A DNA stretch of 63,934 nucleotides, counting the filler, from Rhizaria sp. SCN 62-66 (lineage: Eukaryota), in assembly GCA_001724265.1 (NCBI GenBank). It is 3 parts of 3 records of this genome, joined end to end, with 100 filler letters (N's around TTAATTAATTAA, not from the genome) between each part and the next. Parts side by side here need not be neighbours in the genome. Positions count along the whole stretch, not along the records: positions 52,672 to 63,934 come from MEDY01000548.1; 2 more parts are not named here. One strand, 5' to 3'. Positions within the stretch are counted from its first letter, which is position 1, and the number at the start of each line of letters is the position of its first letter. The position numbers were made by a program, and so were the translations under genes. The notes beneath the pieces are model-generated. The model was not told the DNA's origin. It saw nothing but the letters and a program-made list of their open reading frames with translations, and did no database searches. Positions 1 through 63,934 of this stretch are shown piece after piece.

Positions 1-1247
1 CGGCGGCCGTGGGCGCCGCGGCCATGGGCGCGAGCGCGGGGGCGGCCGCGATGGGCGCGGCCACTGCACCGCTGCTCACCGCGTCCTCGCTCTTCGTCAC
101 CCCGGCCGCGGCCGCCTCCGCGTCTGGCTCTGGCCCCGGCCTCGGCCTCGGGCTCAGCCGCCCCCGCACCGCGGCCGGGTCCGGCGGCGGCTTCGGCGGC
201 GGCGGCGGCGTGTCCGGCGGCGGCGGCGCGGGGGACCTGGCGCCTGCGCACGACGCGGCCGTGTCGTCGCTGACGCTGCTGCGCCCGCCGTCGCTACACA
301 GCAGCAACAACGGCGGCGGCAGCGGCAACCACAATCATGACGGTCAGTCCGCGCGCTATTATAGCAACAACAACAGCTACGTCGACGGGGATTCCTCGCG
401 CGCTCCAGGGAACAGCGGCCCCGGCGGCGGCGCCGGCTCTGGGGGTCACGGCGGCGCTGGCGGCGGGGCGTGGGTCCGCCACGCGGGCGCGTCGTTCGCG
501 CCTGTGCCCGGCCATGGCCACAACCACGCCCACGCCCACGCCCACGGGCGCGGCACAAGAGAACGAGACCGAGACCGCGAGTTTGGCATGACGGGTGCAC
601 CGGCTCATGCACAATGGTCTGGGATGCCGGCACAGGCCCGGGGCAACAGCGCCGCTCTGTCTGCGCAGCAGGGCGGCGCGCGGCGGCCCCAGACCGCGGG
701 CGCAGGGCTCTCTTCGATGACGCAGTCGCGCGCGCAAGGCGGCCCTGGCAGCGCCACCAGTGTCGGCGCCGCCGGTGGAGACGGCGGGCTGGGCAACTAC
801 TACATGCAGGCCCCGCGCGTGCACTCGCACCCCGCGCAGCATCATCACCAGCAACAGCAACCGCAGCAGCAGCAGCAGGGTCGCGGCGGCGGCGCACTGC
901 CGGGCGCGGTGCTGATCTCTGCGCCGCACGCCGCCGCTGGCCCCGCGGGGAATGGCTACGGCGGCGCTGGGGCTGGTGGGCGCGGGGCGGGCACGCGGGG
1001 CTCGATGGGCGGCAAGGGCGTCGGTTCAGGCACCATGACGATGCCCAGCTCAGGCTCGGGTGGTGGTGCTGGTGGGTCGACTGGCGGGTTGGCCGGCGCG
1101 CAATTCGTGCAGGAGCAGATCCTGCAGCAGAAGCACCAGGCGCGCGCGCGCGGACTGGCCGGGTATGCCTACCCCGCCGCGCGCGCGGGCCCGCCGTTGA
1201 CCGTAGACGAGGCGTTGCGACGGGTGCCAAACTACTCCATGGGCTGA
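1..1247 (+). CDS. 3' part of a low-complexity Gly/Ala/His/Gln-rich protein (5' end outside window)
   Basis: Open GC-rich frame from the window edge to TGA 1245-1247, then an abrupt switch to AT-rich sequence. Repeated RPxTA motifs; no domain recognised. Confidence 0.7.
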   Translation, partial: AAVGAAAMGASAGAAAMGAATAPLLTASSLFVTPAAAASASGSGPGLGLGLSRPRTAAGSGGGFGGGGGVSGGGGAGDLAPAHDAAVSSLTLLRPPSLHSSNNGGGSGNHNHDGQSARYYSNNNSYVDGDSSRAPGNSGPGGGAGSGGHGGAGGGAWVRHAGASFAPVPGHGHNHAHAHAHGRGTRERDRDREFGMTGAPAHAQWSGMPAQARGNSAALSAQQGGARRPQTAGAGLSSMTQSRAQGGPGSATSVGAAGGDGGLGNYYMQAPRVHSHPAQHHHQQQQPQQQQQGRGGGALPGAVLISAPHAAAGPAGNGYGGAGAGGRGAGTRGSMGGKGVGSGTMTMPSSGSGGGAGGSTGGLAGAQFVQEQILQQKHQARARGLAGYAYPAARAGPPLTVDEALRRVPNYSMG

Positions 1248-1846
1248 GCGCGCAGGGCTGTTGAGCTGCTCTACGATAGCTGTACATGCTGATGGAGATT
1301 GTGATGACATGAATTACCTAGTTTTATTGATATCTATGGAATGTAAAACAAATTTGACTTTTTGTGAACAAACAATACAGTTTTCCCTCTGTTTCAAGTA
1401 GCTCCTGATTTACGATTTATCATCAATACGCGCACGTTAATCTTTTTACCTCGTCGATCTCCTTGTTAAGAAACGCCAGAAACTGCGCAGATGTAACCTG
1501 TGGGTTATCGCGCATGGCAAACCAGTTCTACACTTTCTGCAGAGTGAAAGGAGTCGTATCCGTATCTATGTTTCTGCCGAGTGCGTCCGCGCGCAGTGTC
1601 GCCGCCGCCGACTTATAAAGCCTTAGATTGTCTCTGATGACATATGACGTTTTCGCAGTAGAGGTGGAAATAATGCAGATTTTATTAATTATTAATACAG
1701 TTAAAACATAAGAGAAACCAAAAACAGAACATCTAAGCTATACAAAGTGAGGTGAATTGGACCAATAACAAGATACATGTACTAGTATTCATACCAAAAT
1801 CGTTGCTCAACCGTCAACTCTTAATAGCACGTGAGCACTTCATCTC

Positions 1847-4800
1847 TCAGACGGGCAGCTTGGGCGGGATAAACCACTTGAGGTGGTGCCTAGCAACCGC
1901 ACGACACTCGATGCACGCGGAGACGCGCTGGAAGCACTCTTCGCACTGCACGGCGTGCTTGCAAGGCAGAAGCAGCGTGGCGACCTGTTTGCTCAGACAC
2001 GTGCGACACGCCTCGTCGTCGCGCAGCACCGCCTCGGGCTCGCCCGCCGCGCCGCCGGGGGAGAGCGCGGCCGCCGCGGCGCCGGCCTTGATGGCGGCCT
2101 CAACCGCGGCGGCCGCGGCGGGCGCGAACAGCGCGCCCTCGCCACCGCGCGCAGCACCAGTGCGGTAGGAGTCGCGCAGCCGCAGCCCCACCGAGCCGCG
2201 GTCGCCGCCGCGGAAGCTCAGCCGCGTGTGCTCAGGCGTCGCCGCGCTGCGGGCATCGTGGGTGGAACGGCGGCGGCGCGGAACGCGGAAGGGCAGCGGC
2301 AGCGGAATCCGCACCGTCCACAGGCCAGTCAATTGGCAGCTGTTAGGAGCAACCGCGGCGCACAGCGCGGCCGCGCGCGCGACGCATGCGGCGGGCCAGG
2401 CCGGTGGCAGCTGCAGCCCCCAGATGTCGACGCCGTAAGGCGCCGCGCTGCCCGCGCGCACGGACGCGCCCGCGCCCGCCGAGGCCACCGCGCCGCGCAG
2501 CTGGACGGCTGCCACAGTGGCGACGGCGGGCGGCAGCAGCAGCAGCCCGGGCGTCGGCGGCGCGGGCTCGGGCGCGCCGTAGATGGGCGCGGCTTCAGCC
2601 ACCCAGGGCGCCGTCAGCGCCGCGGCCGCCGACAGCCGCTGCTGCTGCTGCGCGCCGCCAGCGCTCGTAGGTGCTGCCGACGTGGCGGCGGCTGCAGCGG
2701 CGGCGGTGCTGGCAGCAGCCGCGCTGAGCGCGGAGCCCAGCGCCGAGACGCTGGAGCTGACGGGCGCGCCGCGGGCGGAGCGCGAGGCCAGCAGGCCGAC
2801 CGAGCTGCCGGGCGCGGCGGACGGGCTGGCGAGGGCGCTGCCGAGCGACGCCGCGCCGTCCAGGGACGCGAGTGCGGCGGCAGTGACGGCGGCGGCGGCG
2901 AAACCGCACAGCGCGCTGCGGCCGACGCCAGCCCACGCGCACCGCACACTCGCGCTATCAGTCACATACGGCGACGCAAACGGGGACGCGACATCGCGAC
3001 TGTGACTGGAATCGCCTGCTGCCGTGTTGCCGTTCATGTAAACGCCGCGCGCGTAGAACGAAAGGTACGGCGCCTCAGCAGCCGCACGGACCGGCACGCC
3101 CGGCAGCGGCGCGGGGATGGCTGAGATCGTGACTGCAGCTGCGGCGGCGCTCTGGCCAGCAGTGGGCAGAGCGCCCGCGAGCGGCAGGAACATGACCGGC
3201 GCCACAGTCGACAACACGCCCGCATCCGCGCCATCAGAGCAGGCGTTCTCGCCTTCGCTCCCGTCGACGCCGGCAAGGCGCGGCGGGTACAGACTCAACG
3301 CCACCGCACCGGTGACTGCAGATGTAGAATGTGACTGCTGAGAAGGGCCGAAGAGGAGCGCGAGCTGGAGCAGCGTGTCGGCCCAGGTCCAGTCGCGGTA
3401 CAGCGTACCGCAGCCGCAGGGGCAGAGGCGCGCGCGCGACGACCGCACCAGCAGCGGCGCGCTGCACACGTCCACGGCCCCCACGGCCGCCGCCGCACGC
3501 GTGGTGGTGGCGTTGGCGATCACACTCGCCGTGGGGGCGCGGGTGCCAAGTACAACGCCGTCGGCGTCGTCGCGATTACGCTCCTGCTCCTGCTTTTGCT
3601 CTTGCTCGAAATCGCAGTTCTCGTCGGCGGAGCCTGACTCGCTGTCGCTGTCGCCGTCGTCGTCGCTGCCGCTGCCGCTGCTCTCGTCGTCGCTTTCACT
3701 GTCGCCGGCCACCCCGGCCGCCGCCTCTGCCTTGGCCTCGGCCTCAGCGTCGCCCTCGGCGTCGGCCGCCATCGGCGCCCACTCGCGGCACGCGCACACG
3801 CCCGCGGCGCGCAGCAGCAGCGCGGCCGCCACGCTCTCGGCCTCGTCGCTCAGCACGTCGCCACACAGCGCGCTGCCGCCGCCGAGGCCGCCGAGGCTGC
3901 CGATGCCGCCGCAGCCCGCCGCGCCGCCGCCGCCTCTGCTGCCGCCGCCGCCTCTGCTGCCGCCGCTAGCGCCGCTGCCAGTTCGCGTGTTGCCGGGGCG
4001 CGTGGGCTCAAGCGACGGGTGCGGCGCGGCGCCCACCACCCACTGGCGCTCCACCGAGAGCAGGCCCAGCGACTTCTCGGCAGCCGCAGCCGCAGCAGCA
4101 GCCACAGCCCCACTCGCGGCGTCGGGGCTCGCGGAGGGCGAGTTCGCGGCGTTGCTGAAAAGAGTCTCGCCGCACGGCAGCGCGGCCGCCGCTGCGACGG
4201 CCGCCGCCGCAGCCGCAGCAAGCGCGGTCTGCCCCGCCCCGGGGCCCGCGGAGGCGGAGGCGGAGACAGAGACGTGGACTGCCGAGGCAAGCGGCGGCCA
4301 CGCGCGGCCCTCGAGCCAGCGCGCGCGCGCGCGCACGTACGCCTCGCCGTAGCCGCCGCGCGCGCGCCGCAGCGCCGCGGGGGACAGCCAGCCGGGCGCC
4401 GGGAGTGCGCCCAGCGACGCCGTGCCTGCGGCTGCGGCCGAGGCGGCGGCCGCGGCGGCCGCGGCGGCTGCGGTGCCGGGTTGGTGCAGCTGTGCCACCG
4501 CGAGCGCCTGGTCCCACGCCGCCGCGCGCGCGCTGTAGCCGCCCACGGGGACAAACGGCAACGTGGCCTGACTTTGAGGGCGCACCCATTGCGACTGCGC
4601 GAGCGCGGCCTGCGCGGCGGCGTGGTAGCGGCTTAACTTCCGCACCAGCCCCCAGGGCCCCAGCGCGCGCACGGGCCCCCAGTCGTCGCTGTTGTCGCTG
4701 CCCGCGCTGTTGTTGCGGCTGTTGCTGTTGCTGTTGCTGTAGCCGGCGGACTGCCCCGGTCCCTTGCCGCCGTCGGCCGGCGCGTTTTCGTCGCTCGCCG

Positions 4801-6894
4801 AGTGGCCGGGCGCGTTCGCACCGCGGACGTTGCTGGAGCGCGACTCGACGCGCACCACCATCGTCCCTTTGGGCTCCTGCAACAGGCCGGCCATGCCGCC
4901 CCTGGCTGGGCTCTGCGCGCCCGCGGCCTCGGCGGCCTCGGCGGCCTCGGCAGCCTCGGCTGCGCTGGCGTAGAACGCGCTGCCCAGCACGGACACCGCG
5001 AGCGAGCGGTGCAGTGCGCGCGCGCGCCGCCGCGCCGCCGCCGCGGTCGCAACGACGTCGCCGTCACCGCGGGGCTTCGCGGGGTTCTCGTCGCCGGCGC
5101 CGCTGTAGCCGTGGGCACTGTGCGCGGTCGCGGTCGCGGTAAGCGCGGCGGTGGCAGCGGCGGCGTCTGCGGCGACGAGTGCGGCGCGCAGCGCGGCGGC
5201 GACGGCGGGCGCGGCGAGCGCGGCGGGCAGCGGCAGCGGCGGCGCGAGCGGCGCGCGTGGCAGCTGCACCGGCAGCGGCACCAGCAGCGCAACCAAGAAC
5301 ACCCGCCGCGCGGACGCCGGCACCGACGGCAGCGGCGCCACCAGCGCGCCGATTGCGGTGTTACCACTGCTGCTGCTGCTGCTACTAGCGCCAGGCCCGG
5401 CGGTGCGCTGCGACGAGACGAGTCCCAGTGCGGCCGCGGCGGCGAGGCTGATTCCGGCGGCGCTGGCACTGGTGCTGGCGGTAGCGGCGGCGGCTGTAGC
5501 GGCGGCGGCCGCATATTGCTTGCCCTGTGCTGCAAGCGCGGCCGCCGCGGCCGTGGCGGCGGGGCTCCCGCCGGCTGCGGACGCGGCAGCAGCGGGGCCG
5601 CAGACCGGCGGCAGCGCCCACTGTGACGACTGCGCGTGACCGTGAGCTGCGCCAGTGGCGGCGGCGGGGTGGCCGTGGGCGGCGGCGGAGAGGTAGCGTG
5701 ACGCCATGCCTTGGGCCCAGCTCTGCGCGGGCGCGAAGAAGACCTTGGAGGGCTCGGAACCGGGGTCGAAGTCGACGCAAAAGCCCGCGTTCGCGCTCAC
5801 GCTCGCGCTCGCGCTGCCGTTCGGTGCAGCTAGGTCGGCCTGCTGGCGGGCGTAGAAGGCAGCCAGGTCCGCGTGCGCGTTCGCCGCCGCGCCAGATCCA
5901 GAGCAAGAGCTAGAGCTAGAGTTGCTTGAGCTGTTGGCGGCGGAGAGCGGCACCGTGAGCAGGCGGGGGTCGAAGGGAAGCACGGTGGCGACGGCGGCGC
6001 GCGCCAGACAGGCCCCCGCGGGCAGCAGCAGCGCGGGCGCGGGCGGCAGCACGCGCGCCCACGGCCCGCAGTCGCCGCCGCCGCTGCTGCCGCTCGCGCC
6101 ACCGCCGCCACTGCGGGCATCAGTGGCGAGTCCCTGGGGGATGTTGTAGCCGAACGCGGGGGGCAGCGGAGAGGCGAGAGGCAGAAACGGCATCGCGGCG
6201 GCCGCGGCGGCGTCGCGCGCGGTCGCCACCGCCACGCCGGCCAGCCCGGCGTAGCTCCCGTCCACGGCGAGACCGTCGGCGCCCGCATCTTGACCGTAGC
6301 CGTGGCCGTGGCCGTGGCCATGCCCGTGCCTGTGGGTTTGGGCGTGGTTGTGGGCGTTTGTGGTGGTTGCGCCACGCGAGAGCGTCATCATCTCAACCTC
6401 GACGCCCTGCGCCGACTGTGACGCCTGTTGCGACTGCAGAGCCTGTGCGCGGGATACCCCGGCACCGCCCCCACCGCCCCCACCGGCCGCCGCTGCTGCC
6501 GCTGACGCAGACGCCGCCGCGGAGCTCTGGTCCTGTCCCTTGCTGTTCGCCGCAGCCGGGTTCGCTGCCGCGGCCGACGCAGTAGTGGCGACTGCGACGG
6601 CGCGCGCGGCCTCGGCTGCGGCGCGCGCCCCGGCGGTGGTGATGCGGGCCAACGCGCTCTCGGCCACCCCAATCCCTAGCAGCAGCACCGAGGGCGCGGC
6701 GGCGGCAACCGTCAGCCGCACGGCGACGCGGCCGCCGGACACAGAGATGCCCACGACCGACGCGGACACAGTGCCAGCGCCGTTGCTCTGAGCGCCGCAA
6801 TTCGCGCCATTGGCAGCAGCAGCACGGGGCGCGGCGGCTGGTGGTGCGGAGCTCAATAGCGAACTCGACGCAGCGCTGCTGCTGCTGTCGGCGG

Positions 6895-6925
<31 letters not shown>

Positions 6926-7252
6926 GAGCGACGGCGGCGGGAGCGAGACGAGGCGGAGGCCTGCGTCGCGGTCGAGCGCGGCTGCGACCGGCAGCGGCGG
7001 GCACGCGCGGGCCGCCTTGCCCTTGGACCGCGAGAGCACCAGGTACACGAGCCCGTGCGAGAGCGTGCTGATGGTCGACGGGGCGGCCTCGATGCGCACG
7101 ACAATGCCGCGGTAGAAGGCCTTGTGCAGCGCGTGGATGCGGCTCGACCGCACGACGAGGCGGTAAAAGAGAATGCAGATGACACAGAGAGAGAAGATGA
7201 TCTTGAAGTTGTGCACGTACGACGCCGCCGTGGCGTCCGCGGTGGAGCTCAT
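1847..7252 (-). CDS. Large Ala-rich protein with N-terminal hydrophobic segment and C-terminal RING-HC finger (probable E3 ligase)
   Basis: 1801-aa ORF ending in CRTCLSKQVATLLLPCKHAVQCEECFQRVSACIECR (C3HC4 pattern). N-terminal IIFSLCVICILFY. Stop TGA. Confidence 0.85.
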
Positions 7253-7781
7253 GGCCGGGCAGGGGCGCCGCGCGAAGACTCTGACGCGGGTGTGAGCGGC
7301 ACCGACGGTGGGGAAGGAGAAGGCGGAGCGACGACGGGGCCGATGGGGCGGTGCGCAGGGAAGCGGCGCCGGGGGCCGGTGTTAGGCGTTACGCTCAGTG
7401 AAAACACGCCGAGGGGGTAAGAAATATACTCCGGCTCTGTGACAGAGCGGCAGCAGTCAATGGCAGGCACAATAAGCACTAGGTAGAGAGAAGAACGAAT
7501 GGGCCGACTGCCCGTGGTGCTGTTCAAAATAGGAGAGCGAAAACTTTGAAGTGAGTGGATATCATGTTTGCTGTCCGTCAGCAGTGAATTCATAATAGTA
7601 CGAAAGATTGTCTAAGTGTTTATCGTTTAACCATTTAATTATCCTTTTATAGAGGCTCATCTTCCGTTGTAACTCACATTCTTGCATTCCACCATGTCCC
7701 CCTCGTTTCTGTGGTGTGGCCCGTCCCGTTTTGCTTGCAGCAGGCCCACTCACTCAGACAAGTTCACAGCCGCACCGCGCC

Positions 7782-9887
7782 ATGCAGCCCATGTCCCGCG
7801 GTCCGGGCGCGTACCCGCGAACCACGCTCACGCTCGCGCCCGGCCCCAGTCCCGTCACCGTCATTCGCCGCCGCAGCAATAATAACGGTCAGGCGACTGC
7901 GGCGGCGATGACGCCAACTCCAGGCCCAGTCGCAGCACATGCAGCGCCGTAGCCGCAGCACCCGGGCCCCGTGCGCGTTCCTAGTGCCGGCGCCGTCTCC
8001 TCCGCGGCGGGCGCCCCCCGGCCCGCGCTGGGCCCGCCGCGGCCGCGCCCGCTGAGCCGCGAGCTCGCTCTGCTGGCCCTCAGCGAGCCCTACCGGCCCC
8101 CGTCAGCGACGCGCGTCACCCCCACCGTCCCGGCCTACGCCACCGCCTATACCGCGGCCGCTAGCGCGCACGCCGCGGCCGCGGGGCTCGCTGGGGGGTC
8201 GTTCATGTCCTACCCTGACCCCAGCGATTCCGTGTTCGCCGCCGCAAACTCTCATGGGACGCCTCATATGCCGGCTACGGACGCGCCGCCAGTGCAAGTG
8301 CCGGTGAGCACATTTGCGCCGCGCGCGGGCATCGACGCGCGCTCGCTTGCGCCGTACGCCCGCAAGTGGGACGCCGCCGCCGCCGCCGCCAACGCTGCCG
8401 CCAACTCGGCCGCTACCACGACGACCGCCTCAAACGCGACGGCCTCGACTGGCCCTAGCTCTGGTGGGGCGACTGCGTCGGCGTTGGCGCCGCTTGGCCG
8501 CGGCAGGGCGCGGGGCGCTGCGGGATCTGGGGCAGGCGCGGGGTCGCGGGCGGGAGCCAACTCCTCAGCTACGCCAGCTGCAACGGCAGCGACGACGGCG
8601 GCGACGATTGCTGCGGCCGCGAACGCTGCTACTGCAAACGCGGCCGTCGCCGCCGCGCGCGCCCGCTCCTCTGCCTCCTCCACCGCAGGCCCCGGCACAT
8701 CAGTACCAACACCACCTTCGTCTTCATCAACGCCGACAGCCGGTAGATCTAGCGCGAGCACCGGCAATAGCAGCGCTGCAGCCACAGCAGTTGCAGCGGC
8801 GGCGACTGCGGCAGCGGCGGCGACGGCGGCAGCGGCGGCGCGTCGTCCGTCTCGGTCCCGCGTGCGGCCGCCGCGCGCGCGGCTGGATGCCCACGCCCCC
8901 GAGCTGTGGCCCGCGGCCGCGCTGTACCGTGACCGCGACCTGGCCCGCGAGCGTGACCGCGAGCGTGACCGTGAGCCGCCGCACGACGTTACCAGCGCCC
9001 TTAGCAGCAGTGGCGGCAGGCATAGCGGTGGCAATGGGGCGGTGAGCGCGGAGGAGCGCGCGTACGTGCGGCGGCTGCTGGGCGACCGCGGGCAGTGGGC
9101 GCTGGTGGCCTCGCTCATCGACGACGGCGACGACCTTGCCGCCGCGCCCGGCGCCGCGCAGGCCGCCGCGCGTGCCGCCGCAGCGGAAACGGAGGCGGCC
9201 GCGGCAACGCGTGCGGCCGAAGCCGGCGCGAGGGCCCGCGTCGCGGAGCAGCGCGCGCGCGACAGGGCCGCCGCCGAGACGGCGCTGCGCGGCGTGAACA
9301 ACAGCTCTAGTCATCACAGCAGCAGCAACAGCGGCAACAACAGCCACGGCAGTCACGCTAACAGCGGCGTCGAGAGCCAGGGAGCGAGTGCTGCTGCCGG
9401 CGTCAAGTTTGGCGTTGCAGCCGTGGCGGATGCGCTGGATCAAGCCACGGCGCCGCCGCAGTATTTCATGTGCCCTATCACTTTCGACCGTACGTTAACT
9501 CTCTTTGTTCCTTTTTTGTAACACATTCCGTTTGCATTAACTTTCCCATTGCCATTCTCATTTCTCACACACTTGACTCGATTTTCTTTTCGTTTAATCG
9601 TCCCTTACACTGTATACTTTTGCTTGTTTTCGCCACACCTCGCCGCAGTAATGCGCGACCCCGTGGTGCTGAGCGACGGCCACACGTACGAGCGCGTCGC
9701 CGCCGAGCGTTGGCTGCTGCGGCACGATACGTCCCCGATGACTGGCTCGCCCCTGGTGACCAAAGCGCTCACACCAAACCTGCTCGTGCGCGCGATGATC
9801 ACGGACTGGCACGCGGGTGCGGCATTTCCGACGCAGGCACCCAGCATCAGCGCCAGAGCGCGCAAGCATGGGGCTGCGCAGGCGTGA
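7782..9887 (+). CDS. U-box domain protein (E3 ligase), one intron; 5' extension crosses an in-frame TAG
   Basis: Removing intron 9490-9648 (GTACGT...GCAG) gives PPQYFMCPITFDLMRDPVVLSDGHTYERVAAERWLLRHDTSPMT, a U-box. ATG 7782 is in frame but crosses TAG 7950-7952; alternative start ATG ~8205. Stop TGA. Confidence 0.85.
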
Positions 9888-10203
9888 CGTCTGTGCAAGT
9901 GCCTAAATGTAGGAGGCGTGACAGTGGATTCGAAATGCACAACTTGAGTTACATAGAATCAAATTGGATATTTAGCGACAATAATACAATCATGCGTACT
10001 TTTTATGTTCAATTGTTCGGTGACTTCTAATGTTAGAAACAAAATAAAGTATGTATAAATTAATGCGGAGCAGAAACACTGATTACACACTGAACTAAAC
10101 GAAATTAAATTAAAACACTTAAAGATCTTAACAGAAACACTGTTTTCATTATCGAGACACATCACGCGTTGCCGCGCTGTTCTGCTGAGCATGTGACAGC
10201 GCT

Positions 10204-13200
10204 TTACTCGGGGCCGTTGTCTGCGTTGTGCGCCGCAGCGTCAGCCCACTCGGTCGCCGCGCCGGCCTTGCCGCCCAGCGGGTAGGCCTGCGTGTTGGCG
10301 CGCAAGTGCAGCGGCGGCAGCTCGTACGACAGCGCCGAGGCCACAGACGCGTTGGAGCACACCGACAGCGACGTCGGCCTCACCGCCACCGCGCCCACGG
10401 CTGCGGCAGCGGCGGGACCCACGGCCGCGGGCGCGGGACTCGCGGAGGCTCTCGCGTCGACCATGGAGTCCGTCTGCGACGGCGACACCAGCTGCGACTG
10501 CGCAGGCGACAGCGTGAGCGCGCCGCTGCCCGTCGTCGTCAGCGCCGTCGCGCCGGGCGCTGCGCCAGAGCCAGCGCCAGCGGCCGTGGTGTGGCTGAGA
10601 CCGGCGGCGTCAGTCGCGCTGTGGCCGTGGCCGTGGTTCTGGCTCTGGCCGTGGTTCTGGCTCTGGCTGTGGCCGCGGCCAGCGAGCCCCAGAGTGAGCG
10701 AGCCGAGGTCCAGCGGCCCGTTAAGGCCCTCGAGCCCCAGCAGTCCGTGTCCGAGCCCTTGCCCGTGGCCGCTGTGACCATGAGATAGCGAGGCGGAGGG
10801 TGCATACGCAAGCAGCGAGCCGTGTTGGCCCTGCGCCTGTGTCTGCTGTAGCTGCGACGAAGCCTGCGCGTTCGCCTGCAGCTGAAACGGGGACTGCGAC
10901 TCTGTGGGGACTGGCGACGGGGCCGGAGCAGTTAGCGGCGACTGCGACGGCGCGCCAGCGTTGCCACCGCCACCACCGAAGTACCCATGCGCGTGGCCGT
11001 GTGCGGAGTAGCCCTGGCCGTGGGTGTGGCCCGCGTCGAACCCCGCAACGCCGCTGCCGACCGTGGTCGAGCCGGGCAGCGGGTAGCCGCCATGTCCGTG
11101 CCCGTGCGCGTGCGCATGACCGTGGGCGTGGCCGAAGTGACCGTGCGCGGCCTGCGCGTGTGAGAGCGAGAACCCGGTTCCCAGCGCACCCATCCCGCCC
11201 AGCCCAGCGCCGAGCCCGCCAGAGCCCAGGCCACTGGAGCCAAGTCCGCTAGAGCTGAGACCGCCGGAGCCGAGTCCGTTCATGGTGCTGAGGCCCATAC
11301 CCGCGCCGAGGCTGCCGAGGCCGACGCCAACGTTGTTCATGCCTGAGAGGCCACCCAGCCCGTTCATGGAGTTCATCGAATTGATCGAGCCCATGGCAGT
11401 CATGTTGCCCATCGCGCCCATGTTGCCCATCGGGAGCCCGATGCTGCCGAGGCCGAGCCCGCCGATGCCGCCGAGTCCCAGCCCCATGCCCATGGCGTCC
11501 ACGCCGACGCCGACGCTGTGCGCACCGTGGGCACCACTGTGGGCACCGCTGTGGACATTGCTGTGTGCAGCGCTGGGACCGGTGGGGTCGAGCCCGCCCA
11601 CGCCAGTGCTCGCGCCCGAAGCCATGCCGAGCGGGGCCAATGAGAGACCGCCGTGGCCGTGACCGCGACCGTGGCTGTGGACGTTACCGTGGGCATGACC
11701 ATGCGCGTGTTGCGACTGGGCAGAGTGCTGGTACTGTGCGGCGCCGTTGCCGCCAGCAGTGTTGGACGTGCTGGAAACGCTGCCGGTAGCGCTCGCAGCG
11801 CTGTCGGGTCTCGCGGCGAGTCTGTGGCCGTGCGCCCCGTTGCCGTGCGCGAGGCCGCCTTGACCGTGGCCTTGGCCGTGGGCGTGACCGTGGGCGTGAC
11901 CGCCGAGCGCGTACCCGTGCCCGTGCCCGTGACCTGTGTATAACTGGTACCCGCCGTAGGAGTTATGTCCGCTGTTCGCACCGGCGTGACCGTGAGCGGC
12001 GTGACCGTGGGCAGAGTAACCGTGGGCAGAGTGACCGTGGGCGGCGGCGGACAGCGAGAGCGATGGCGCGCGCGATGTCCCGGGCGACGACGACGGCGAC
12101 GACATCTGCATCGGCGACGCCGTGCGCGCGCCGCTAGTGCCAGCGTTGGCATTAACGGTGGCATTGGCGTTAACATGCACACTCGCGCTCGCAGTAGGCG
12201 GCAGCGCGGGAGCGAAAAGCGGGCTAGCGGGCAGCGCAGCAGCGGCCGCGCCGCCTGCGACGGTGATGTACTTGGACTTGCCCTTGCCCGATACCGCAGT
12301 CGCGGCCGAAGCGGCGGCACCAGCGGCGGACGCAGACGCGTACGCACTCATCGCGCCAATCGGATGAACTGCGGACAGAGAGCTCGCCGAGCCGGAAGCG
12401 GCAGCCGCGGCAGCTGAGGGATAATTCCCAGCACCGTTGTGCGCACTGGCAGACCCGCCGTTCGAGCCAGAGCCAGCAGCAGGCCCCGCAGACGCGGACC
12501 CGGACGCAGCAGGTGCAGCGTTGGCGGCGGCGAGCACGGTGCTGTGGCGCAACAGCTCGCGCTCAAGCAGCGCGATCTTCTGCCGCATCGCCGCTTCGCG
12601 CTCACGCTCCCTCTCGCGCTCGCGCTCGCGCTCACGTTCGCGCTCGCGCTCCCTGCGCCGCTCGCGCTCGGCCTCGCGCTCGGCGGCGCGCACGGCGTCG
12701 TCGCGCTCGCGCTCCAGCGCCGCCACGCGCTCGCGCAGCTCCACCTCGGCGCGCCCGCGGCCCTCGCCCGCGCGCTCGGCGCGGTCCAGCCGCGTCTGCA
12801 GCGCCTCGGCGCGCGCCGCGCGGGCCCGCAGCGCGCGCACCTCGGCCGCAGCCTCGTCGCCGGCCGCCAGCGCCACACGCAGCCGCTCCTCGGTCGCCGC
12901 CACGGCCCCGCGCAGCGAGTCGTGCTCGCTGCGCAGTGCGGCCGCCGCGTCATCCTGCTCGCGCACGCGCTCGCGCAGCGCGAGCAGCTGCTTCTCGGCC
13001 TTTTTCTTAGCGGCGGGGCCGAAGGAGCCCGCGGCAACCTCACGGTCCAGCGCGGCCCGCGCTTCCTGCGCCGCTGCCAGTTCGGCGCGCGCGCGCTGCA
13101 GCTCGGCGGCCGCGGCGCGGCCGGCGGCGGCGGCGGTGGCGGACTCGCCCTCGGCCGTCTCGCGCGCGCGCGTCGCCGCGGCCGCGATGGCCGACGCGGC

Positions 13201-16200
13201 GGCGGAGGCAGCGCGCGCCTGTGTAGCGCTGTCGTCGGCCGCGGCGGCGGCAGCGGCCCACCGGCCCGCCTCGCGCGCCCAGCGCGCGCGCAGCAGCGCG
13301 GCGTCGGCGGTCCACACGGCGGCGGCGAGGCGGCGCGAGGCCGCGGCGCGTGCGGCGGCGGCGGCCGTGTCCAGCTCGAGCACAAGCACGCGGCCGTGGA
13401 AGGACCGGTAGCAGTGCGCCAGCGAGCGTAGCGGGCCCTCGTGTGCGAACGCGGCCTCGTCGTCGCTCTCGCCGTCGTCGCCGTCGCTCTCGCAGCAACC
13501 GTCGCCCGGGACGCCAGCAGTGGTCTTGGTCAAACTATGCGCTGCGCCGTCGCGAAGCTCGGTCAGCAGCGCGGCGTCGCGCGCGGGCCGCACGGTCCAG
13601 CGGCCGCGGCGCTCGGCGCGCGTCAGCGCCGCGGCCGCGCCGGCGCGGGCCAGACGCGCGAACTCGCTCGCCGCAGACGCGCGCAGCAGGCGCTGTGCAC
13701 TGCGCCCGCTGCCACCGCCGCCACCGCCGCCATACGCCGCCGCAGCGGTCGTGTTGTTGCTGCTTTTGCTGCCAGTCATTGCGTTGGCGCTGTCGGAGCC
13801 GGAGAGCACAGCGTCCAACGCCTCGCCAGAGGGCTCAGGGGCGGCGGGCACAGCCGCGGCGGCGGCCTCGGCGTCGGCGGCGGCCGCGGCGGGCACGGCG
13901 TGCTGCGCGCGAGAGCGGCGCGCGCCAGCGCCGGAGTGGTATCGTGCGTCATATGCGTTGTCGTGCAGATTGTGGCCGTCGCCGGCGCGGTCCGAGTCGT
14001 CGCAGTCGCTACCGCTCGCGCTATCATTGCTGTCGCTGCCGAGGTAAAAGCTCTCGTCGTCGTCATCGTCGTCATCGTCGTCGTCGTTGTCGTCGAAGTC
14101 GTCGGACGCGTGGCCACTGCGCGCGCTTTTGTTGTCGTCGCCGTCGCTGGCATCGGAGTTGTCCGCACGCAGCTTCGCCAGCAGCGCCGTTTCCGCGTCC
14201 TCCTCAGCGTCGCCACCGCTGTCGCTCTTGTGCTTACCACTGCCGCGCTTGCCGCCGCTGCCGTTAGCGCGCTGCGCCTGCATGCGCTCGATGGCGCGCG
14301 CAACACGGCGCAGGTCACGCTCGTCGCGCCGCCATGCGCGCCAGCGGCGCTCGAGCCGCAGCTGCCGCAGCCAGCGGCCGCCGCCCGCGCGCGCAGAGAG
14401 GTCCACCACGCGCCCGTCGAGCCGCAGGCAGAAGGCCTCCTCGACCGAGAGCGAAGACCGCAGCGCGAGTGTGGCGGTGGCGGCGGCGGCGGCGGACGTC
14501 AGAGCGCGACTGTCACCACAGGTCCCGGCGGTGGCGGCGGCGACGGTGCTGGAGACGAGCTCCGGCGTCAGCGCTACGGTCACAGCGCCGCCGGCGTCGC
14601 TCGCGCTGTTAATTTGACCGTGACTGTCATCGGCGCCGCTGCCGAGAGTGCTGTGGAGCAGCGCGGCGGGGTCGACGCTGATGCCGGCGGCGAGCAGTGT
14701 GCCCAGAGGGTCGCGCGCCGCCGCCGCGGTGGCGGCCACGGCTGCGTGCAGACGCGCGCGCGACGCCCCCAAGCTTGCACTCGCACTTTCACCGCTACCG
14801 TTAGGCCCAGTCACAATGGCAGGCACCGCGGCGGAGCCGGCGATGGATGTGGCCGCTGCGACGGACGCAGCGGCAGCGAGCACGCCGCGGCCCGCAACGC
14901 TGCGCACGAGCGCGCGCTGCGTCGTCGCCGCCACGGCCACAACCACATCGTCCGCACTGCTCGTACCGCCGTAGCTCACCTTGCTGTGACTGGAGCCATG
15001 ATTGTTGTTGTAAGCGGATGTGACGGCGGCGGCGTGCGCGTTGTAGCACGGCTGCAGCGCGCCCGCGGCGGCCGCGGCGGCGGCGCTGGCGGCCGAGGCC
15101 CCGCGCGCGGACGCCGCAGCGGCGCTGGCGGCGGCGACGGCGGCGGCAGCAGCGAGGTGCGCGTGCCAGCGCGCGCGGCGGCGGCGGCGGCACGCGTCGG
15201 CCTCAGCGGCGACGAGCGCGGCCGCGACCGTGGGGCGCATGCCGTGGTAGCTCGCGCCCGCGCAGACGGCCGCTGCAGCGGCTGCGGCGGCGACAGCGGT
15301 TTCGCGCGAGCGGAACGGCGCGGCGGCCGTGGCGCCCGCGGCGGCCGTGGGCGTGGGCGCGGTGATGATCGCGTACGCACGCAGCGCCGCGGCCGCCAGC
15401 GCGGGCTGCCCCGATGCGTGGGACGCGTGGGACACGTGGATGGCGCCGGCGGCAGTGAGCGGAGGGACGGGGAAGAGCGCGGGGCAGTAGCTGCAGTCGC
15501 AGCCAGGCGGCAGCGCAGCGCGCGCGCGCCGCGCCGCCGCAGCGGCAGCTTGAGCAGCAGAGCCGTTTGCACCGCTGGCGTTGCGCGCGTGTGCGTGGGT
15601 ATCGAAGCTGTCGTCGTCGTCGTTGTCGTCGTCGTTGCGCTCGCTGTCGCTGGAGCCTTGGGCGTCCGTGTCGGCGTCCGCATCGCGGCGCGCACGGCGC
15701 GGACGCGGCGCCAGCAGCAGCGCGTCAGCGCACCCGCACGTGCACCCGCACTCGAGCTCGCCGCCGGCGCCGGCGCCCAGCAGCGGCGGCGGCAGTGTGG
15801 ACGCGGCGCCCACTGCGGGTGTCGTTGTTGCGGCCGACGCAGAGCGCGCAGCGCGGGAGCGCGACGCGGACGCAGCAGCTGTTGCAGCAGCGGCAGCCGC
15901 GGCGGCCGACTTGCCCCCCTTGCCATTCGCAACTGCGGCCGCAGACGCAGCCCCATTGCCGGAGCCGTTGCCGGTGAGCGCGTGCGCGTGCGCGCAGGCG
16001 CAGGCGGCGCACTGCGCGCAGCCAGCGAGCGTGACTGGCCCCGCGCACGCAGCCTGTGCACCGTAGCCGTAGAGCGCGCTGAAGGCCGCGCTGTGCGGGT
16101 GCGCCAGCGCGGGCGCCGCGTCGCAAAACGCGCACTATGCCGGCGCGGACGCCGCAGCGCTCGCGCCGTGCTGCTGCTGCTGCTTCTGCTGTTGCTGCTG

Positions 16201-16248
16201 CTGCTTTCCGTGCGACTGCGCGCGCTGTTGCTGCTGCTGCTGTTGTTC

Positions 16249-16296
<48 letters not shown>

Positions 16297-16524
16297 TTGT
16301 TGTTGTTGGCGGACGTGCATGCGTGCCTGCGCGTGCGCGGCGGGCGGGAGCGTCCCGTCGGCGCGCGTGAGCAGGTGGAAGGCGAGCACGTCGGCCAGCC
16401 GCAGCGCGGGGTGGACCTCGTAGACCACGCCCGCGCCCGAGCCGCCGTCGCGGATTGTCAGCGAAACCGGCGGCAGCGGCGTGAAGCCGCCGCAGGTGCT
16501 GTGCGGCGGGGGGCCACCACCGCC

Positions 16525-16562
<38 letters not shown>

Positions 16563-19500
16563 TGCCGTTGCCATTGCCAGCGCCTTCGTCGTCGTCGTCA
16601 CCGCCGTCGCCGAGGGGCTCGCCGGACGGACGATCGCTGTCATTATTGCTCTTATTGTCATTACTGTTGTTGTTCTTGATGTCTTCGTTGTTGCTGTTTC
16701 CGTCAGTGTCAGCTTTGTTACTGTTGCTGACGCTGCGACCGCTCCCGCTACTGTCACTGTTGGCAGCCCGCTTGGCACTCACAGTACAGGTGGCAGGCGT
16801 GCTCACAGTCACATGGCCGAGCCCACAGTCAGTGCCGTGCTCACGGTCAGTGCCGCGCTCATGGTCAGGGCCGAGCTCATGGTCAGGGCTGAGCTCACGG
16901 TCAGAGCCGCTGTCGGCCTTGCACTCAACCGCATCGCCCCACCACTGCGCCGCATTGACCGCGTTGACCGCATTCACCGGGCCGTCGCCGCCTGCTTTCA
17001 CGCGCAGCACGCCCGCGGTCGCCGCGGCGATGGCCACAGTCAGTGCGTCGCTTTCGCCGCCCGCCACGGTCTCCGTCACCACAGCCGCGACGGAGACGGA
17101 GCCCGCGGCGGCCGCGGCTATGTCGGCCGCGCCGCGCCGCTTGAGAGCCGACGCGGCTGTCACAGCGCTGTTGCCAGGCCCACGGCCACTGCCACTGCGG
17201 CCGCGACTGTTGTCGTTGTTATTGTCATTACGTTTGTCACTAGAAAGCGTCATCGTCGCCGGCGGCGTCAGTGCAAGCCCCGGTGCGGTGTTGAGCCCCA
17301 ATGCGGCGGCGCCGGGCGGCGTCAGCGCCAGCAGCGCCCGCTCCAGCCACGCGCGGTCGCAGCCACGGCCAACCTCTACATCTGCTGCGGAGGCCGCGGC
17401 CACAGTGTACCGTGCTGTGTCTACGTGGTAGTCCGCAGCGGCGTCGGCCAGGTCGCCATCAGCGTCAGACTTGGCTTCGGACGCGCAGCGGCGCCGGCCT
17501 CCAGTGGTGACGCTGCTGTCGTTGTTATTCTTGTTCAAATTGCGTTCATTCATGTGATTGTTCTCGCGCCCGCAGCGCTCATTGCTCGCGCCAGCACTCC
17601 CCTTGCCTTTCCAGTCACCAATACCACCGTTGGCCTTGCTCAGCGAGCGCGCGTCTCCCCCGGTCCCCGTCGTCATCACCGCCTTCCTCCCCTTCGCATC
17701 CACCTCCATCTCGGCGTCGTCTGGACTCGCACTCGTCTTCGTCTGGGTCTCAACCTCAGCTTCTGCTGTAGCCTCGGCCTCAGCCTTAGCCTCGGCCTCT
17801 GCGCGTAGCTGCTCTTGCGCAGCGCGCGCGGCGGCCCGCAGCGCGGCGGGCGGCATCGCAGGCACCGACAGCGCCGTCAGCGTGCTCTGAGCCGCCGCGG
17901 CCGCAGCCGCAGCGGCTACGGACCCCTGCCCGTGTCCAGCGCACTCATCGTCAGCCTCCAAGTCGAGTCCAAACCCCAGGCCCAGTCCAAGTTCGGCCTC
18001 CGCAGCAGAGCAGCCGTCAGCCCTAGTCGCAGTTCCAGCGGCGGCGGCAGCAGCGCCGGCGCCAGCGCCTGCGGCAGTGCGCAGCGCGCCCGCGCCCGTC
18101 GCCACACTGTGCAACACTCCACTAGCTGGTGAGCCCGACGACAGCGCAGAGGCCGAGACGGCGGCGGAGACGGAGGCGGAGGCGGCCGCAGCAGCGGAGG
18201 CGGAGGCGGAGGCGGAGGCGAGGAGCCCGTTGAGCGCGTCGAACGGGGCCCGAGCCAGTGCGCTGAGGGCCGTGGCGGCGGCCGTGGCCGCGGTCGCGGC
18301 GGCCGCGGCAGCAGCGGCCACTGCGGCGGCGTCAGGCCCACTCGCGTGCGCCGCCGAGCCCTGGCCGTGGCCAACAGTATGCGCAGACCCGGTCACAGCT
18401 GCAGCCGTAGTCACAGTGGCCGCCGATGTGGCCGGCGCAGTCGCGTTTCTAGTGGCATTCGAGGAATTGGATGCGTGGAGCGCAGAGCCGGCGGGGGAGT
18501 GCGCGGCTGTGGCGACAAGGCCCTTGGCGCGCGCCGCCCCCGTCTCGCTACTATGGCCGCCGTCGTCCTCGCTCAAGCCGTCCGTGTCGGTCTCAGTCGC
18601 CTCAGCGCAGTCCGCACACTGCGTCGAGTGCGCGAGAGCCTGCGACGGCGGCGGCGGAGGCACGGCCGCGGTGGCGGTGGCGGCGGCGGCGGCCAGGATG
18701 CGTGCAACCAGGTCGTCGAGCGCAGAAGTTAAACCGCGCATGTCGGCGGCCGAGAGCAGCGCGCGCGCAATGCGGGCCAGCCCCAGCCGCAGCCCCCAGC
18801 GCGAGGGCCGCGCGGCGCGGTACGTCCGGTGCCCAGGGTACCCGTGGTGACCGGTTCCCGCGCCGCCGCCGCTAGCAGCGCTTAGGGGGTGTGGGTGGGA
18901 CCGGAGGCGGGCGCGCGCGTGTGGCGGCGGGCCCCCCGAGCTCCGACTGTGAGCAGCGGAGGCCGAGTGACCATGGGCCGAGTGACCGTGAGCAGCGGAG
19001 GGCGCGGGGACAAACTGGGGCGCAAAATCGTCTGCGAAGATGAGGTACAGGATGAGCAGCACGGCGGGCACGGCCAGCAGCTGCAGCCACGGGAACGTAA
19101 ACGCACCCATAGCACTCGCAGCGTCCGCAGCAGCGGCGGCGGCAGCGGCAGCAGAGTCGGCGGCGGCAGTGGCGGCGGCGTCAGCGGCGTCTAGAAGCAC
19201 GTGCTCGCTCGCAGCGTCGGCAAGCGCGCCCGCAGCAGCAGCAGCAGCAGCAGCAGCCGCCGCAGAGGTGGCAGCGGGGCCAAGAGAGGGCGCTGGCGCA
19301 CTGGCTGCAGCTGCGGGCGCGGCAAGTGCGAGCGCAGAAGCAGCTAAGTCTGCGGCGGCCGCGAGGCTGAGCGTGAGCGCGGCCGAGGACACGGCGGCCG
19401 CGGTCGCGTCGGCGGAGGCGTCCGTGGCCGCAAACGAGTAGCCGGCGCCGGCAACGGGGGCGGCTGAGGCAACTGGCGCAGATACTGGCGCGGGCGCAGC

Positions 19501-19854
19501 GACGGACGCGGCGACGGGTTTGCGGGGCGCTGCAGCAGATGCAGCGCCGTCTACGTACTCCAACGGCTGTGGGAGCTGCTGGAAAGCGTCAAGGGGGGCG
19601 GGGGCGCCGCTGCGGGATCCATGGCCGCCGCTGCCGGCGAAGGCTGCGGGGGACGGGGCCGGCGGCGGCGGCGCGGCCGGGACACCTCCGGCGCCGGGCG
19701 GCGCGGGGGTGTCTTTCACTCTGGCGCACACGTCTGGGCTGGAAAGCCCGAGACGAGACAGAACCTCGCACGCCACGCGAGGACCTGACATCTGTGGGGG
19801 TGTGGAGGGGCGCGGGCGCCGTACGCAAAATTGGATGGCAAGGAATGAGAGCAT
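10204..19854 (-). CDS. Very large low-complexity protein (~3200 aa) with hydrophobic segment, poly-Q, coiled coil, (RE)n and His/Gly repeats; one in-frame TAG
   Basis: ORFs 16135-19854 and 10204-15813 are in the same frame, separated only by TAG 16135-16137 plus 107 open codons. Stop TAA. Start uncertain (19854 or ATG 19791). Confidence 0.7.
16225..16308 (-). repeat. (CAG/CAA)n poly-glutamine tract
   Basis: (CTG)n/(TTG)n run on + strand, in the coding frame. Confidence 0.9.
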
Positions 19855-21233
19855 GGTTTTAGAGCGGCTTTAGCATCCTAGATTTAAGAGCACAGTGTGC
19901 ACAACTAGAAACATGAGTGAAAAACCTTAAATGAATCATCGTCTTAAAACACAATCACATAATCATATTCGTATATATCGAGTGGGGATGCCACAGGACT
20001 ATTTCCGAAATTCGTGTTGCTGCCACGGTCAAGGAGCCACCGCCACACACCGTCAGTCTGCGGCAGCAAGCGCACAAAGTAAATGTAATAATATGCTCCC
20101 CAAACACCGTTGCTACGGTTGAAAGTTGCGTGGTGCAATTTTTCCCAGCGCGGCATATGTTGGATTCTTTTTCGTTTTGAGTATCTAGCTCTCGTTCATG
20201 CGTGCTGGGGCTCTCATACGTGCGTGCTGAGGCTGCGCCGACTGTTCGTTGTGCCCTCAGACGTTTGCCGGTCTGTGCTGCGCTCGATGAGCAGCATGGG
20301 ACGAACTGAAGTCCTACCATGGCAGTTGTGCGGCTCTGTGACTCCTTTCAGGTGTGCTTACGACCGACAGTATGCCCTGGAGTCCTCCAGTCAGCCATGC
20401 TCAACGATTCGATCACCTCGACTCCCGCTGAGTCGCGCAACTCATATAACGGCCTCGATTGACCGCGCCCCGTTGTTTCGGGATGCGGTCTTTGTGCTGG
20501 AGGATTATTCTGTATGTTTGCTCTGTATGTCTGATGGTGCAATAATGTTGATTCAGTTAACCCTATACCGTCGACAACGTAAGTCGCCGGCCATACGACG
20601 TGCAAATCTTGGCCATCAAAATGCGTTCGAGTCAACTCTTGCGCGTCAAATGCGAGAATGGTGTTTCGTGAACGATGCATTAGCTTGAATCAGTTACTGC
20701 ACTGTTAATTTCTGTTTTCTTTCAAGTCAGTATGTACACGGTATCATGCATCAATGTCTTTATTCTTTAAAAAGACTGTTCCCTTCTCGAACTTGATGAT
20801 GAGAGGCGGGGGTTGACTTGAATGCACAGAGCAATGAACAGACACGCATAAACAAAACAATACATTAAGCAACGAGGGTATCTTTTCGGCATGTAAACAT
20901 TGATATTCCTGCAACAGTGTTTGATTATATCTTGCCAAAACTCCGAATAAATATGTCTGAGTCAAGCTACGTCGCTCGCCCTCGTCACGGTGCACGTAGT
21001 AACTCGCCAGTCTACGGTTAGTCCACGGTTGAGATTTTTAAATGTATGCTCCTCGGTGCATAGTATCGTCAAGTGGAATCAACACCAGTTTATTCGTTCT
21101 TTTGTCTTCTTAATAGTGTTTACCCAATTTTATATTGTGAATCTGACTGCTTATTATGAGATATCGACAATGGTGTGAAGCCTCAACCAACCACTTGCTT
21201 CTTCATGGTTCCTCTTTACTTGCCGCCGACAGA

Positions 21234-23193
21234 ATGCGCCTCATTCTCGCCTGCGTTGCCTTCCTCGCCGCGACCGCCACCGCTGTCGCCGTGTCTTACC
21301 CCGAGTACGCTGGCTACACCTACGACGCCTTCCTGGCCGAGCACCGCCCCGAGACCCTGCTCTCCGGCGCCAAGCCCTGCCCCGCGCGCAAGGCTGTGTT
21401 CGAGTCCAACCTCGCGACCATCCGCTCGCACAACGCCAAGCGCGGCTCCTACTGGCTCGCAGTGAACGAGTTTGCCGACATGACTGAGGAGGAGTTCGTG
21501 GCTAAGTACACCGGCCGCGACGCGGCTTCGCGCCTCGCCTTCCAAGCCTCCGCGGCCAACCCCGCCGCCGCGCTGCGCGGTTCGCAGTACGAGGACGTGT
21601 CCGACGTCCCCGAGAGCGCCAACTGGGCCCACGCCTACGAAAATGTCCTCACGCAGGGCCAGTGCGGCTCCTGCTGGGCGTTCGGTACGTATACGCAATC
21701 AATCCCGCACAATATCTGCCCTCATCATCGCTCTTGCCACATTCTTTTGCCTAACGAATCGTGACTCTGGTTCACCTCGTTCCTTGTTGTTGTATCTCTG
21801 TCACGCTTTATGAACTTGCTTCATTCACATATATCTCCAATCTGTTCGCATTTTTATCACCACTCATCTCTTCGTATCCGATCGCGTTTGTCTGCACTGC
21901 TCTCTGATGTGTCTCGCTCTCTGCTCCGTGTCTCGCTCTCGTGTCTGCTCTGTCTGTCATGTCTGCTCTACGCCCCTGCGCAGCGACCGCGCACACCCTG
22001 ATCGGCCGCGGCTACATTGCCTCCGGCAAGCGCCTGTCCGTCTCGACGCAGCAGCTCACCTCGTGCACGCCCAACCCCCGCCACTGCGGCGGCACCGGCG
22101 GCTGCAGCGGCGCGACCTTCCAGCTCGCCGCCGACTACATCGCGCGCGCGGGCGCGCTCACCTCGGACGACGTCTACCCCTACACGTCCGGCACCACGAG
22201 CGAGACGGGCGAGTGCAAGTACGACCCGCTGTCGATGCCGCCCGTGCTTACGCTCAAGGGCTACACGCAGCTGTCGTCCAACAACAAGACCGAGGCGCTG
22301 GCCGCCATCGCGAAGGGCCCCGTATCCATCTCCGTCGCCGCCTCCAAGTGGTTCCTCTACGGTGGAGGCGTCTTCGACGGCTGCACCACCGCCGGCGACG
22401 CCATTAGTACGTTCCATCTTTGCTACAACACGCTCTCTCTCAAATCGTAGACATCCAAATTTTGTTTGATTTCTCATCGTTGCGACGACAAGTGCGAATC
22501 GCTCTCTCATCATCTTACTTACTGTCACTGCTATTGTCTCTGACTATTGCTGTTTTCACAGCCAACCACGTCGTGTCCGCGGTTGGCTACGACACCAAGG
22601 CCGGCTACATGACTCTCATCAACTCCTGGGGCCCCTCGTACGTATCATCGCATCACACTACTCTCCTTCGCTTTAAACCGCTATTATTCGCTGTGGTATG
22701 CTTGTACTTCCTCATTGCTGTTACATTGTTACATGCTCACATACTCGCGGGTTCTCTCGACTCTTTCCTCCCTCTTGCTCGCTGTTATTTTGCCGTTGGT
22801 CACGTTTAGCTGTAAGTTTCAGTGCTTCTGTATCTAATTCATTCATCATGCAGAACCGTTTTGTGATGTCTCGCTGGCTTTTTACAGATCATGACACACT
22901 TCTGCATTGCAATTTATCTCACAAATTCTTTTTATCTCTCCTCTTTTCTCTTCCTCTGTCATATTGTCATGTTCTCCCTTGTCTCGCTCTGTCCGTACGT
23001 CCGTCTCTCCTCTGCAGGGGGCGAGAAGGGCTTCATGCGCCTGAAGCTCTACGCCGAGGAGCCGGTGTTGACCAACACGAGCCCACTCGACGGCTCTGGC
23101 TGCGAGGACGACTCCCCCGCCACCGTACAGGTCGCCGGCGAGTGCGGATGGCTCTGCGACTCCGCCACCCCCATCTTCGGCAAGATCTTTTAA
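21234..23193 (+). CDS. Papain-family (C1A) cysteine protease with signal peptide and I29-type prodomain
   Basis: Exons 21234-21684, 21984-22406, 22562-22637, 22810-22811, 23018-23193. Motifs QGQCGSCWAF, NHVVSAVGY, NSWGPSWGEKGF; prodomain VNEFADMTEEEF. Stop TAA. Confidence 0.93.
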
Positions 23194-23882
23194 GTCGAAA
23201 CACAAAACGTCGAATTCAAACACTATGTCGACTCGAACTAATCATGGTTTAGATACGACGATTTTCCAAGCTGTAACAAGCGAGCCCGAGCTTGCTCATG
23301 TTGCGTCAGCAACTTCAGCCCTGTGTGACGGTTGCGACTCTAAAGTGCTGTGTGTGGGTTAACTCTCTAAAAGTTGTAGTTCTTGCCCCAGCACGTTTGT
23401 TCATGTGGTCATCTTAGTGCATATATGTATTAGCTACGCTTGTGGTGTGAAGACAGTGAAACCATCACATACAACATCTTCACTAGTAACGTTTATCAAA
23501 GTCTATCGTAGTCATCTATTCGCAGCGATTATTGCAAAGAAAATGAAGAGCATATGAATTTGGGATATTGCATCGTTTACATTGTATTATTACAATTTTG
23601 TGTAGTTATAGTGGACAGAAATGGCAGAAGAAAGTGGCAACAACAGCGGCACGCGCACACACACAGTCGCGTGGCAGCCACATGTGCGCGCAACGCGGAC
23701 AGGTGAGCTGTGGGACAGAGGGCGTGAGACAGACGTCATTGCCAGAAATAAATAGAACACTTCTGCAATAGATAAGAGTGAAGTGTAAAGTGGATAACGA
23801 CAAGGCAACGTCAACACAATGATCGGCATCAGTTTCTCTGACTCATTGTGCTGCCGCGAGGCTTAGACTTGCTGTTGCGCAC

Positions 23883-24204
23883 TTACTTGCTCTCGCTCAT
23901 CTTGTTGAGGGCAGAGCCGGCCTTGAACCAGCCGATCTGGCCCTCGTTGAAGGTATGGTTGACGGTGAAGTTGACGACGGAGCCGTCGGCCTTGGTGGCC
24001 GTGCACTCGAGCGGCTTGCCGGGGGCGAGGCCCGCGAGGCCCTTGATCGAGATCTTGTCCGTGCCGGAGATCTTGTCGTAGTCGGCTGGGTTGGCGAAGG
24101 TGAGCGGGAGCATGCCCTGCTTCTTCAGGTTGGTCTCGTGGATGCGCGCGAAGGAGCGCGTGATGACGGCGACGCCGCCCAGGTGGCGCGGCTCCAGCGC
24201 GGCG
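23883..24204 (-). CDS. ACO2: Mitochondrial-type aconitase, C-terminal fragment (cut by contig end)
   Basis: [45 protein letters not shown]...WFKAGSALN. Stop TAA. Confidence 0.95.
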
Positions 24205-24304
24205 NNNNNNNNNNNNNNNNNNNNNNNNNNNNNNNNNNNNNNNNNNNNTTAATTAATTAANNNNNNNNNNNNNNNNNNNNNNNNNNNNNNNNNNNNNNNN
24301 NNNN
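24205..24304. other. Artificial contig linker
   Basis: N-run flanking TTAATTAATTAA (stops in all six frames). Genes are truncated on both sides. Confidence 0.97.
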
Positions 24305-27300
24305 CGTAATCACAACCATCAAATCACCACTCACGGAGTAGTTGTAGGTGCCCGTACAGGTGAATCCGAACTGCGTGGTTGTCGAAGTCGTCTTCGAACA
24401 AGTAAATCCCATCGCCCCTGAGCCCATGTTCTTGACAGAGATCGTACTGGCAGTTGTAAAAGTGAGTAACGATGCCGTGGTAAGTCCACAAGCAGAGCCG
24501 TCAATGTACACGATGAAATTCGTCTTTGTCGGCAGGAGGAGTCGCGGGGCGATCATGATGTTAAGACCATAAGATGCCAGAGTCGCAGTTGTTGTTGCAG
24601 ATGCAAGACCAGCTGCAAAGCTCGCGACCAGCGGCGGCGGCAGCGCGAGGGAATAGGGCCCGAAGATGCTATTGTGCGGCGTCGACGAGGAGTATGCAGT
24701 GGTGCCTGCGCTCGCCGCGAAGCAGCTTGCGCCGTAGCCAGACGCATAGGTCGACGCCCAGTCACTGCGCGAAATAGCCATGGCATTAGTAGCCGCAAAC
24801 TGGAAATAATCCCCAGTGCCTGATGTGAGCTTGAATGACGCATACGCCGCACTGAGCGCAGTAGTACCAATTGTGCCCGTAGCGCGCTCTGAGGCAGGTG
24901 TGACACTCGTGTCGACCATGAGCCCGGAGCAGGTGTAGTTGATATAGTACACAGTTGCAAGAGAGGCGAGTGTGGGGTGCAGTGGGGCGATCATAAACAC
25001 GGGTGTGAAGCGGATTGAGTCGTAGAAACTCACTGGGTTGCGTGCGGACACTTGGAAGCCAAAATACTGACCAGTGTACTCGGCCGCCGGGGCATAGTAC
25101 GCTGAGGTTGTGGGGAATGCAATGCCGGAAGCGCCGCTGTACGACAGAGAGACGTATCCCATAGTCGCCATGTCGTCCGTGTTTTCGATGGTGCCAGTCA
25201 GTCCGTCAATCTCGACCTTGTTGATCACATCCTTGTTCGTGAGTGTGCACGTCAAGACAGTCTCAGTGCTTGAACATTGCGAGCCCATTATCGTCGTCAC
25301 GCGAGTGAGCAGCTGGCCCGACGTGGAAGTCACCTTGCCACTCGTCTTGCTGAACGTGACCTTGAATTGCGCGGCCGGAAGCGTGAAGATAAAGAAGACG
25401 AACTGCAGCTTGTTGACAACGACAGAGTTAAGACCGAGAGTTGTCGTCATACCCCCGGGTTGGTTGGTCGTGCGGCTTACATACCGAATTGCATGAACAA
25501 CTTCAGTACCGACGTTGTAAAGAGGATCAGACGCGGGTTGGGCTGTTTCACCATCAATTGAAACCGTCAGCACTAGCGGAGTACGCGCCGGTAGGCAGCT
25601 GTGCAGCAATGTCATTGTCATCCCAGTAGGACAAGTCAGACTGAATACTACCCATTTGAAGATGGCGGTTGTAACCGAGCTTTTCAACTCGAACGTCGTT
25701 GCGGTATTGTTGTTGATACCCATTTGCGACGGAAGTGAAGGAGTCGTGGCGAAACCTGTGGACGCACCGGCCGTCGAGGTTTTGAGCGCGGCGCCGGACA
25801 TAGTGGAGCAAATACACCCGTCAGTGTCTTTAAACGTAATTTTACTGGAAGTTGTCACCGGATTCGATGGCAGAAAGTAGATGTCGTACGTGGGCGTGAA
25901 GGTCGACGACGCCGGCGTCTCGGAAAGCACGTTCGGCGTCATTGTGCTCAGGTGTATAGCGAGATAAGTCGGTGGACGCACAATACTGACGTAGGCCGAA
26001 GGATAGAGAGTAACCACGGAAACGCCACTCGTCGTGATGGAGACGCAGCTGTGCAGAAGCTGCAGCGTAGAAGGCATGCCGTCCGTGCGGAACGCGGGGG
26101 TGACGGCTGAAGCAACAAAGTGCGCGGACGCAAAGGACACGGAGACTGTGGTTGACGTTACGTACGAGGAGCCGGTGTAAAAGAAGAAGTTTGTGCAGGT
26201 GGATGTGATGGTGAACGTTCTCGTTGAGCCGGTGGAGAGAGCCACCAACATGATTGTCAGCGGCGAGAGGTGATAGTAGCGGGTAACGCGATTTGCGTAC
26301 GACGTATACGGCGACAGCGACGCAGTGAGCGTCGAGGGCGTCGATGAGGGAGCAAAGAAGTTGAATACAACATCTGAGCTGGACATAAATGCAGCAACTG
26401 CGACGCTAGATATGGCAGAGCCACCAGCGTTGACACCTCCAATCGTCATTTGCGATGAGAAGCACGATGCATCAATCGTCTGCGACGGCCAAGTCGACGC
26501 GCCCGTGTTCGCGGTGGTGATCACGATGCCCGTGAGAGTGGAAACGGTGCTTGTGCCCTTGCTGGTCGAGTCCGGCACGGAGAGGATAATAGATTCGGAG
26601 CCTGAACCGGTTTTGCTGAGCGAGCCAGACACGGTGGCGGAATTGATCGTGACGCCGCATGATGTTTTCGCGCTAATCGTTAAAACACGACCTGAGCCCG
26701 TCGCGCCAATAACTGCGGTCAGAGTGACAGTGAGGGTGCGCACGTTTGTGGACGCAGTGTAAGACGTCATGGCGGCAGCGGTGGTGACAAGCGAGAATGT
26801 CGTGGGCACGTTTGAATCGACGTACGGCCCGAGAAGCGAGCCGATAGAGCTCTTATTAACACCGCTAAGCTCAAGGCCAAAGTAGTCGTCGTTAAACCCA
26901 CCGGGGTTGGCCGTAGCTGCAGTGGTTGAGACGGAGATGCCAGCAGTGGCACTAAATGTGGCATAGTAGTAGTAGAACGAGGAGGAGACAGTGATAAGTT
27001 TCGTTGTTGAGGTGCCCGCCGCAACGGAGGACGCCGCGCCGTTTGTGGCCGAACCACTCCATGTTGCAGCCGTTTGAAGCACGGGCGGGGTTGAAATATA
27101 GAGCTTGTAAGTGCCATAAGCAGCGGGTGACAGCGGTAAAATGATGACCTTGATCGTGTCATAAAAGGTCGTGCCAGTCTGCGAGTAGCCACTGGAGGTC
27201 ACAAGGTATCCGAAAGCTTTGTCGTTCTGGTCGTACGAGATGCCCGTCGTTGATGAAGCCTCACCTGCAATGGAAGTCGTGATCGCAGTGGCGGGAGGAT

Positions 27301-30300
27301 TAATAGCAACCATACCATTGGGCTCGGAGACCTGACTGATGAAAAAATACGGAACACTGGCGTCGCCTCCACTGTCTGCGCGCGCTGTGGGGGCCGTGCA
27401 GGTCAGTTTAGTCTGCGAGGTGATGCTACAGCGAGAGGACATGGCCGATGACCCCTTCGAGAGTGTACCCGCACCGATCGTGTAATAAGACGCGTCAAAA
27501 GTTGTCTCGATGGTGTGGGTTGCAGTGGGCATCTTGACGTAGAAGATGTAGTAGTAGATGTGTACCGTTGACGGCGTGATACGCGGGTTGCTAACAGTGA
27601 TCGCAGACGCCAAAGAGCGGGAGATCAGTTTGATTGAAGCAAACCCCGCCGGGGTGTTGCCCATTGTCACTGGATCGGCTGCACTGAGGGTGAAGGCTGT
27701 ACCGTCAGAATAGAGGCCGCTAATTTTGATTTGGTTAATAGCACTACTGGCCATACACGAATCCATGGTGGAGACAGTATAACCGGCAGTACAGGTGAAT
27801 CCGAACACGTTCCAGATCGCGCCCGAGAGCGCAGCAGAACACGAGAACGTGATGGAGGTGCTGGTCTGGGTGGTGATGGGGCACGAGCGCGTGACAGAGG
27901 TTCCAGGTGCAGAAAGTGAAACGGCAACAGAGTTACCGCTCGGGCAGAGACAAGTCGAGGACGCGTGCGTCAGCGTGATGGCCGCGCCTGCGGTGACGCC
28001 CACCAGTGACGGGTTGAAGCCGAACTCGCGCGTGAGCGACATCGTCGTCGCAGTGGGCGCATTCAGAGTTACGACGGGCGCTGCGTTGGTAACGTGGTAG
28101 ACGAAGGCACCGGGCGTTGTTGACGCACCCCACTTCTCGCTCGGCAACGTCGCGACTTGTGTGGCGCCAGTGCTGGCCTCGGTGACTTGGAAGCACGAGA
28201 TCGGAATGGGACCGAGGAGGGAGCCGACTTTGGCGAACAAGCGCATGGCAGGCAATGAGGTGACGGCGGTGGAACCAAAGTTAACCGTAGCGGACGTCGC
28301 GTATGCTGTTTCAGAGCCAACCAGAAGCGTGTACTTGCCCGCACACGTGCCAGTGATGGTGATCGTAACACTGTTCGAACCGGGCAGCTTAGTACCAAGA
28401 CGCATGGCGTACAGGATGACCCACACATAGTACAAGCGGCCTGTGAAGCGGTTGTCGAAATCGGCACTTGAATAAGGGACAAAGGCGTACGATTGGCCCG
28501 GGCCAGCGCGCAAGAACTCGTAGTCAAAGGAAACGACATTAGTATACGAGTCAAGCGACAATAACGTTCCAGCCGCCGTCGATCCTGTGCCTTCAGTGAA
28601 TGAGTATGCAGTGGACGCCAAGGAATAGGCAATATTTGAGTCTGACGACAAAATGATAACGTTCGACACAATGCACACATACGCGGCACCCGCAGCATTC
28701 GAGGTTGTTGTTATCAGATTCAGCAACGTTGACGTTGAGGACTGGTATTGACAGCCACCCGAGACAGACGCAGAGTTGACATTAGAAAAGCTCATCGACG
28801 TGGTGCCTGCAAATGTGCTGATTTTCACGGTCCGTGACGTGCCCGACGTTGAGTGCGTGATGGTCATTGTCAGCGTGCCAATTCGCGAGTATCCACTGAC
28901 AGACAAGGCACGGACATTATTGTAGAGCGAAGTCACGGCGAATGTGTACGTTGTACCGCCGCCGCCGCCGCCACCACCGCCGCCACCACCGCAGAGCGTC
29001 TTGAACTTCTGTGCACGGGACTTGACCGATGCCACAGATGCAGATGCCTTGGCTCCATTGCCGCCGAGGCCGCTATCACCCTCGGACTTGACCGCTGCGG
29101 TTGTCATGTTGACCACGGTTTGCTCAGAGCACGCCATCTCTTCTTCCGCGTACGTCAGCGGCTTCATCGATACCACTTCTGCTTGTGCTTTGGCCTGCGC
29201 CCGCGCCCGCGCCTGTGCGCATGCCTGGGCCTTCGCGTCATTATCGGGCTAAACGGCGGTGGTCTTCATGTTGACCACAGTTTGCTCTGACTCTAACTGA
29301 CACTCTTCTATATATAGTGGGTACATCGCAATCATACGCGCCTCCGCCTGTGCCTGCGCAGACGACTGAGTCTTCATCCCCATTCCGCGCGCGCCGCGAG
29401 CAGCGATGCGCGAGTTTGCTAGCAGCGACGCAGCGGCCACGGTGACAGACACGTCGAAGCACGCGCCCACGTCGTCTTCGTCGCTGCCGTTGCCATCGGT
29501 GTCGTAGTGGCTGTGATCGCGGACGCCAGAGAGCGCGACTGCGAGCATAGTCGCAGCGGCAGCCAGGGGCACATCGCAGGTGAACGCAGCAGCAGCGCCA
29601 TAGTCAACCACGCGCGCCTCGCGGCACACAGGACGCAGGAACGGCGACGTACCGGCCTTGGTCGCTGCGTCGGCGACTGTCGTAAGCGCCAGCGCCGGTG
29701 TGAATTCAAACGCCTTGCAGTTGGGCAGACGCATGTTGCGCGCCAGCTGTACGTGCACAGCGCGCGTTGCGGCGCTGTCGTCGGCGCGCGCGTCGGCCGC
29801 AGCGTCGGTGGTGAGCGCCGCGGTGTACACTGTCAGACGCGCGGCACCGCGGTTGAGAGCGACAAAGCTGGACGTGGTATCAGTGTCGACCTTGTCGTCC
29901 TCAAACAGCGCAGGGAACTCCGTCAGCGCGACAGTCCCGTCGTCACTGGCAGAGTTGAAGAAAGTAAGCTTGTTGTTGAGCACGAGCGCGACCGCGTTCG
30001 CCGGCAGCACGGAGAGAGAGCCGTGACTGCCGCCCGCGCTGTGTGCTGCGGCCGCGGGGGTGGCAGTGACGGGGTCGAGCCGGAAAACCCACTCGCCTGC
30101 AGTGAGTCCCAGGCAGCGGAGATTAAGGCGGCGGTCACTCACGCGCTTGGTGAGGCAGCTGTCGAGGAAATCCTCGGCGTTGCCGGACACGAAGCCCATT
30201 TGCACGCCTCTTGAGCCCGCGCTCGAGCTCTCGCCAGTGCCGTTGTGAGCACGCAGCGTGAGGCCAGAGTCGGGGCCAAGCACGATCGCGAACTCCGTGT

Positions 30301-30940
30301 AGGCGCCCGCAGCGTAAGGCAGCGTGAAGGCGACGTCAAGTGCAACGTCAATGGCGGCGTCAAAGGGCGAACGGATGACGGGCACGAGCGAGGTGGCGGC
30401 CCGTGTCACCGTGAAAGCAGTGACAGGCGGTGGCAGTGACAGGGCCAGTGCCGCTGCGTCAGTCTCGTCGGCGCTTTCAGGAGCCGGAGCGGCGTCAGCG
30501 TCACCCACACGGAGACGGAAGCAGTCTGCGATGATTGACAGAGGCTCGATCGCGGTGCCGAAGGCCGTGAGGTTGACGTTGATGTTGGCCAGAGAGAACT
30601 GGGCGGAAGTGGCCGAGGAGCAGAGGAGGGAGCCTGGGACAGAGGAGTGACGGCAATGGCGTCCTTTCGGGATGACAGCCACAGCAGAAACGTCAAGCAA
30701 ATCTGCGTTGGGGCACGACCAGAAGGTCTGAATGGGGACATCCTCAGCATCTTCGATGGCAGTGACGTTTACATCAAGGGTGACCGAGGTGTGGCCAGCC
30801 TCGAGGTACGTGGTAGTTGTAGCCGGCACGATGCGGGCTGTGTAGTGAGCTGGGGCGACAAATGAAGCCGCGGATATGATGAACCAGATCGACACAATGA
30901 CCAAGAGATGCCTCATGGTCCGGGAAATGGGGAGGTACAT
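24305..30940 (-). CDS. Giant secreted/surface Ser/Thr-rich protein (>2200 aa, 3' truncated); one in-frame TAG
   Basis: Signal-peptide-like MRHLLVIVSIWFIISAASFVA. ORFs 29249-30940 and 24305-29176 are in the same frame, joined across TAG 29249-29251. Internal repeats with spaced Cys. Confidence 0.78.
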
Positions 30941-32437
30941 TGTGACGGAGCACGATGGTGTTGCAGATCCCGACGAGAGAGAGAGTTGGGCCCGAGGTGA
31001 TGCGGAAACAGTTTAAAAAACGACTGTAGCGGCGAGTTGTGCACGACAAAAAGCGGACAAAATTAACCAGTGATGAGGATTTCTGTTAGGGCTGCGTTAC
31101 ATTTACGTGATTAGCCTGTGGCGGCCACAAGAAAGGGTGTGTGGAGGGTCTCATAAGGAGACACCCTTCGAACCCCTTCTATTTGGAAAAAGTATAATTG
31201 AGGCGTATTCCTGGTGGTACAGTTTCTAAAAATTTATGCTAGCGTAGATGCGCCCTTGTCCTATGAAGAAACTTTTACTATAATACCATATGAGGCGTGC
31301 TATAGGCCAAGACAAAGTCGAATAAGTGGGCGACTGGACGGTTGGTCTCTTTGACTTGTCAGTGTACTCAGACGGGGTCGCAGTCTGGGACGGCGACGGC
31401 CCATTCGGCGACTTTGCTTCATTATGACATGGGGTTGGTCACAATTTGCTCTGAAAGCGCCCCGAAATGGCCCAAGCACAGCTACAAAGTCATATTTCGA
31501 AATATTACATACGTATATACGCCGTTTTTGGCAATGATTTCATTCCATTTATTCACGTATCAGACAAAAAGGCGTCTTTTCTAAGGAGGGTGAGGAGTGA
31601 CGAAGTCGAGAGAACTGTCCCGTCTCTCAATTGTATCGAGCCCGAAGCGTGGCTTAAAGGATGAGATGCGAAGTTTCAACAGTTTGCACGGCAATTCGCG
31701 TCTCTGAAGTACACGTGAAACCGTTTTCACGTTGAAAAAATTGAGATTTTGACACTGAAAAGGCCTGGTAAAAAATGACCGCACTATTCCCGAAAGACCG
31801 ACGCTTCCGGATGGCGCTCAAATCGCACTCTAAACGATGTCGTTTGATACTTTGGGCCGGTTTTGGGACGTTTCACGTATACACCTCATTGGCGAAGGCA
31901 TGATTATTTACCAATCTGTGCTAAAAGTGGGCACATTCGATCCTTTTTGCTCTCAGAGGGTGACCCCTCCTTCGCAACGAACTGCCTCTTGACTACGTCG
32001 CCAACCACAATAAGCCCCATTTTTGCATCATCAGGTGAGAATGGGGCCGACTCACCCCCCACCATTCAAAGGAAAAGCACGAGGAATTGGACCTATGGCA
32101 ATGTTTATTCATTTCGAGCCCTATTTCGATGCGAGTTCGAACCTACTTACGTCAACCACGAAAGCGTAACGGTTGTGAGGTGGATAGCAATTGCAGCACA
32201 AATTGACTGAAAACAGTTTGAGGTAAAGTTAAAATCAAAGTATTGGAATGAATCATGCGCGATATAATGTATGAATAAACAAATACCTCAAAGAGAGTCG
32301 ATCTGTACGAAGGAGGCTATTTGTTAGGGTATCAGACACGCTCTCATGACTGGCCGCAATAACAGACTCGTAAGGGCCAACTCGAACATCAGATCAGGAC
32401 GACAGGTGCATCATTGCCCTCTCGGCGTCTCATTCTC

Positions 32438-35343
32438 TCACACCACAACCCATTTGATGGCCTCACTCTTGAGGAACGCCTCGACACAGGGCGCAAACGG
32501 CACTCCGCTTACGGTCACGCGCTCCAGCTTGGCACGGTCGCCGAGCCCCAGCGCGAGCGCGCCCGCAGCGTCGGCCGCCAGCGCCGCCGCGGCCGCGAGG
32601 TTGACCGTCGCGGGCGACACGGGCACCGCCAAGGCGGCCGGGACCGCCGAGACCGACGCGCGCCGGCCTCCCCGCGCCGCCGCCGCCATGGTGCTCCCAG
32701 TCGCGCCTGCCGCTCCGGTTCCCGACTGATGCTGCTGCTGCTGCTGCGGAGCAGCGGCCGCGGCAGCCGCAGCGGCGGCCTCGGCGGCGGCCACGGCGGC
32801 GGGCGGCAGCGGCAGTGACGCTGGCGGAAACGGGACGAGGTTGGTCGCGAGCGACGAGAGCGCGTACGCCACTGCCGCGGGACTGCGCGCGCCGCGGGCG
32901 AAGGCGGCCACGAGTGCCGTGGCCGGAACAGAGGACGCCGCGTGCGCGTGCGGTGCAGACTGCAGCGCGGGCGCCAGCGCGCCGTTTTCCACCAGCGGGG
33001 ACACACCGCCAGGTGCGGCGGCGCTTCCCCCCAAACCACCACCAGCAGCGGCGGCGGCGGCGGAGGTGGAGGAGGAAGAGGCAGCGCTAGGGCCGACCGC
33101 GAAGAGCGAGCCCGCGCCGGCGCCGAGCACGCCGCCGGCGCCGATCCCGCCGGCACCGCCAGGGTAGCCGGGGCCGGCGGCCGCGGCGGGCGCGGGCGCG
33201 GCGGGCGGCGCCGGCGGCAGCCAGGCCGTAGCGGGCGCGCCGGGAGCCACGAGCGGCGGCGCCGGGGTCGGCAGCGCGGCGAGAAAGGCCATGCGGTCAC
33301 TCTCTGTGCTCACGCCCGCGGCGGCGAGCAGCGCGCCAACCAACGGCTGCTGCTGCTGAGGCTGCTGCTGCTGCTGCTGCTGCTGATGCGAGGCCGCTGC
33401 GCCAGTACCGAGATTGCAGCCGCCGGGGCTGTCGGCGGCGGGGCGCGATTGCAGGCGCGCGGCGTGGTGCGCGGCAACTTCTTCGGCGAATGACGAGTCC
33501 GTGCGCAGGACACCGCCGTCGTCGTCGTCGCTGTAGCCGTTGAGGCTGTGGTTTAATGCGGCCGCGGTCAGGGCCGCGTCCGCCAGCGCCAGCGCCGAGT
33601 CAACCGCACCGACATTACTGCTGCTGCTGCTCCTGCCCAAGTGTTGCGCAGTGGCCGCAGCAGGAGCGCCGTTGCCGCCAACGCCAGCGCCAGTGCCAGC
33701 GCCGGCGATGCGGGCAACGAGCGCCTCGGCCACGCTCGCGGCGCCGGCGGCTTCGAGCGCGCAGACAGCGGTGCTGACGCCGCCGCAGGGGTTCCCGGCA
33801 AGGTTGAGGTGCCGCAGAACCGCGTTGGGCTCGCGGAAGACCCGGCCGCCCTTGGCCGCGACGAGCGCGGCACCGTCGCGCTTGAGCGCCTTGGCCTGTT
33901 CCTTCCCGGCGACTTCGGCGGGGACGAATGCGGAAAGCAGCACGCGCGCGCCCGCGTCGCCCAGCGCGTTGTCGGCGAGCGAGAGCGCAAGCAGCGAGCG
34001 CTGTATGAGGAGCGCCTCGGCCAGCGCGGGTGCACAGCGCGATGTGAGCGCGTTGCGGTTCAACGAGAGTGAGAGAAGCGCCTTGGCGGCTGGGAGGCGG
34101 GCCGCCAGCGCGGCTGCGGCGGCGTCGGTCAGTCCGCACGCGCGCAGCGAGAGCACCTGCACGGGGGACGCCGCCGAGACGAGCGCGGAAAAGACAAGCG
34201 ACGGGTCGTTAAGCGCGGCGGCGGCGGCGGCGGCGGCGGCCACGGCGGCGGTGGTCCCGCTCGCGCCCGCGCCCGCGGCGTTGGCCGCCGCGGTGGAGGT
34301 GGCTGAGGCGAGGGAATACACGGCCCCGGACGCGCCGTCGCCGCCAGCCTCGGCGGCAGCGGCGGCAGCGGCGGCGGCTGCGGCGGCGGAGGACGAGTTG
34401 GATGCGGGCGCGGGCGCAGGGTCAGCGAAGGGGCGGGGCGGCAGCGTGTACGAGGTGTCCGAGGGCGCAAGCGCGTTGAACTCGACCGTCAGACGCTGCA
34501 CAAACGAGTCCTCGACGAGCGCGGCGAGCAGCAGCACGGAGCGCGCGGTGAGGCCGCAGTCGGTAAGCGTGATCTGCATGAGTGACTTGCACACCGTGGA
34601 GGTGACGTCGAGCGCTGCGAGAGTCGGGTGGTCGACGTGCCAATGCTGCACGAAGAGATGCGAGAGGGACAGCGCAGAGCGATCGCCGCCGCCGCCAACC
34701 ACGACCACGGGCGCGGCGGGCACGGCTGAGCCGACGGCGGCGACGGACGAGGACGACGACGCGTGTGAGGACGCTGCTGAGGAGGCGGATGACGGCGGCG
34801 CGGGGAGCGGCTCGCTACCCGCGGCGGCTGCGGCTGCGGCGGCTGCGGCTGCGGCTGCGCGGGCGGCGCGCTTGTTCCCGGGTCCCGCGGCGGCGGCAGC
34901 GGCAGCGGCTGCGGCGGCGGCGGCGGCCTCCTTCTCTTCGGTGTCGGCGTCGGCAGCGCCGGGGCGGCGAGTCGTCGAGGGAACGTGGGGCACGACCACT
35001 GGCTCGGTCACAATCGCCGGGTGCGGCGCAATAGAGAGAACGCGACAAGAACGGAGGTAGTCGACCAGGAAGTCGCCAGAGTACGCGGGCTCAGCTGTGG
35101 GAAGCAGGAAAGCGAAGTGAGTGAGGCATCAGGAGATGAGTGGTGCTGAAGGGGGAGTTCAGAGATTAAGTGCAGTCAGGTACAGACATCTTTCGGAAAT
35201 AAAGGACTAAATTTAAGGGAGAAATTACAATGCAATTGCTAGAAAAGAAACGTACCAGCGTCACGGCGCTCAATATCCTTCAGGGTGAGGCCGGAGAGCT
35301 TGGCGATGTTGGTCTCTGCGGACCACACAGAGGGCATCGACAT
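32438..35343 (-). CDS. RNI-type leucine-rich repeat protein (LRRC71-like N-terminus), one intron
   Basis: Exon 1 35256-35343, intron 35095-35255 (GTACGT...ACAG). LRRs VLSLRACGLTD, SLSLNRNALT, ALSLADNALGDAGA, HLNLAGNP. N-terminal YSGDFLVDYLRSC. Stop TGA. Confidence 0.82.
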
Positions 35344-35733
35344 TGTGCTTTGGAGACTCAGAGTTGTAGCCTAAGCAAACACGAATTAACGGAAGCGCAA
35401 TTCAATACAGGTACTGTCGTGGTGCGGAACAGCTTGAGTGCTGACGGAAAGACAGGGGATGAACAGGAGAGCTTTTTGAGATGGGATCACGTAACGGTCA
35501 CTGGGACTTGGCAGTCGCGCTGGAGTGTGGTGACGAGATGAGTCGTTCCGAAGTCCCTGCAAATGTCACTATGATCGTTATTTTGCTTCAGTTTTCCAAT
35601 GGTGTGATTTTAAACAACCAATGTTGTTTTATTCTTACATTATTCTGGCTAACACTGAGACTGCGATCCTCATTTCACATTCTCTAATTGTCGCTTCATC
35701 ACTTGTCGGACCTAGGGGTAGACCCAGTTCGCC

Positions 35734-38029
35734 ATGATGCTCGGGCGCCTCCGTGCTCTGCACCGGCTTCCTTCCCCGCTGACCAGCAGCTTTGCGTTGG
35801 GGACTTCCGTGCTTGCGCCTACATTTGGCGCTGCCCCGAACCGTCCCGCGCTCGCCGCACGTTCCGAGGCGCGCTTTTCATCCTCCTCTGCGTTCCCTCA
35901 TGACTCGTGCCCGATCCCGCCTGCCCACCTCTTCAACCCGCCGCCTTCGCCGGACCCGCTCGTGCCCAGTCTGTCTTCGGAGGATTTCTTCCGCAATGTC
36001 TCTCTCTTCGCGTCGGGCAGCGAGTTATCGAGCTCGCTGTACGCGGAGAAGTCGCGCGTGTCCTTCTCGCCCTCGTCAGTCTTCGCGAACTGCGACTTGT
36101 CACTGGAGCACATCGACGCTTGGGGCTGGGACTACGACTTCACGCTCGTCAACTACACCAACGAGCTCGCCGCGTTTGTCTACCACCGCGTGATCGCCAT
36201 CCTCGCCCACGAGCACAAGTACCCTATCCAGCCGCTGCTGTCGTACGAGTACGACCCCACGTACGCCATCAAGGGCATCCGCTTCGACAAGAAGACCGGA
36301 CTCTTCTTCAAGCTCGACCAGTTCTCCAAGCTCCAGAAAGACTGCGTGTACCGCGGCAAGCAGCGCCTGCCTGTCAGCGAAGTCATCGAGGTCTACTCCG
36401 GCACCGTTGTCTCTCAAGAGGTGCTCGATCGCAGCTACACATTCGCGGACCTCTTCGCACCGCCAGAGGCGTGTGTGCTGGCCGACGTCACTGACTGCCT
36501 CCGCGCAGCCCAGGTCGACTTTGACCCGTTGTTTGTGCAGCGCGACGTCCGTGAGGCCGTCGAGCGCCTCCACAAGTCGCGCGAGGTTCGTTTACTTAAC
36601 ACATCGCTCGTGGTTTATATAACAGTATCAAACTTTTTTGTCATTGACATCCAATGCGCTTTTTTCTGAACGGTAGACGCCATGTTTTGAATTTTTAATG
36701 AACTTTTTTTTTTCCAAATTTTTGGTTTTTATTAACAAAATTCTCTTAATGTCATTATATCTTTCTATATTGTTTGTCTTTGGGTTAACACAGGTGCACC
36801 GCGAGGTGATGCGCTGCCCGTCGCTGTACATCGAGCCCAACCCGCGTCTGCTGCCGTTCTTGCGCCGCATCCGCGACGCCGGCAAGCGCACTTTCCTGCT
36901 CTCCAACTCTCCGTTTGACTTTATCGACATGGGCATGGCATATCTCCTCGGTACGCCCACCGCCGGCGGCGCTTGGCCGCGGCCGCGCTTCGCACCCTCA
37001 CAACCACAGGCATCGTCGTCGTCGTCGTCGTCGTCATCGTCGGATTCCGCGGGTCTGCAGTCGTGGCGCGACCTGTTTGACTTGGTCATGGTCTCGGCAC
37101 GCAAACCCGACTTCTACAGCTCCAACGAGCGCTTCCGCGAAGTCCAGCCTGAGTCGGGACTCGTCTCGCTCGCGCCCGCGCGCAAGCTCGAGCGCGGCCG
37201 CGTCTACGCCGGCGGGAGCTTCGCCGAGCTGTCCAAGCTCACGGGGCTCTCGGGGCAGCGCGTGCTCTACCTGGGCGACCACATGCGGAATGACTTGGCG
37301 CCTGTGGCTCAGAGCGCGCGCTGGCGCAAGGGCGCGATCGTCCGTGAAGTCGGCGAAGAGCTGCGCGTGATGCAGACCCCGCGCGTGCAGGGCCTGCTCT
37401 CGGCGCTGGCCAAGCTCGAGGCGCTCGTTGCCGCGGGCCAGTCGATCGCGGCCGACGACGTAAGTCTGCAGACGCGCCGGCTCAAGGAGATGCGTGGTAT
37501 GGTGCGGCGCGCGGTGCGCGAGTCGTTCAACAGCAACTTCGGCAGCGTGTTCCGCACAAACACCGAGAAATCGCACTTTTTCGCCGATGTGACGCGTTTC
37601 GCAGATATCTACTCCGCGGATGTGACCAATTTCCTGCACTATCCGGTCAACTACACCTTTTACGCGTCGCGCGGCGTCTACCCTCACGAGGCCCCACTGG
37701 TGCGCTCAGTGTCTCCCCCCGAGCACGAGCACGGCAGCGGCGACGCGCAGCACACTGCCGCTGACAGAGTCCCACAGCAGCAGCAGAGAGAGGAGGCGCA
37801 GCAGAGCGCGAGAGCGGCCGCGGTGGTCAAGAGCGCGGCTGCAGTGGCGATGGACGAGCTGGGACACACTCTGCAGGCGCTCATCGCGATGCCTTCCCCT
37901 CGCTCACACGCACACTCGCACGCGCATTTGCAGACTCACGCTGCGGCGGCGCAGCAGCAGCAGAGAGGGACGTCTGCGACTGCAGCGGCTGCGGAGGAGC
38001 AGCCGAAGCAAACAGCATATGCGACTTGA
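35734..38029 (+). CDS. HAD-superfamily cN-II/NT5DC-type 5'-nucleotidase with probable mitochondrial presequence
   Basis: GWDYDFTLVNY (motif I), FLLSNSPF, ARKPDFY, VLYLGDH, FGSVFRT. Intron 36586-36793. Stop TGA. Confidence 0.92.
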
Positions 38030-38318
38030 ATTCGATTATAGTGAGTATTTAAGGATTAATATTGACTCATCAGTGGATTTAATGATTTATGAGTCAACAT
38101 AACGATACATAGCTTCATATTTTTATGAAAATGTACTTGATATGGTGCATCTGTATCTCTTTTCAAGTCGTTTGTTGCTCTGGCCCGCACGCTCGTGAAC
38201 AGCTTGATCCCCGTTTGTGGTCGATGGGGCGGACCCGACCGAAATGCAGTGGGGGTGGGTGATGAGGGATGCTTCGCGGGAGCAATTCGTGCTGTTTTGT
38301 GACAGAACACCGCGTATA

Positions 38319-39812
38319 ATGTCTACTGAGGCTTTCCACTATCCCTTCCTTGGCGAGAACACTTGCCCCTTCAAGGCTGAGCTCATTGCCACCGCTGTAC
38401 GTATACTTTTCAATTCGATGATGGTGCCCATCGATCGCTTGAACCATCGTCTCGTCATGCTTTCCCGGCGCGATTTCGCTGCACCTCCGATGCATTTCTG
38501 ACACGTCCTTTCAATAATGTATGGTAATCATTTGTAAATGTATGAGTATGAATCCATTTCTTGTCGGATCTCACTTTTAAACGTGAAACCTTGCTTCCCC
38601 GTGACCCACGTTTAGGCCAAGATCTGCCAGCCCGGCAAGGGTATCCTCGCCGCTGACGAGTCCACCGGCACCATCGGCTCCCGCTTCCAGAGCATCGGCC
38701 TCGAGAACAACCAGGCCAACCGCCGCGCGTACCGCAAGCTCCTCTTCACCACCCCCAGTACGTCTTTTTCCTCACATCCGGATTTTCCTCAATTTTGTCC
38801 TCGTCGTCGTCCTCGCTCCATCCCAGCGTCCAACTATTCCACAAACGTATCAGATCTCGCACACCTTCATACGCATCACTCTCACACTTTATTTCGCCAT
38901 CTACGTAACATTCCTGCTCCATGTTTAGACCTCAGCAAGTCGATCTCCGGCGTGATCCTGTTCGAGGAGACGCTCTTCGACAAGGACGGCGACAAGCCCC
39001 TGGTCCAGCCCCTCGTCGACGCTGGCATCGTGCTCGGCATCAAGACCGACCTCGGCACCAAGCCCATCCCGTTCTGCAACAACGAGACCTACACCCAGGG
39101 TCTCACCGACCTCGACGCGCGCTGCCAGAAGTACTACAAGGCCGGCGCCCGCTTCGCCAAGTGGCGCGCCGTGCTGCGCATCTCGCGCGGCACCCCGTCC
39201 CAGTGCGCGATCGACGAGAACGCGACGACGCTGGCCAAGTACGCCGCCATCTCCCAGGCCAACGGGCTCGTCCCGATCGTGGAGCCGGAGATCCTGATGG
39301 ACGGCGACCACTCGATCGAGATCTGCCAGTACTGGACCGAGAAGGTCATCTCGGCCTGCTACAAGGCCCTCTCGGACAACCACGTCATCCTCGAGGGCAC
39401 GCTGCTCAAGCCCAACATGGTCGCCCCCGGCGCCGCGCACGCCAAGCGCGCCACCCCCGAGGAAGTCGCCAAGGCCACCGTCACCGCGCTCCAGCGCTCC
39501 GTGCCGCCCGCGATGCCCGGGGTGTGCTTCCTCTCGGGCGGCCAGTCCGAGGAGGAGGCCACGGTGCACCTCAACGCGCTCAACACATACGAGGGCAAGA
39601 AGCCGTGGCACCTGACCTTCTCGTACGGCCGCGCGCTGCAGAAGTCTTGCATCTCGGTCTGGGGCGGCAAGGCCGAGAACGTGGCCGCGGCGCAGAAGAC
39701 GCTCCTCACCCGCGCCAACGCCAACGGCGCCGCGAACCTCGGCCAGTACAAGGGCGAGGCCGCGTCCAAGGAGGCCGCGCAGTCCCTCTACGTCTCCAAC
39801 TACAAGTACTAA
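38319..39812 (+). CDS. FBA: Class I fructose-bisphosphate aldolase
   Basis: Exons 38319-38396, 38616-38757, 38929-39812. [54 protein letters not shown]-terminal Y. Stop TAA. Confidence 0.97.
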
Positions 39813-40481
39813 GCACGGAGCGACACTTTGCTGTGCGCCGCGCAAAATCAACGGCAGCAGAAGCGACAACGCACGCGCTGCTGATGCTGTAATGTAACTT
39901 GAGAGCTTTTTTGTTTGTTTGAGATAAGCTTTGAGCTGAGAGAAGGAGAAAAGGATTGAACGACTGCAGTTGCTGTTGTTGCGCTGCGAAAGCGCGAACG
40001 CAGACTGCGTCGTGGTATTGGCTTTTTAAACCAAGTCTGCGCCATATGAGATGAGATGGCGAGATCGATTGGCGGACCGCGGAAATGCGGCCGCTTTTTA
40101 TAGAGTGAAATTGCTCCGGGTGTGTGGTGAATATCACAGAACCGCAGTTGCGTTTCCTTTCTGCAATAATACAATACGTGTCATTGTCACCTTTAGTCTT
40201 TGTTTTCACTTATTGTGTGAGAGAGTATCATCATGCGTTGTATTGTGATTGATGTGAATTGTAAAATTGCATTGACTTGAAAGCGTGGGGGGGATAAATG
40301 CATCAAAAGCTGCGACACTTAAAAACTGTGATCAAAAGCGTTTAAAAAAAAGGAACAAACCAGACAAACTTGTTTTTAAAAGAAGACCTCAAACAAAACC
40401 GAGCACACTGTTTGTTTCCGCTTCACTTCACTTCACTTCACACTGTGTATCATGCATCTGGCGATGCCTTTCCCTCTGGCC

Positions 40482-43400
40482 TTACTTGAGGTCGCTGCAA
40501 ATGGCCACGGGCGTGAAGTGTGCCCTGTCCCTGCCCCTGGCGGCGTCGAAGATCTCCAGATCGGGAGCGTGGAACCGGTACAGCATGCGGAGCGCCATGA
40601 GCCCCTCAGCGTTGAGGCTGTAGTGGGCGACGCGGACGGCCGTGAGCGACTCCGAGAGCTCGGCCAAGTGCGTGACAGCGGCTGCGCCCTCGACGCCCAC
40701 GGGGCAGTCGCCCAGGTCGAGCGTGCGGAGCGCGGGGGACCAGGCCAGGGCGCGGGCCAGCGCCACCGCGCCCGCAGCGCCGAGCCCCGCGCAGCCCCGC
40801 AGCGAGAGGTGCGCCAGCCCAGTCGCCGGGAAGCGGACGGTGGGGACACCGGCCGCGGCGGCGGGGGCCGCGGCGGGGGGCGCGGGCGGCGGCGGGGGCG
40901 GCGGCGGCGCCGGATGGCCGCCAAGAGCGCCGCCGGCGCCAGCGCCGAGGGGCACGGCGACCGAGGCGCGCGACGCGAGCAGCGACGGCGGCAGCCCGTG
41001 CTGCGCCCAGCGCGCGATGGCCGTCGCGCCGGCGTCGCCCACGGCCGTGGCGTCGAGAGCGAGCGAGCGCATGCTGTCGCCGGCGGCGGCCGACGCGCCC
41101 AGCAGCGCGGCCAGCGCGGCGGCGCCGGTGTCGCCGAAGCCGCCGTTGCCGCTCAGCAGCACCGTGCGCAGTGCGGAGTAGACGAAGCCAGCGCCACCGC
41201 CGTTGTTGTTGCTGTTTGCGGCGACAGCGCGCTCGAGGGCGGCGACAAAGGTGTCGGTGACACCCGCGCGCGAGAAGTCGAGCGTGGCGACGCGGCGCTG
41301 CGCGGGGTTCGCCAGAAGCGCGGCGAGCAGCGCGGGCAGCTCGGGCACGGCGGGCAGCCACGCGGCGTCGGCGAAGCTGATCTCCTGCAGCGCGGGCAGC
41401 GGGTGAGCGGCGAGCGCGCGCAAGAGGCAGTCGGCGGCGACCGAGTCGAGCGGGACACGACCCGCGCGCAGCGCCGCCACGGGCAGCGCGTCGCGGTCGC
41501 CGATGAGCGTGGCGAGCGTGGACGCGGCGTCAGGCGCGAGCGCGGGCCCGTCGAGGTCCAGCGCGTGGCACTGCACCGCGGGCCACGCGGCGCGGCCGAG
41601 CGCGGCGACGGCCTCGGACGACGGCGCGGCGCCGGCCGCGGCGGCCAGCAGCGCGGCGTTGTCGCCCACGGCGCAGGCGGACGCGATGTGCAGCAGCTCG
41701 GCGCCCGGAACCGGCACGAGCGACGCGGCGTGCACTGGCGCGAGCTGGGCCGCGAGCGCGGGCGGGAGGTGCGCCGCGGTGACGGCCATCGCGGCCGGTG
41801 CGAAAAGCTGGACGTCGAACGCTCGCACGACGCGCGCGTCCATGGGCACGTTCTGCATGCGGCAGCGGCGCATGTACTCGGCGTTGGCCACGCGCGCGCG
41901 CAGCGCAGAGAGCCAGCCGCGGTGCGCCAGCACGGGCTCCGGCGGCGGCGCCAGCGCGCCGGGGCCACTATTGCCTCCAGCAGCAGCGGCGCCGGCGCCG
42001 GCGGCAGCGGAGAGCGAGCCGTAGCTGTTGCCGTGCTGCGGGGCGCGGACGGGTGCGCCCACGGCAGCGGCGGCGGCGGCGGCGTGCTCGGCGCGGAGCC
42101 AGATCTTGGCGCCCTTGTCGACGGTGAGCACGATGTGCGCGCCCGCGGGCGAAGAAGGGTCGTCGAGCGCGGTGACGAGCGCGCCCTTGAGCTGGACCGA
42201 GCCCTTGGGCTTCGAGTCGCCGCAGCGCGCAAAGAGGTCAAGCCGGTCGCGGTGCAGCACGGCCCAGCGCAGCCCCCAGCCCTTGGCCATGAGGTCGGAC
42301 GAGTAGCCGACGGGGCCGGCGATGAAGACGTCTGCTTCGGCGCGCGCACGCGGCATCGGCGCGGTGAACGCGGACCCGTGCGCGGGCGCAGCAGCAGCAG
42401 CGCCGCCATGGGAGGGTGAGCTTGGTCCGCCCGCCGAAGAGGAGGCGGCTGCGGCGGCGGCGACGGCGGCGGCGACGGCGGCGGCGGAGTTGGTGGACGC
42501 GTCGATGGCTGCGAACAGCGACTCGAACCGCGCGAGCGGCCGCGCCCGGGCGGCGTTGGCGGCGGCGTTGGCGGCGGAGGGCCCTGTGGCGGCGGCGGGC
42601 CCGCGGCCGGCGGCGGCGGTGGCGGCGGCGGCGAGCTCGGCGCGGCGGCGAGCTCGGCGGCGGCGACAGCCTGCGCGCGGTCCGCGAGCGCGCGCAGCAG
42701 CTCGGCGCTGCGCACGGGCGCCACTGCGGTGCCGCCCAGCCCCGGGGTCACGATCGGGCCCGCCGTCGACGCCGACGCGTGCGCAGTCACGGGCGCGGGC
42801 GCACTGGAGGCGGCAGGGGCCGGAGCGGCGGCGGCGGCGGCGGTGATGGGGGGCGGCATGCGCGGGGGCTGGAAGATGCTGCCGGAGCGGTCCTTGTTTG
42901 CAGCGGCGGCGCTGGCGTCAGGCGCAGCAGGTGCAGCAGGCGCAGCAGGCGCGGGGGACGCGGCAGGTGCAGGGGGGGAGGCGTGGCGGGCAGCGGCCTC
43001 AGCCTCAGCCTTAGCCTTGGCCTCTGCCTCGGCGGCGGCCTCAGCGGCGGCCTCAGCGGCGGCGGCGTCAGCGTCAGCCTTCTCCTTGGCAGCAGCGGCC
43101 TCGGCGGCGGCCTCAGCCTCGGCAGCAGCGGCGGCCTCGGCGTCAGCCTTGGCCTTGGCGGCGTCGGCCTCAGCCTTGGCAGCAGCAGCGGCGGCCTCGG
43201 CAGCGGCGGCGGCAGGAGCGGCCGCAGCAGCCTTCTCCTTCTCTTCCTCCGCCGCAGCCACCGCAGCAGCAGCAGCAGCGGCAGCAGCGGCGTCATCCTC
43301 AGCAGGCGGCGCGGCGGGCGCGGCGGGGGCCGCAGGCGCGGGGGGAGCCGCAGGCGCGGGGGGAGCCGCGGGGGCAGCGGGAGCCGCAGGCGCGGCGGGC

Positions 43401-44348
43401 GCTGCAGGGGCAGCAGGGGCGGCGGGAGCGGCAGGGGCCGCGGGGGCAGCAGGGGCAGGGACTGCGAGGTCGACGTCCTGCGTGAACGTGGCCTTGGGCA
43501 TGGCGTGCGCGCGCTGGCCGCTGCCGGGGGCGCGCTTCATGACGACGCCGCGCGAGAAGTGCTGCATTTGCCCCGCAGCAGGGTCCGCAGCGTGCGGCGG
43601 ATGCTCGGCGCCGCTGTGACTCGCGGACATCGATGATGACGACGATGATGATGCGGGCGCGGGCGGCGCGGGCGGCGCGGCGGGCGCGGGCGGGGCGGCG
43701 GGCGCGGGAGGAGCTGCAGGGGCGGCGGGCGCGGCGGGCGCAGGCGGCGCGGCGGGGGCGGCGGGAGCGGGGTGATGGCCGGCGGGCAGAGACGGAGGCG
43801 CGGCGGGAGCAGCGGGCGCGGCCGGGGCCGGGGGCGCAGCCGCGGCCGGAGGCGCGGCCGGGGCAGCTCCCGGGAGCGGGGGCGGGGCGGCGCCGGTGTG
43901 AGCGTGTTCAGCGGGCGCGGCGCCACCGGCGGCTGCGGCCTCTGCGGCGGCCTTCTCAGCGGCTTCCTTCTCGAGCTGCTTCTTGCGCCACGGGGGCACG
44001 TCGCCCGGGCGCAGCATGCCGGGCTGCAGAGAGCGTCGGGGAGCAGCAAAGAGCGAACGAGAGGGCGATGAGAGTGAGGTCAGGAGAAGGTTTCGTTTCA
44101 GGTGAGGGCAGGTTTCATCGGATGTACGTGTGAGAGATGCGTGTAATGCGATGCTGTCACGGGGAACATAACGAATACAAGTCAGGTCATACGCCCACAC
44201 TCGTTATAAGTCGTAACAACTCGTTTAGAGGGCATGGGGGAGAAAAACGTACCATCCCAATGGCTCCTGCACTGAGCAAAGATGCACTTAGCTTGGCGAT
44301 CTTGCCCGCTTGGGCATCCGCTTGATGTGAGTCAGCCGCGTCAGACAT
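40482..44348 (-). CDS. Pro/Ala-rich N-terminus + PH domain + RNI-type LRR protein; one intron and an apparent 1-nt frameshift
   Basis: Exon 1 44253-44348, intron 44024-44252. PH-like KGWGLRWAVLHRDRLDLF...KPKGSVQL. LRRs TVLLSGNGGFGDTG, HLSLRGCAGLG, TLDLGDCPVGVEG. Frame changes near 42642. Stop TAA. Confidence 0.75.
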
Positions 44349-44878
44349 TCACCAATACGTATTCACACGTGATTATATCTCACGCAGACGACGATAACTC
44401 GGTATATTCCGCGTTTTTTGGGCAGCTTAGAGGCCACGAGGTGTCGGAGCCTTCAGAAGGCCGAAAAAAGTAAGTCATTTTCGATCCAACCACAAACGCT
44501 TTTTTTGATTATTTTTCTCGAAACTCCATTTTGGTTTGTGGTGGAAGTGGTGGTGTTGGGTGGACTAACGGGATGAGCAATTGAGCAATAACATTGGGCT
44601 ATTAATAATATGGGACAACGAGTCCGAGCGTATTATGCTTAGTTGTGTATTTTCCCATTTATATATTTTTGTCAGCTTGCGTCTGTGCAATGTATCTCCC
44701 TAGATATGAAATTGCACGTGCCCTCGTTCAAATGGCTCTTTCCCGATCCAGATATCGCACACAAGACGCCCATGAATATTCGCTTCTTATCTTTGCTTTA
44801 ACTTCCAACCCTCACTCTCACGTTTCTCTTGTGTTTGTTTCCCGCCTTTTTAGCTTTGCACTCTTCTTTCACCACAAG

Positions 44879-45151
44879 ATGTCTTCCCTGAAGCCCAACC
44901 ACACGACCAAGTCGCACAAGTCCCTTGAGGCGGACCGCTACTCGCACTCGTACGCCGGCCTGCACGATAACTCCAAGGACGGCATGAAGCGCGGCGGCGG
45001 TGGTGCCTACAACTGGGGCTCCACCGCGGACGAGATCCGTGACGCCGTGGACGAGTACCAGGCCGAGTCGCGCTCGCGCTCCAACTCGAACAATTCAAAG
45101 AACGGGGTCCACGCTCCTGCCAGCAAGGCCGTCGCGACCAACGCGCACTAA
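44879..45151 (+). CDS. Small STF2/TMA10- or HABP4/PAI-RBP1-like protein
   Basis: 90 aa with DRYSHS...MKRGGGGAYNWGSTADE, matching the KxGxGxxNWG motif. Codon bias like neighbouring housekeeping genes. Stop TAA. Confidence 0.72.
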   Translation: MSSLKPNHTTKSHKSLEADRYSHSYAGLHDNSKDGMKRGGGGAYNWGSTADEIRDAVDEYQAESRSRSNSNNSKNGVHAPASKAVATNAH

Positions 45152-46410
45152 GCCCTGCCGCCACGACGGCTACGAGCTTGCACATAGCCACAATCTTAGC
45201 CGCAAAGCCATAGCTGAGGCAAGGTTGGGCTATGTGAGTAGTTAAGCAAACTCAACAAATCCACAAACAATATTGATAACCCTCACCTGTGCTCCTTCCT
45301 CTTCCTCGATGTATAGTCAACAAATGCAATAATAACACAACACGTTACAAAGGAGCAACGATCTTTTCCATTTCTAAAGTATTAATACAATTGATCCATT
45401 CATATCAACCACAATTATATATATAATTTTTTTACTGACCACAATTCAATGCTTGATTCTACTGGACGTGTTTTGAACTGTATTCAAGTATATTGACCAT
45501 ATATGCTCCAAAACTGTATGAATTTTCACTATATTGGTTGATTTTCTTAAAATAAATAATTTATTCACGCACACGCATTGGTTGAGATGTATTTATTATC
45601 AGTTTGTAAACTTTCTTCAGCAGTGCCGTTGACCGAAGGTTTAGTATTAATAAGCATCAGCAGAGCGAGTCGTCGTCTGAACATAACAGGGCTGTTTTTA
45701 CGGCGTAAACAACGATTGTTTACATCCACTCCGAACGTTTTTCCGTCAACGAAATTTTATTGTGACCTTGTTCGATGTATTGAAGTGAAAACACACCGCC
45801 ATTGAAAAGCTAGTAATGGATGACATTAATGTTGTAATTTCGTCGTGACCACAATATATAACACAGCAGTATTAGGTTTACGCATGAAACCAACCATATA
45901 ATTTCTGATATGTCCTCTATAAACGATGAATTCTTCGCGTGAACTTCATGAAATCATGACAAAATGGATCTTGAAAACTTAAGTATATAAAGCACATCAA
46001 AATAATAAATATTAATCAAGATAGAAATGTTAAAAAACAACAACATATCAAAGAATCAGCTTAGTTAATTCATGTTCCACGGAGATATCAACTTGATTAT
46101 GCGATTTTCTAATCCTCGGAAAAGTTTAGCCGCTGCTTTTGACCGAGCTGCCGCCACGCTGGCCGTTTGGTTTTGGCCTAAGTTGTGAGAGTTTTGAACG
46201 CTCCAAAAAATTGGGACAACTGAACGAAGTGGATCGTCTATTGATGCAAAATTTTACAGTTGTATAGTTTAAGAGATAATATATCAGTATTTTGATGTTC
46301 GCCTGAACAGAATGCTGTTCAGATCTTACAGAATGCTAATTTTTGTTGTCTCTCGCCAAAGCTCACTTGTCGTTGCTCTTGCGTCGCCCCGATTACTTTA
46401 TAGGCACTCG

Positions 46411-47759
46411 ATGCGTTGTTTCATCCTGACGGCGCTTGCCGTCTTCTTTGCAGCGTTTTTTGCTGGCTCTGCCGAGGCAGGGTTCAAGTCTGATGCCACG
46501 TTCAGCCTGTACAACACCACGATTGGTGCACAGAACGTTCTCATCACCATCACGCTCTACCCCGACGAAGCCCTCACTGTCCCCACTGGCTCCTCCGTGT
46601 CCTTCACGCTCCCGCACTTCTTCCGCGAGCCCAACGTCCTTGACCCCGACGCCGAGGATGCGCTCCCGCGCGCCTGCAACGCGTCCTCGCTGGGTCTGAA
46701 CCCCGCGCTGGCGAAGCTCACGGGCACCACGGCCCGTGTCGACGCCGCGGCAGAGGACGGTGACCGCACGACGACCTTCACGGTCGACTCTGGCAGCGTC
46801 AGCTTCTCCGCCGCGAACGTGACCGCGGGCGCCGTGCTGCGCGTGTTCTGCGTGGTCAACCTGCCCGAGACGGAGATCAATGGCAACACGACCACGATCG
46901 TCACCAAGTACGGCCCTGGCGCTGCTTTGTCCTCCACCTCAACCGCCAACTTGCCTTTCATCTCGGACGCTCTCGCGCCCGTCGTGCGCGTCATGCACAC
47001 CTTTAGCGTCGCTTCCACCGGCCCCGCCACGGCGGCGGCGCGCGCGCTCGCGTCCGCGGCCTATCTGCAGTACACCACTGCGCAGACCGCCGTGATCTTC
47101 CACCAGGTACGACAGGTCTCTTCTATTTGATTAAACACGAGACGAGGCGATCATAGCCGATCCCTAATGAGGGCCAATATTATATTCAGTCGCATTGCGG
47201 CGTTATCTTTGCATATGACATGTTTTTATGATCTAACGCTCACATCACTGTGCATATACCATGCTTTCTTGCAATTGTACTCCCTTTGATCGTTCTGTAG
47301 CTCCCGGAGCCGATGAACTCTCCCGTGACGACCTCCGTGACCCTCTCCTTCCAGCTCGCTCCCGCGCCGTTTGTCACCGCGGCCTCTGTCGCGGCCTCGA
47401 TCAACAACGTCGCCAACAACACGATCAAGAACAACATGGCCCTGTTCAAGGAACGGCTCCAGACCATCTTTGCTGTCGCCGAGCTCATCGAGTTCGGCAC
47501 CGCGACCGAGGACTTCCAGCCCGGCACGTGCTTTGACAAGTACACCAACGCGGGCGAGACCGACCTCAACTGCGGCGGCGGCAACTGCCGCGCGTGCCCG
47601 CGCCGCGGCATGACATGCAACGAGAACTCGGACTGTGCGTCCTACACCTGCATCGACGGCATGTGCTTCGGCGTCAACGCCGCGGCGCTGTCGGCGTCCG
47701 CCACGCTCGCGGTGGTGCTTGCCGTCGCCGTCGCCGCCATGCTCGGCCTCGCGCTCTAA
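46411..47759 (+). CDS. Secreted, probably GPI-anchored surface protein with C-terminal Cys-rich module
   Basis: Signal peptide MRCFILTALAVFFAAFFAGSAEA. Intron 47107-47300. CFDKYTNAGETDLNCGGGNCRAC...CIDGMC. Hydrophobic C-terminal tail. Stop TAA. Confidence 0.82.
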
Positions 47760-48982
47760 GTCAAGCCGCGTTCGCGCGGTATCTTAAGCCGCAGGTCGCT
47801 TGCGCCGCCAGTGCTGCACTCTCAAACACAACTCTGTTGTGTGCGTATGTTGGGTCAAAACTACTTGGCTTTCACTGTCATTGTCACAATACTTGACATA
47901 ATCACGGCTGCTGTCAATCAAGCAACGACAAGCAAGAACAAAGAGACAGAAGTAAACTCAAGGCGTCGAGTATTGCGCTCTTGCATTCTTTTGTCTCGTT
48001 TTGTTTCAACTTGTTCTCTTTTCTCCAAAGTTTTATAGTTCTATATCTTTCTTTCTTTGTTTCGTATTTTCTTTTGTTCTGTCTTCTCTTTTGTTTTATT
48101 CATATCCAGTATTGCGTGCAGAGCGACATTGAAGTCTTGCTTGTTTTTGTGTACTGTCTGTCGCAAGCCTTCAGTAATTCGTTTCCGGATGCTTTATCTC
48201 GAACGTTTTATTCTAAATCTCACTCTCGTATTTGCGCGCTTTGATGCGTAGCAGTGCGACGTCGTGAATCATTTCAGTTCAATTCGTCTTGTCTTTCCGA
48301 ATACCTCCACTTCACACATGCGCGTTCTTTCAGTCATTCAAGAGCTGAGACTCGAAACTCAGTTTCTGCCTGCTTGTGTGCTGTATGATGCGGAGGTAAT
48401 CGACCAGGCGACACTCTCTACGCCCTCGCTCGTGCGCACTCTCATCTCGTCTCTATCTCTGATGGCAGCATTACAGCTGCCGTGGATAGAGCCCGAGTGC
48501 AAGTGTCAGTTCAAGGGTGCATCTTTGTGTCTCCACCCCTCGCTTATAGTAGCAATCCCTAGTCTCGTCCCACTTCAATCAATCGTATTACGTACCATAA
48601 TTACACATAATTATACATAATTTTTCGAATCACATTTCACAGTTTCTGGAATCTATCACAAAGCTTGAGTTAAAAATAGTACGTACGACTAGTAGCACGA
48701 AGAATCAGCATAGCCTGCCTTCCACGATGAGACAATATGAAAAGTGTGAGGAATAGTAAGCTTTACGCTTTATTAATTAATTGATATTGATTCCGAGGAC
48801 GCGTACATCCATTACAATGCACGCAAGAGCAAAGCAAGCAACATTCACCTCTCAACACTACACACGCACAACACACACGACGACAGACACCCAAATGATC
48901 GCACAGCATCGTAACATATTAGTATACGCTTACGAGCTGAATAAACACAATTGCACACCGTTTAGACCTCCGTCAACTTCGC

Positions 48983-51092
48983 TTAAATCGTCGCCGCGAT
49001 CGGATTCGCACTCGGGGCAGCACTCGCGGCGGCGGCGGCGAAGACCTTGTTGGCAACCGCGGTGGCGGCGGCGAGCTTGGCCTCAGCGGCGGCGAGCGCC
49101 TTGCGCGCCTCGGCGACCTCGCAGAACTTGGCGGCGGCGGGCAGCGCGGCGTCGGGGTAGCTGCCGGCGGCGATGTCGTCGCGCGGGTTGACGTGCGGCG
49201 CGACGGCGGGGCGTGCGTACCGCTCCGGGTCGATGGGCGCGACGACGGCGGCGGCCGCGGCGGGCGCGCCGGTGGCGACGGCGGCGCGGCGGGCCTCGGA
49301 GGGCAGTGCCAGCGGGTGCTGCGTGGAGATGCCGAGCCGCGTCCACACGTCGAGCAGCGCGGCGACGAGGCGCTCCATCATGGCGTCATCGTGCAGCGGC
49401 GAGGGCGTCAGGCGCAGGCGCTCGGTGCCGCGCGGGACCGTGGGGTAGTTGATGGGCTGCACGTAGATGCCATGGTCGGTCAGCAGCAGGTCCGTGGCGG
49501 CCTTGCACAGCGCGGCGTCGCCGATCATCAGCGGCACGATGTGGCTCTCCGAGGCGATGAGCGGGAGATCCACGGCGCAGAGACGGCGCTTGAGCTCTGC
49601 CGCGCGCGCCTGGTGTGCGTAGCGCTCTGCCGCGCCAGACTGCAGGTACGTCACGGAGGCCGCGGCGGCGGCGGCGACGGCGGGCGGGATCGACGACGTG
49701 AAGATGAACCCGGGCGCGAAGCTGCGGAGCGCGTCGATGACGTGGGCCGCGCCTGCAAGGTAGCCGCCGTAAACGCCGAAGGCCTTGGCGAGCGTGCCAG
49801 AGACGAGGTCGATGCGGTGCTCGAGCCCGCGCTGCTGCGCGACGCCGCCGCCCTTAGCGCCGTAGAGCCCCACGGCGTGGACTTCGTCGAGGAAGGTGAG
49901 CGCGCCGTGCTTGGCGGCGACGTCGCAGATCTGCTCGATGGGCGCAATGTCTCCGTCCATCGAGTAGACCGACTCGAACACGACGAGCTTCGGCGCCGCC
50001 GGGTCGTGCTGCGACATGAGCCAGTCGAGGTGCGCGTAGTCGTTGTGGCGGAAGACGAACCGCGGGGTGTTGGCGTGACGCACGCCCTCGATCAGCGAGG
50101 CGTGGTTGAGCGAATCCGAGTAAATGTGCAGGTTCGGGATGAGGCGGCCCAGCGTCGCAATCGACGTGTCGTTGGCGACGTAGCCCGAAGAGAAGACGAG
50201 CGCGGCGTCCTTGTTGTGCGTCGTCGCCAGCGCGCGCTCCAGCTGCGTGTGGTGGGGAGTGGTGCCAGAGATGTTGCGAGTGCCGCCCGCGCCCGCGCCG
50301 GACTTGCGGACCGTGTCGTGCATGGCGCCCGTGACGACGGGGTGCTGCCCCATGCCCAGGTAGTCGTTGTTGCACCACACCGTCACCGCAGCCGGCACCA
50401 CGGGCGCGGGGCACGCAGACAACGCACTCGCAGTCGCGCTCGCAGCAGAATCATCAGCAGAAGCAGCAGTGACGGGCGCAGAAGAAGAGGACGTGACGGG
50501 CGTGTGGTTGAGCGCGGCGGGGAACTGGCCGGCAGCACGCTCGATGTCGAAAAAGACGCGGTAGCGGCCCTCGTTGCGGAGCTTGGTCATGTTGTCGGCC
50601 AGCGCGGTCGACGCGCGCACCGCGGCCACGGGGGTCGTCGCAGAGACAGGGGTCAGCGTCGGCGCAGTCAGGACGGGGAAGGAAAGCGTGGCGGCGGGCT
50701 GGGGCGCGGCGACGGACGCGGACTTGGCAGCGGGGTCAAGAGCGGGGGCCGCGGCGATGGATGAGAAGCGCTGGCGCATAAACGCGGCGCCGGCGGGACA
50801 CGCGTTAAGCGAGTTCAGAGCGGAGCCTGTGGTAAAGCGAGAAGATGAGTGCAGAGAGAGAGATGGAACGAGAGAGAGTGTGAGCGGGAGTAAAATGGCG
50901 ACGGACATGGGGTGAGTCGTTGAGACGAGGGTTTCGGGTTGAAGGGCCAAAAGACGTACTAGACATGTTGCCGAGAAAAGGGCACGAGCCACCGGTGCGC
51001 GGGGAGAGCACGGAAAAGATGTCGTTGGACATTTTGGAGTGAGCGCGGCGCATGAAGGGGCACAGAGCCGAGACCTTTGACAGTGACGCCAT
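48983..51092 (-). CDS. ALAS: Mitochondrial 5-aminolevulinate synthase
   Basis: Exon 1 50960-51092, intron 50827-50959. [39 protein letters not shown] (PLP lysine), [18 protein letters not shown]. Stop TAA. Confidence 0.96.
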
Positions 51093-52084
51093 GTGCACTT
51101 CTGGGTGGTGCGGGCAACGCGGTAATGCGGGGAAAGCAGCATGAAAAGACAGCGGGTAAGTCTCGGGCAAAGCGGAATATATTCTAGAATAATTGGTCAT
51201 TTACAAACGCAATTATTAACCGACGTGAGGCGACGAATGTGTGTGTAAACGATCGGTAAAGTTCTGGGCCCATGTGCTTTTTTTTTTTGCCGTCGTTGGA
51301 TGGGTCGTCGGACAGCCGGTACCGAAAAAGTCGACCACACAACAATAACCGTCAAAGTCGATATTAATATAATACACGCGAGTATCCGCGATTATAGTTA
51401 AACAAACTGAATGCCAACATATAAAACGTTAATTAACGCTTGGAAATAGAGCCAAATATCTCATTTGCTTTTATGTTCAGTATGTATCCTGATAAAATTG
51501 AGGCTAGCTCGGCTGTCATGTTGTTCACAAATGCACTTACTGTGATCAAAGGGGATGCAGATGACAAAAATATGGCTTTAATAACGCCAGACTAAATTAA
51601 AACAACATCAATATATGCTACTTTGTTTTGCAATACCCCCAAAGTCGATTTTCGTCGAGGAATGTGGCTCCAATAAAATATTACTGTAGGCTTAATATTA
51701 TTATGAAAATGAGAGGATGAACAGAAGTGGTTGTTGAAACTTAGAAAAGAACCCAATATGTTTGCGTCATAATTAAATGTCAGCGAACACTTTTTCAATC
51801 ATCGACAAGTATACCTGTGTTCAAATTCGCAATGTCGCTGCTCCACCCGGACCGTAGAAGGAGAGAGAACAACTGTATTGACCAGGCCAGTTCGGGTATT
51901 TTGTCCCGCGGTTCGGATATTTTTGTCCCTTGTAACAGTATTGTCCGTGTTGAGGTTACATTGGAAACAGCCACATTCACCGGTCACAACACTTTCAAAA
52001 TACAGCTGAACATGTATTAATACATGAAAGGAGCAAAACACTATGTATCAATAACATCAAAGGAGAGAGTTTCGCAATTTCAGG

Positions 52085-52571
52085 TCATCTCGCGTAGCCG
52101 TTCATTTCTTCGGCTTCCCCCGGCAGCGCGAGCACCATGCGGTCGAACTCTTCCTTGACCGCGCGCACGATGTCCTCCGTCGCGGCGCCTTGCCGCTCGC
52201 GCCACGCATCGGCCTCGGCCCGTGCGGCTTCAGCGGCGGTTTCCGCGGCGTCCACAGCGCGCCGCAGCCGCGCTCCCTCGGCCTCGGCGACGTCGGCCGC
52301 CGTACGCGCCGCCGCAGCCTCTGCGCCCGCGTAGCGCGCCTCTTCCTGCGCCGCCAACAGTGCCGCGCGCAGCGTGGCTTCGCTCTTGCCGTCCGCGGCC
52401 AGCGCGCGCGCCGCCGCGGCGGCCGTGTCGCCCACGCGCGACAGCGCGGCGTCCCCGCCCCACGGCGCCGGCAGCGCCGCCACGGGCACGGCCGGCGCGG
52501 AGCCGCCCTCCGCGACGGCAGCGCCCCCGCGCTCGCGCGCCGCCGCGGCCGCGAAGAGCAGCGCCTGCGCG
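52085..52571 (-). CDS. C-terminal fragment of an Ala-rich coiled-coil protein (cut by contig end)
   Basis: GC-rich open frame from the linker to TGA; Ala/Glu/Arg heptad-like sequence. Confidence 0.65.
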
Positions 52572-52671
52572 NNNNNNNNNNNNNNNNNNNNNNNNNNNNN
52601 NNNNNNNNNNNNNNNTTAATTAATTAANNNNNNNNNNNNNNNNNNNNNNNNNNNNNNNNNNNNNNNNNNNN
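52572..52671. other. Artificial contig linker
   Basis: Same N-TTAATTAATTAA-N spacer as at 24205. Confidence 0.97.
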
Positions 52672-52887
52672 CTTGGAGGCGCCAGCAGCGGGGGCAGTAG
52701 CGAGGAGAGCCTCGCCCTTCTCGAGGAGGGCATCGATGGACTGGCCCTTGCACTCCTCAATGAGCTTAGCAAGCTTGGCCTCGTCAGCAGAGATGCCGAC
52801 GCTGTCGAGGATCTTGGTGATGTCGGCCGCGGAGGGCTGGTCGTTGCCGGCGAGGACGGCGAGGAGGTAGGCAGCAACGTGCTTCAT
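52672..52887 (-). CDS. RPLP2: 60S acidic ribosomal protein P2 (3' truncated)
   Basis: MKHVAAYLLAVLAGNDQPSAADITKILDSVGI...LIEECKGQSIDALLEKG. Confidence 0.96.
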
Positions 52888-53379
52888 ACTGAGTACTGCG
52901 CAAAGGAAGAAGGGTGTAACGGCGGATCAAGGGTAGGAGAGCAAGAGAAGAAGGAAAAGGGTGGCGGAAAGGAGAAGACAGGACAAAAAAAAAGAAAGAG
53001 AGCATGGGAGATGAGGAATAGAGAACATAGAACATGGGAGGCCGAGACGGTGGTTGGGGGCGGATTTGCGAGGGTGTGAGGAGAGTGACAATGAGCCTGT
53101 TTCGGCATTTCTAAATAAGGAATTGATAGGCAGACAATGATCATCGGTGCTCAATAATAGAGGTACGAAGTGCTGGTTCTGGAGAGCCATACAAGACGTC
53201 TTTAGGTTTGCGGCAAAAGTTGGGCGCTGGCCGAAAATCATTTCCTTTTTTCGGTCTCTTGAACAAGCTTTTCACCGATATCTTGAGCTAACTCTTTTAA
53301 GATAGCTGAGATCAAAATAATTATTTATTCTCAGGATATAAAACAGCACTAGATAACTTTTTAAAACTAATTGTAGTGA

Positions 53380-55587
53380 TTAGAGGCAATATTGAAGAGC
53401 TTTAGCTGTTTTCATGGCCATCTCAGTCACACTCCCTCGCTCGTGATCAAGCATCAACGCAATGTCCCGCAGTGTTTGAGTCACCTGAAGCGCCTTAACA
53501 AGGCTATCCTCATCCACACTACTCGTATCTTGCTGCTCCAAAGCCGTCTCAGACCCATCTTGCGACTTGACCTCCACAGTGGTCGTCGTCGCGGCAGCTG
53601 ATGTTGTCGCAAGCAATAACACGTTCATGCCGACACTGCCAATGCCGACAGCGTCAACGCAAAGCCGCACAAGCCCAAACAAAGCGGAGCACGCCTGCTT
53701 ATGCTCACCGTCACTGTCACAGCCACAGGCAAGCTGAGTGAGCGTGAGCAAGTCGGCGAGCAGACTCGGGTGGGCCCTCAGCACCGTGGCCAGCGCGTGC
53801 TTCAGTGCACGCGTTGCGGACGACGACTGCTTCTCAGGAACACTCACGGCAGCAGCTGTGTGAGCGACAACACTTGCGCCGGTGTTGTTGTTGTCGGTCG
53901 CGAGGGAAGGAGCGAGAACTGTCGTGACATCGCGGGCAAACGCTGCGAGACGGCCAAGCACGGCACTAACTTCATCTGCGGCGCTTAGACGGCCGACAAG
54001 CTCGAAGGCATGCGTGAACTTGTCGCTCACAGTTGTCACGGTCGAAGACGCAGTGGTCGTAACGTTGCAAGCGCTCGCGCTGGTGTTAGCAGAGGCTGAT
54101 GACTCCTCCGCCAATGCGATGACGACGACGTCTAAGGGCCCCAGCTCCCCCTTAGCCACCGCTTCACCCACATTTTCGTCAACGCTCGCATCACTGCCGT
54201 TGCTACTGCTACTGCTGCTGCTGTTGCTGTTCTGAAGCTGTTCCAGGAGAAGTTTCTTACGGCGCTCGCGCTCCTTGTTCACGGCCGCGCCGCCGCCCCT
54301 GGTCTCCTCTGACACCACCAGCACAGCGGCTTGACTTAAGTAACACGTCGCCGAGGGCCCGTAGGGGTCGGAGAGCTCGCTCAGCGCCACGCCGCACCAC
54401 TCGCACTGCGGGCACGGCGGCAAGGGTCCGTCCGCAGCAGAGGCAGCAGAGGTCGCACTGCGAGAAGAAGAACCGTCACTGGTGGAGTCCGAGTTCGAGG
54501 GTTGACTGTGACTGATCTTGGCCGCTGCTTCCGCGCACCGGTGGCAGCCGGTGGCGACCGCATGCACAGCGCTAACCCAGGCGTCGACGTCGGCCATACG
54601 GTCGCGTACGGTGGCGATCATGCGGCCGTGCTTCTTCTTGCCGAGCATGGCGCTGCCGGTGACGCCGACGACGACGCGCGCGCGCGCCAGCAACGCGGTG
54701 ACCGTGAGCAGCGCCAGGTGGCCGCCGTGCAGGTGGTCAAAGGTGCCGCCTACGACGCTGCCGGGGTAAATGGGACAGTGGACAGAGTCTTCGTGGGCGT
54801 GAGGGTCGACGGCAGATGCGCAATCAATCGCAGTCTCAGTTGCAGTCTCGATGCTCGTGTTCGTGTTGCAGGTGCTGACGGTGTCTAAAGCGGGGACGGG
54901 AGCAGTCCATGCAGTGAAAGCGCGCTCAACAGCACTGGCAACAGCATCAGTGCCAGTCGCAGTCTTATGCTGAGTGAAAGAACCTTCAAGAGTAAAACTG
55001 TTGTCACACTTGGCATCCCAGATACCGAAGTCATAGGAGAGAAGAGAACCATTTCCAAGCCCCAGCGCGGTGACCGCGACTTCCCTGGCCTGCGTCAGCG
55101 CCTCGGGTGTGGTGGCAAAGCAGGGAAAGACGACGGAGCGCGCGTAGAGACCGTGGGCGGCGGGGGACTGCGCGCCGCGAAGACGGGCGAGGTGCGAGTA
55201 GTACCAGGCCAGCAGGCGCGACAGGAGACGAGGGTAGTGGCGCAAGGCGGGCGGGAGAGCCAAAAAGAGGACAATGTGTGGCGTCGAAGAGGTCGAGAGT
55301 GCGGAGAGAGCACGAAGGTGGAGCGCAGCAACGGCGGAGCCGAGCGAAGAAGAAAGCCAGTGCTTGGGCCAAGCACTAGAATTATCTTCAGTCTGCTGAA
55401 CGTCATCAGCTCCCGTAAGCGCAAATGAAAAGATCTGGGAAAATATACATTCGGTGGGACGCGATAGCGGTGTCACACTATCGAGATCAAGCTGACTGGG
55501 AAGAGATTGGAAGGAAAAAGTGGCGAGTAGAGCCGACGGACGAACCGGTCCGAAGACGTACTGGTCAATTGTGTCTGAAACACTCAT
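53380..55587 (-). CDS. HxGH nucleotidyltransferase, phosphopantetheine adenylyltransferase (Cab4/CoA synthase PPAT-like)
   Basis: VVGGTFDHLHGGHLALL, VVGVTG, LSDPYGP, LVVSEETRGGGAAVNKER, SSSATR. Stop TAA. Confidence 0.85.
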   Translation of the reverse strand: MSVSDTIDQYVFGPVRPSALLATFSFQSLPSQLDLDSVTPLSRPTECIFSQIFSFALTGADDVQQTEDNSSAWPKHWLSSSLGSAVAALHLRALSALSTSSTPHIVLFLALPPALRHYPRLLSRLLAWYYSHLARLRGAQSPAAHGLYARSVVFPCFATTPEALTQAREVAVTALGLGNGSLLSYDFGIWDAKCDNSFTLEGSFTQHKTATGTDAVASAVERAFTAWTAPVPALDTVSTCNTNTSIETATETAIDCASAVDPHAHEDSVHCPIYPGSVVGGTFDHLHGGHLALLTVTALLARARVVVGVTGSAMLGKKKHGRMIATVRDRMADVDAWVSAVHAVATGCHRCAEAAAKISHSQPSNSDSTSDGSSSRSATSAASAADGPLPPCPQCEWCGVALSELSDPYGPSATCYLSQAAVLVVSEETRGGGAAVNKERERRKKLLLEQLQNSNSSSSSSSNGSDASVDENVGEAVAKGELGPLDVVVIALAEESSASANTSASACNVTTTASSTVTTVSDKFTHAFELVGRLSAADEVSAVLGRLAAFARDVTTVLAPSLATDNNNTGASVVAHTAAAVSVPEKQSSSATRALKHALATVLRAHPSLLADLLTLTQLACGCDSDGEHKQACSALFGLVRLCVDAVGIGSVGMNVLLLATTSAAATTTTVEVKSQDGSETALEQQDTSSVDEDSLVKALQVTQTLRDIALMLDHERGSVTEMAMKTAKALQYCL

Positions 55588-55804
55588 TGACGGGCCTTTG
55601 AAGAAGAATAATTTTTCATAAAATAAATTAAATGAGTGCGTCTATTCAAAAAGTGTTGTATCATTCTAAAATCACGATGTTTTGTGTGCTATATACAATT
55701 TGGTTTTTGCTCAATGTGGTATCTCACGATCGCGCCGCAGGACCACAAATCGCATTCTTCATCTTTCCAACTCGTTTTCACTTCTTTCACTCTCTCACAA
55801 GCCT

Positions 55805-58800
55805 TCAATAGTACAACATAGTAACGCCCTTGCGCGCGTTTAGCCATGCCTGTGCCCTAATCCGCTCGCGCTCATGTTCTGCCCACAAATCCCACTTGTT
55901 TTCGATTGCATTTCCCTCACGTTGCTTCTTGTTACTTTCGCCAGCAGCCACTGGTTGCGCCTTTGTTGCAGCGCCAGCATCAATCTCGGCTCCGCACATC
56001 GCACCAGACTCATTGCGTCGGGCACGTGCGCATTGAGAGCCAGTGTTGCGACTGCTGTTCTGATTGCTGCAGTGACCATGTTCGTGATTGTTCCGACATT
56101 GATTGCGACAACTGTTGTGGCCGTTCGAAACGCAACAGCCATGATTTGTGCAAATAGTCACGGTGTGCGTGTGCGTAACAGGAGCAGGCGCAACACCGAT
56201 TGCAGCCGCAACAGGCACGGGTGCAGGCGCAGGCGCAGGAGTAACATGAGTTAGGGGAGTGGCGATTGCAGGAATTGTGTTCGTGATGGTTTGCGTCGGC
56301 GCAGTCGCTGGTGCAGTGTTGTTCATGACGGGACTCACGGTCACCGTCACCGGCGCGCCGCTCACAGTCACAGGCGCGGCGCTTAGAGTGACCGGCGCAG
56401 AGTTCACAGTCACCGGTGCAGCGTTCACAGGTGCGGGAGTCGCAGTCGCCGGTGAAGCAGGTACTGGGGCGGGAGCAGTGTCGACTGTCACGGTCACCGG
56501 CGCAGCGCTAAGAGAGACAGGCGCGGCGCTGTTGGTGACAGTAATAGGCGCCGCATTCTGCGTAATAGGAGAAGAGTTGTGCATTGTAGTCACGGGAGTC
56601 GTGCTGTTGCGACATACTGGCTCACCGGCGCTGTTGACACAAGGCACAGCTGAGACACTGGAGCTTGCGGCGAGTTCAGCGCGCTGTTCATCAGTGCTTA
56701 CAGTGCCAGCATCGAGACTGTCTTTGTCTTTAGCCGTACACTTCGTAGGACCAAGAGCAGCAGCTGCAGCTGTAGCCACGGCTTTGGTAGCGACAGCAGC
56801 AGCTTCAGAAGCGGCTTCCGCGGCGGCGCGAGCTGCGCTGGCCGCTGCGGTCGCTGCAGCAGTGGCGCTAGCAGCGGCAGCTTCAGCAGCTGCAACACGT
56901 TGCTCAGTCGCAGCGCAAACAGTGTTTGTACTCATGCTCGCAGTCGCAGTATGGATGGTTGAGCTGGCGACGTTGGCATTGTTGATGTTGAGATTTGAGT
57001 CGTCATCGCTGCGCTGATCACTCTAACCACGATTGCGCTCAGTACTGGGGAGAGCGAAGTCATCGCGAACGTTAGCAGCGCCCGACTCACACACTGAAGT
57101 AATACTCTACACTCGCAGATCCGCGTTCACAGGCTCGACCGTCACCCGCTGCCCGAGTTGCACAGCAGGCACTGCAGTCGCGGCAGACGCTGTAGAAACT
57201 GCAGGAGCTGTCGCCGGCGCAGCGCCCGTGTTGCCGCTGCCAATGTTCACGCTGGCCCCGGAGCTGGCAACCACAAATACGCCGCCTGGCGCAACGGTGA
57301 AGGACTGCGCGCCGCCGGCAGCGATGCTGGAGCCGGAATCAGCGCCGGCGCCAGCGCGGGCGTTGCCGTGGCGCGCGCCGGGACTGCGACTCTGGCTGTG
57401 GCTATGATGATGTGAGTGACCGTGCTTGTTGCTGTAGTCGCAACCGCGATCGTGACGACGACTGTGGCCGTGGCCGTGGCCGTGGCCGTGGACATGGCTG
57501 TGGTCGTGATCATGGTTGCGACCGTGATTGTATCTCGGACTGTGGTTTCTGTCATTGTGACGACGGTGATGATCGTAGCGATGAAAACTGTCGTGAAAAA
57601 CACTGCCATAATCGCCGTTGTTGCAATGGCTGGGGATGGGGTTGCGGCTTGCAGCGTTTCCGTCGTCAGCGCCTGCGTTGTAGCCACCGTTGCGGTTGAT
57701 CGGGTGAGAGTCGTTATCGCTCTCAGAGGGACGCAGTAAGACGCTGACATCAACGCAATCGCTTCCGCTGCTCTTGCTAATGTTGTCCTGGCTATGCATG
57801 CTTTCGTTGCAAGTGCCATGATTGTTGCCGTTGCGACTGCCAGAGCTGCGACTGCCGTCACTAACGCGGTCATCGGCACCAGCGCCAGCACCAGCAGTGG
57901 CGGGAACTGGCGCAGGCCGATGCGCGTGCGCGTGCATGTGAGCGTGGGCAGGAGTGAGGGCAGAGGCGGTGGCGCTGCCGTTGGCCGTCATAGTCACGTT
58001 TGGAGACTTGCCACCACTGCTTGAGCTGCACTGACTGTGGTTGCCGTTTCTACTGCTTGTGCTGCTGCCACTGCTGTTGTTGCTGCTGCACGGAACCGAG
58101 CGCGACTGCGAGCGTGACTGCTGTTGGTGCTGTTGCTGTTGCTGAGGCTGCTGCTGCTGATCTTGATGGTGATGACTGCGACTGTGAGTGGATTCACCAT
58201 GATCTGACCACAGCTGGCCATGAGAGCGCGGCTTAACTAAGCTCAGAGGCGGCTTAACAAACCGAGAGGACTGTGGGTACAAGCCCTCATAGCCGACATG
58301 ACCCCCTTGCTGCTCGTAGTAGTCGCTACCATCATCATCGAAGTAGCTCCCCTTCGCAGCAGTTGTTGGGGTGGCGTCGAGAGCGGCCTCTGAGCGCGCG
58401 GCCTCGGTGTGATGAGAGAGCGCGGCCGCGGCTGCCAGCGCCGAAGAAGAGGATGACACGACTCGTCGAGCCGCAGCCAGTGCGGCCGCCATCGACGCGT
58501 CCAGTGACGCTGTCGACTGCGTGGGCGAGGCCACAAAGCGCGACTGCTGCGGAGAGGACTTCGCTTGTAACTGTGGGTGTGTTTGCGAGTGTGATTGAGA
58601 GCGTGATGACTGTGACGGAGTGGGCGTCAAGTGACCACGATTCTCAGCAGCTGCAGCCGTAGCCGCACTGATGTCGTTGAGTTTGTCGCGCGCGACACTG
58701 CGTTTGCTGTTGACACTGGCAGCGCTCTTGTCGTCATTGTTGTCCTTATCGCTCTTGTGGTTTGAACGAGAGCGAGGAGCAGCGATTCGAGTAGTCACAA

Positions 58801-60733
58801 CACCAACACCGGCATCTACAGCAGCACCAGTGAGGTTTCGACCGGAGCTTAGGCCAGGACCAACGCTGACAACGCCAGCGCTTGCGTTCGACTCTGAGTT
58901 TCCATTGGTGTCAGCAAGCTTTTGTTGTTGTTGCAATGTAATTCTCTTGACTTGCGCCGACTGAGACGACACAGAAGACGATGACGAGGAGGACGCAGAA
59001 GGCGAGTACGTCGAGACAGGTGCAGTCGCAGCTGCGTTGCCGTTGTGCTTCTGAACGTCCTTATTGTAGCGCATGTACCTGTCACTGTCACCACTGTCAT
59101 TGTTCGGGGCAAAGCAAGGCATCGACTGAGCGCCGGGCGTCGCGGCCAGACCGCCGTTCTGCAGCTGCTGCGGCTGCTGCTCTTGGACCACAACCGGCAT
59201 AGCTCCACGGTCGCTGCCATTGCTGCTGCGCCGACTAGAGCTCGAGGCAGCGTCGCTCATGCGACTAAGCGTGTCTTGACCCACCTGCTGCTGTTGCAGT
59301 TGCTGCGGCGGTGGACTCGTGTTCGGTTTGCTTGGGTTCTTCAGTACATGCTTGAGCGACTGCGCTGCTGACAGCGGCGGCGACGGCCGCGGCGACCTCT
59401 GCTGCTGCGACTGAAAGGCCGCGGCAGCGCCGATAGTGATCCCGGTCACGGACGAGCCCACCATGCTGCCGTCGTCGCGCCAGAGCTTGGCCCGCAGCGC
59501 GCGCGCCCAGGGCTCGTCGCCCCTCTCCAAGTCGAGCTCCTCCGAGTCGCTGCCGCTGAGAACAGACGCGTTCGCAGCAGCAGTCGGCTTGGCAGCAGAC
59601 GTGTCGTTTGCGCCTGCGCTTGCGTTGTCGTTGGAGGTAAGCAAGGTCGTATCGGTCGCGTTTGCAGCTTGTGCCGCGCTGGCAGCTGAGTTAGCGTCGT
59701 TGAGAACGGCAGGAAAGCGGCGGCGCAACTCTTCAATCTCAAACAGCGCGGCCTCGGTCGCGGCGGCCCTAGACAGCGCGGCCGTTGTGTTTTCACAATC
59801 GGTGCCGCTGCCGCTACGGTTGTTGGGACTGGTGTTGCTGTCAGCGGTGTTGTTGGGGTCGGCATCGATGAAATGACTGATGTTTGTGTTGAGGGTCGCG
59901 TCACCTGCGTTGATAGCGCTGAAATTACCGCTGTTAACGTGACTGTCGTTAATAACGCGGGAATTGCGATCGTTAAAGGGACTAGCACTAGTAACAGCAC
60001 TCTTAACTCTCACCTTGCTACTGTTGTTGGTATTAACGTTACTGGTGTTGTCTGCGGCAGGACGGGGCTTTTCGTATAGCGCGTGCAACGCACGCGACTT
60101 TTCAAGCGCCTTGGCCGCCTCGGCCATCACAGCGTCCTGATACTCGTCGGTGGTGTACGCCGCCGGAAGCGGAGACGCTATAAGCTCCTGCCGCTTTTGT
60201 TCCAATCTCTGTTCAAGCTGCTGCTGCAGCTGCTGCTCCCGCTGCGACTGCCGCTGCGCTTGCAACTGCGCTGGCAGAAAAACAGAGCGCCCCGCGCTGG
60301 TGCTCGGTGCTGCTGTGAACGCAGTCGTTGTCGTCGCCGGTGCTGGCGCCGTCGCGGCAGTTGATGTGTGAGGGGGGGTCCACTGCGTCGGCGGGTCCGT
60401 TTTGAGCCCCCAGCGGGCGGCGTAAGCGTCAAGCTCCTGCTGCAAGGCTGCTGCAGCCGCCGCAGTGTCAGCGGAAGTTGGCGAAAGCGATGACGAGCTT
60501 GAGGATCCACTGCCAGTGGTGGCGTTTGCGTTGGTGCTGACACTGATGCCGGTTTTGGAGCCGACAGGATTTGGCAAGATCGGGCTACTGTAAGGCAGAA
60601 AAGCAGGCGGTGGAGCGCCAAAGTTCTCAATTTTCCATGCTGCAGCAAGGCTTGCGAGACTCTCAGAGAGCATGGCGTCCTCTAAACCTGGCGATGCTGC
60701 GTTGTTGGGAGTGGCGGGACCAGAGTCTGCCAT
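55805..60733 (-). CDS. Large low-complexity Ser/Gln/His/Thr-rich protein (~1640 aa); two in-frame TAGs
   Basis: ORFs 57107-60733 and 55805-56935 are in the same frame. The 174-nt gap has only TAG 57107-57109 and TAG 57023-57025 as stops. Stop TGA. Confidence 0.7.
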
Positions 60734-63700
60734 CTATGCGATGACAGATGACATCAAGAAAGGTATCACAGCAGGGATTTGGGTTATGTCAGTTCCTTTT
60801 TGAAAAACAATTTGAATTTAGCGCATTATTTAATATATGAAGCATGCATTTGCATTAACGGACAACTGAATGCATGGAGATGCGAAACTCAAACGTCCTC
60901 TCAACGCTCCATCGAGCACGAGCCGTTGAGGTGGGCACCGTGAGGACTTGTGGTGAGCACATTAACACAAGGATATAAGAACAAATACGTTTTCCATTGT
61001 CGCTAATTTTCATGTGGGACATTAGGTACGTACGAGTAAGCAACATCCACTCAGTTGTTTAAGTTCGATGTGTGTGTTTCATGATTCATCGATGTTTAGG
61101 CTGCGTCTAAGTAAAGTGACACATCATCGTTGGAGTTGTTTTGAACACGCAAATGTTACATTTATTAGTTTGAATTAGAATCGAATCACAACCATGAACC
61201 ACTATTCTTACACTTTTCATCATATTCACACCTTATTTCAGGGACTCGCATTATGCAAGTGCTGGGGAAGCGCTTGTCTACTGTCTCTAACACTATCAGA
61301 ACGTCTGACGTTCTCACACTAACGAGTATTTAACACTTTCTTTTGCATTTTTCATTTGGTATTGCTGGATAAAGTTGTTATCATAAGTCAAGAATAACAA
61401 CACACGACAACAAAACCAAAACAAAACGCGACTAAGCACACATGTTCACTCATGACAACAGCAATGTCATGGTTTGAGCACGCTCACCTAGCTGAGTTCT
61501 GCTATATAGCAGGAACAGAGAAGAAAAGTCAAACGCAGAGTAAGGGTGGGAACAAGAACGAAGAGATATAAAAACGCGGATATAAGGGAGAGCACAAGGA
61601 GTTTGTGGTGGAGGTGTGAGGGAGCGAGAGCGACGGTGAAACAGCAATATCACGCGCTTTCTGACGAGTGTGCCGAAGCACAAACACACACACACACACA
61701 GTACACAGAAACCAGGCGAGCAACCAAATGATCACGCAAGCAATAGAGAGAGAGAACGACAATGACTAAGAGAGATAGTAGGAGAGCACTTTGAGGCGAG
61801 AGCGGGAGCCAAGGCGATGTAAAAAAAAGAAAATAAAGTACTTAACAGACTAACACACAAAACACACAAAAACGAAGTAGTAAATAATGTGGTAAGGAGA
61901 GGGGAATGAAAACAGTAACACGGCAGCGATGGCGGACAGTGTTTGAGACGGGGTTAGGAGCAGAGACAGACTGTGACTGAGACAGTGACGGTGTGACGGT
62001 GACTGACTAACTGGCGATACTGTTTGTTTTGAGTACTTTAGAAGAGGGTCATTATAATTATTACAGAAATAAGAACTAAAAGCATGGCACTAAAACATAT
62101 GAACAAAAGAGAGATGAAAGAAAAGAAACCAAGATAGAGAAGAAAAATAATAAACGAGGGTACGCTAATAGAGGCTGTCGGGCATTGGCACTCGCGCTCG
62201 CATTGGCACTCGCAATTGTACTCGCATGTGTACTCTGATGATCCGCACTCAGTCCACCGTTAAGGTCGAAAAATTGAGGAGCGCGATGCTGTGTTGTTGT
62301 TGTTGTTGTTGTTGTGTTGACGCACCAGAGAGCAGCAGTTGTGACGTGACGACTACAGCAAGCAACACCACGAACACATGGCGCAGAGATGGAATCAGAG
62401 ACAAAGAGAGCGAGAAGTATGACGATGAAGAGAAGGAGGATACAGCTTATAAGTCATACAAGCGTCTCTTGCCACACAGAGTACACACGCGTACACGAGT
62501 ATTTGTTCTTTTCTACTTCCACAACTGGTGAGAATAGAAAGTTAAGAACAGTGCAAGTGCAGATGTGCGTGCGTGTGTGTGAGAAGAGACAAATCACATC
62601 CGTGTGGCACGGAATTCACAGTAGAATGAATGATAAAGAGCAAAGCATAAACACATAGCTAAACAAGGAAGGGAATGAACGACGGAACAAGAAGGAGGAG
62701 AAGAACAAAAAAGAACTTATCAATTTGAAGAATAATTATGTTACGTTTCGTATGTTACGTTACATGATATTATGGGTGACCAACGACACAATGAGAGCAT
62801 GAAATGAGGCGGAGTCGGGACAACACATACTCGTAATGAAAACACTAAGAAAGAATGCAATGACGCGAGAACCACAAGCGAACAGACAACAAAGCAGGGG
62901 TAAAAAGAAAAGGGGGCGACGGCAAAGAAAGAGACAAGAGAGAGAGAGAGAGAGAGAGTAGGGCGAGAGGAAAGAGAGCCACTGACAAAGATAAGAGGTG
63001 TTTAGTCAGATCATTTCTTGCGTCTTACGTACTCGCACTGTCCAGGAGCAATGCACTGAGGATGTGATCAGGGCAGGACGCAGCTGGCGAGCGTGAGTAT
63101 AACAAAACAGGAGACGACGATTAAGTTGTCTGTTACTGACGACTGACGTTAGCATTACTATTATTCCAAGTAACATTAATCAAGCGAAAACACACTCCAC
63201 ACACGAGCACCTAAACGGTGCGAGAGATGATATCGGTTCGAAGGGCGTAAAAGGATGATCGTAATGGGTAATGACACGATTAAGCGAAAAGAGTTGTTAA
63301 AACGACGGGGATGGGATTGTGTGGGTGTGGGTGCGAAAAAAGAAAGATAAGGGGGTGACACAACAAACAAAGCAACAGTTTTCAATTAACACGAAAAGAG
63401 TTAACACAAAAAGACCTTAGCTGCCTTGTTGTCGAGTCGAAAAATTAAATTAAGCAGACATAAACAACATAAACATATAAATCAAGTCAAGCAGAGTAAC
63501 ATGCACGCAAGCAAGCACGCATGAAAAGATACACACAGCTACGATTGAATTGCCAAACGAAGCGGATACGTGTCCCTGCATGAGGAAAAAGACAAAGATA
63601 CAAACATTCACATAAGAAACATTAGTCGCGGTCACTTAAGTCAGCCAGACAGTTGGTCATTGTAAGAATGCGTGGCCGTGCGTTGCTGTGTGTGACTTGA

Positions 63701-63862
63701 GAGCGCGACTAAAAAACAATCATCTATCGCAAGGTGCTGACATGAGAGACATCACACCCATTGAGGCAGAAACAGAAACAAAAAAGGGTGACAAGTTCAC
63801 CACATGAGGCAATCAACACGGACGCACATGTCGTAAGAGAACGCGACTAAAAGAGCACATGC

Positions 63863-63865
<3 letters not shown>

Positions 63866-63934
<69 letters not shown>
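63866..63934. repeat. Compound (TG)n(AG)n microsatellite
   Basis: Direct reading of the window end. Confidence 0.95.

Follow-up and report, generated by a model that had tools for sequence, protein, structure and literature searches.

In-frame UAG codons and a probable UAG-only stop-to-sense code in a GC-rich uncultured eukaryote

Described UAG-only codes and the source of the window

Few nuclear codes give UAG and UAA different meanings: fewer than 10 such lineages are described in PMC5304391 and PMC11687900. These decoupled codes bear on the reason for the usual coupling of the two codons. In the rhizarian exLh (Sainouroidea), nuclear UAG encodes leucine: 384 in-frame UAG codons fall at Leu positions in 71 conserved genes, and bona fide gene ends are UAA (56) or UGA (15) only (PMC5304391). 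The same source describes the fornicate Iotanema spirale, which reads UAG as glutamine (204 in-frame UAG codons in 126 genes) and terminates its genes with UAA (104) and UGA (15). The initial annotation of the DNA studied here had named Iotanema, an uncultured rhizarian and some ciliates as the known UAG-only codes. This list was incomplete, as PMC11687900 has published Scotinosphaera (Ser), Protocruzia (Gln) and three phyllopharyngean ciliate lineages (one Leu, two Gln), with the findings that UAA is the preferred stop, that UAG is widely used as a sense codon and that two genomes contain suppressor tRNA genes. A related system is the restorative A-to-I editing of in-frame UAG in Fusarium and Neurospora (PMC10776026, PMC4817773).

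The window analyzed here, the whole stretch of 63,934 nt, consists of three contigs, with N runs between them at positions 24205 to 24304 and 52572 to 52671; the source organism is a GC-rich uncultured eukaryote from wastewater/activated sludge. It resembles exLh in that UAG is the only in-frame stop, genes end in UAA or UGA, and the organism is a non-ciliate uncultured protist; since sainouroids live freely or in dung, a relative could conceivably occur in wastewater. However, unlike in exLh, we found only 5 UAG codons in about 13,900, none of them in a conserved domain, and the one site that could be aligned corresponds to Lys. With Iotanema spirale the window would share UAG as sense and UAA plus UGA as terminators, but Iotanema is an anaerobe, whereas ALAS and the C terminus of aconitase are encoded here, and no alignment of a UAG with Gln was found in the window. 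With the ciliates and Scotinosphaera the window would share a reassignment confined to UAG, and in both UAA predominates among the stops (9 of 15 gene ends in the window). The exons of the window, with 70 to 80% GC, and its introns, which are 155 to 380 nt long and start with GTACGT, would be atypical of ciliates. Fusarium and Neurospora also show nothing but an in-frame TAG at the genome level while full-length protein is made; yet they keep the standard code, and their editing is stage-specific, yields UGG (Trp) and concerns a small fraction of genes, as opposed to an aligned Lys and three or four affected genes out of about 17 here.

ALAS, a mitochondrial aconitase and an aldolase had been assigned to the window before, and domain and homology matches bear out ALAS, the aldolase and the C terminus of the aconitase; the nearest aldolases are 79, 78 and 75% identical to that of the window. 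Within the window there is no 18S sequence and no eRF1 gene, a tRNA scan returned 0 genes, and an Rfam search returned 0 matches.

In-frame UAG codons, gene ends and introns

The five TAGs that the initial annotation had placed inside four genes on three contigs were all found at the positions and on the strands it gave. The first (7950 to 7952, plus strand) lies near the 5' end of a U-box protein gene (7783..9887, plus strand), which has one intron at about 9490 to 9648 (GTACGT...CAG), a TGA at 9885 and a U-box domain that spans the intron (PF04564, E = 1.9e-14). Another (16135 to 16137, minus strand) follows immediately 3' of a (CAG)n polyglutamine tract in P0001 (10204..19854, minus strand), a gene for about 3200 residues of Ala/Gln/His/Gly-rich low-complexity sequence with a coiled-coil-like stretch, ending in TAA. 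The strongest site (29249 to 29251, minus strand) is located in a linker of the surface-protein gene P0002 (24305..30940, minus strand). The remaining two (57107 to 57109 and 57023 to 57025, both on the minus strand) stand 27 codons apart in P0003 (55805..60733, minus strand), which encodes 1642 low-complexity residues and ends in TGA. No Pfam domain covers any of the five sites, P0001, P0002 and P0003 gave no Pfam match at all, and BLAST of the TAG flanks against all ORFs of the window returned low-complexity matches only. A homologue search with the whole length of P0003 scored 7999 low-complexity candidates, none of them significant. For contigs 1 and 3, seven versions of ORFs were looked up as exact matches and none was present in the collection; the TAGs on these two contigs were accordingly not re-observed in other data by these seven look-ups.

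It had been proposed that the frame is open and coding-like on both sides of each TAG, which holds for four TAGs in three genes, where the frame continues for 405 to 1976 codons, and less so for TAG 7950. Same-frame open codons number 1244 before and 1976 after TAG 16135, 587 before and at least 1648 after TAG 29249 (where the frame reaches the contig end and the flanks have 58% GC), 1208 before and 27 after TAG 57107, and 27 before and 405 after TAG 57023 (59% GC in the stretch that follows). In the same analysis, the frame stayed open for only 1 to 121 codons beyond 13 TAA/TGA ORF ends. Coding scores, based on the codon usage of the next 60 codons in frame, were 0.18, 0.41, 0.42, 0.42 and 0.49 beyond the five TAGs, compared with -0.17 to 0.21 beyond 15 TAA/TGA gene ends. 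After the four strong TAGs, the in-frame score is 0.41 to 0.49 and the other two frames are negative, as in the case of TAG 16135 (0.41 versus -0.50 and -0.52); the highest score follows TAG 57107 (0.49), and the 81 nt between the two P0003 TAGs, with 54% GC, score 0.28 in frame. TAG 7950 has 99 open codons before and 522 after it, with coding scores of 0.11 and 0.18. Only 56 codons separate it from the ATG at 7783, and the next ATG lies 84 codons downstream of the TAG. This site is weak because translation might start at that downstream ATG, and the TAG could sit in a 5' leader. For TAG 16135, the first ATG past the TAG lies 298 codons downstream.

We also considered whether P0001 is read on the opposite strand, with the TAG being the antisense of a CTA codon, and rejected this, as the minus strand has an open frame along the entire 9.6 kb and all 21 windows prefer sense to antisense; the same preference was seen in 10 of 10 windows of P0003. 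Several independent genes carry UAG within their coding sequence: the four strong TAGs are spread over three genes, on three contigs, and a weak fifth adds to them. Apart from the TAGs, the four genes run through 7668 codons without TAA, TGA or a frame break, in agreement with the earlier statement that no comparable in-frame TAA or TGA interruption occurs.

An open frame alone is weak evidence at 75 to 80% GC, since open frames also flank TAA and TGA in non-coding frames. In a control on the stretches of this composition, single stops of all three kinds had at least 200 open codons around them (TAG 4, TAA 2, TGA 3), the TAA and TGA codons lying in non-coding or antisense frames, and only TAG 16135 and TAG 29249 remain when at least 400 open codons are required on both sides. 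Similarly, random nonsense mutation of these GC3-rich genes would yield TAG 55 to 59% of the time, so that five TAGs out of five have P = 0.05 to 0.07, which is not strong alone.

Fifteen gene ends could be assigned: nine TAA, six TGA and no TAG. The previous tally of 16 (9 TAA, 7 TGA) therefore stands in its TAA count and in the absence of TAG, but not in its total or in its number of TGA ends. TAG accounts for 20% of the stop triplets in all six frames (637 of 3195), and its absence from the gene ends therefore has P of about 0.035, in a small sample (n = 15) in which homology backs only the ends of the aldolase (to the last residue), the aconitase C terminus, the U-box gene and a RING domain gene. 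Within genes, TAG codons are likewise scarce: 5 were observed versus 66 expected in the four TAG-bearing genes, and 0 versus 51 in the other ORFs (6216 codons). A free sense codon should be more than ten times as frequent, and appreciable use of UAG as an ordinary sense codon was not found.

The seven introns that we found all begin with GTACG, have 40 to 49% GC and measure 155 to 380 nt, which bears out in kind the 130 to 300 nt estimated initially; two of them are confirmed by spliced RNA contigs. No GTACG donor lies in a frame-preserving register with any of the TAGs. The sole GTACGT upstream of TAG 29249, at 29652, yields a segment of 404 nt that is out of frame, and none of the GT..AG pairs around 29249, checked by eye, preserves the frame. 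Introns that remove the TAGs are unlikely.

A secreted giant protein aligned across TAG 29249

P0002 encodes a Thr/Ser-rich giant protein, secreted as judged from its translation, whose 3' end runs off the contig. It comprises a signal-peptide-like N terminus, an N-domain, a duplicated linker that contains the TAG and a repeat domain. An environmental homologue, P0141 (1596 residues), extends over the two flanks of TAG 29249 as a single unbroken ORF and shares the signal-peptide-like N terminus; residues 1 to 460 and 511 to 1200 of the query align on either side of the TAG, with 48% identity over 1244 columns. Because P0141 aligns across the TAG in a single ORF, the ORFs upstream (ORF1) and downstream (ORF2) of the TAG in P0002 are one gene. 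By itself, ORF2 would be without an export signal. The TAG sits in a duplicated linker segment of about 47 residues that is missing from P0141, and it may represent a truncating allele.

The initial annotation placed no TAG in a conserved domain and left the residue between Gln and Leu. One TAG can nevertheless be aligned, and with neither of these: TAG 29249 aligns with Lys (AAG), from which it differs by one base, in the second repeat copy of P0002 itself and with Lys in P0141. One TAG out of five is thus alignable, with Lys in two of two comparators that are not independent of each other. This sole aligned site suggests Lys, while Gln or Glu are possible as well. In PMC5304391 and PMC11687900, the nuclear meanings given for UAG are Gln, Leu, Ser and Glu, and Lys is given for UAA only; relative to these two sources, UAG = Lys would be a nuclear meaning not yet reported.

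Mapping of other data over the TAGs, suggested earlier as a check, was carried out by read and contig comparison for contig 2, and TAG 29249 is the one TAG confirmed in independent assemblies. It was reproduced in the DNA contig X3 (27927 to 31339, 3413 nt, 0 differences) and in the metagenome contig L001 (3252 nt, 0 mismatches), and it is the same in assemblies from different studies and years. A contig of X4 (27422 to 29676) differs from the window by one letter at an unlisted place. In a metagenome scan, the only contig found was the one identical to the window. A homologue search with the 501-aa junction around TAG 29249, among sequences of near length, retrieved only ORF1 of the window, and the best ESM Atlas score for ORF1 (0.89) is under the useful range. 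Contigs from a polyA-RNA library fall on ORF2, and among the matches listed, none bridges TAG 29249, none covers 29250 and no difference is listed there. As the same library also contains an unspliced aldolase intron, the ORF2 pieces could be DNA or pre-mRNA.

Two minor observations concern this region. Cover by the RNA library is zero in bins 30975 to 32308, upstream of P0002, which carries no evidential weight. Strain differences at 24467 to 25050 comprise 10 synonymous and 16 non-synonymous changes and no new stop; as they are too few and possibly paralogous, they show no selection.

Readings of the in-frame UAG codons

We infer that UAG is probably read as sense in this organism and that UAA and UGA terminate its genes. 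This reading, already put forward in the initial annotation, is the best explanation and is backed by P0141 and by the coding and splice-site controls, although TAG is far rarer than a free sense codon would be. If so, the organism would join the known UAG-only codes. The ribosome would then translate UAG through a CUA-anticodon tRNA, or through a near-cognate tRNA combined with a release factor that is poor at UAG, and this rare codon would be accepted in linkers and in long stretches of low complexity that evolve rapidly, but would be missing from conserved genes with high expression. Such a state would fit a UAG-only change from stop to sense that is still at an early stage, or at a costly one; as a sense codon, UAG would be young or costly here. 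The strong avoidance also suits a codon that still terminates. It is tempting to speculate about early codon capture, with UAG gone from gene ends and reappearing as sense, possibly as Lys, in a non-ciliate activated-sludge eukaryote, but we consider this scenario unlikely.

Alternatively, UAG might be a normal terminator that is passed in these genes by site-specific or leaky read-through, giving a short and a long product. The extreme rarity of in-frame TAG, as if it usually terminated, would agree with this, as would the tandem arrangement of the P0003 TAGs and the C at position +4 of two of the five TAGs, C being the leakiest +4 context for stop read-through. However, none of the 15 gene ends uses TAG, and a CARYYA-type motif, which is a known read-through motif, follows none of the five TAGs. 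Moreover, the comparison with P0141 indicates that extensions of 405 to 1976 codons would carry the bulk of the protein, and we know of no precedent for extensions of such length; read-through therefore seems improbable to us. A similarly low probability applies to a standard code in which long, dispensable low-complexity genes have recently acquired nonsense alleles or turned into pseudogenes, the TAGs being genuine premature stops. While nonsense in these GC3-rich genes would be mostly TAG, the TAG-bearing genes other than the U-box gene have no Pfam domain, and TAG 29249 is one base away from the AAG of its sister repeat in a duplicated linker that P0141 lacks, inactivation would mean that, out of about 17 genes, three or four had each received one or two very recent hits, TAG only and nothing else, and that their 7668 codons had gained neither a further stop nor a frameshift. 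Furthermore, the coding signal is undiminished after each TAG, no gene ends in TAG, and TAG 29249 is identical across studies and years.

Removal or alteration of the TAGs in RNA, through unconventional in-frame splicing or through A-to-I editing of UAG to UGG of the kind known from filamentous ascomycetes, appears quite unlikely. A candidate segment at 57112 to 57023 (90 nt, GTGTAG...GGTTAG) is a multiple of three, has GT..AG ends, a CTAAC-like motif and a GC content below that of its upstream flank, and would remove both P0003 TAGs; TAG 29249 lies within GTTTAG, the acceptor of both aldolase introns, and is preceded by 86 nt of 44% GC. Fungal editing, for its part, corrects the in-frame UAG of 71 Fusarium pseudogenes (PMC10776026). 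Yet the uniform GTACG donors and the lengths of the seven introns do not match such segments, no frame-keeping pair was seen by eye around TAG 29249, the in-frame scores of the segments are those of coding sequence (0.28 and 0.48), and the residue aligned at 29249 is Lys rather than Trp. With about 17 genes in the window, three or four affected ones would also lie far above the Fusarium rate, in a comparison that sets the 71 genes against the generally known gene count of that genome.

If UAG is indeed read as sense, a GC-rich non-ciliate lineage in which UAG has left the gene ends yet is nearly unused would offer a rare view of an intermediate state, which is at issue between codon-capture and ambiguous-intermediate models. 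Gene callers that apply the standard code ended P0002 at TAG 29249, giving catalogue proteins of 555 aa (P0004) and 563 aa (P0131); since long genes are cut at TAG in this way, the proteome of this organism is fragmented in public catalogues.

In-frame TAG codons and their controls

All five TAGs of the initial annotation were found at their positions: 7950 in a U-box gene (7783..9887, +), 16135 in the low-complexity gene P0001 (10204..19854, -), 29249 in the Thr/Ser-rich surface-protein gene P0002 (24305..30940, -), and 57107 and 57023 in gene P0003 (55805..60733, -). The same frame is open for 99 codons before and 522 after TAG 7950, 1244 and 1976 around 16135, 587 and at least 1648 around 29249, 1208 and 27 around 57107, and 27 and 405 around 57023; past 13 TAA/TGA ORF ends, by the same count, it shut again within 1 to 121 codons. 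A codon-usage score trained on seven other ORFs of the window, taken over the 60 codons after the stop, reached 0.18, 0.41, 0.42, 0.42, and 0.49 in frame after the TAGs and was negative in the other two frames, bearing out the coding-like continuation, while it ranged from -0.17 to 0.21 after 15 TAA/TGA gene ends. The earlier tally of 16 gene ends (9 TAA, 7 TGA) becomes 15 assignable ends (9 TAA, 6 TGA), still without any TAG; since TAG accounts for 20% of the window's stop triplets, 0 of 15 has a probability of about 0.035. A (CAG/CAA)n tract of about 45 glutamines (16165-16300, -) ends 11 codons before TAG 16135.

In stretches of 75 to 80% GC, off-frame and antisense frames are likewise open for hundreds of codons, and single stops flanked on either side by 200 or more open codons comprise four TAG, two TAA, and three TGA; at 400 codons or more, only TAG 16135 and TAG 29249 are left. 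Codon-aligned antisense frames of GC-rich genes are open for up to 1458 codons (12418-18132, +; other frames in 1-20000 and 40000-44200). Their breaks are mainly TAG, the antisense of CTA, and such frames can mislead a search for genes by ORFs in this genome. We rejected the reading of P0001 as merely the antisense counterpart of a gene on the plus strand: the minus frame stays open throughout its 9.6 kb, and scoring of sense against antisense preferred the minus strand in 21 of 21 windows. The assumed strand was also preferred for P0002 (14/14 windows), P0003 (10/10), and the U-box gene (3/3). TAG 7950, lying 56 codons past the first ATG with the next ATG 84 codons downstream, is therefore counted as weak and may fall in a leader.

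A homologue spanning TAG 29249

A search of 1.84 billion representative proteins with a 1200-residue query spanning TAG 29249 found the environmental homologue P0141 (1596 residues, on contigs up to 58 kb), whose single unbroken ORF aligns to query residues 1-460 and 511-1200 with 48% identity over 1244 columns. Because P0141 covers both sides of the TAG, ORF1 before it and ORF2 after it are, judged by this alignment, one gene. The N terminus of P0141 is hydrophobic and signal-peptide-like, as in P0002; the Thr/Ser-rich ORF2 is without its own export signal. Standard-code gene callers ended their proteins (P0004 and P0131) at the TAG.

The TAG lies in a linker segment of roughly 47 residues, duplicated in tandem and diverged from the segment after it; P0141 has the segment once, P0002 twice. 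When the three copies are aligned (...VVNMKTTAV-TAG-PDND, ...VVNMTTAAV-K-SEGD, and ...VVNMSTAAL-K-SDND), the TAG stands opposite Lys in both comparators, with AAG as the sister-repeat codon. For the amino acid, earlier called unresolved because no TAG lay in a conserved domain, this one alignable site points to Lys; AAG>TAG may be no more than the mutational path. Near-cognate tRNAs reading UAG usually insert Gln, Tyr, or Lys.

DNA support, a check proposed with the initial annotation, was obtained for TAG 29249, which recurs in a contig from another study (sequencing run X3, 27927-31339, no differences) and in a metagenome contig that agrees with the window at every one of 3252 nt. Exact look-ups of seven ORF versions did not recover the TAGs of contigs 1 and 3. 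At the 3' end of the gene, 24467-25050 is variant in two runs (X3 and X4), with 26 listed differences over about 590 nt (10 synonymous, 16 nonsynonymous, no stop), which could reflect a strain or a paralogue. P0002, P0141, P0142, P0145, and P0147 form a family of giant, predicted secreted, Thr/Ser-rich proteins with a common N-domain, lacking Pfam matches and occurring in environmental assemblies only. For both P0146 (149 aa) and P0142 (737 aa), the longest contig measures 60,490 nt, and the two may derive from a single additional copy that is interrupted.

Probable translation of UAG and its alternatives

That this organism translates UAG instead of stopping at it is, in our view, somewhat probable. 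The low TAG numbers speak against a sense codon that is already settled: given position-specific base composition, 66 would be expected in the four genes and 51 in the other ORFs (6216 codons), versus 5 and 0 observed. Local read-through at these sites, with UAG still a terminator elsewhere, is an unlikely explanation. We give equally little credence to nonsense alleles. From these genes' codon usage, 55 to 59% of one-step nonsense mutations would yield TAG, so that five of five (P = 0.05-0.07) is not strong evidence; however, three to four of about 17 genes would have to be struck, each by TAG alone, with no other stop or frameshift in 7668 codons, the coding signal intact past the TAGs, and the absence of TAG gene ends a coincidence.

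Removal or editing of the TAGs at the RNA level seems less likely still. Restorative A-to-I editing of UAG is described for fungi in the portions consulted of PMC10776026 and PMC4817773, but it predicts Trp, whereas the residue aligned at 29249 is Lys. As to splicing, the donors of all seven introns (at 9490 in the U-box gene; 21685, 22407, and 22638 in cathepsin; 38397 and 38758 in aldolase; and 47105) read GTACG (six GTACGT, one GTACGA), an unusually uniform 5' splice site that might help to place the organism. Spliced RNA contigs back the two aldolase introns (38396>38616 and 38757>38929). The six measured introns span 155 to 380 nt, not the 130 to 300 nt first given, at 40 to 49% GC within exons that are indeed GC rich (60 to 80%). 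No GTACG donor is in frame-preserving register with any TAG, and an intron from the sole upstream GTACGT for TAG 29249 (position 29652) would be 404 nt long and out of frame. In P0003, removal of a 90-nt in-frame GTGTAG...GGTTAG unit would take both TAGs; its donor departs from the consensus, and the intervening 81 nt from one TAG to the other score as coding in frame (0.28). Among the listed matches of RNA contigs to contig 2, none bridges a TAG. PolyA-library pieces lie on ORF2 (24305-24826, 25051-25493, 26775-27053, and 27845-28345) but could be DNA or pre-mRNA, since the same library contains an unspliced aldolase intron (38724-38991).

Translated UAG would make this a further UAG-only code, in a lineage yet to be placed, and its very low UAG usage would set it apart. 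In the sections consulted of PMC5304391, usage is free in the sainouroid rhizarian exLh (Leu; 384 UAG in 71 genes) and in Iotanema (Gln; 204 in 126). The initial list rightly held Iotanema, a rhizarian, and ciliates but missed Protocruzia (Gln), Scotinosphaera (Ser), and three phyllopharyngean ciliate lineages, as given in the part consulted of PMC11687900. Open-access text, supplements aside, yielded no report of such a code in activated-sludge eukaryotes.

Source organism and gene content

The window consists of three contigs with N runs between them. The DNA is eukaryotic and very uneven in composition, with long exons up to 70 to 80% GC and introns and spacers at 40 to 50%. It occurs in public metagenome runs from bioreactors, wastewater, and activated sludge; the source is therefore an uncultured eukaryote assembled from sludge. 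In a cDNA run from wastewater (X9), spliced aldolase mRNA (38320-39812, +) ranks among the better-covered pieces, with a 1105-nt contig at a depth of 44.7; the organism was thus transcriptionally active in that sample.

The window encodes cathepsin L, 5'-nucleotidase, class I aldolase, a cytidylyltransferase-like gene, RING, LRR/PH, and U-box proteins, a HABP4-like gene, a ribosomal P protein, and an aminotransferase confirmed as the 5-aminolevulinate synthase named earlier (E = 6e-142 to solved ALAS); of the claimed mitochondrial aconitase, an aconitase C terminus was identified. A tRNA scan and Rfam gave no match in the window. At 40482-44203 (-), two long ORFs overlap in different frames, one of 811 aa that matches LRR and PH domains and one of 1016 aa without match, which suggests an intron or frame change within a gene. 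Contig 3 ends in a (GT)n/(CA)n microsatellite (about 63880-63934).

Follow-up and report, generated by a model that had tools for sequence, protein, structure and literature searches.

A variant nuclear code in Rhizaria sp. SCN 62-66 in which UAG is probably a rare glutamate codon

In the nuclear genome of Rhizaria sp. SCN 62-66, UAG is almost certainly a sense codon. The explanation that we consider likely is a variant nuclear code in which UAG, seldom used, stands for an amino acid, most likely glutamate, and UAA and UGA are the sole stops; under it, two open reading frames (ORFs) bridged by a pair of in-frame TAGs on contig MEDY01000548.1 (G000:C548) form a single gene. The pair lies in a stretch of 63,934 nucleotides (the window), made of contigs joined by N runs at 24205-24304 and 52572-52671, and neighbours across these joins are not real. 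The whole assembly comprises 34.9 Mb in 714 contigs.

The frame that holds the pair runs on the minus strand from an ATG at 60733 to a TGA at 55807-55805 (55805..60733), and counts 1,642 codons if UAG is sense. It is free of TAA and TGA throughout, as an earlier note on this DNA had reported for the region of the pair, and the peptide quoted there is present on this strand. The first TAG is codon 1209 (57107..57109) and the second codon 1237 (57023..57025), 84 nt apart on the minus strand; both are read as sense, probably Glu, a meaning that comes from the genome-wide tests described below. Between them lies a linker of 27 codons (57026..57106, minus strand) which, as first described, is coding-like, with a GC content of 0.54 against 0.61 in ORF1 and 0.58 in ORF2, and a codon score at rank 27 of 60 gene windows. 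The AT-rich signature of the flanking non-coding DNA (GC 0.37-0.40) is indeed absent from it. The openness of the linker alone is unremarkable, since the first 29 codons past the first TAG lack TAA and TGA in 9,704 of 20,000 simulated sequences. None of 20,000 simulations kept all 433 codons past the first TAG open, and ORF2 is thus coding. A third in-frame TAG, absent from the earlier note, adjoins the ATG (60734..60736, minus strand); it could be an intron acceptor, a triplet of the 5' UTR, or a sense codon following an ATG at 60754. Small exons upstream of the ATG at 60733 are possible. The region at 61000-63934 is AT-rich, shows signals resembling splice sites, could contain very short exons, and may hold the true 5' end of the gene.

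There is a small probability that the code has changed but that these two TAGs are not sense, the interval being an intron, a boundary between two genes or part of a decayed gene. An in-frame 90-nt GT...AG at 57112-57023 would excise both TAGs, and a GTGAGT...CAG stretch lies between them. However, GTACG is the commonest intron donor of this genome (37 of 102 candidates) and none occurs near 57109-57023, the linker included. The GC content of the linker also exceeds the mean of 0.37 in 126 GTACG introns, although these were chosen for low GC and the comparison is partly circular. ORF2 is not preceded by an AT-rich gap. Also against this reading is a contig from run X4, which belongs to another study; it crosses 56831-57340 without a gap, albeit with 6 differing letters. 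On its side is the lack of RNA cover and of a homologue. No RNA contig lies over the TAG site, nor does any piece of the polyA run X7 cross it; polyA-run contigs elsewhere in the frame (58331-58587 and 59123-59603) may be DNA, and run X7 also covers apparently non-coding DNA. The predicted protein is of low complexity, rich in Ala, Ser, Gln and His, and its family is unassigned: it has no Pfam match, a search of the Atlas with its last 165 residues gave no usable hit, and the viral contigs hold no match to the TAG site. Since a low-complexity protein has here neither a family match nor RNA, the site alone can neither give the amino acid nor exclude an intron. The earlier note had called the pair the strongest single site for UAG reassignment; that ranking is not borne out, and eRF1 and Thg1 are far stronger sites than the 57109/57023 pair. 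The reassignment itself is supported by other loci of the genome, the pair being weak evidence on its own. The earlier note left the amino acid unnamed, and it is these other loci that point to Glu.

The loss of UAG as a terminator is seen at gene ends. Overlapping loci totalling about 1 Mb were sampled from the 34.9 Mb genome; in them, 50 likely gene ends lie before AT-rich DNA, and they use TAA (31) and TGA (19) but never TAG; stops before GC-rich DNA are TAA in 8 cases, TGA in 12 and TAG in 7. When coding-like frames were followed past their stop in 872 kb of overlapping loci, none of the 59 that met TAA and none of the 35 that met TGA remained coding-like, against 8 of the 13 that met TAG. 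A ninth TAG stays open with a score just below the cut-off, and the other four sit 13-41 nt within introns. Stops with 40 coding-like codons on both sides are TAG in 28 cases, TAA in 3 and TGA in 1. A looser filter of 22 codons gives 36, 9 and 14, respectively, which indicates that the looser list contains noise. No sense use of UAA or UGA was observed.

In-frame TAGs occur within conserved exons of eRF1, Thg1, SUV3, a UBE2J-type enzyme, kinases, a ubiquitin-like protein, a MORN protein and CIMR. A database SUV3 protein terminates exactly at the TAG, and its occurrence on 7 contigs, drawn from three sources, speaks against an isolated assembly error. Standard gene calling thus truncates proteins of this genome, SUV3 being an example. 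Among 142 kinase matches, 9 are interrupted by TAG only, 1 by TAA only and 4 by mixed stops, and five of the nine TAG-only sites are true exon sites. Of the kinase sites set aside, those of L154 and L161 are intron acceptors, that of L162 is probably one, and that of L158 lies in an insertion; L155 was left out of the scored set. In the AAA family no stop was found in 22 matches, and of the three TAGs met in 88 Helicase_C matches two are intron acceptors.

To keep the standard code, all these TAGs would have to be put down to errors, to pseudogenes or to leaky termination with a weak suppressor tRNA at work, or UAG would have to act as both stop and sense. UAG is indeed very rare, without a single true site among the 40,947 residues aligned for the dyneins, the CUA tRNA is single, and the gene-end sample is small. 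Yet the sole eRF1 match found, as well as Thg1, would be cut in their conserved cores; TAG closes none of the 50 genes sampled; a lone TAA or TGA almost never breaks a domain, as the kinase counts illustrate; and the SUV3 TAG was seen again on seven contigs. We therefore hold this reading, in either form, to be exceedingly improbable. The dynein paralogues were also tried as a residue test and rejected, because all 8 TAGs met in their 40,947 aligned residues lie, as judged by eye, at intron edges or within introns and carry no residue information.

The eRF1 gene is itself interrupted. Its TAG stands in the second exon, in the N domain, at the position of human E107 (locus L031, on G000:C63), and the gene ends in TAA. 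The TAG is followed by AAA, a codon rare in this genome (269 against 3,751 AAG), the gene otherwise using preferred codons. Compared with 116 homologues, the protein carries T32S and G57S, at positions where all 116 have Thr and Gly, respectively, together with T58K, L126M and K130Q; T32S turns the GTS motif into GSS. In its closest relative (P0005, 84% identical), T58K, which is common to these two only, and L126M are present, T32 and G57 are unchanged, and Val stands where the TAG is here; this protein may help to date the code change. According to PMC5304391, N2 of the G in the third position of UAG is bonded by Thr32, and Iotanema, with UAG as sense, has T32G. The effect of T32S on UAG recognition is not certain, since Ser retains the hydroxyl. 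Among metagenomes, a scan for relatives of eRF1 yielded 4 loci, three of them distant, and one of these (L195) itself ends in TAG. Locus L198 shares both the eRF1 translation and its TAG, and is perhaps not independent.

The four best-conserved TAG columns are all acidic, Glu dominating two and Asp the other two. In eRF1 (n=120) the column holds E 110, D 9 and V 1. The Thg1 TAG falls in the SDE motif at the position of human E77, which we take to have a catalytic role, and all 4 PDB sequences have Glu there. The UBE2J column (n=150; the query carried E at this place) holds D 104, E 18, S 12, N 7 and Q 1, and that of SUV3 (n=119) D 95, E 6, N 4, Q 1 and K 1. Likelihoods on fixed trees for eRF1, UBE2J and SUV3 together, with 30 homologues per family, are D 0, E -1.1, A -6.7, N -6.9, S -7.7, Q -8.7, K -9.0 and L -12.2. 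Pfam scores, summed over 10 sites, rank the residues otherwise: E 686.3 bits, K 683.2, Q 681.1, S 675.2, D 673.9, Y 668.5, L 666.8 and W 661.8. Minus Thg1, which sets E 3.1 bits above D and 3.8 above Q, the sums for K (600.9), E (599.9) and Q (598.5) lie within 2.4 bits. At the MORN site E stands 5.0 bits above D, while K, L and Q exceed E by 0.8-1.9 bits. The eleventh and last domain site on which the residue inference draws is that of the ubiquitin-like protein, where E and Q tie at 95.3 bits. In a rough hand sum of both kinds of score, E leads D by about 7 log units (about 4 minus MORN) and Q and K by 9-10. Glu alone does well in both the Pfam and the family-column tests, since the family columns disfavour Q, K and L, and Thg1, MORN and eRF1 disfavour D. 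That UAG means Glu, and that the two TAGs at 57109/57025 are read so, has in our judgement a good probability.

Gln, the commonest reassignment and that of Iotanema, and Lys draw on part of the same data. Own paralogues of the ubiquitin-like protein carry Gln (CAG) at the site, several TAGs sit within Gln runs, K or Q fit the sites of kinases L153 and L159 as well as E or better, as at MORN, and a repeat around a TAG at 29251 has Lys. But Q occurs just once in the UBE2J column, once in that of SUV3 and never in that of eRF1, it falls 7.6 log units under E, and Thg1 disfavours it. A TAG that yields Glu within a Gln run is only one transition (CAG to TAG) away. The CUA tRNA, moreover, is unlike the tRNAs for Gln of the genome, so that we give hardly any probability to Gln or Lys.

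A single tRNA gene with the anticodon CUA was found at G000:C84:76008-76080, by ARAGORN on 12 of the 26 matches of a pattern search whose yield was about control level. The gene is followed by a T run and adjoins a GC-rich gene in the style of the genome. It is single-copy by DNA search, and neither exact-pattern nor DNA searches of the collected loci gave a second CUA tRNA. No UUA anticodon was met among the tRNAs typed or in 16 pattern matches in which UUA was allowed for some acceptor types. The 'Pyl' label that ARAGORN gives the CUA tRNA follows from the anticodon, and the body is Glu-like: in a comparison with 24 tRNA types, a set without tRNA-Asp, -Phe and -Pro, the best match is Glu(CUC), with 47 of 73 nt (64%). 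Next come Glu(UUC) and His with 40, and Lys with 39, the two Gln tRNAs reaching 33 (CUG) and 29. The first five acceptor pairs are common to both own Glu tRNAs, the T stem is as in Glu(CUC), and G73 is as in Glu(UUC). The variable arm is short, unlike those of the Leu and Ser tRNAs of the genome. The Glu identity elements of E. coli, as given in PMC9976931, include U35, A37, U11-A24, U13-G22, A46, the absence of base 47, and C36; all are kept except C36, although these are bacterial rules and the host is a eukaryote.

It is very unlikely that UAG is sense but means Asp, or a mixture of Glu and Asp. Asp prevails in the columns of SUV3 and UBE2J, it occupies the TAG site in two paralogues of kinase L160, and it leads Glu by 1.1 in the fixed-tree likelihood. 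The tRNA has two of the five Asp determinants listed in PMC9976931, G73 and U35. It is, however, without the other three (G34, C36 and C38), G73 is present in the Glu(UUC) tRNA of this genome too, and CUA is one change from CUC but two from GUC. Thg1 and MORN prefer E, by the margins given above, and the eRF1 column is E in 110 of 120. The proteins of this genome have E in 3 of 20 Asp-majority columns, and D in 1 of 20 Glu-majority columns. Glu is thus preferred to Asp mainly through the tRNA, Thg1 and the MORN repeat.

The change to UAG as Glu may have taken place in four steps. UAG was dropped as a terminator, as the gene-end sample shows. The grip of eRF1 on the third-position G would have been lost through T32S, perhaps aided by G57S and T58K, changes that are present in the gene but whose effect is presumed. 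A diverged copy of tRNA-Glu(CUC), the gene we found, acquired the anticodon CUA and would be charged with Glu. Sparse TAGs would then have arisen from GAG or CAG by single changes. Because CUA pairs with UAG and not with UAA (PMC5304391, section 9), UAA would remain a stop. The rarity of UAG is consistent with a codon that was captured in a GC-rich genome and has since spread slowly: TAG accounts for none of about 2,600 Glu-type codons in the dyneins, and for 2/52, 1/112, 1/47, 0/49, 0/19 and 0/32 of them in six genes of the window. The UAG of eRF1 could even serve as a sensor in a feedback loop, in which eRF1 made in surplus, if it retains some activity on UAG, would curb its own synthesis. 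The full scenario, a new code with UAG as Glu and UAA and UGA as stops, in a free-living cercozoan soon after codon capture and with eRF1 feedback, is doubtful.

In nuclear codes UAA and UAG are nearly always reassigned jointly. No report of UAG as Glu with UAA as a stop was met in the literature searched, which mostly lay outside subscription papers, so one may exist. The UAG-only nuclear codes described in PMC5304391 include those of the rhizarian exLh (Leu) and of Iotanema spirale (Gln); PMC11687900 adds phyllopharyngean ciliates from TARA (Leu), Hartmannula, Trochilia and Protocruzia (Gln) and Scotinosphaera (Ser), the last two at second hand. As in these, the present genome has UAG as sense, UAA and UGA as stops, and a CUA tRNA (present or predicted in the others). 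TAGs within conserved exons, the lack of TAG at the sampled gene ends and an altered eRF1 also fit a code of this kind, and Thr32 is the residue changed in Iotanema too. The mode of the code is like those of Iotanema and exLh with a different residue, here acidic and most likely Glu. Leu as in exLh has the lowest score among the candidates and falls 19.5 bits and 11 log units under E, and the variable arm of the tRNA is short; Gln as in Iotanema is nearly absent from three columns, with Q at one paralogue site. UAG is also far rarer here than in exLh, which had 384 UAGs in 71 genes.

Among codes with UAG as Glu, that of Oligohymenophorea sp. PL0344 likewise relies on a tRNA-Sup(CUA) closest to tRNA-Glu; in that code (PMC10553269), UAA is Lys, UGA is the only stop, and ten CUA tRNAs are 69-93% identical to those for Glu. 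Here, in contrast, UAA is the main stop, and one CUA tRNA is 64% identical to Glu(CUC). Peritrich ciliates and Blastocrithidia also read UAG as Glu, but they read UAA as Glu too (PMC11687900; PMC12153298), and Blastocrithidia reads UGA as Trp (PMC12153298), whereas neither codon is seen as sense here. The genome does not belong with the UAR=Glu codes or that of PL0344, as no TAA of 59 leads on into coding-like sequence and TAA is the commonest gene end. If true, UAG as Glu with UAA as a stop adds a code table, and it may be a missing intermediate toward the code of PL0344 and those with UAR=Glu. Both halves of the mechanism are visible in one genome: the tRNA with anticodon CUA, and a substitution in eRF1 at Thr32, the residue also altered in Iotanema. 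Samples from treatment plants and bioreactors in several studies contain the organism or near kin, so that it may be obtainable.

The runs that contain this uncultured organism are labelled bioreactor, wastewater or sludge. Its genome has GT-AG introns, about 11 dynein heavy-chain loci and ALA synthase, which point to a flagellated eukaryote with mitochondria. It is probably a cercozoan, as sequence likeness suggests: among the best 120 ALA synthase hits, two Paulinella micropora proteins are the only ones from species-named eukaryotes. In a quick ALA synthase tree the protein groups with unnamed environmental sequences, and Cercozoa is not proven by this tree. The hit lists of eRF1 and SUV3 show no clear lineage, and among the ubiquitin copies read there is no polyubiquitin, whose insertion is a mark of Cercozoa. 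These include diverged single copies ending in GG-HPQ, one internally deleted (L071:2300-2540 and 3800-4030, on G000:C3), and a ubiquitin-like domain in a 629-residue frame (L194, on G000:C681). The match to the 18S rRNA gene (G000:C706:4459-8903) spans 4,445 nt against 1,831 in the model, and the gene thus holds large insertions or introns. A tRNA-Tyr(GUA) gene with an 11-nt intron (L008:2709-2793) has U1-A72 as its first pair; eukaryotic tRNA-Tyr usually has C1-G72.

Other genes of the window also carry TAGs. A lone in-frame TAG lies at 16135..16137 (minus strand) inside a frame of 3,216 codons (10204-19854), and another at 29249..29251 (minus strand) in a frame (24305-30940) with a minimum of 2,212 codons, at a place where an internal repeat has Lys. 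The product of the latter frame, on the minus strand, is Ser/Thr-rich, is no shorter than 2,212 residues, carries an N terminus like a signal sequence and a short repeat, and runs off the contig end; it looks like a surface protein by sequence, and gave no Pfam match. The ALA synthase gene at 48983-51142 (minus strand), which encodes 5-aminolevulinate synthase, is without introns, and its product falls in a clade with good support that comprises 11 environmental sequences. At 53380-55587 (minus strand), a protein of 735 residues has a cytidylyltransferase-like domain and is, by likeness, perhaps a phosphopantetheine adenylyltransferase. On the plus strand, a papain-like cysteine protease (21700-22900) and a 5'-nucleotidase-like gene (35722-38029), both with introns, were named by eye from their motifs.
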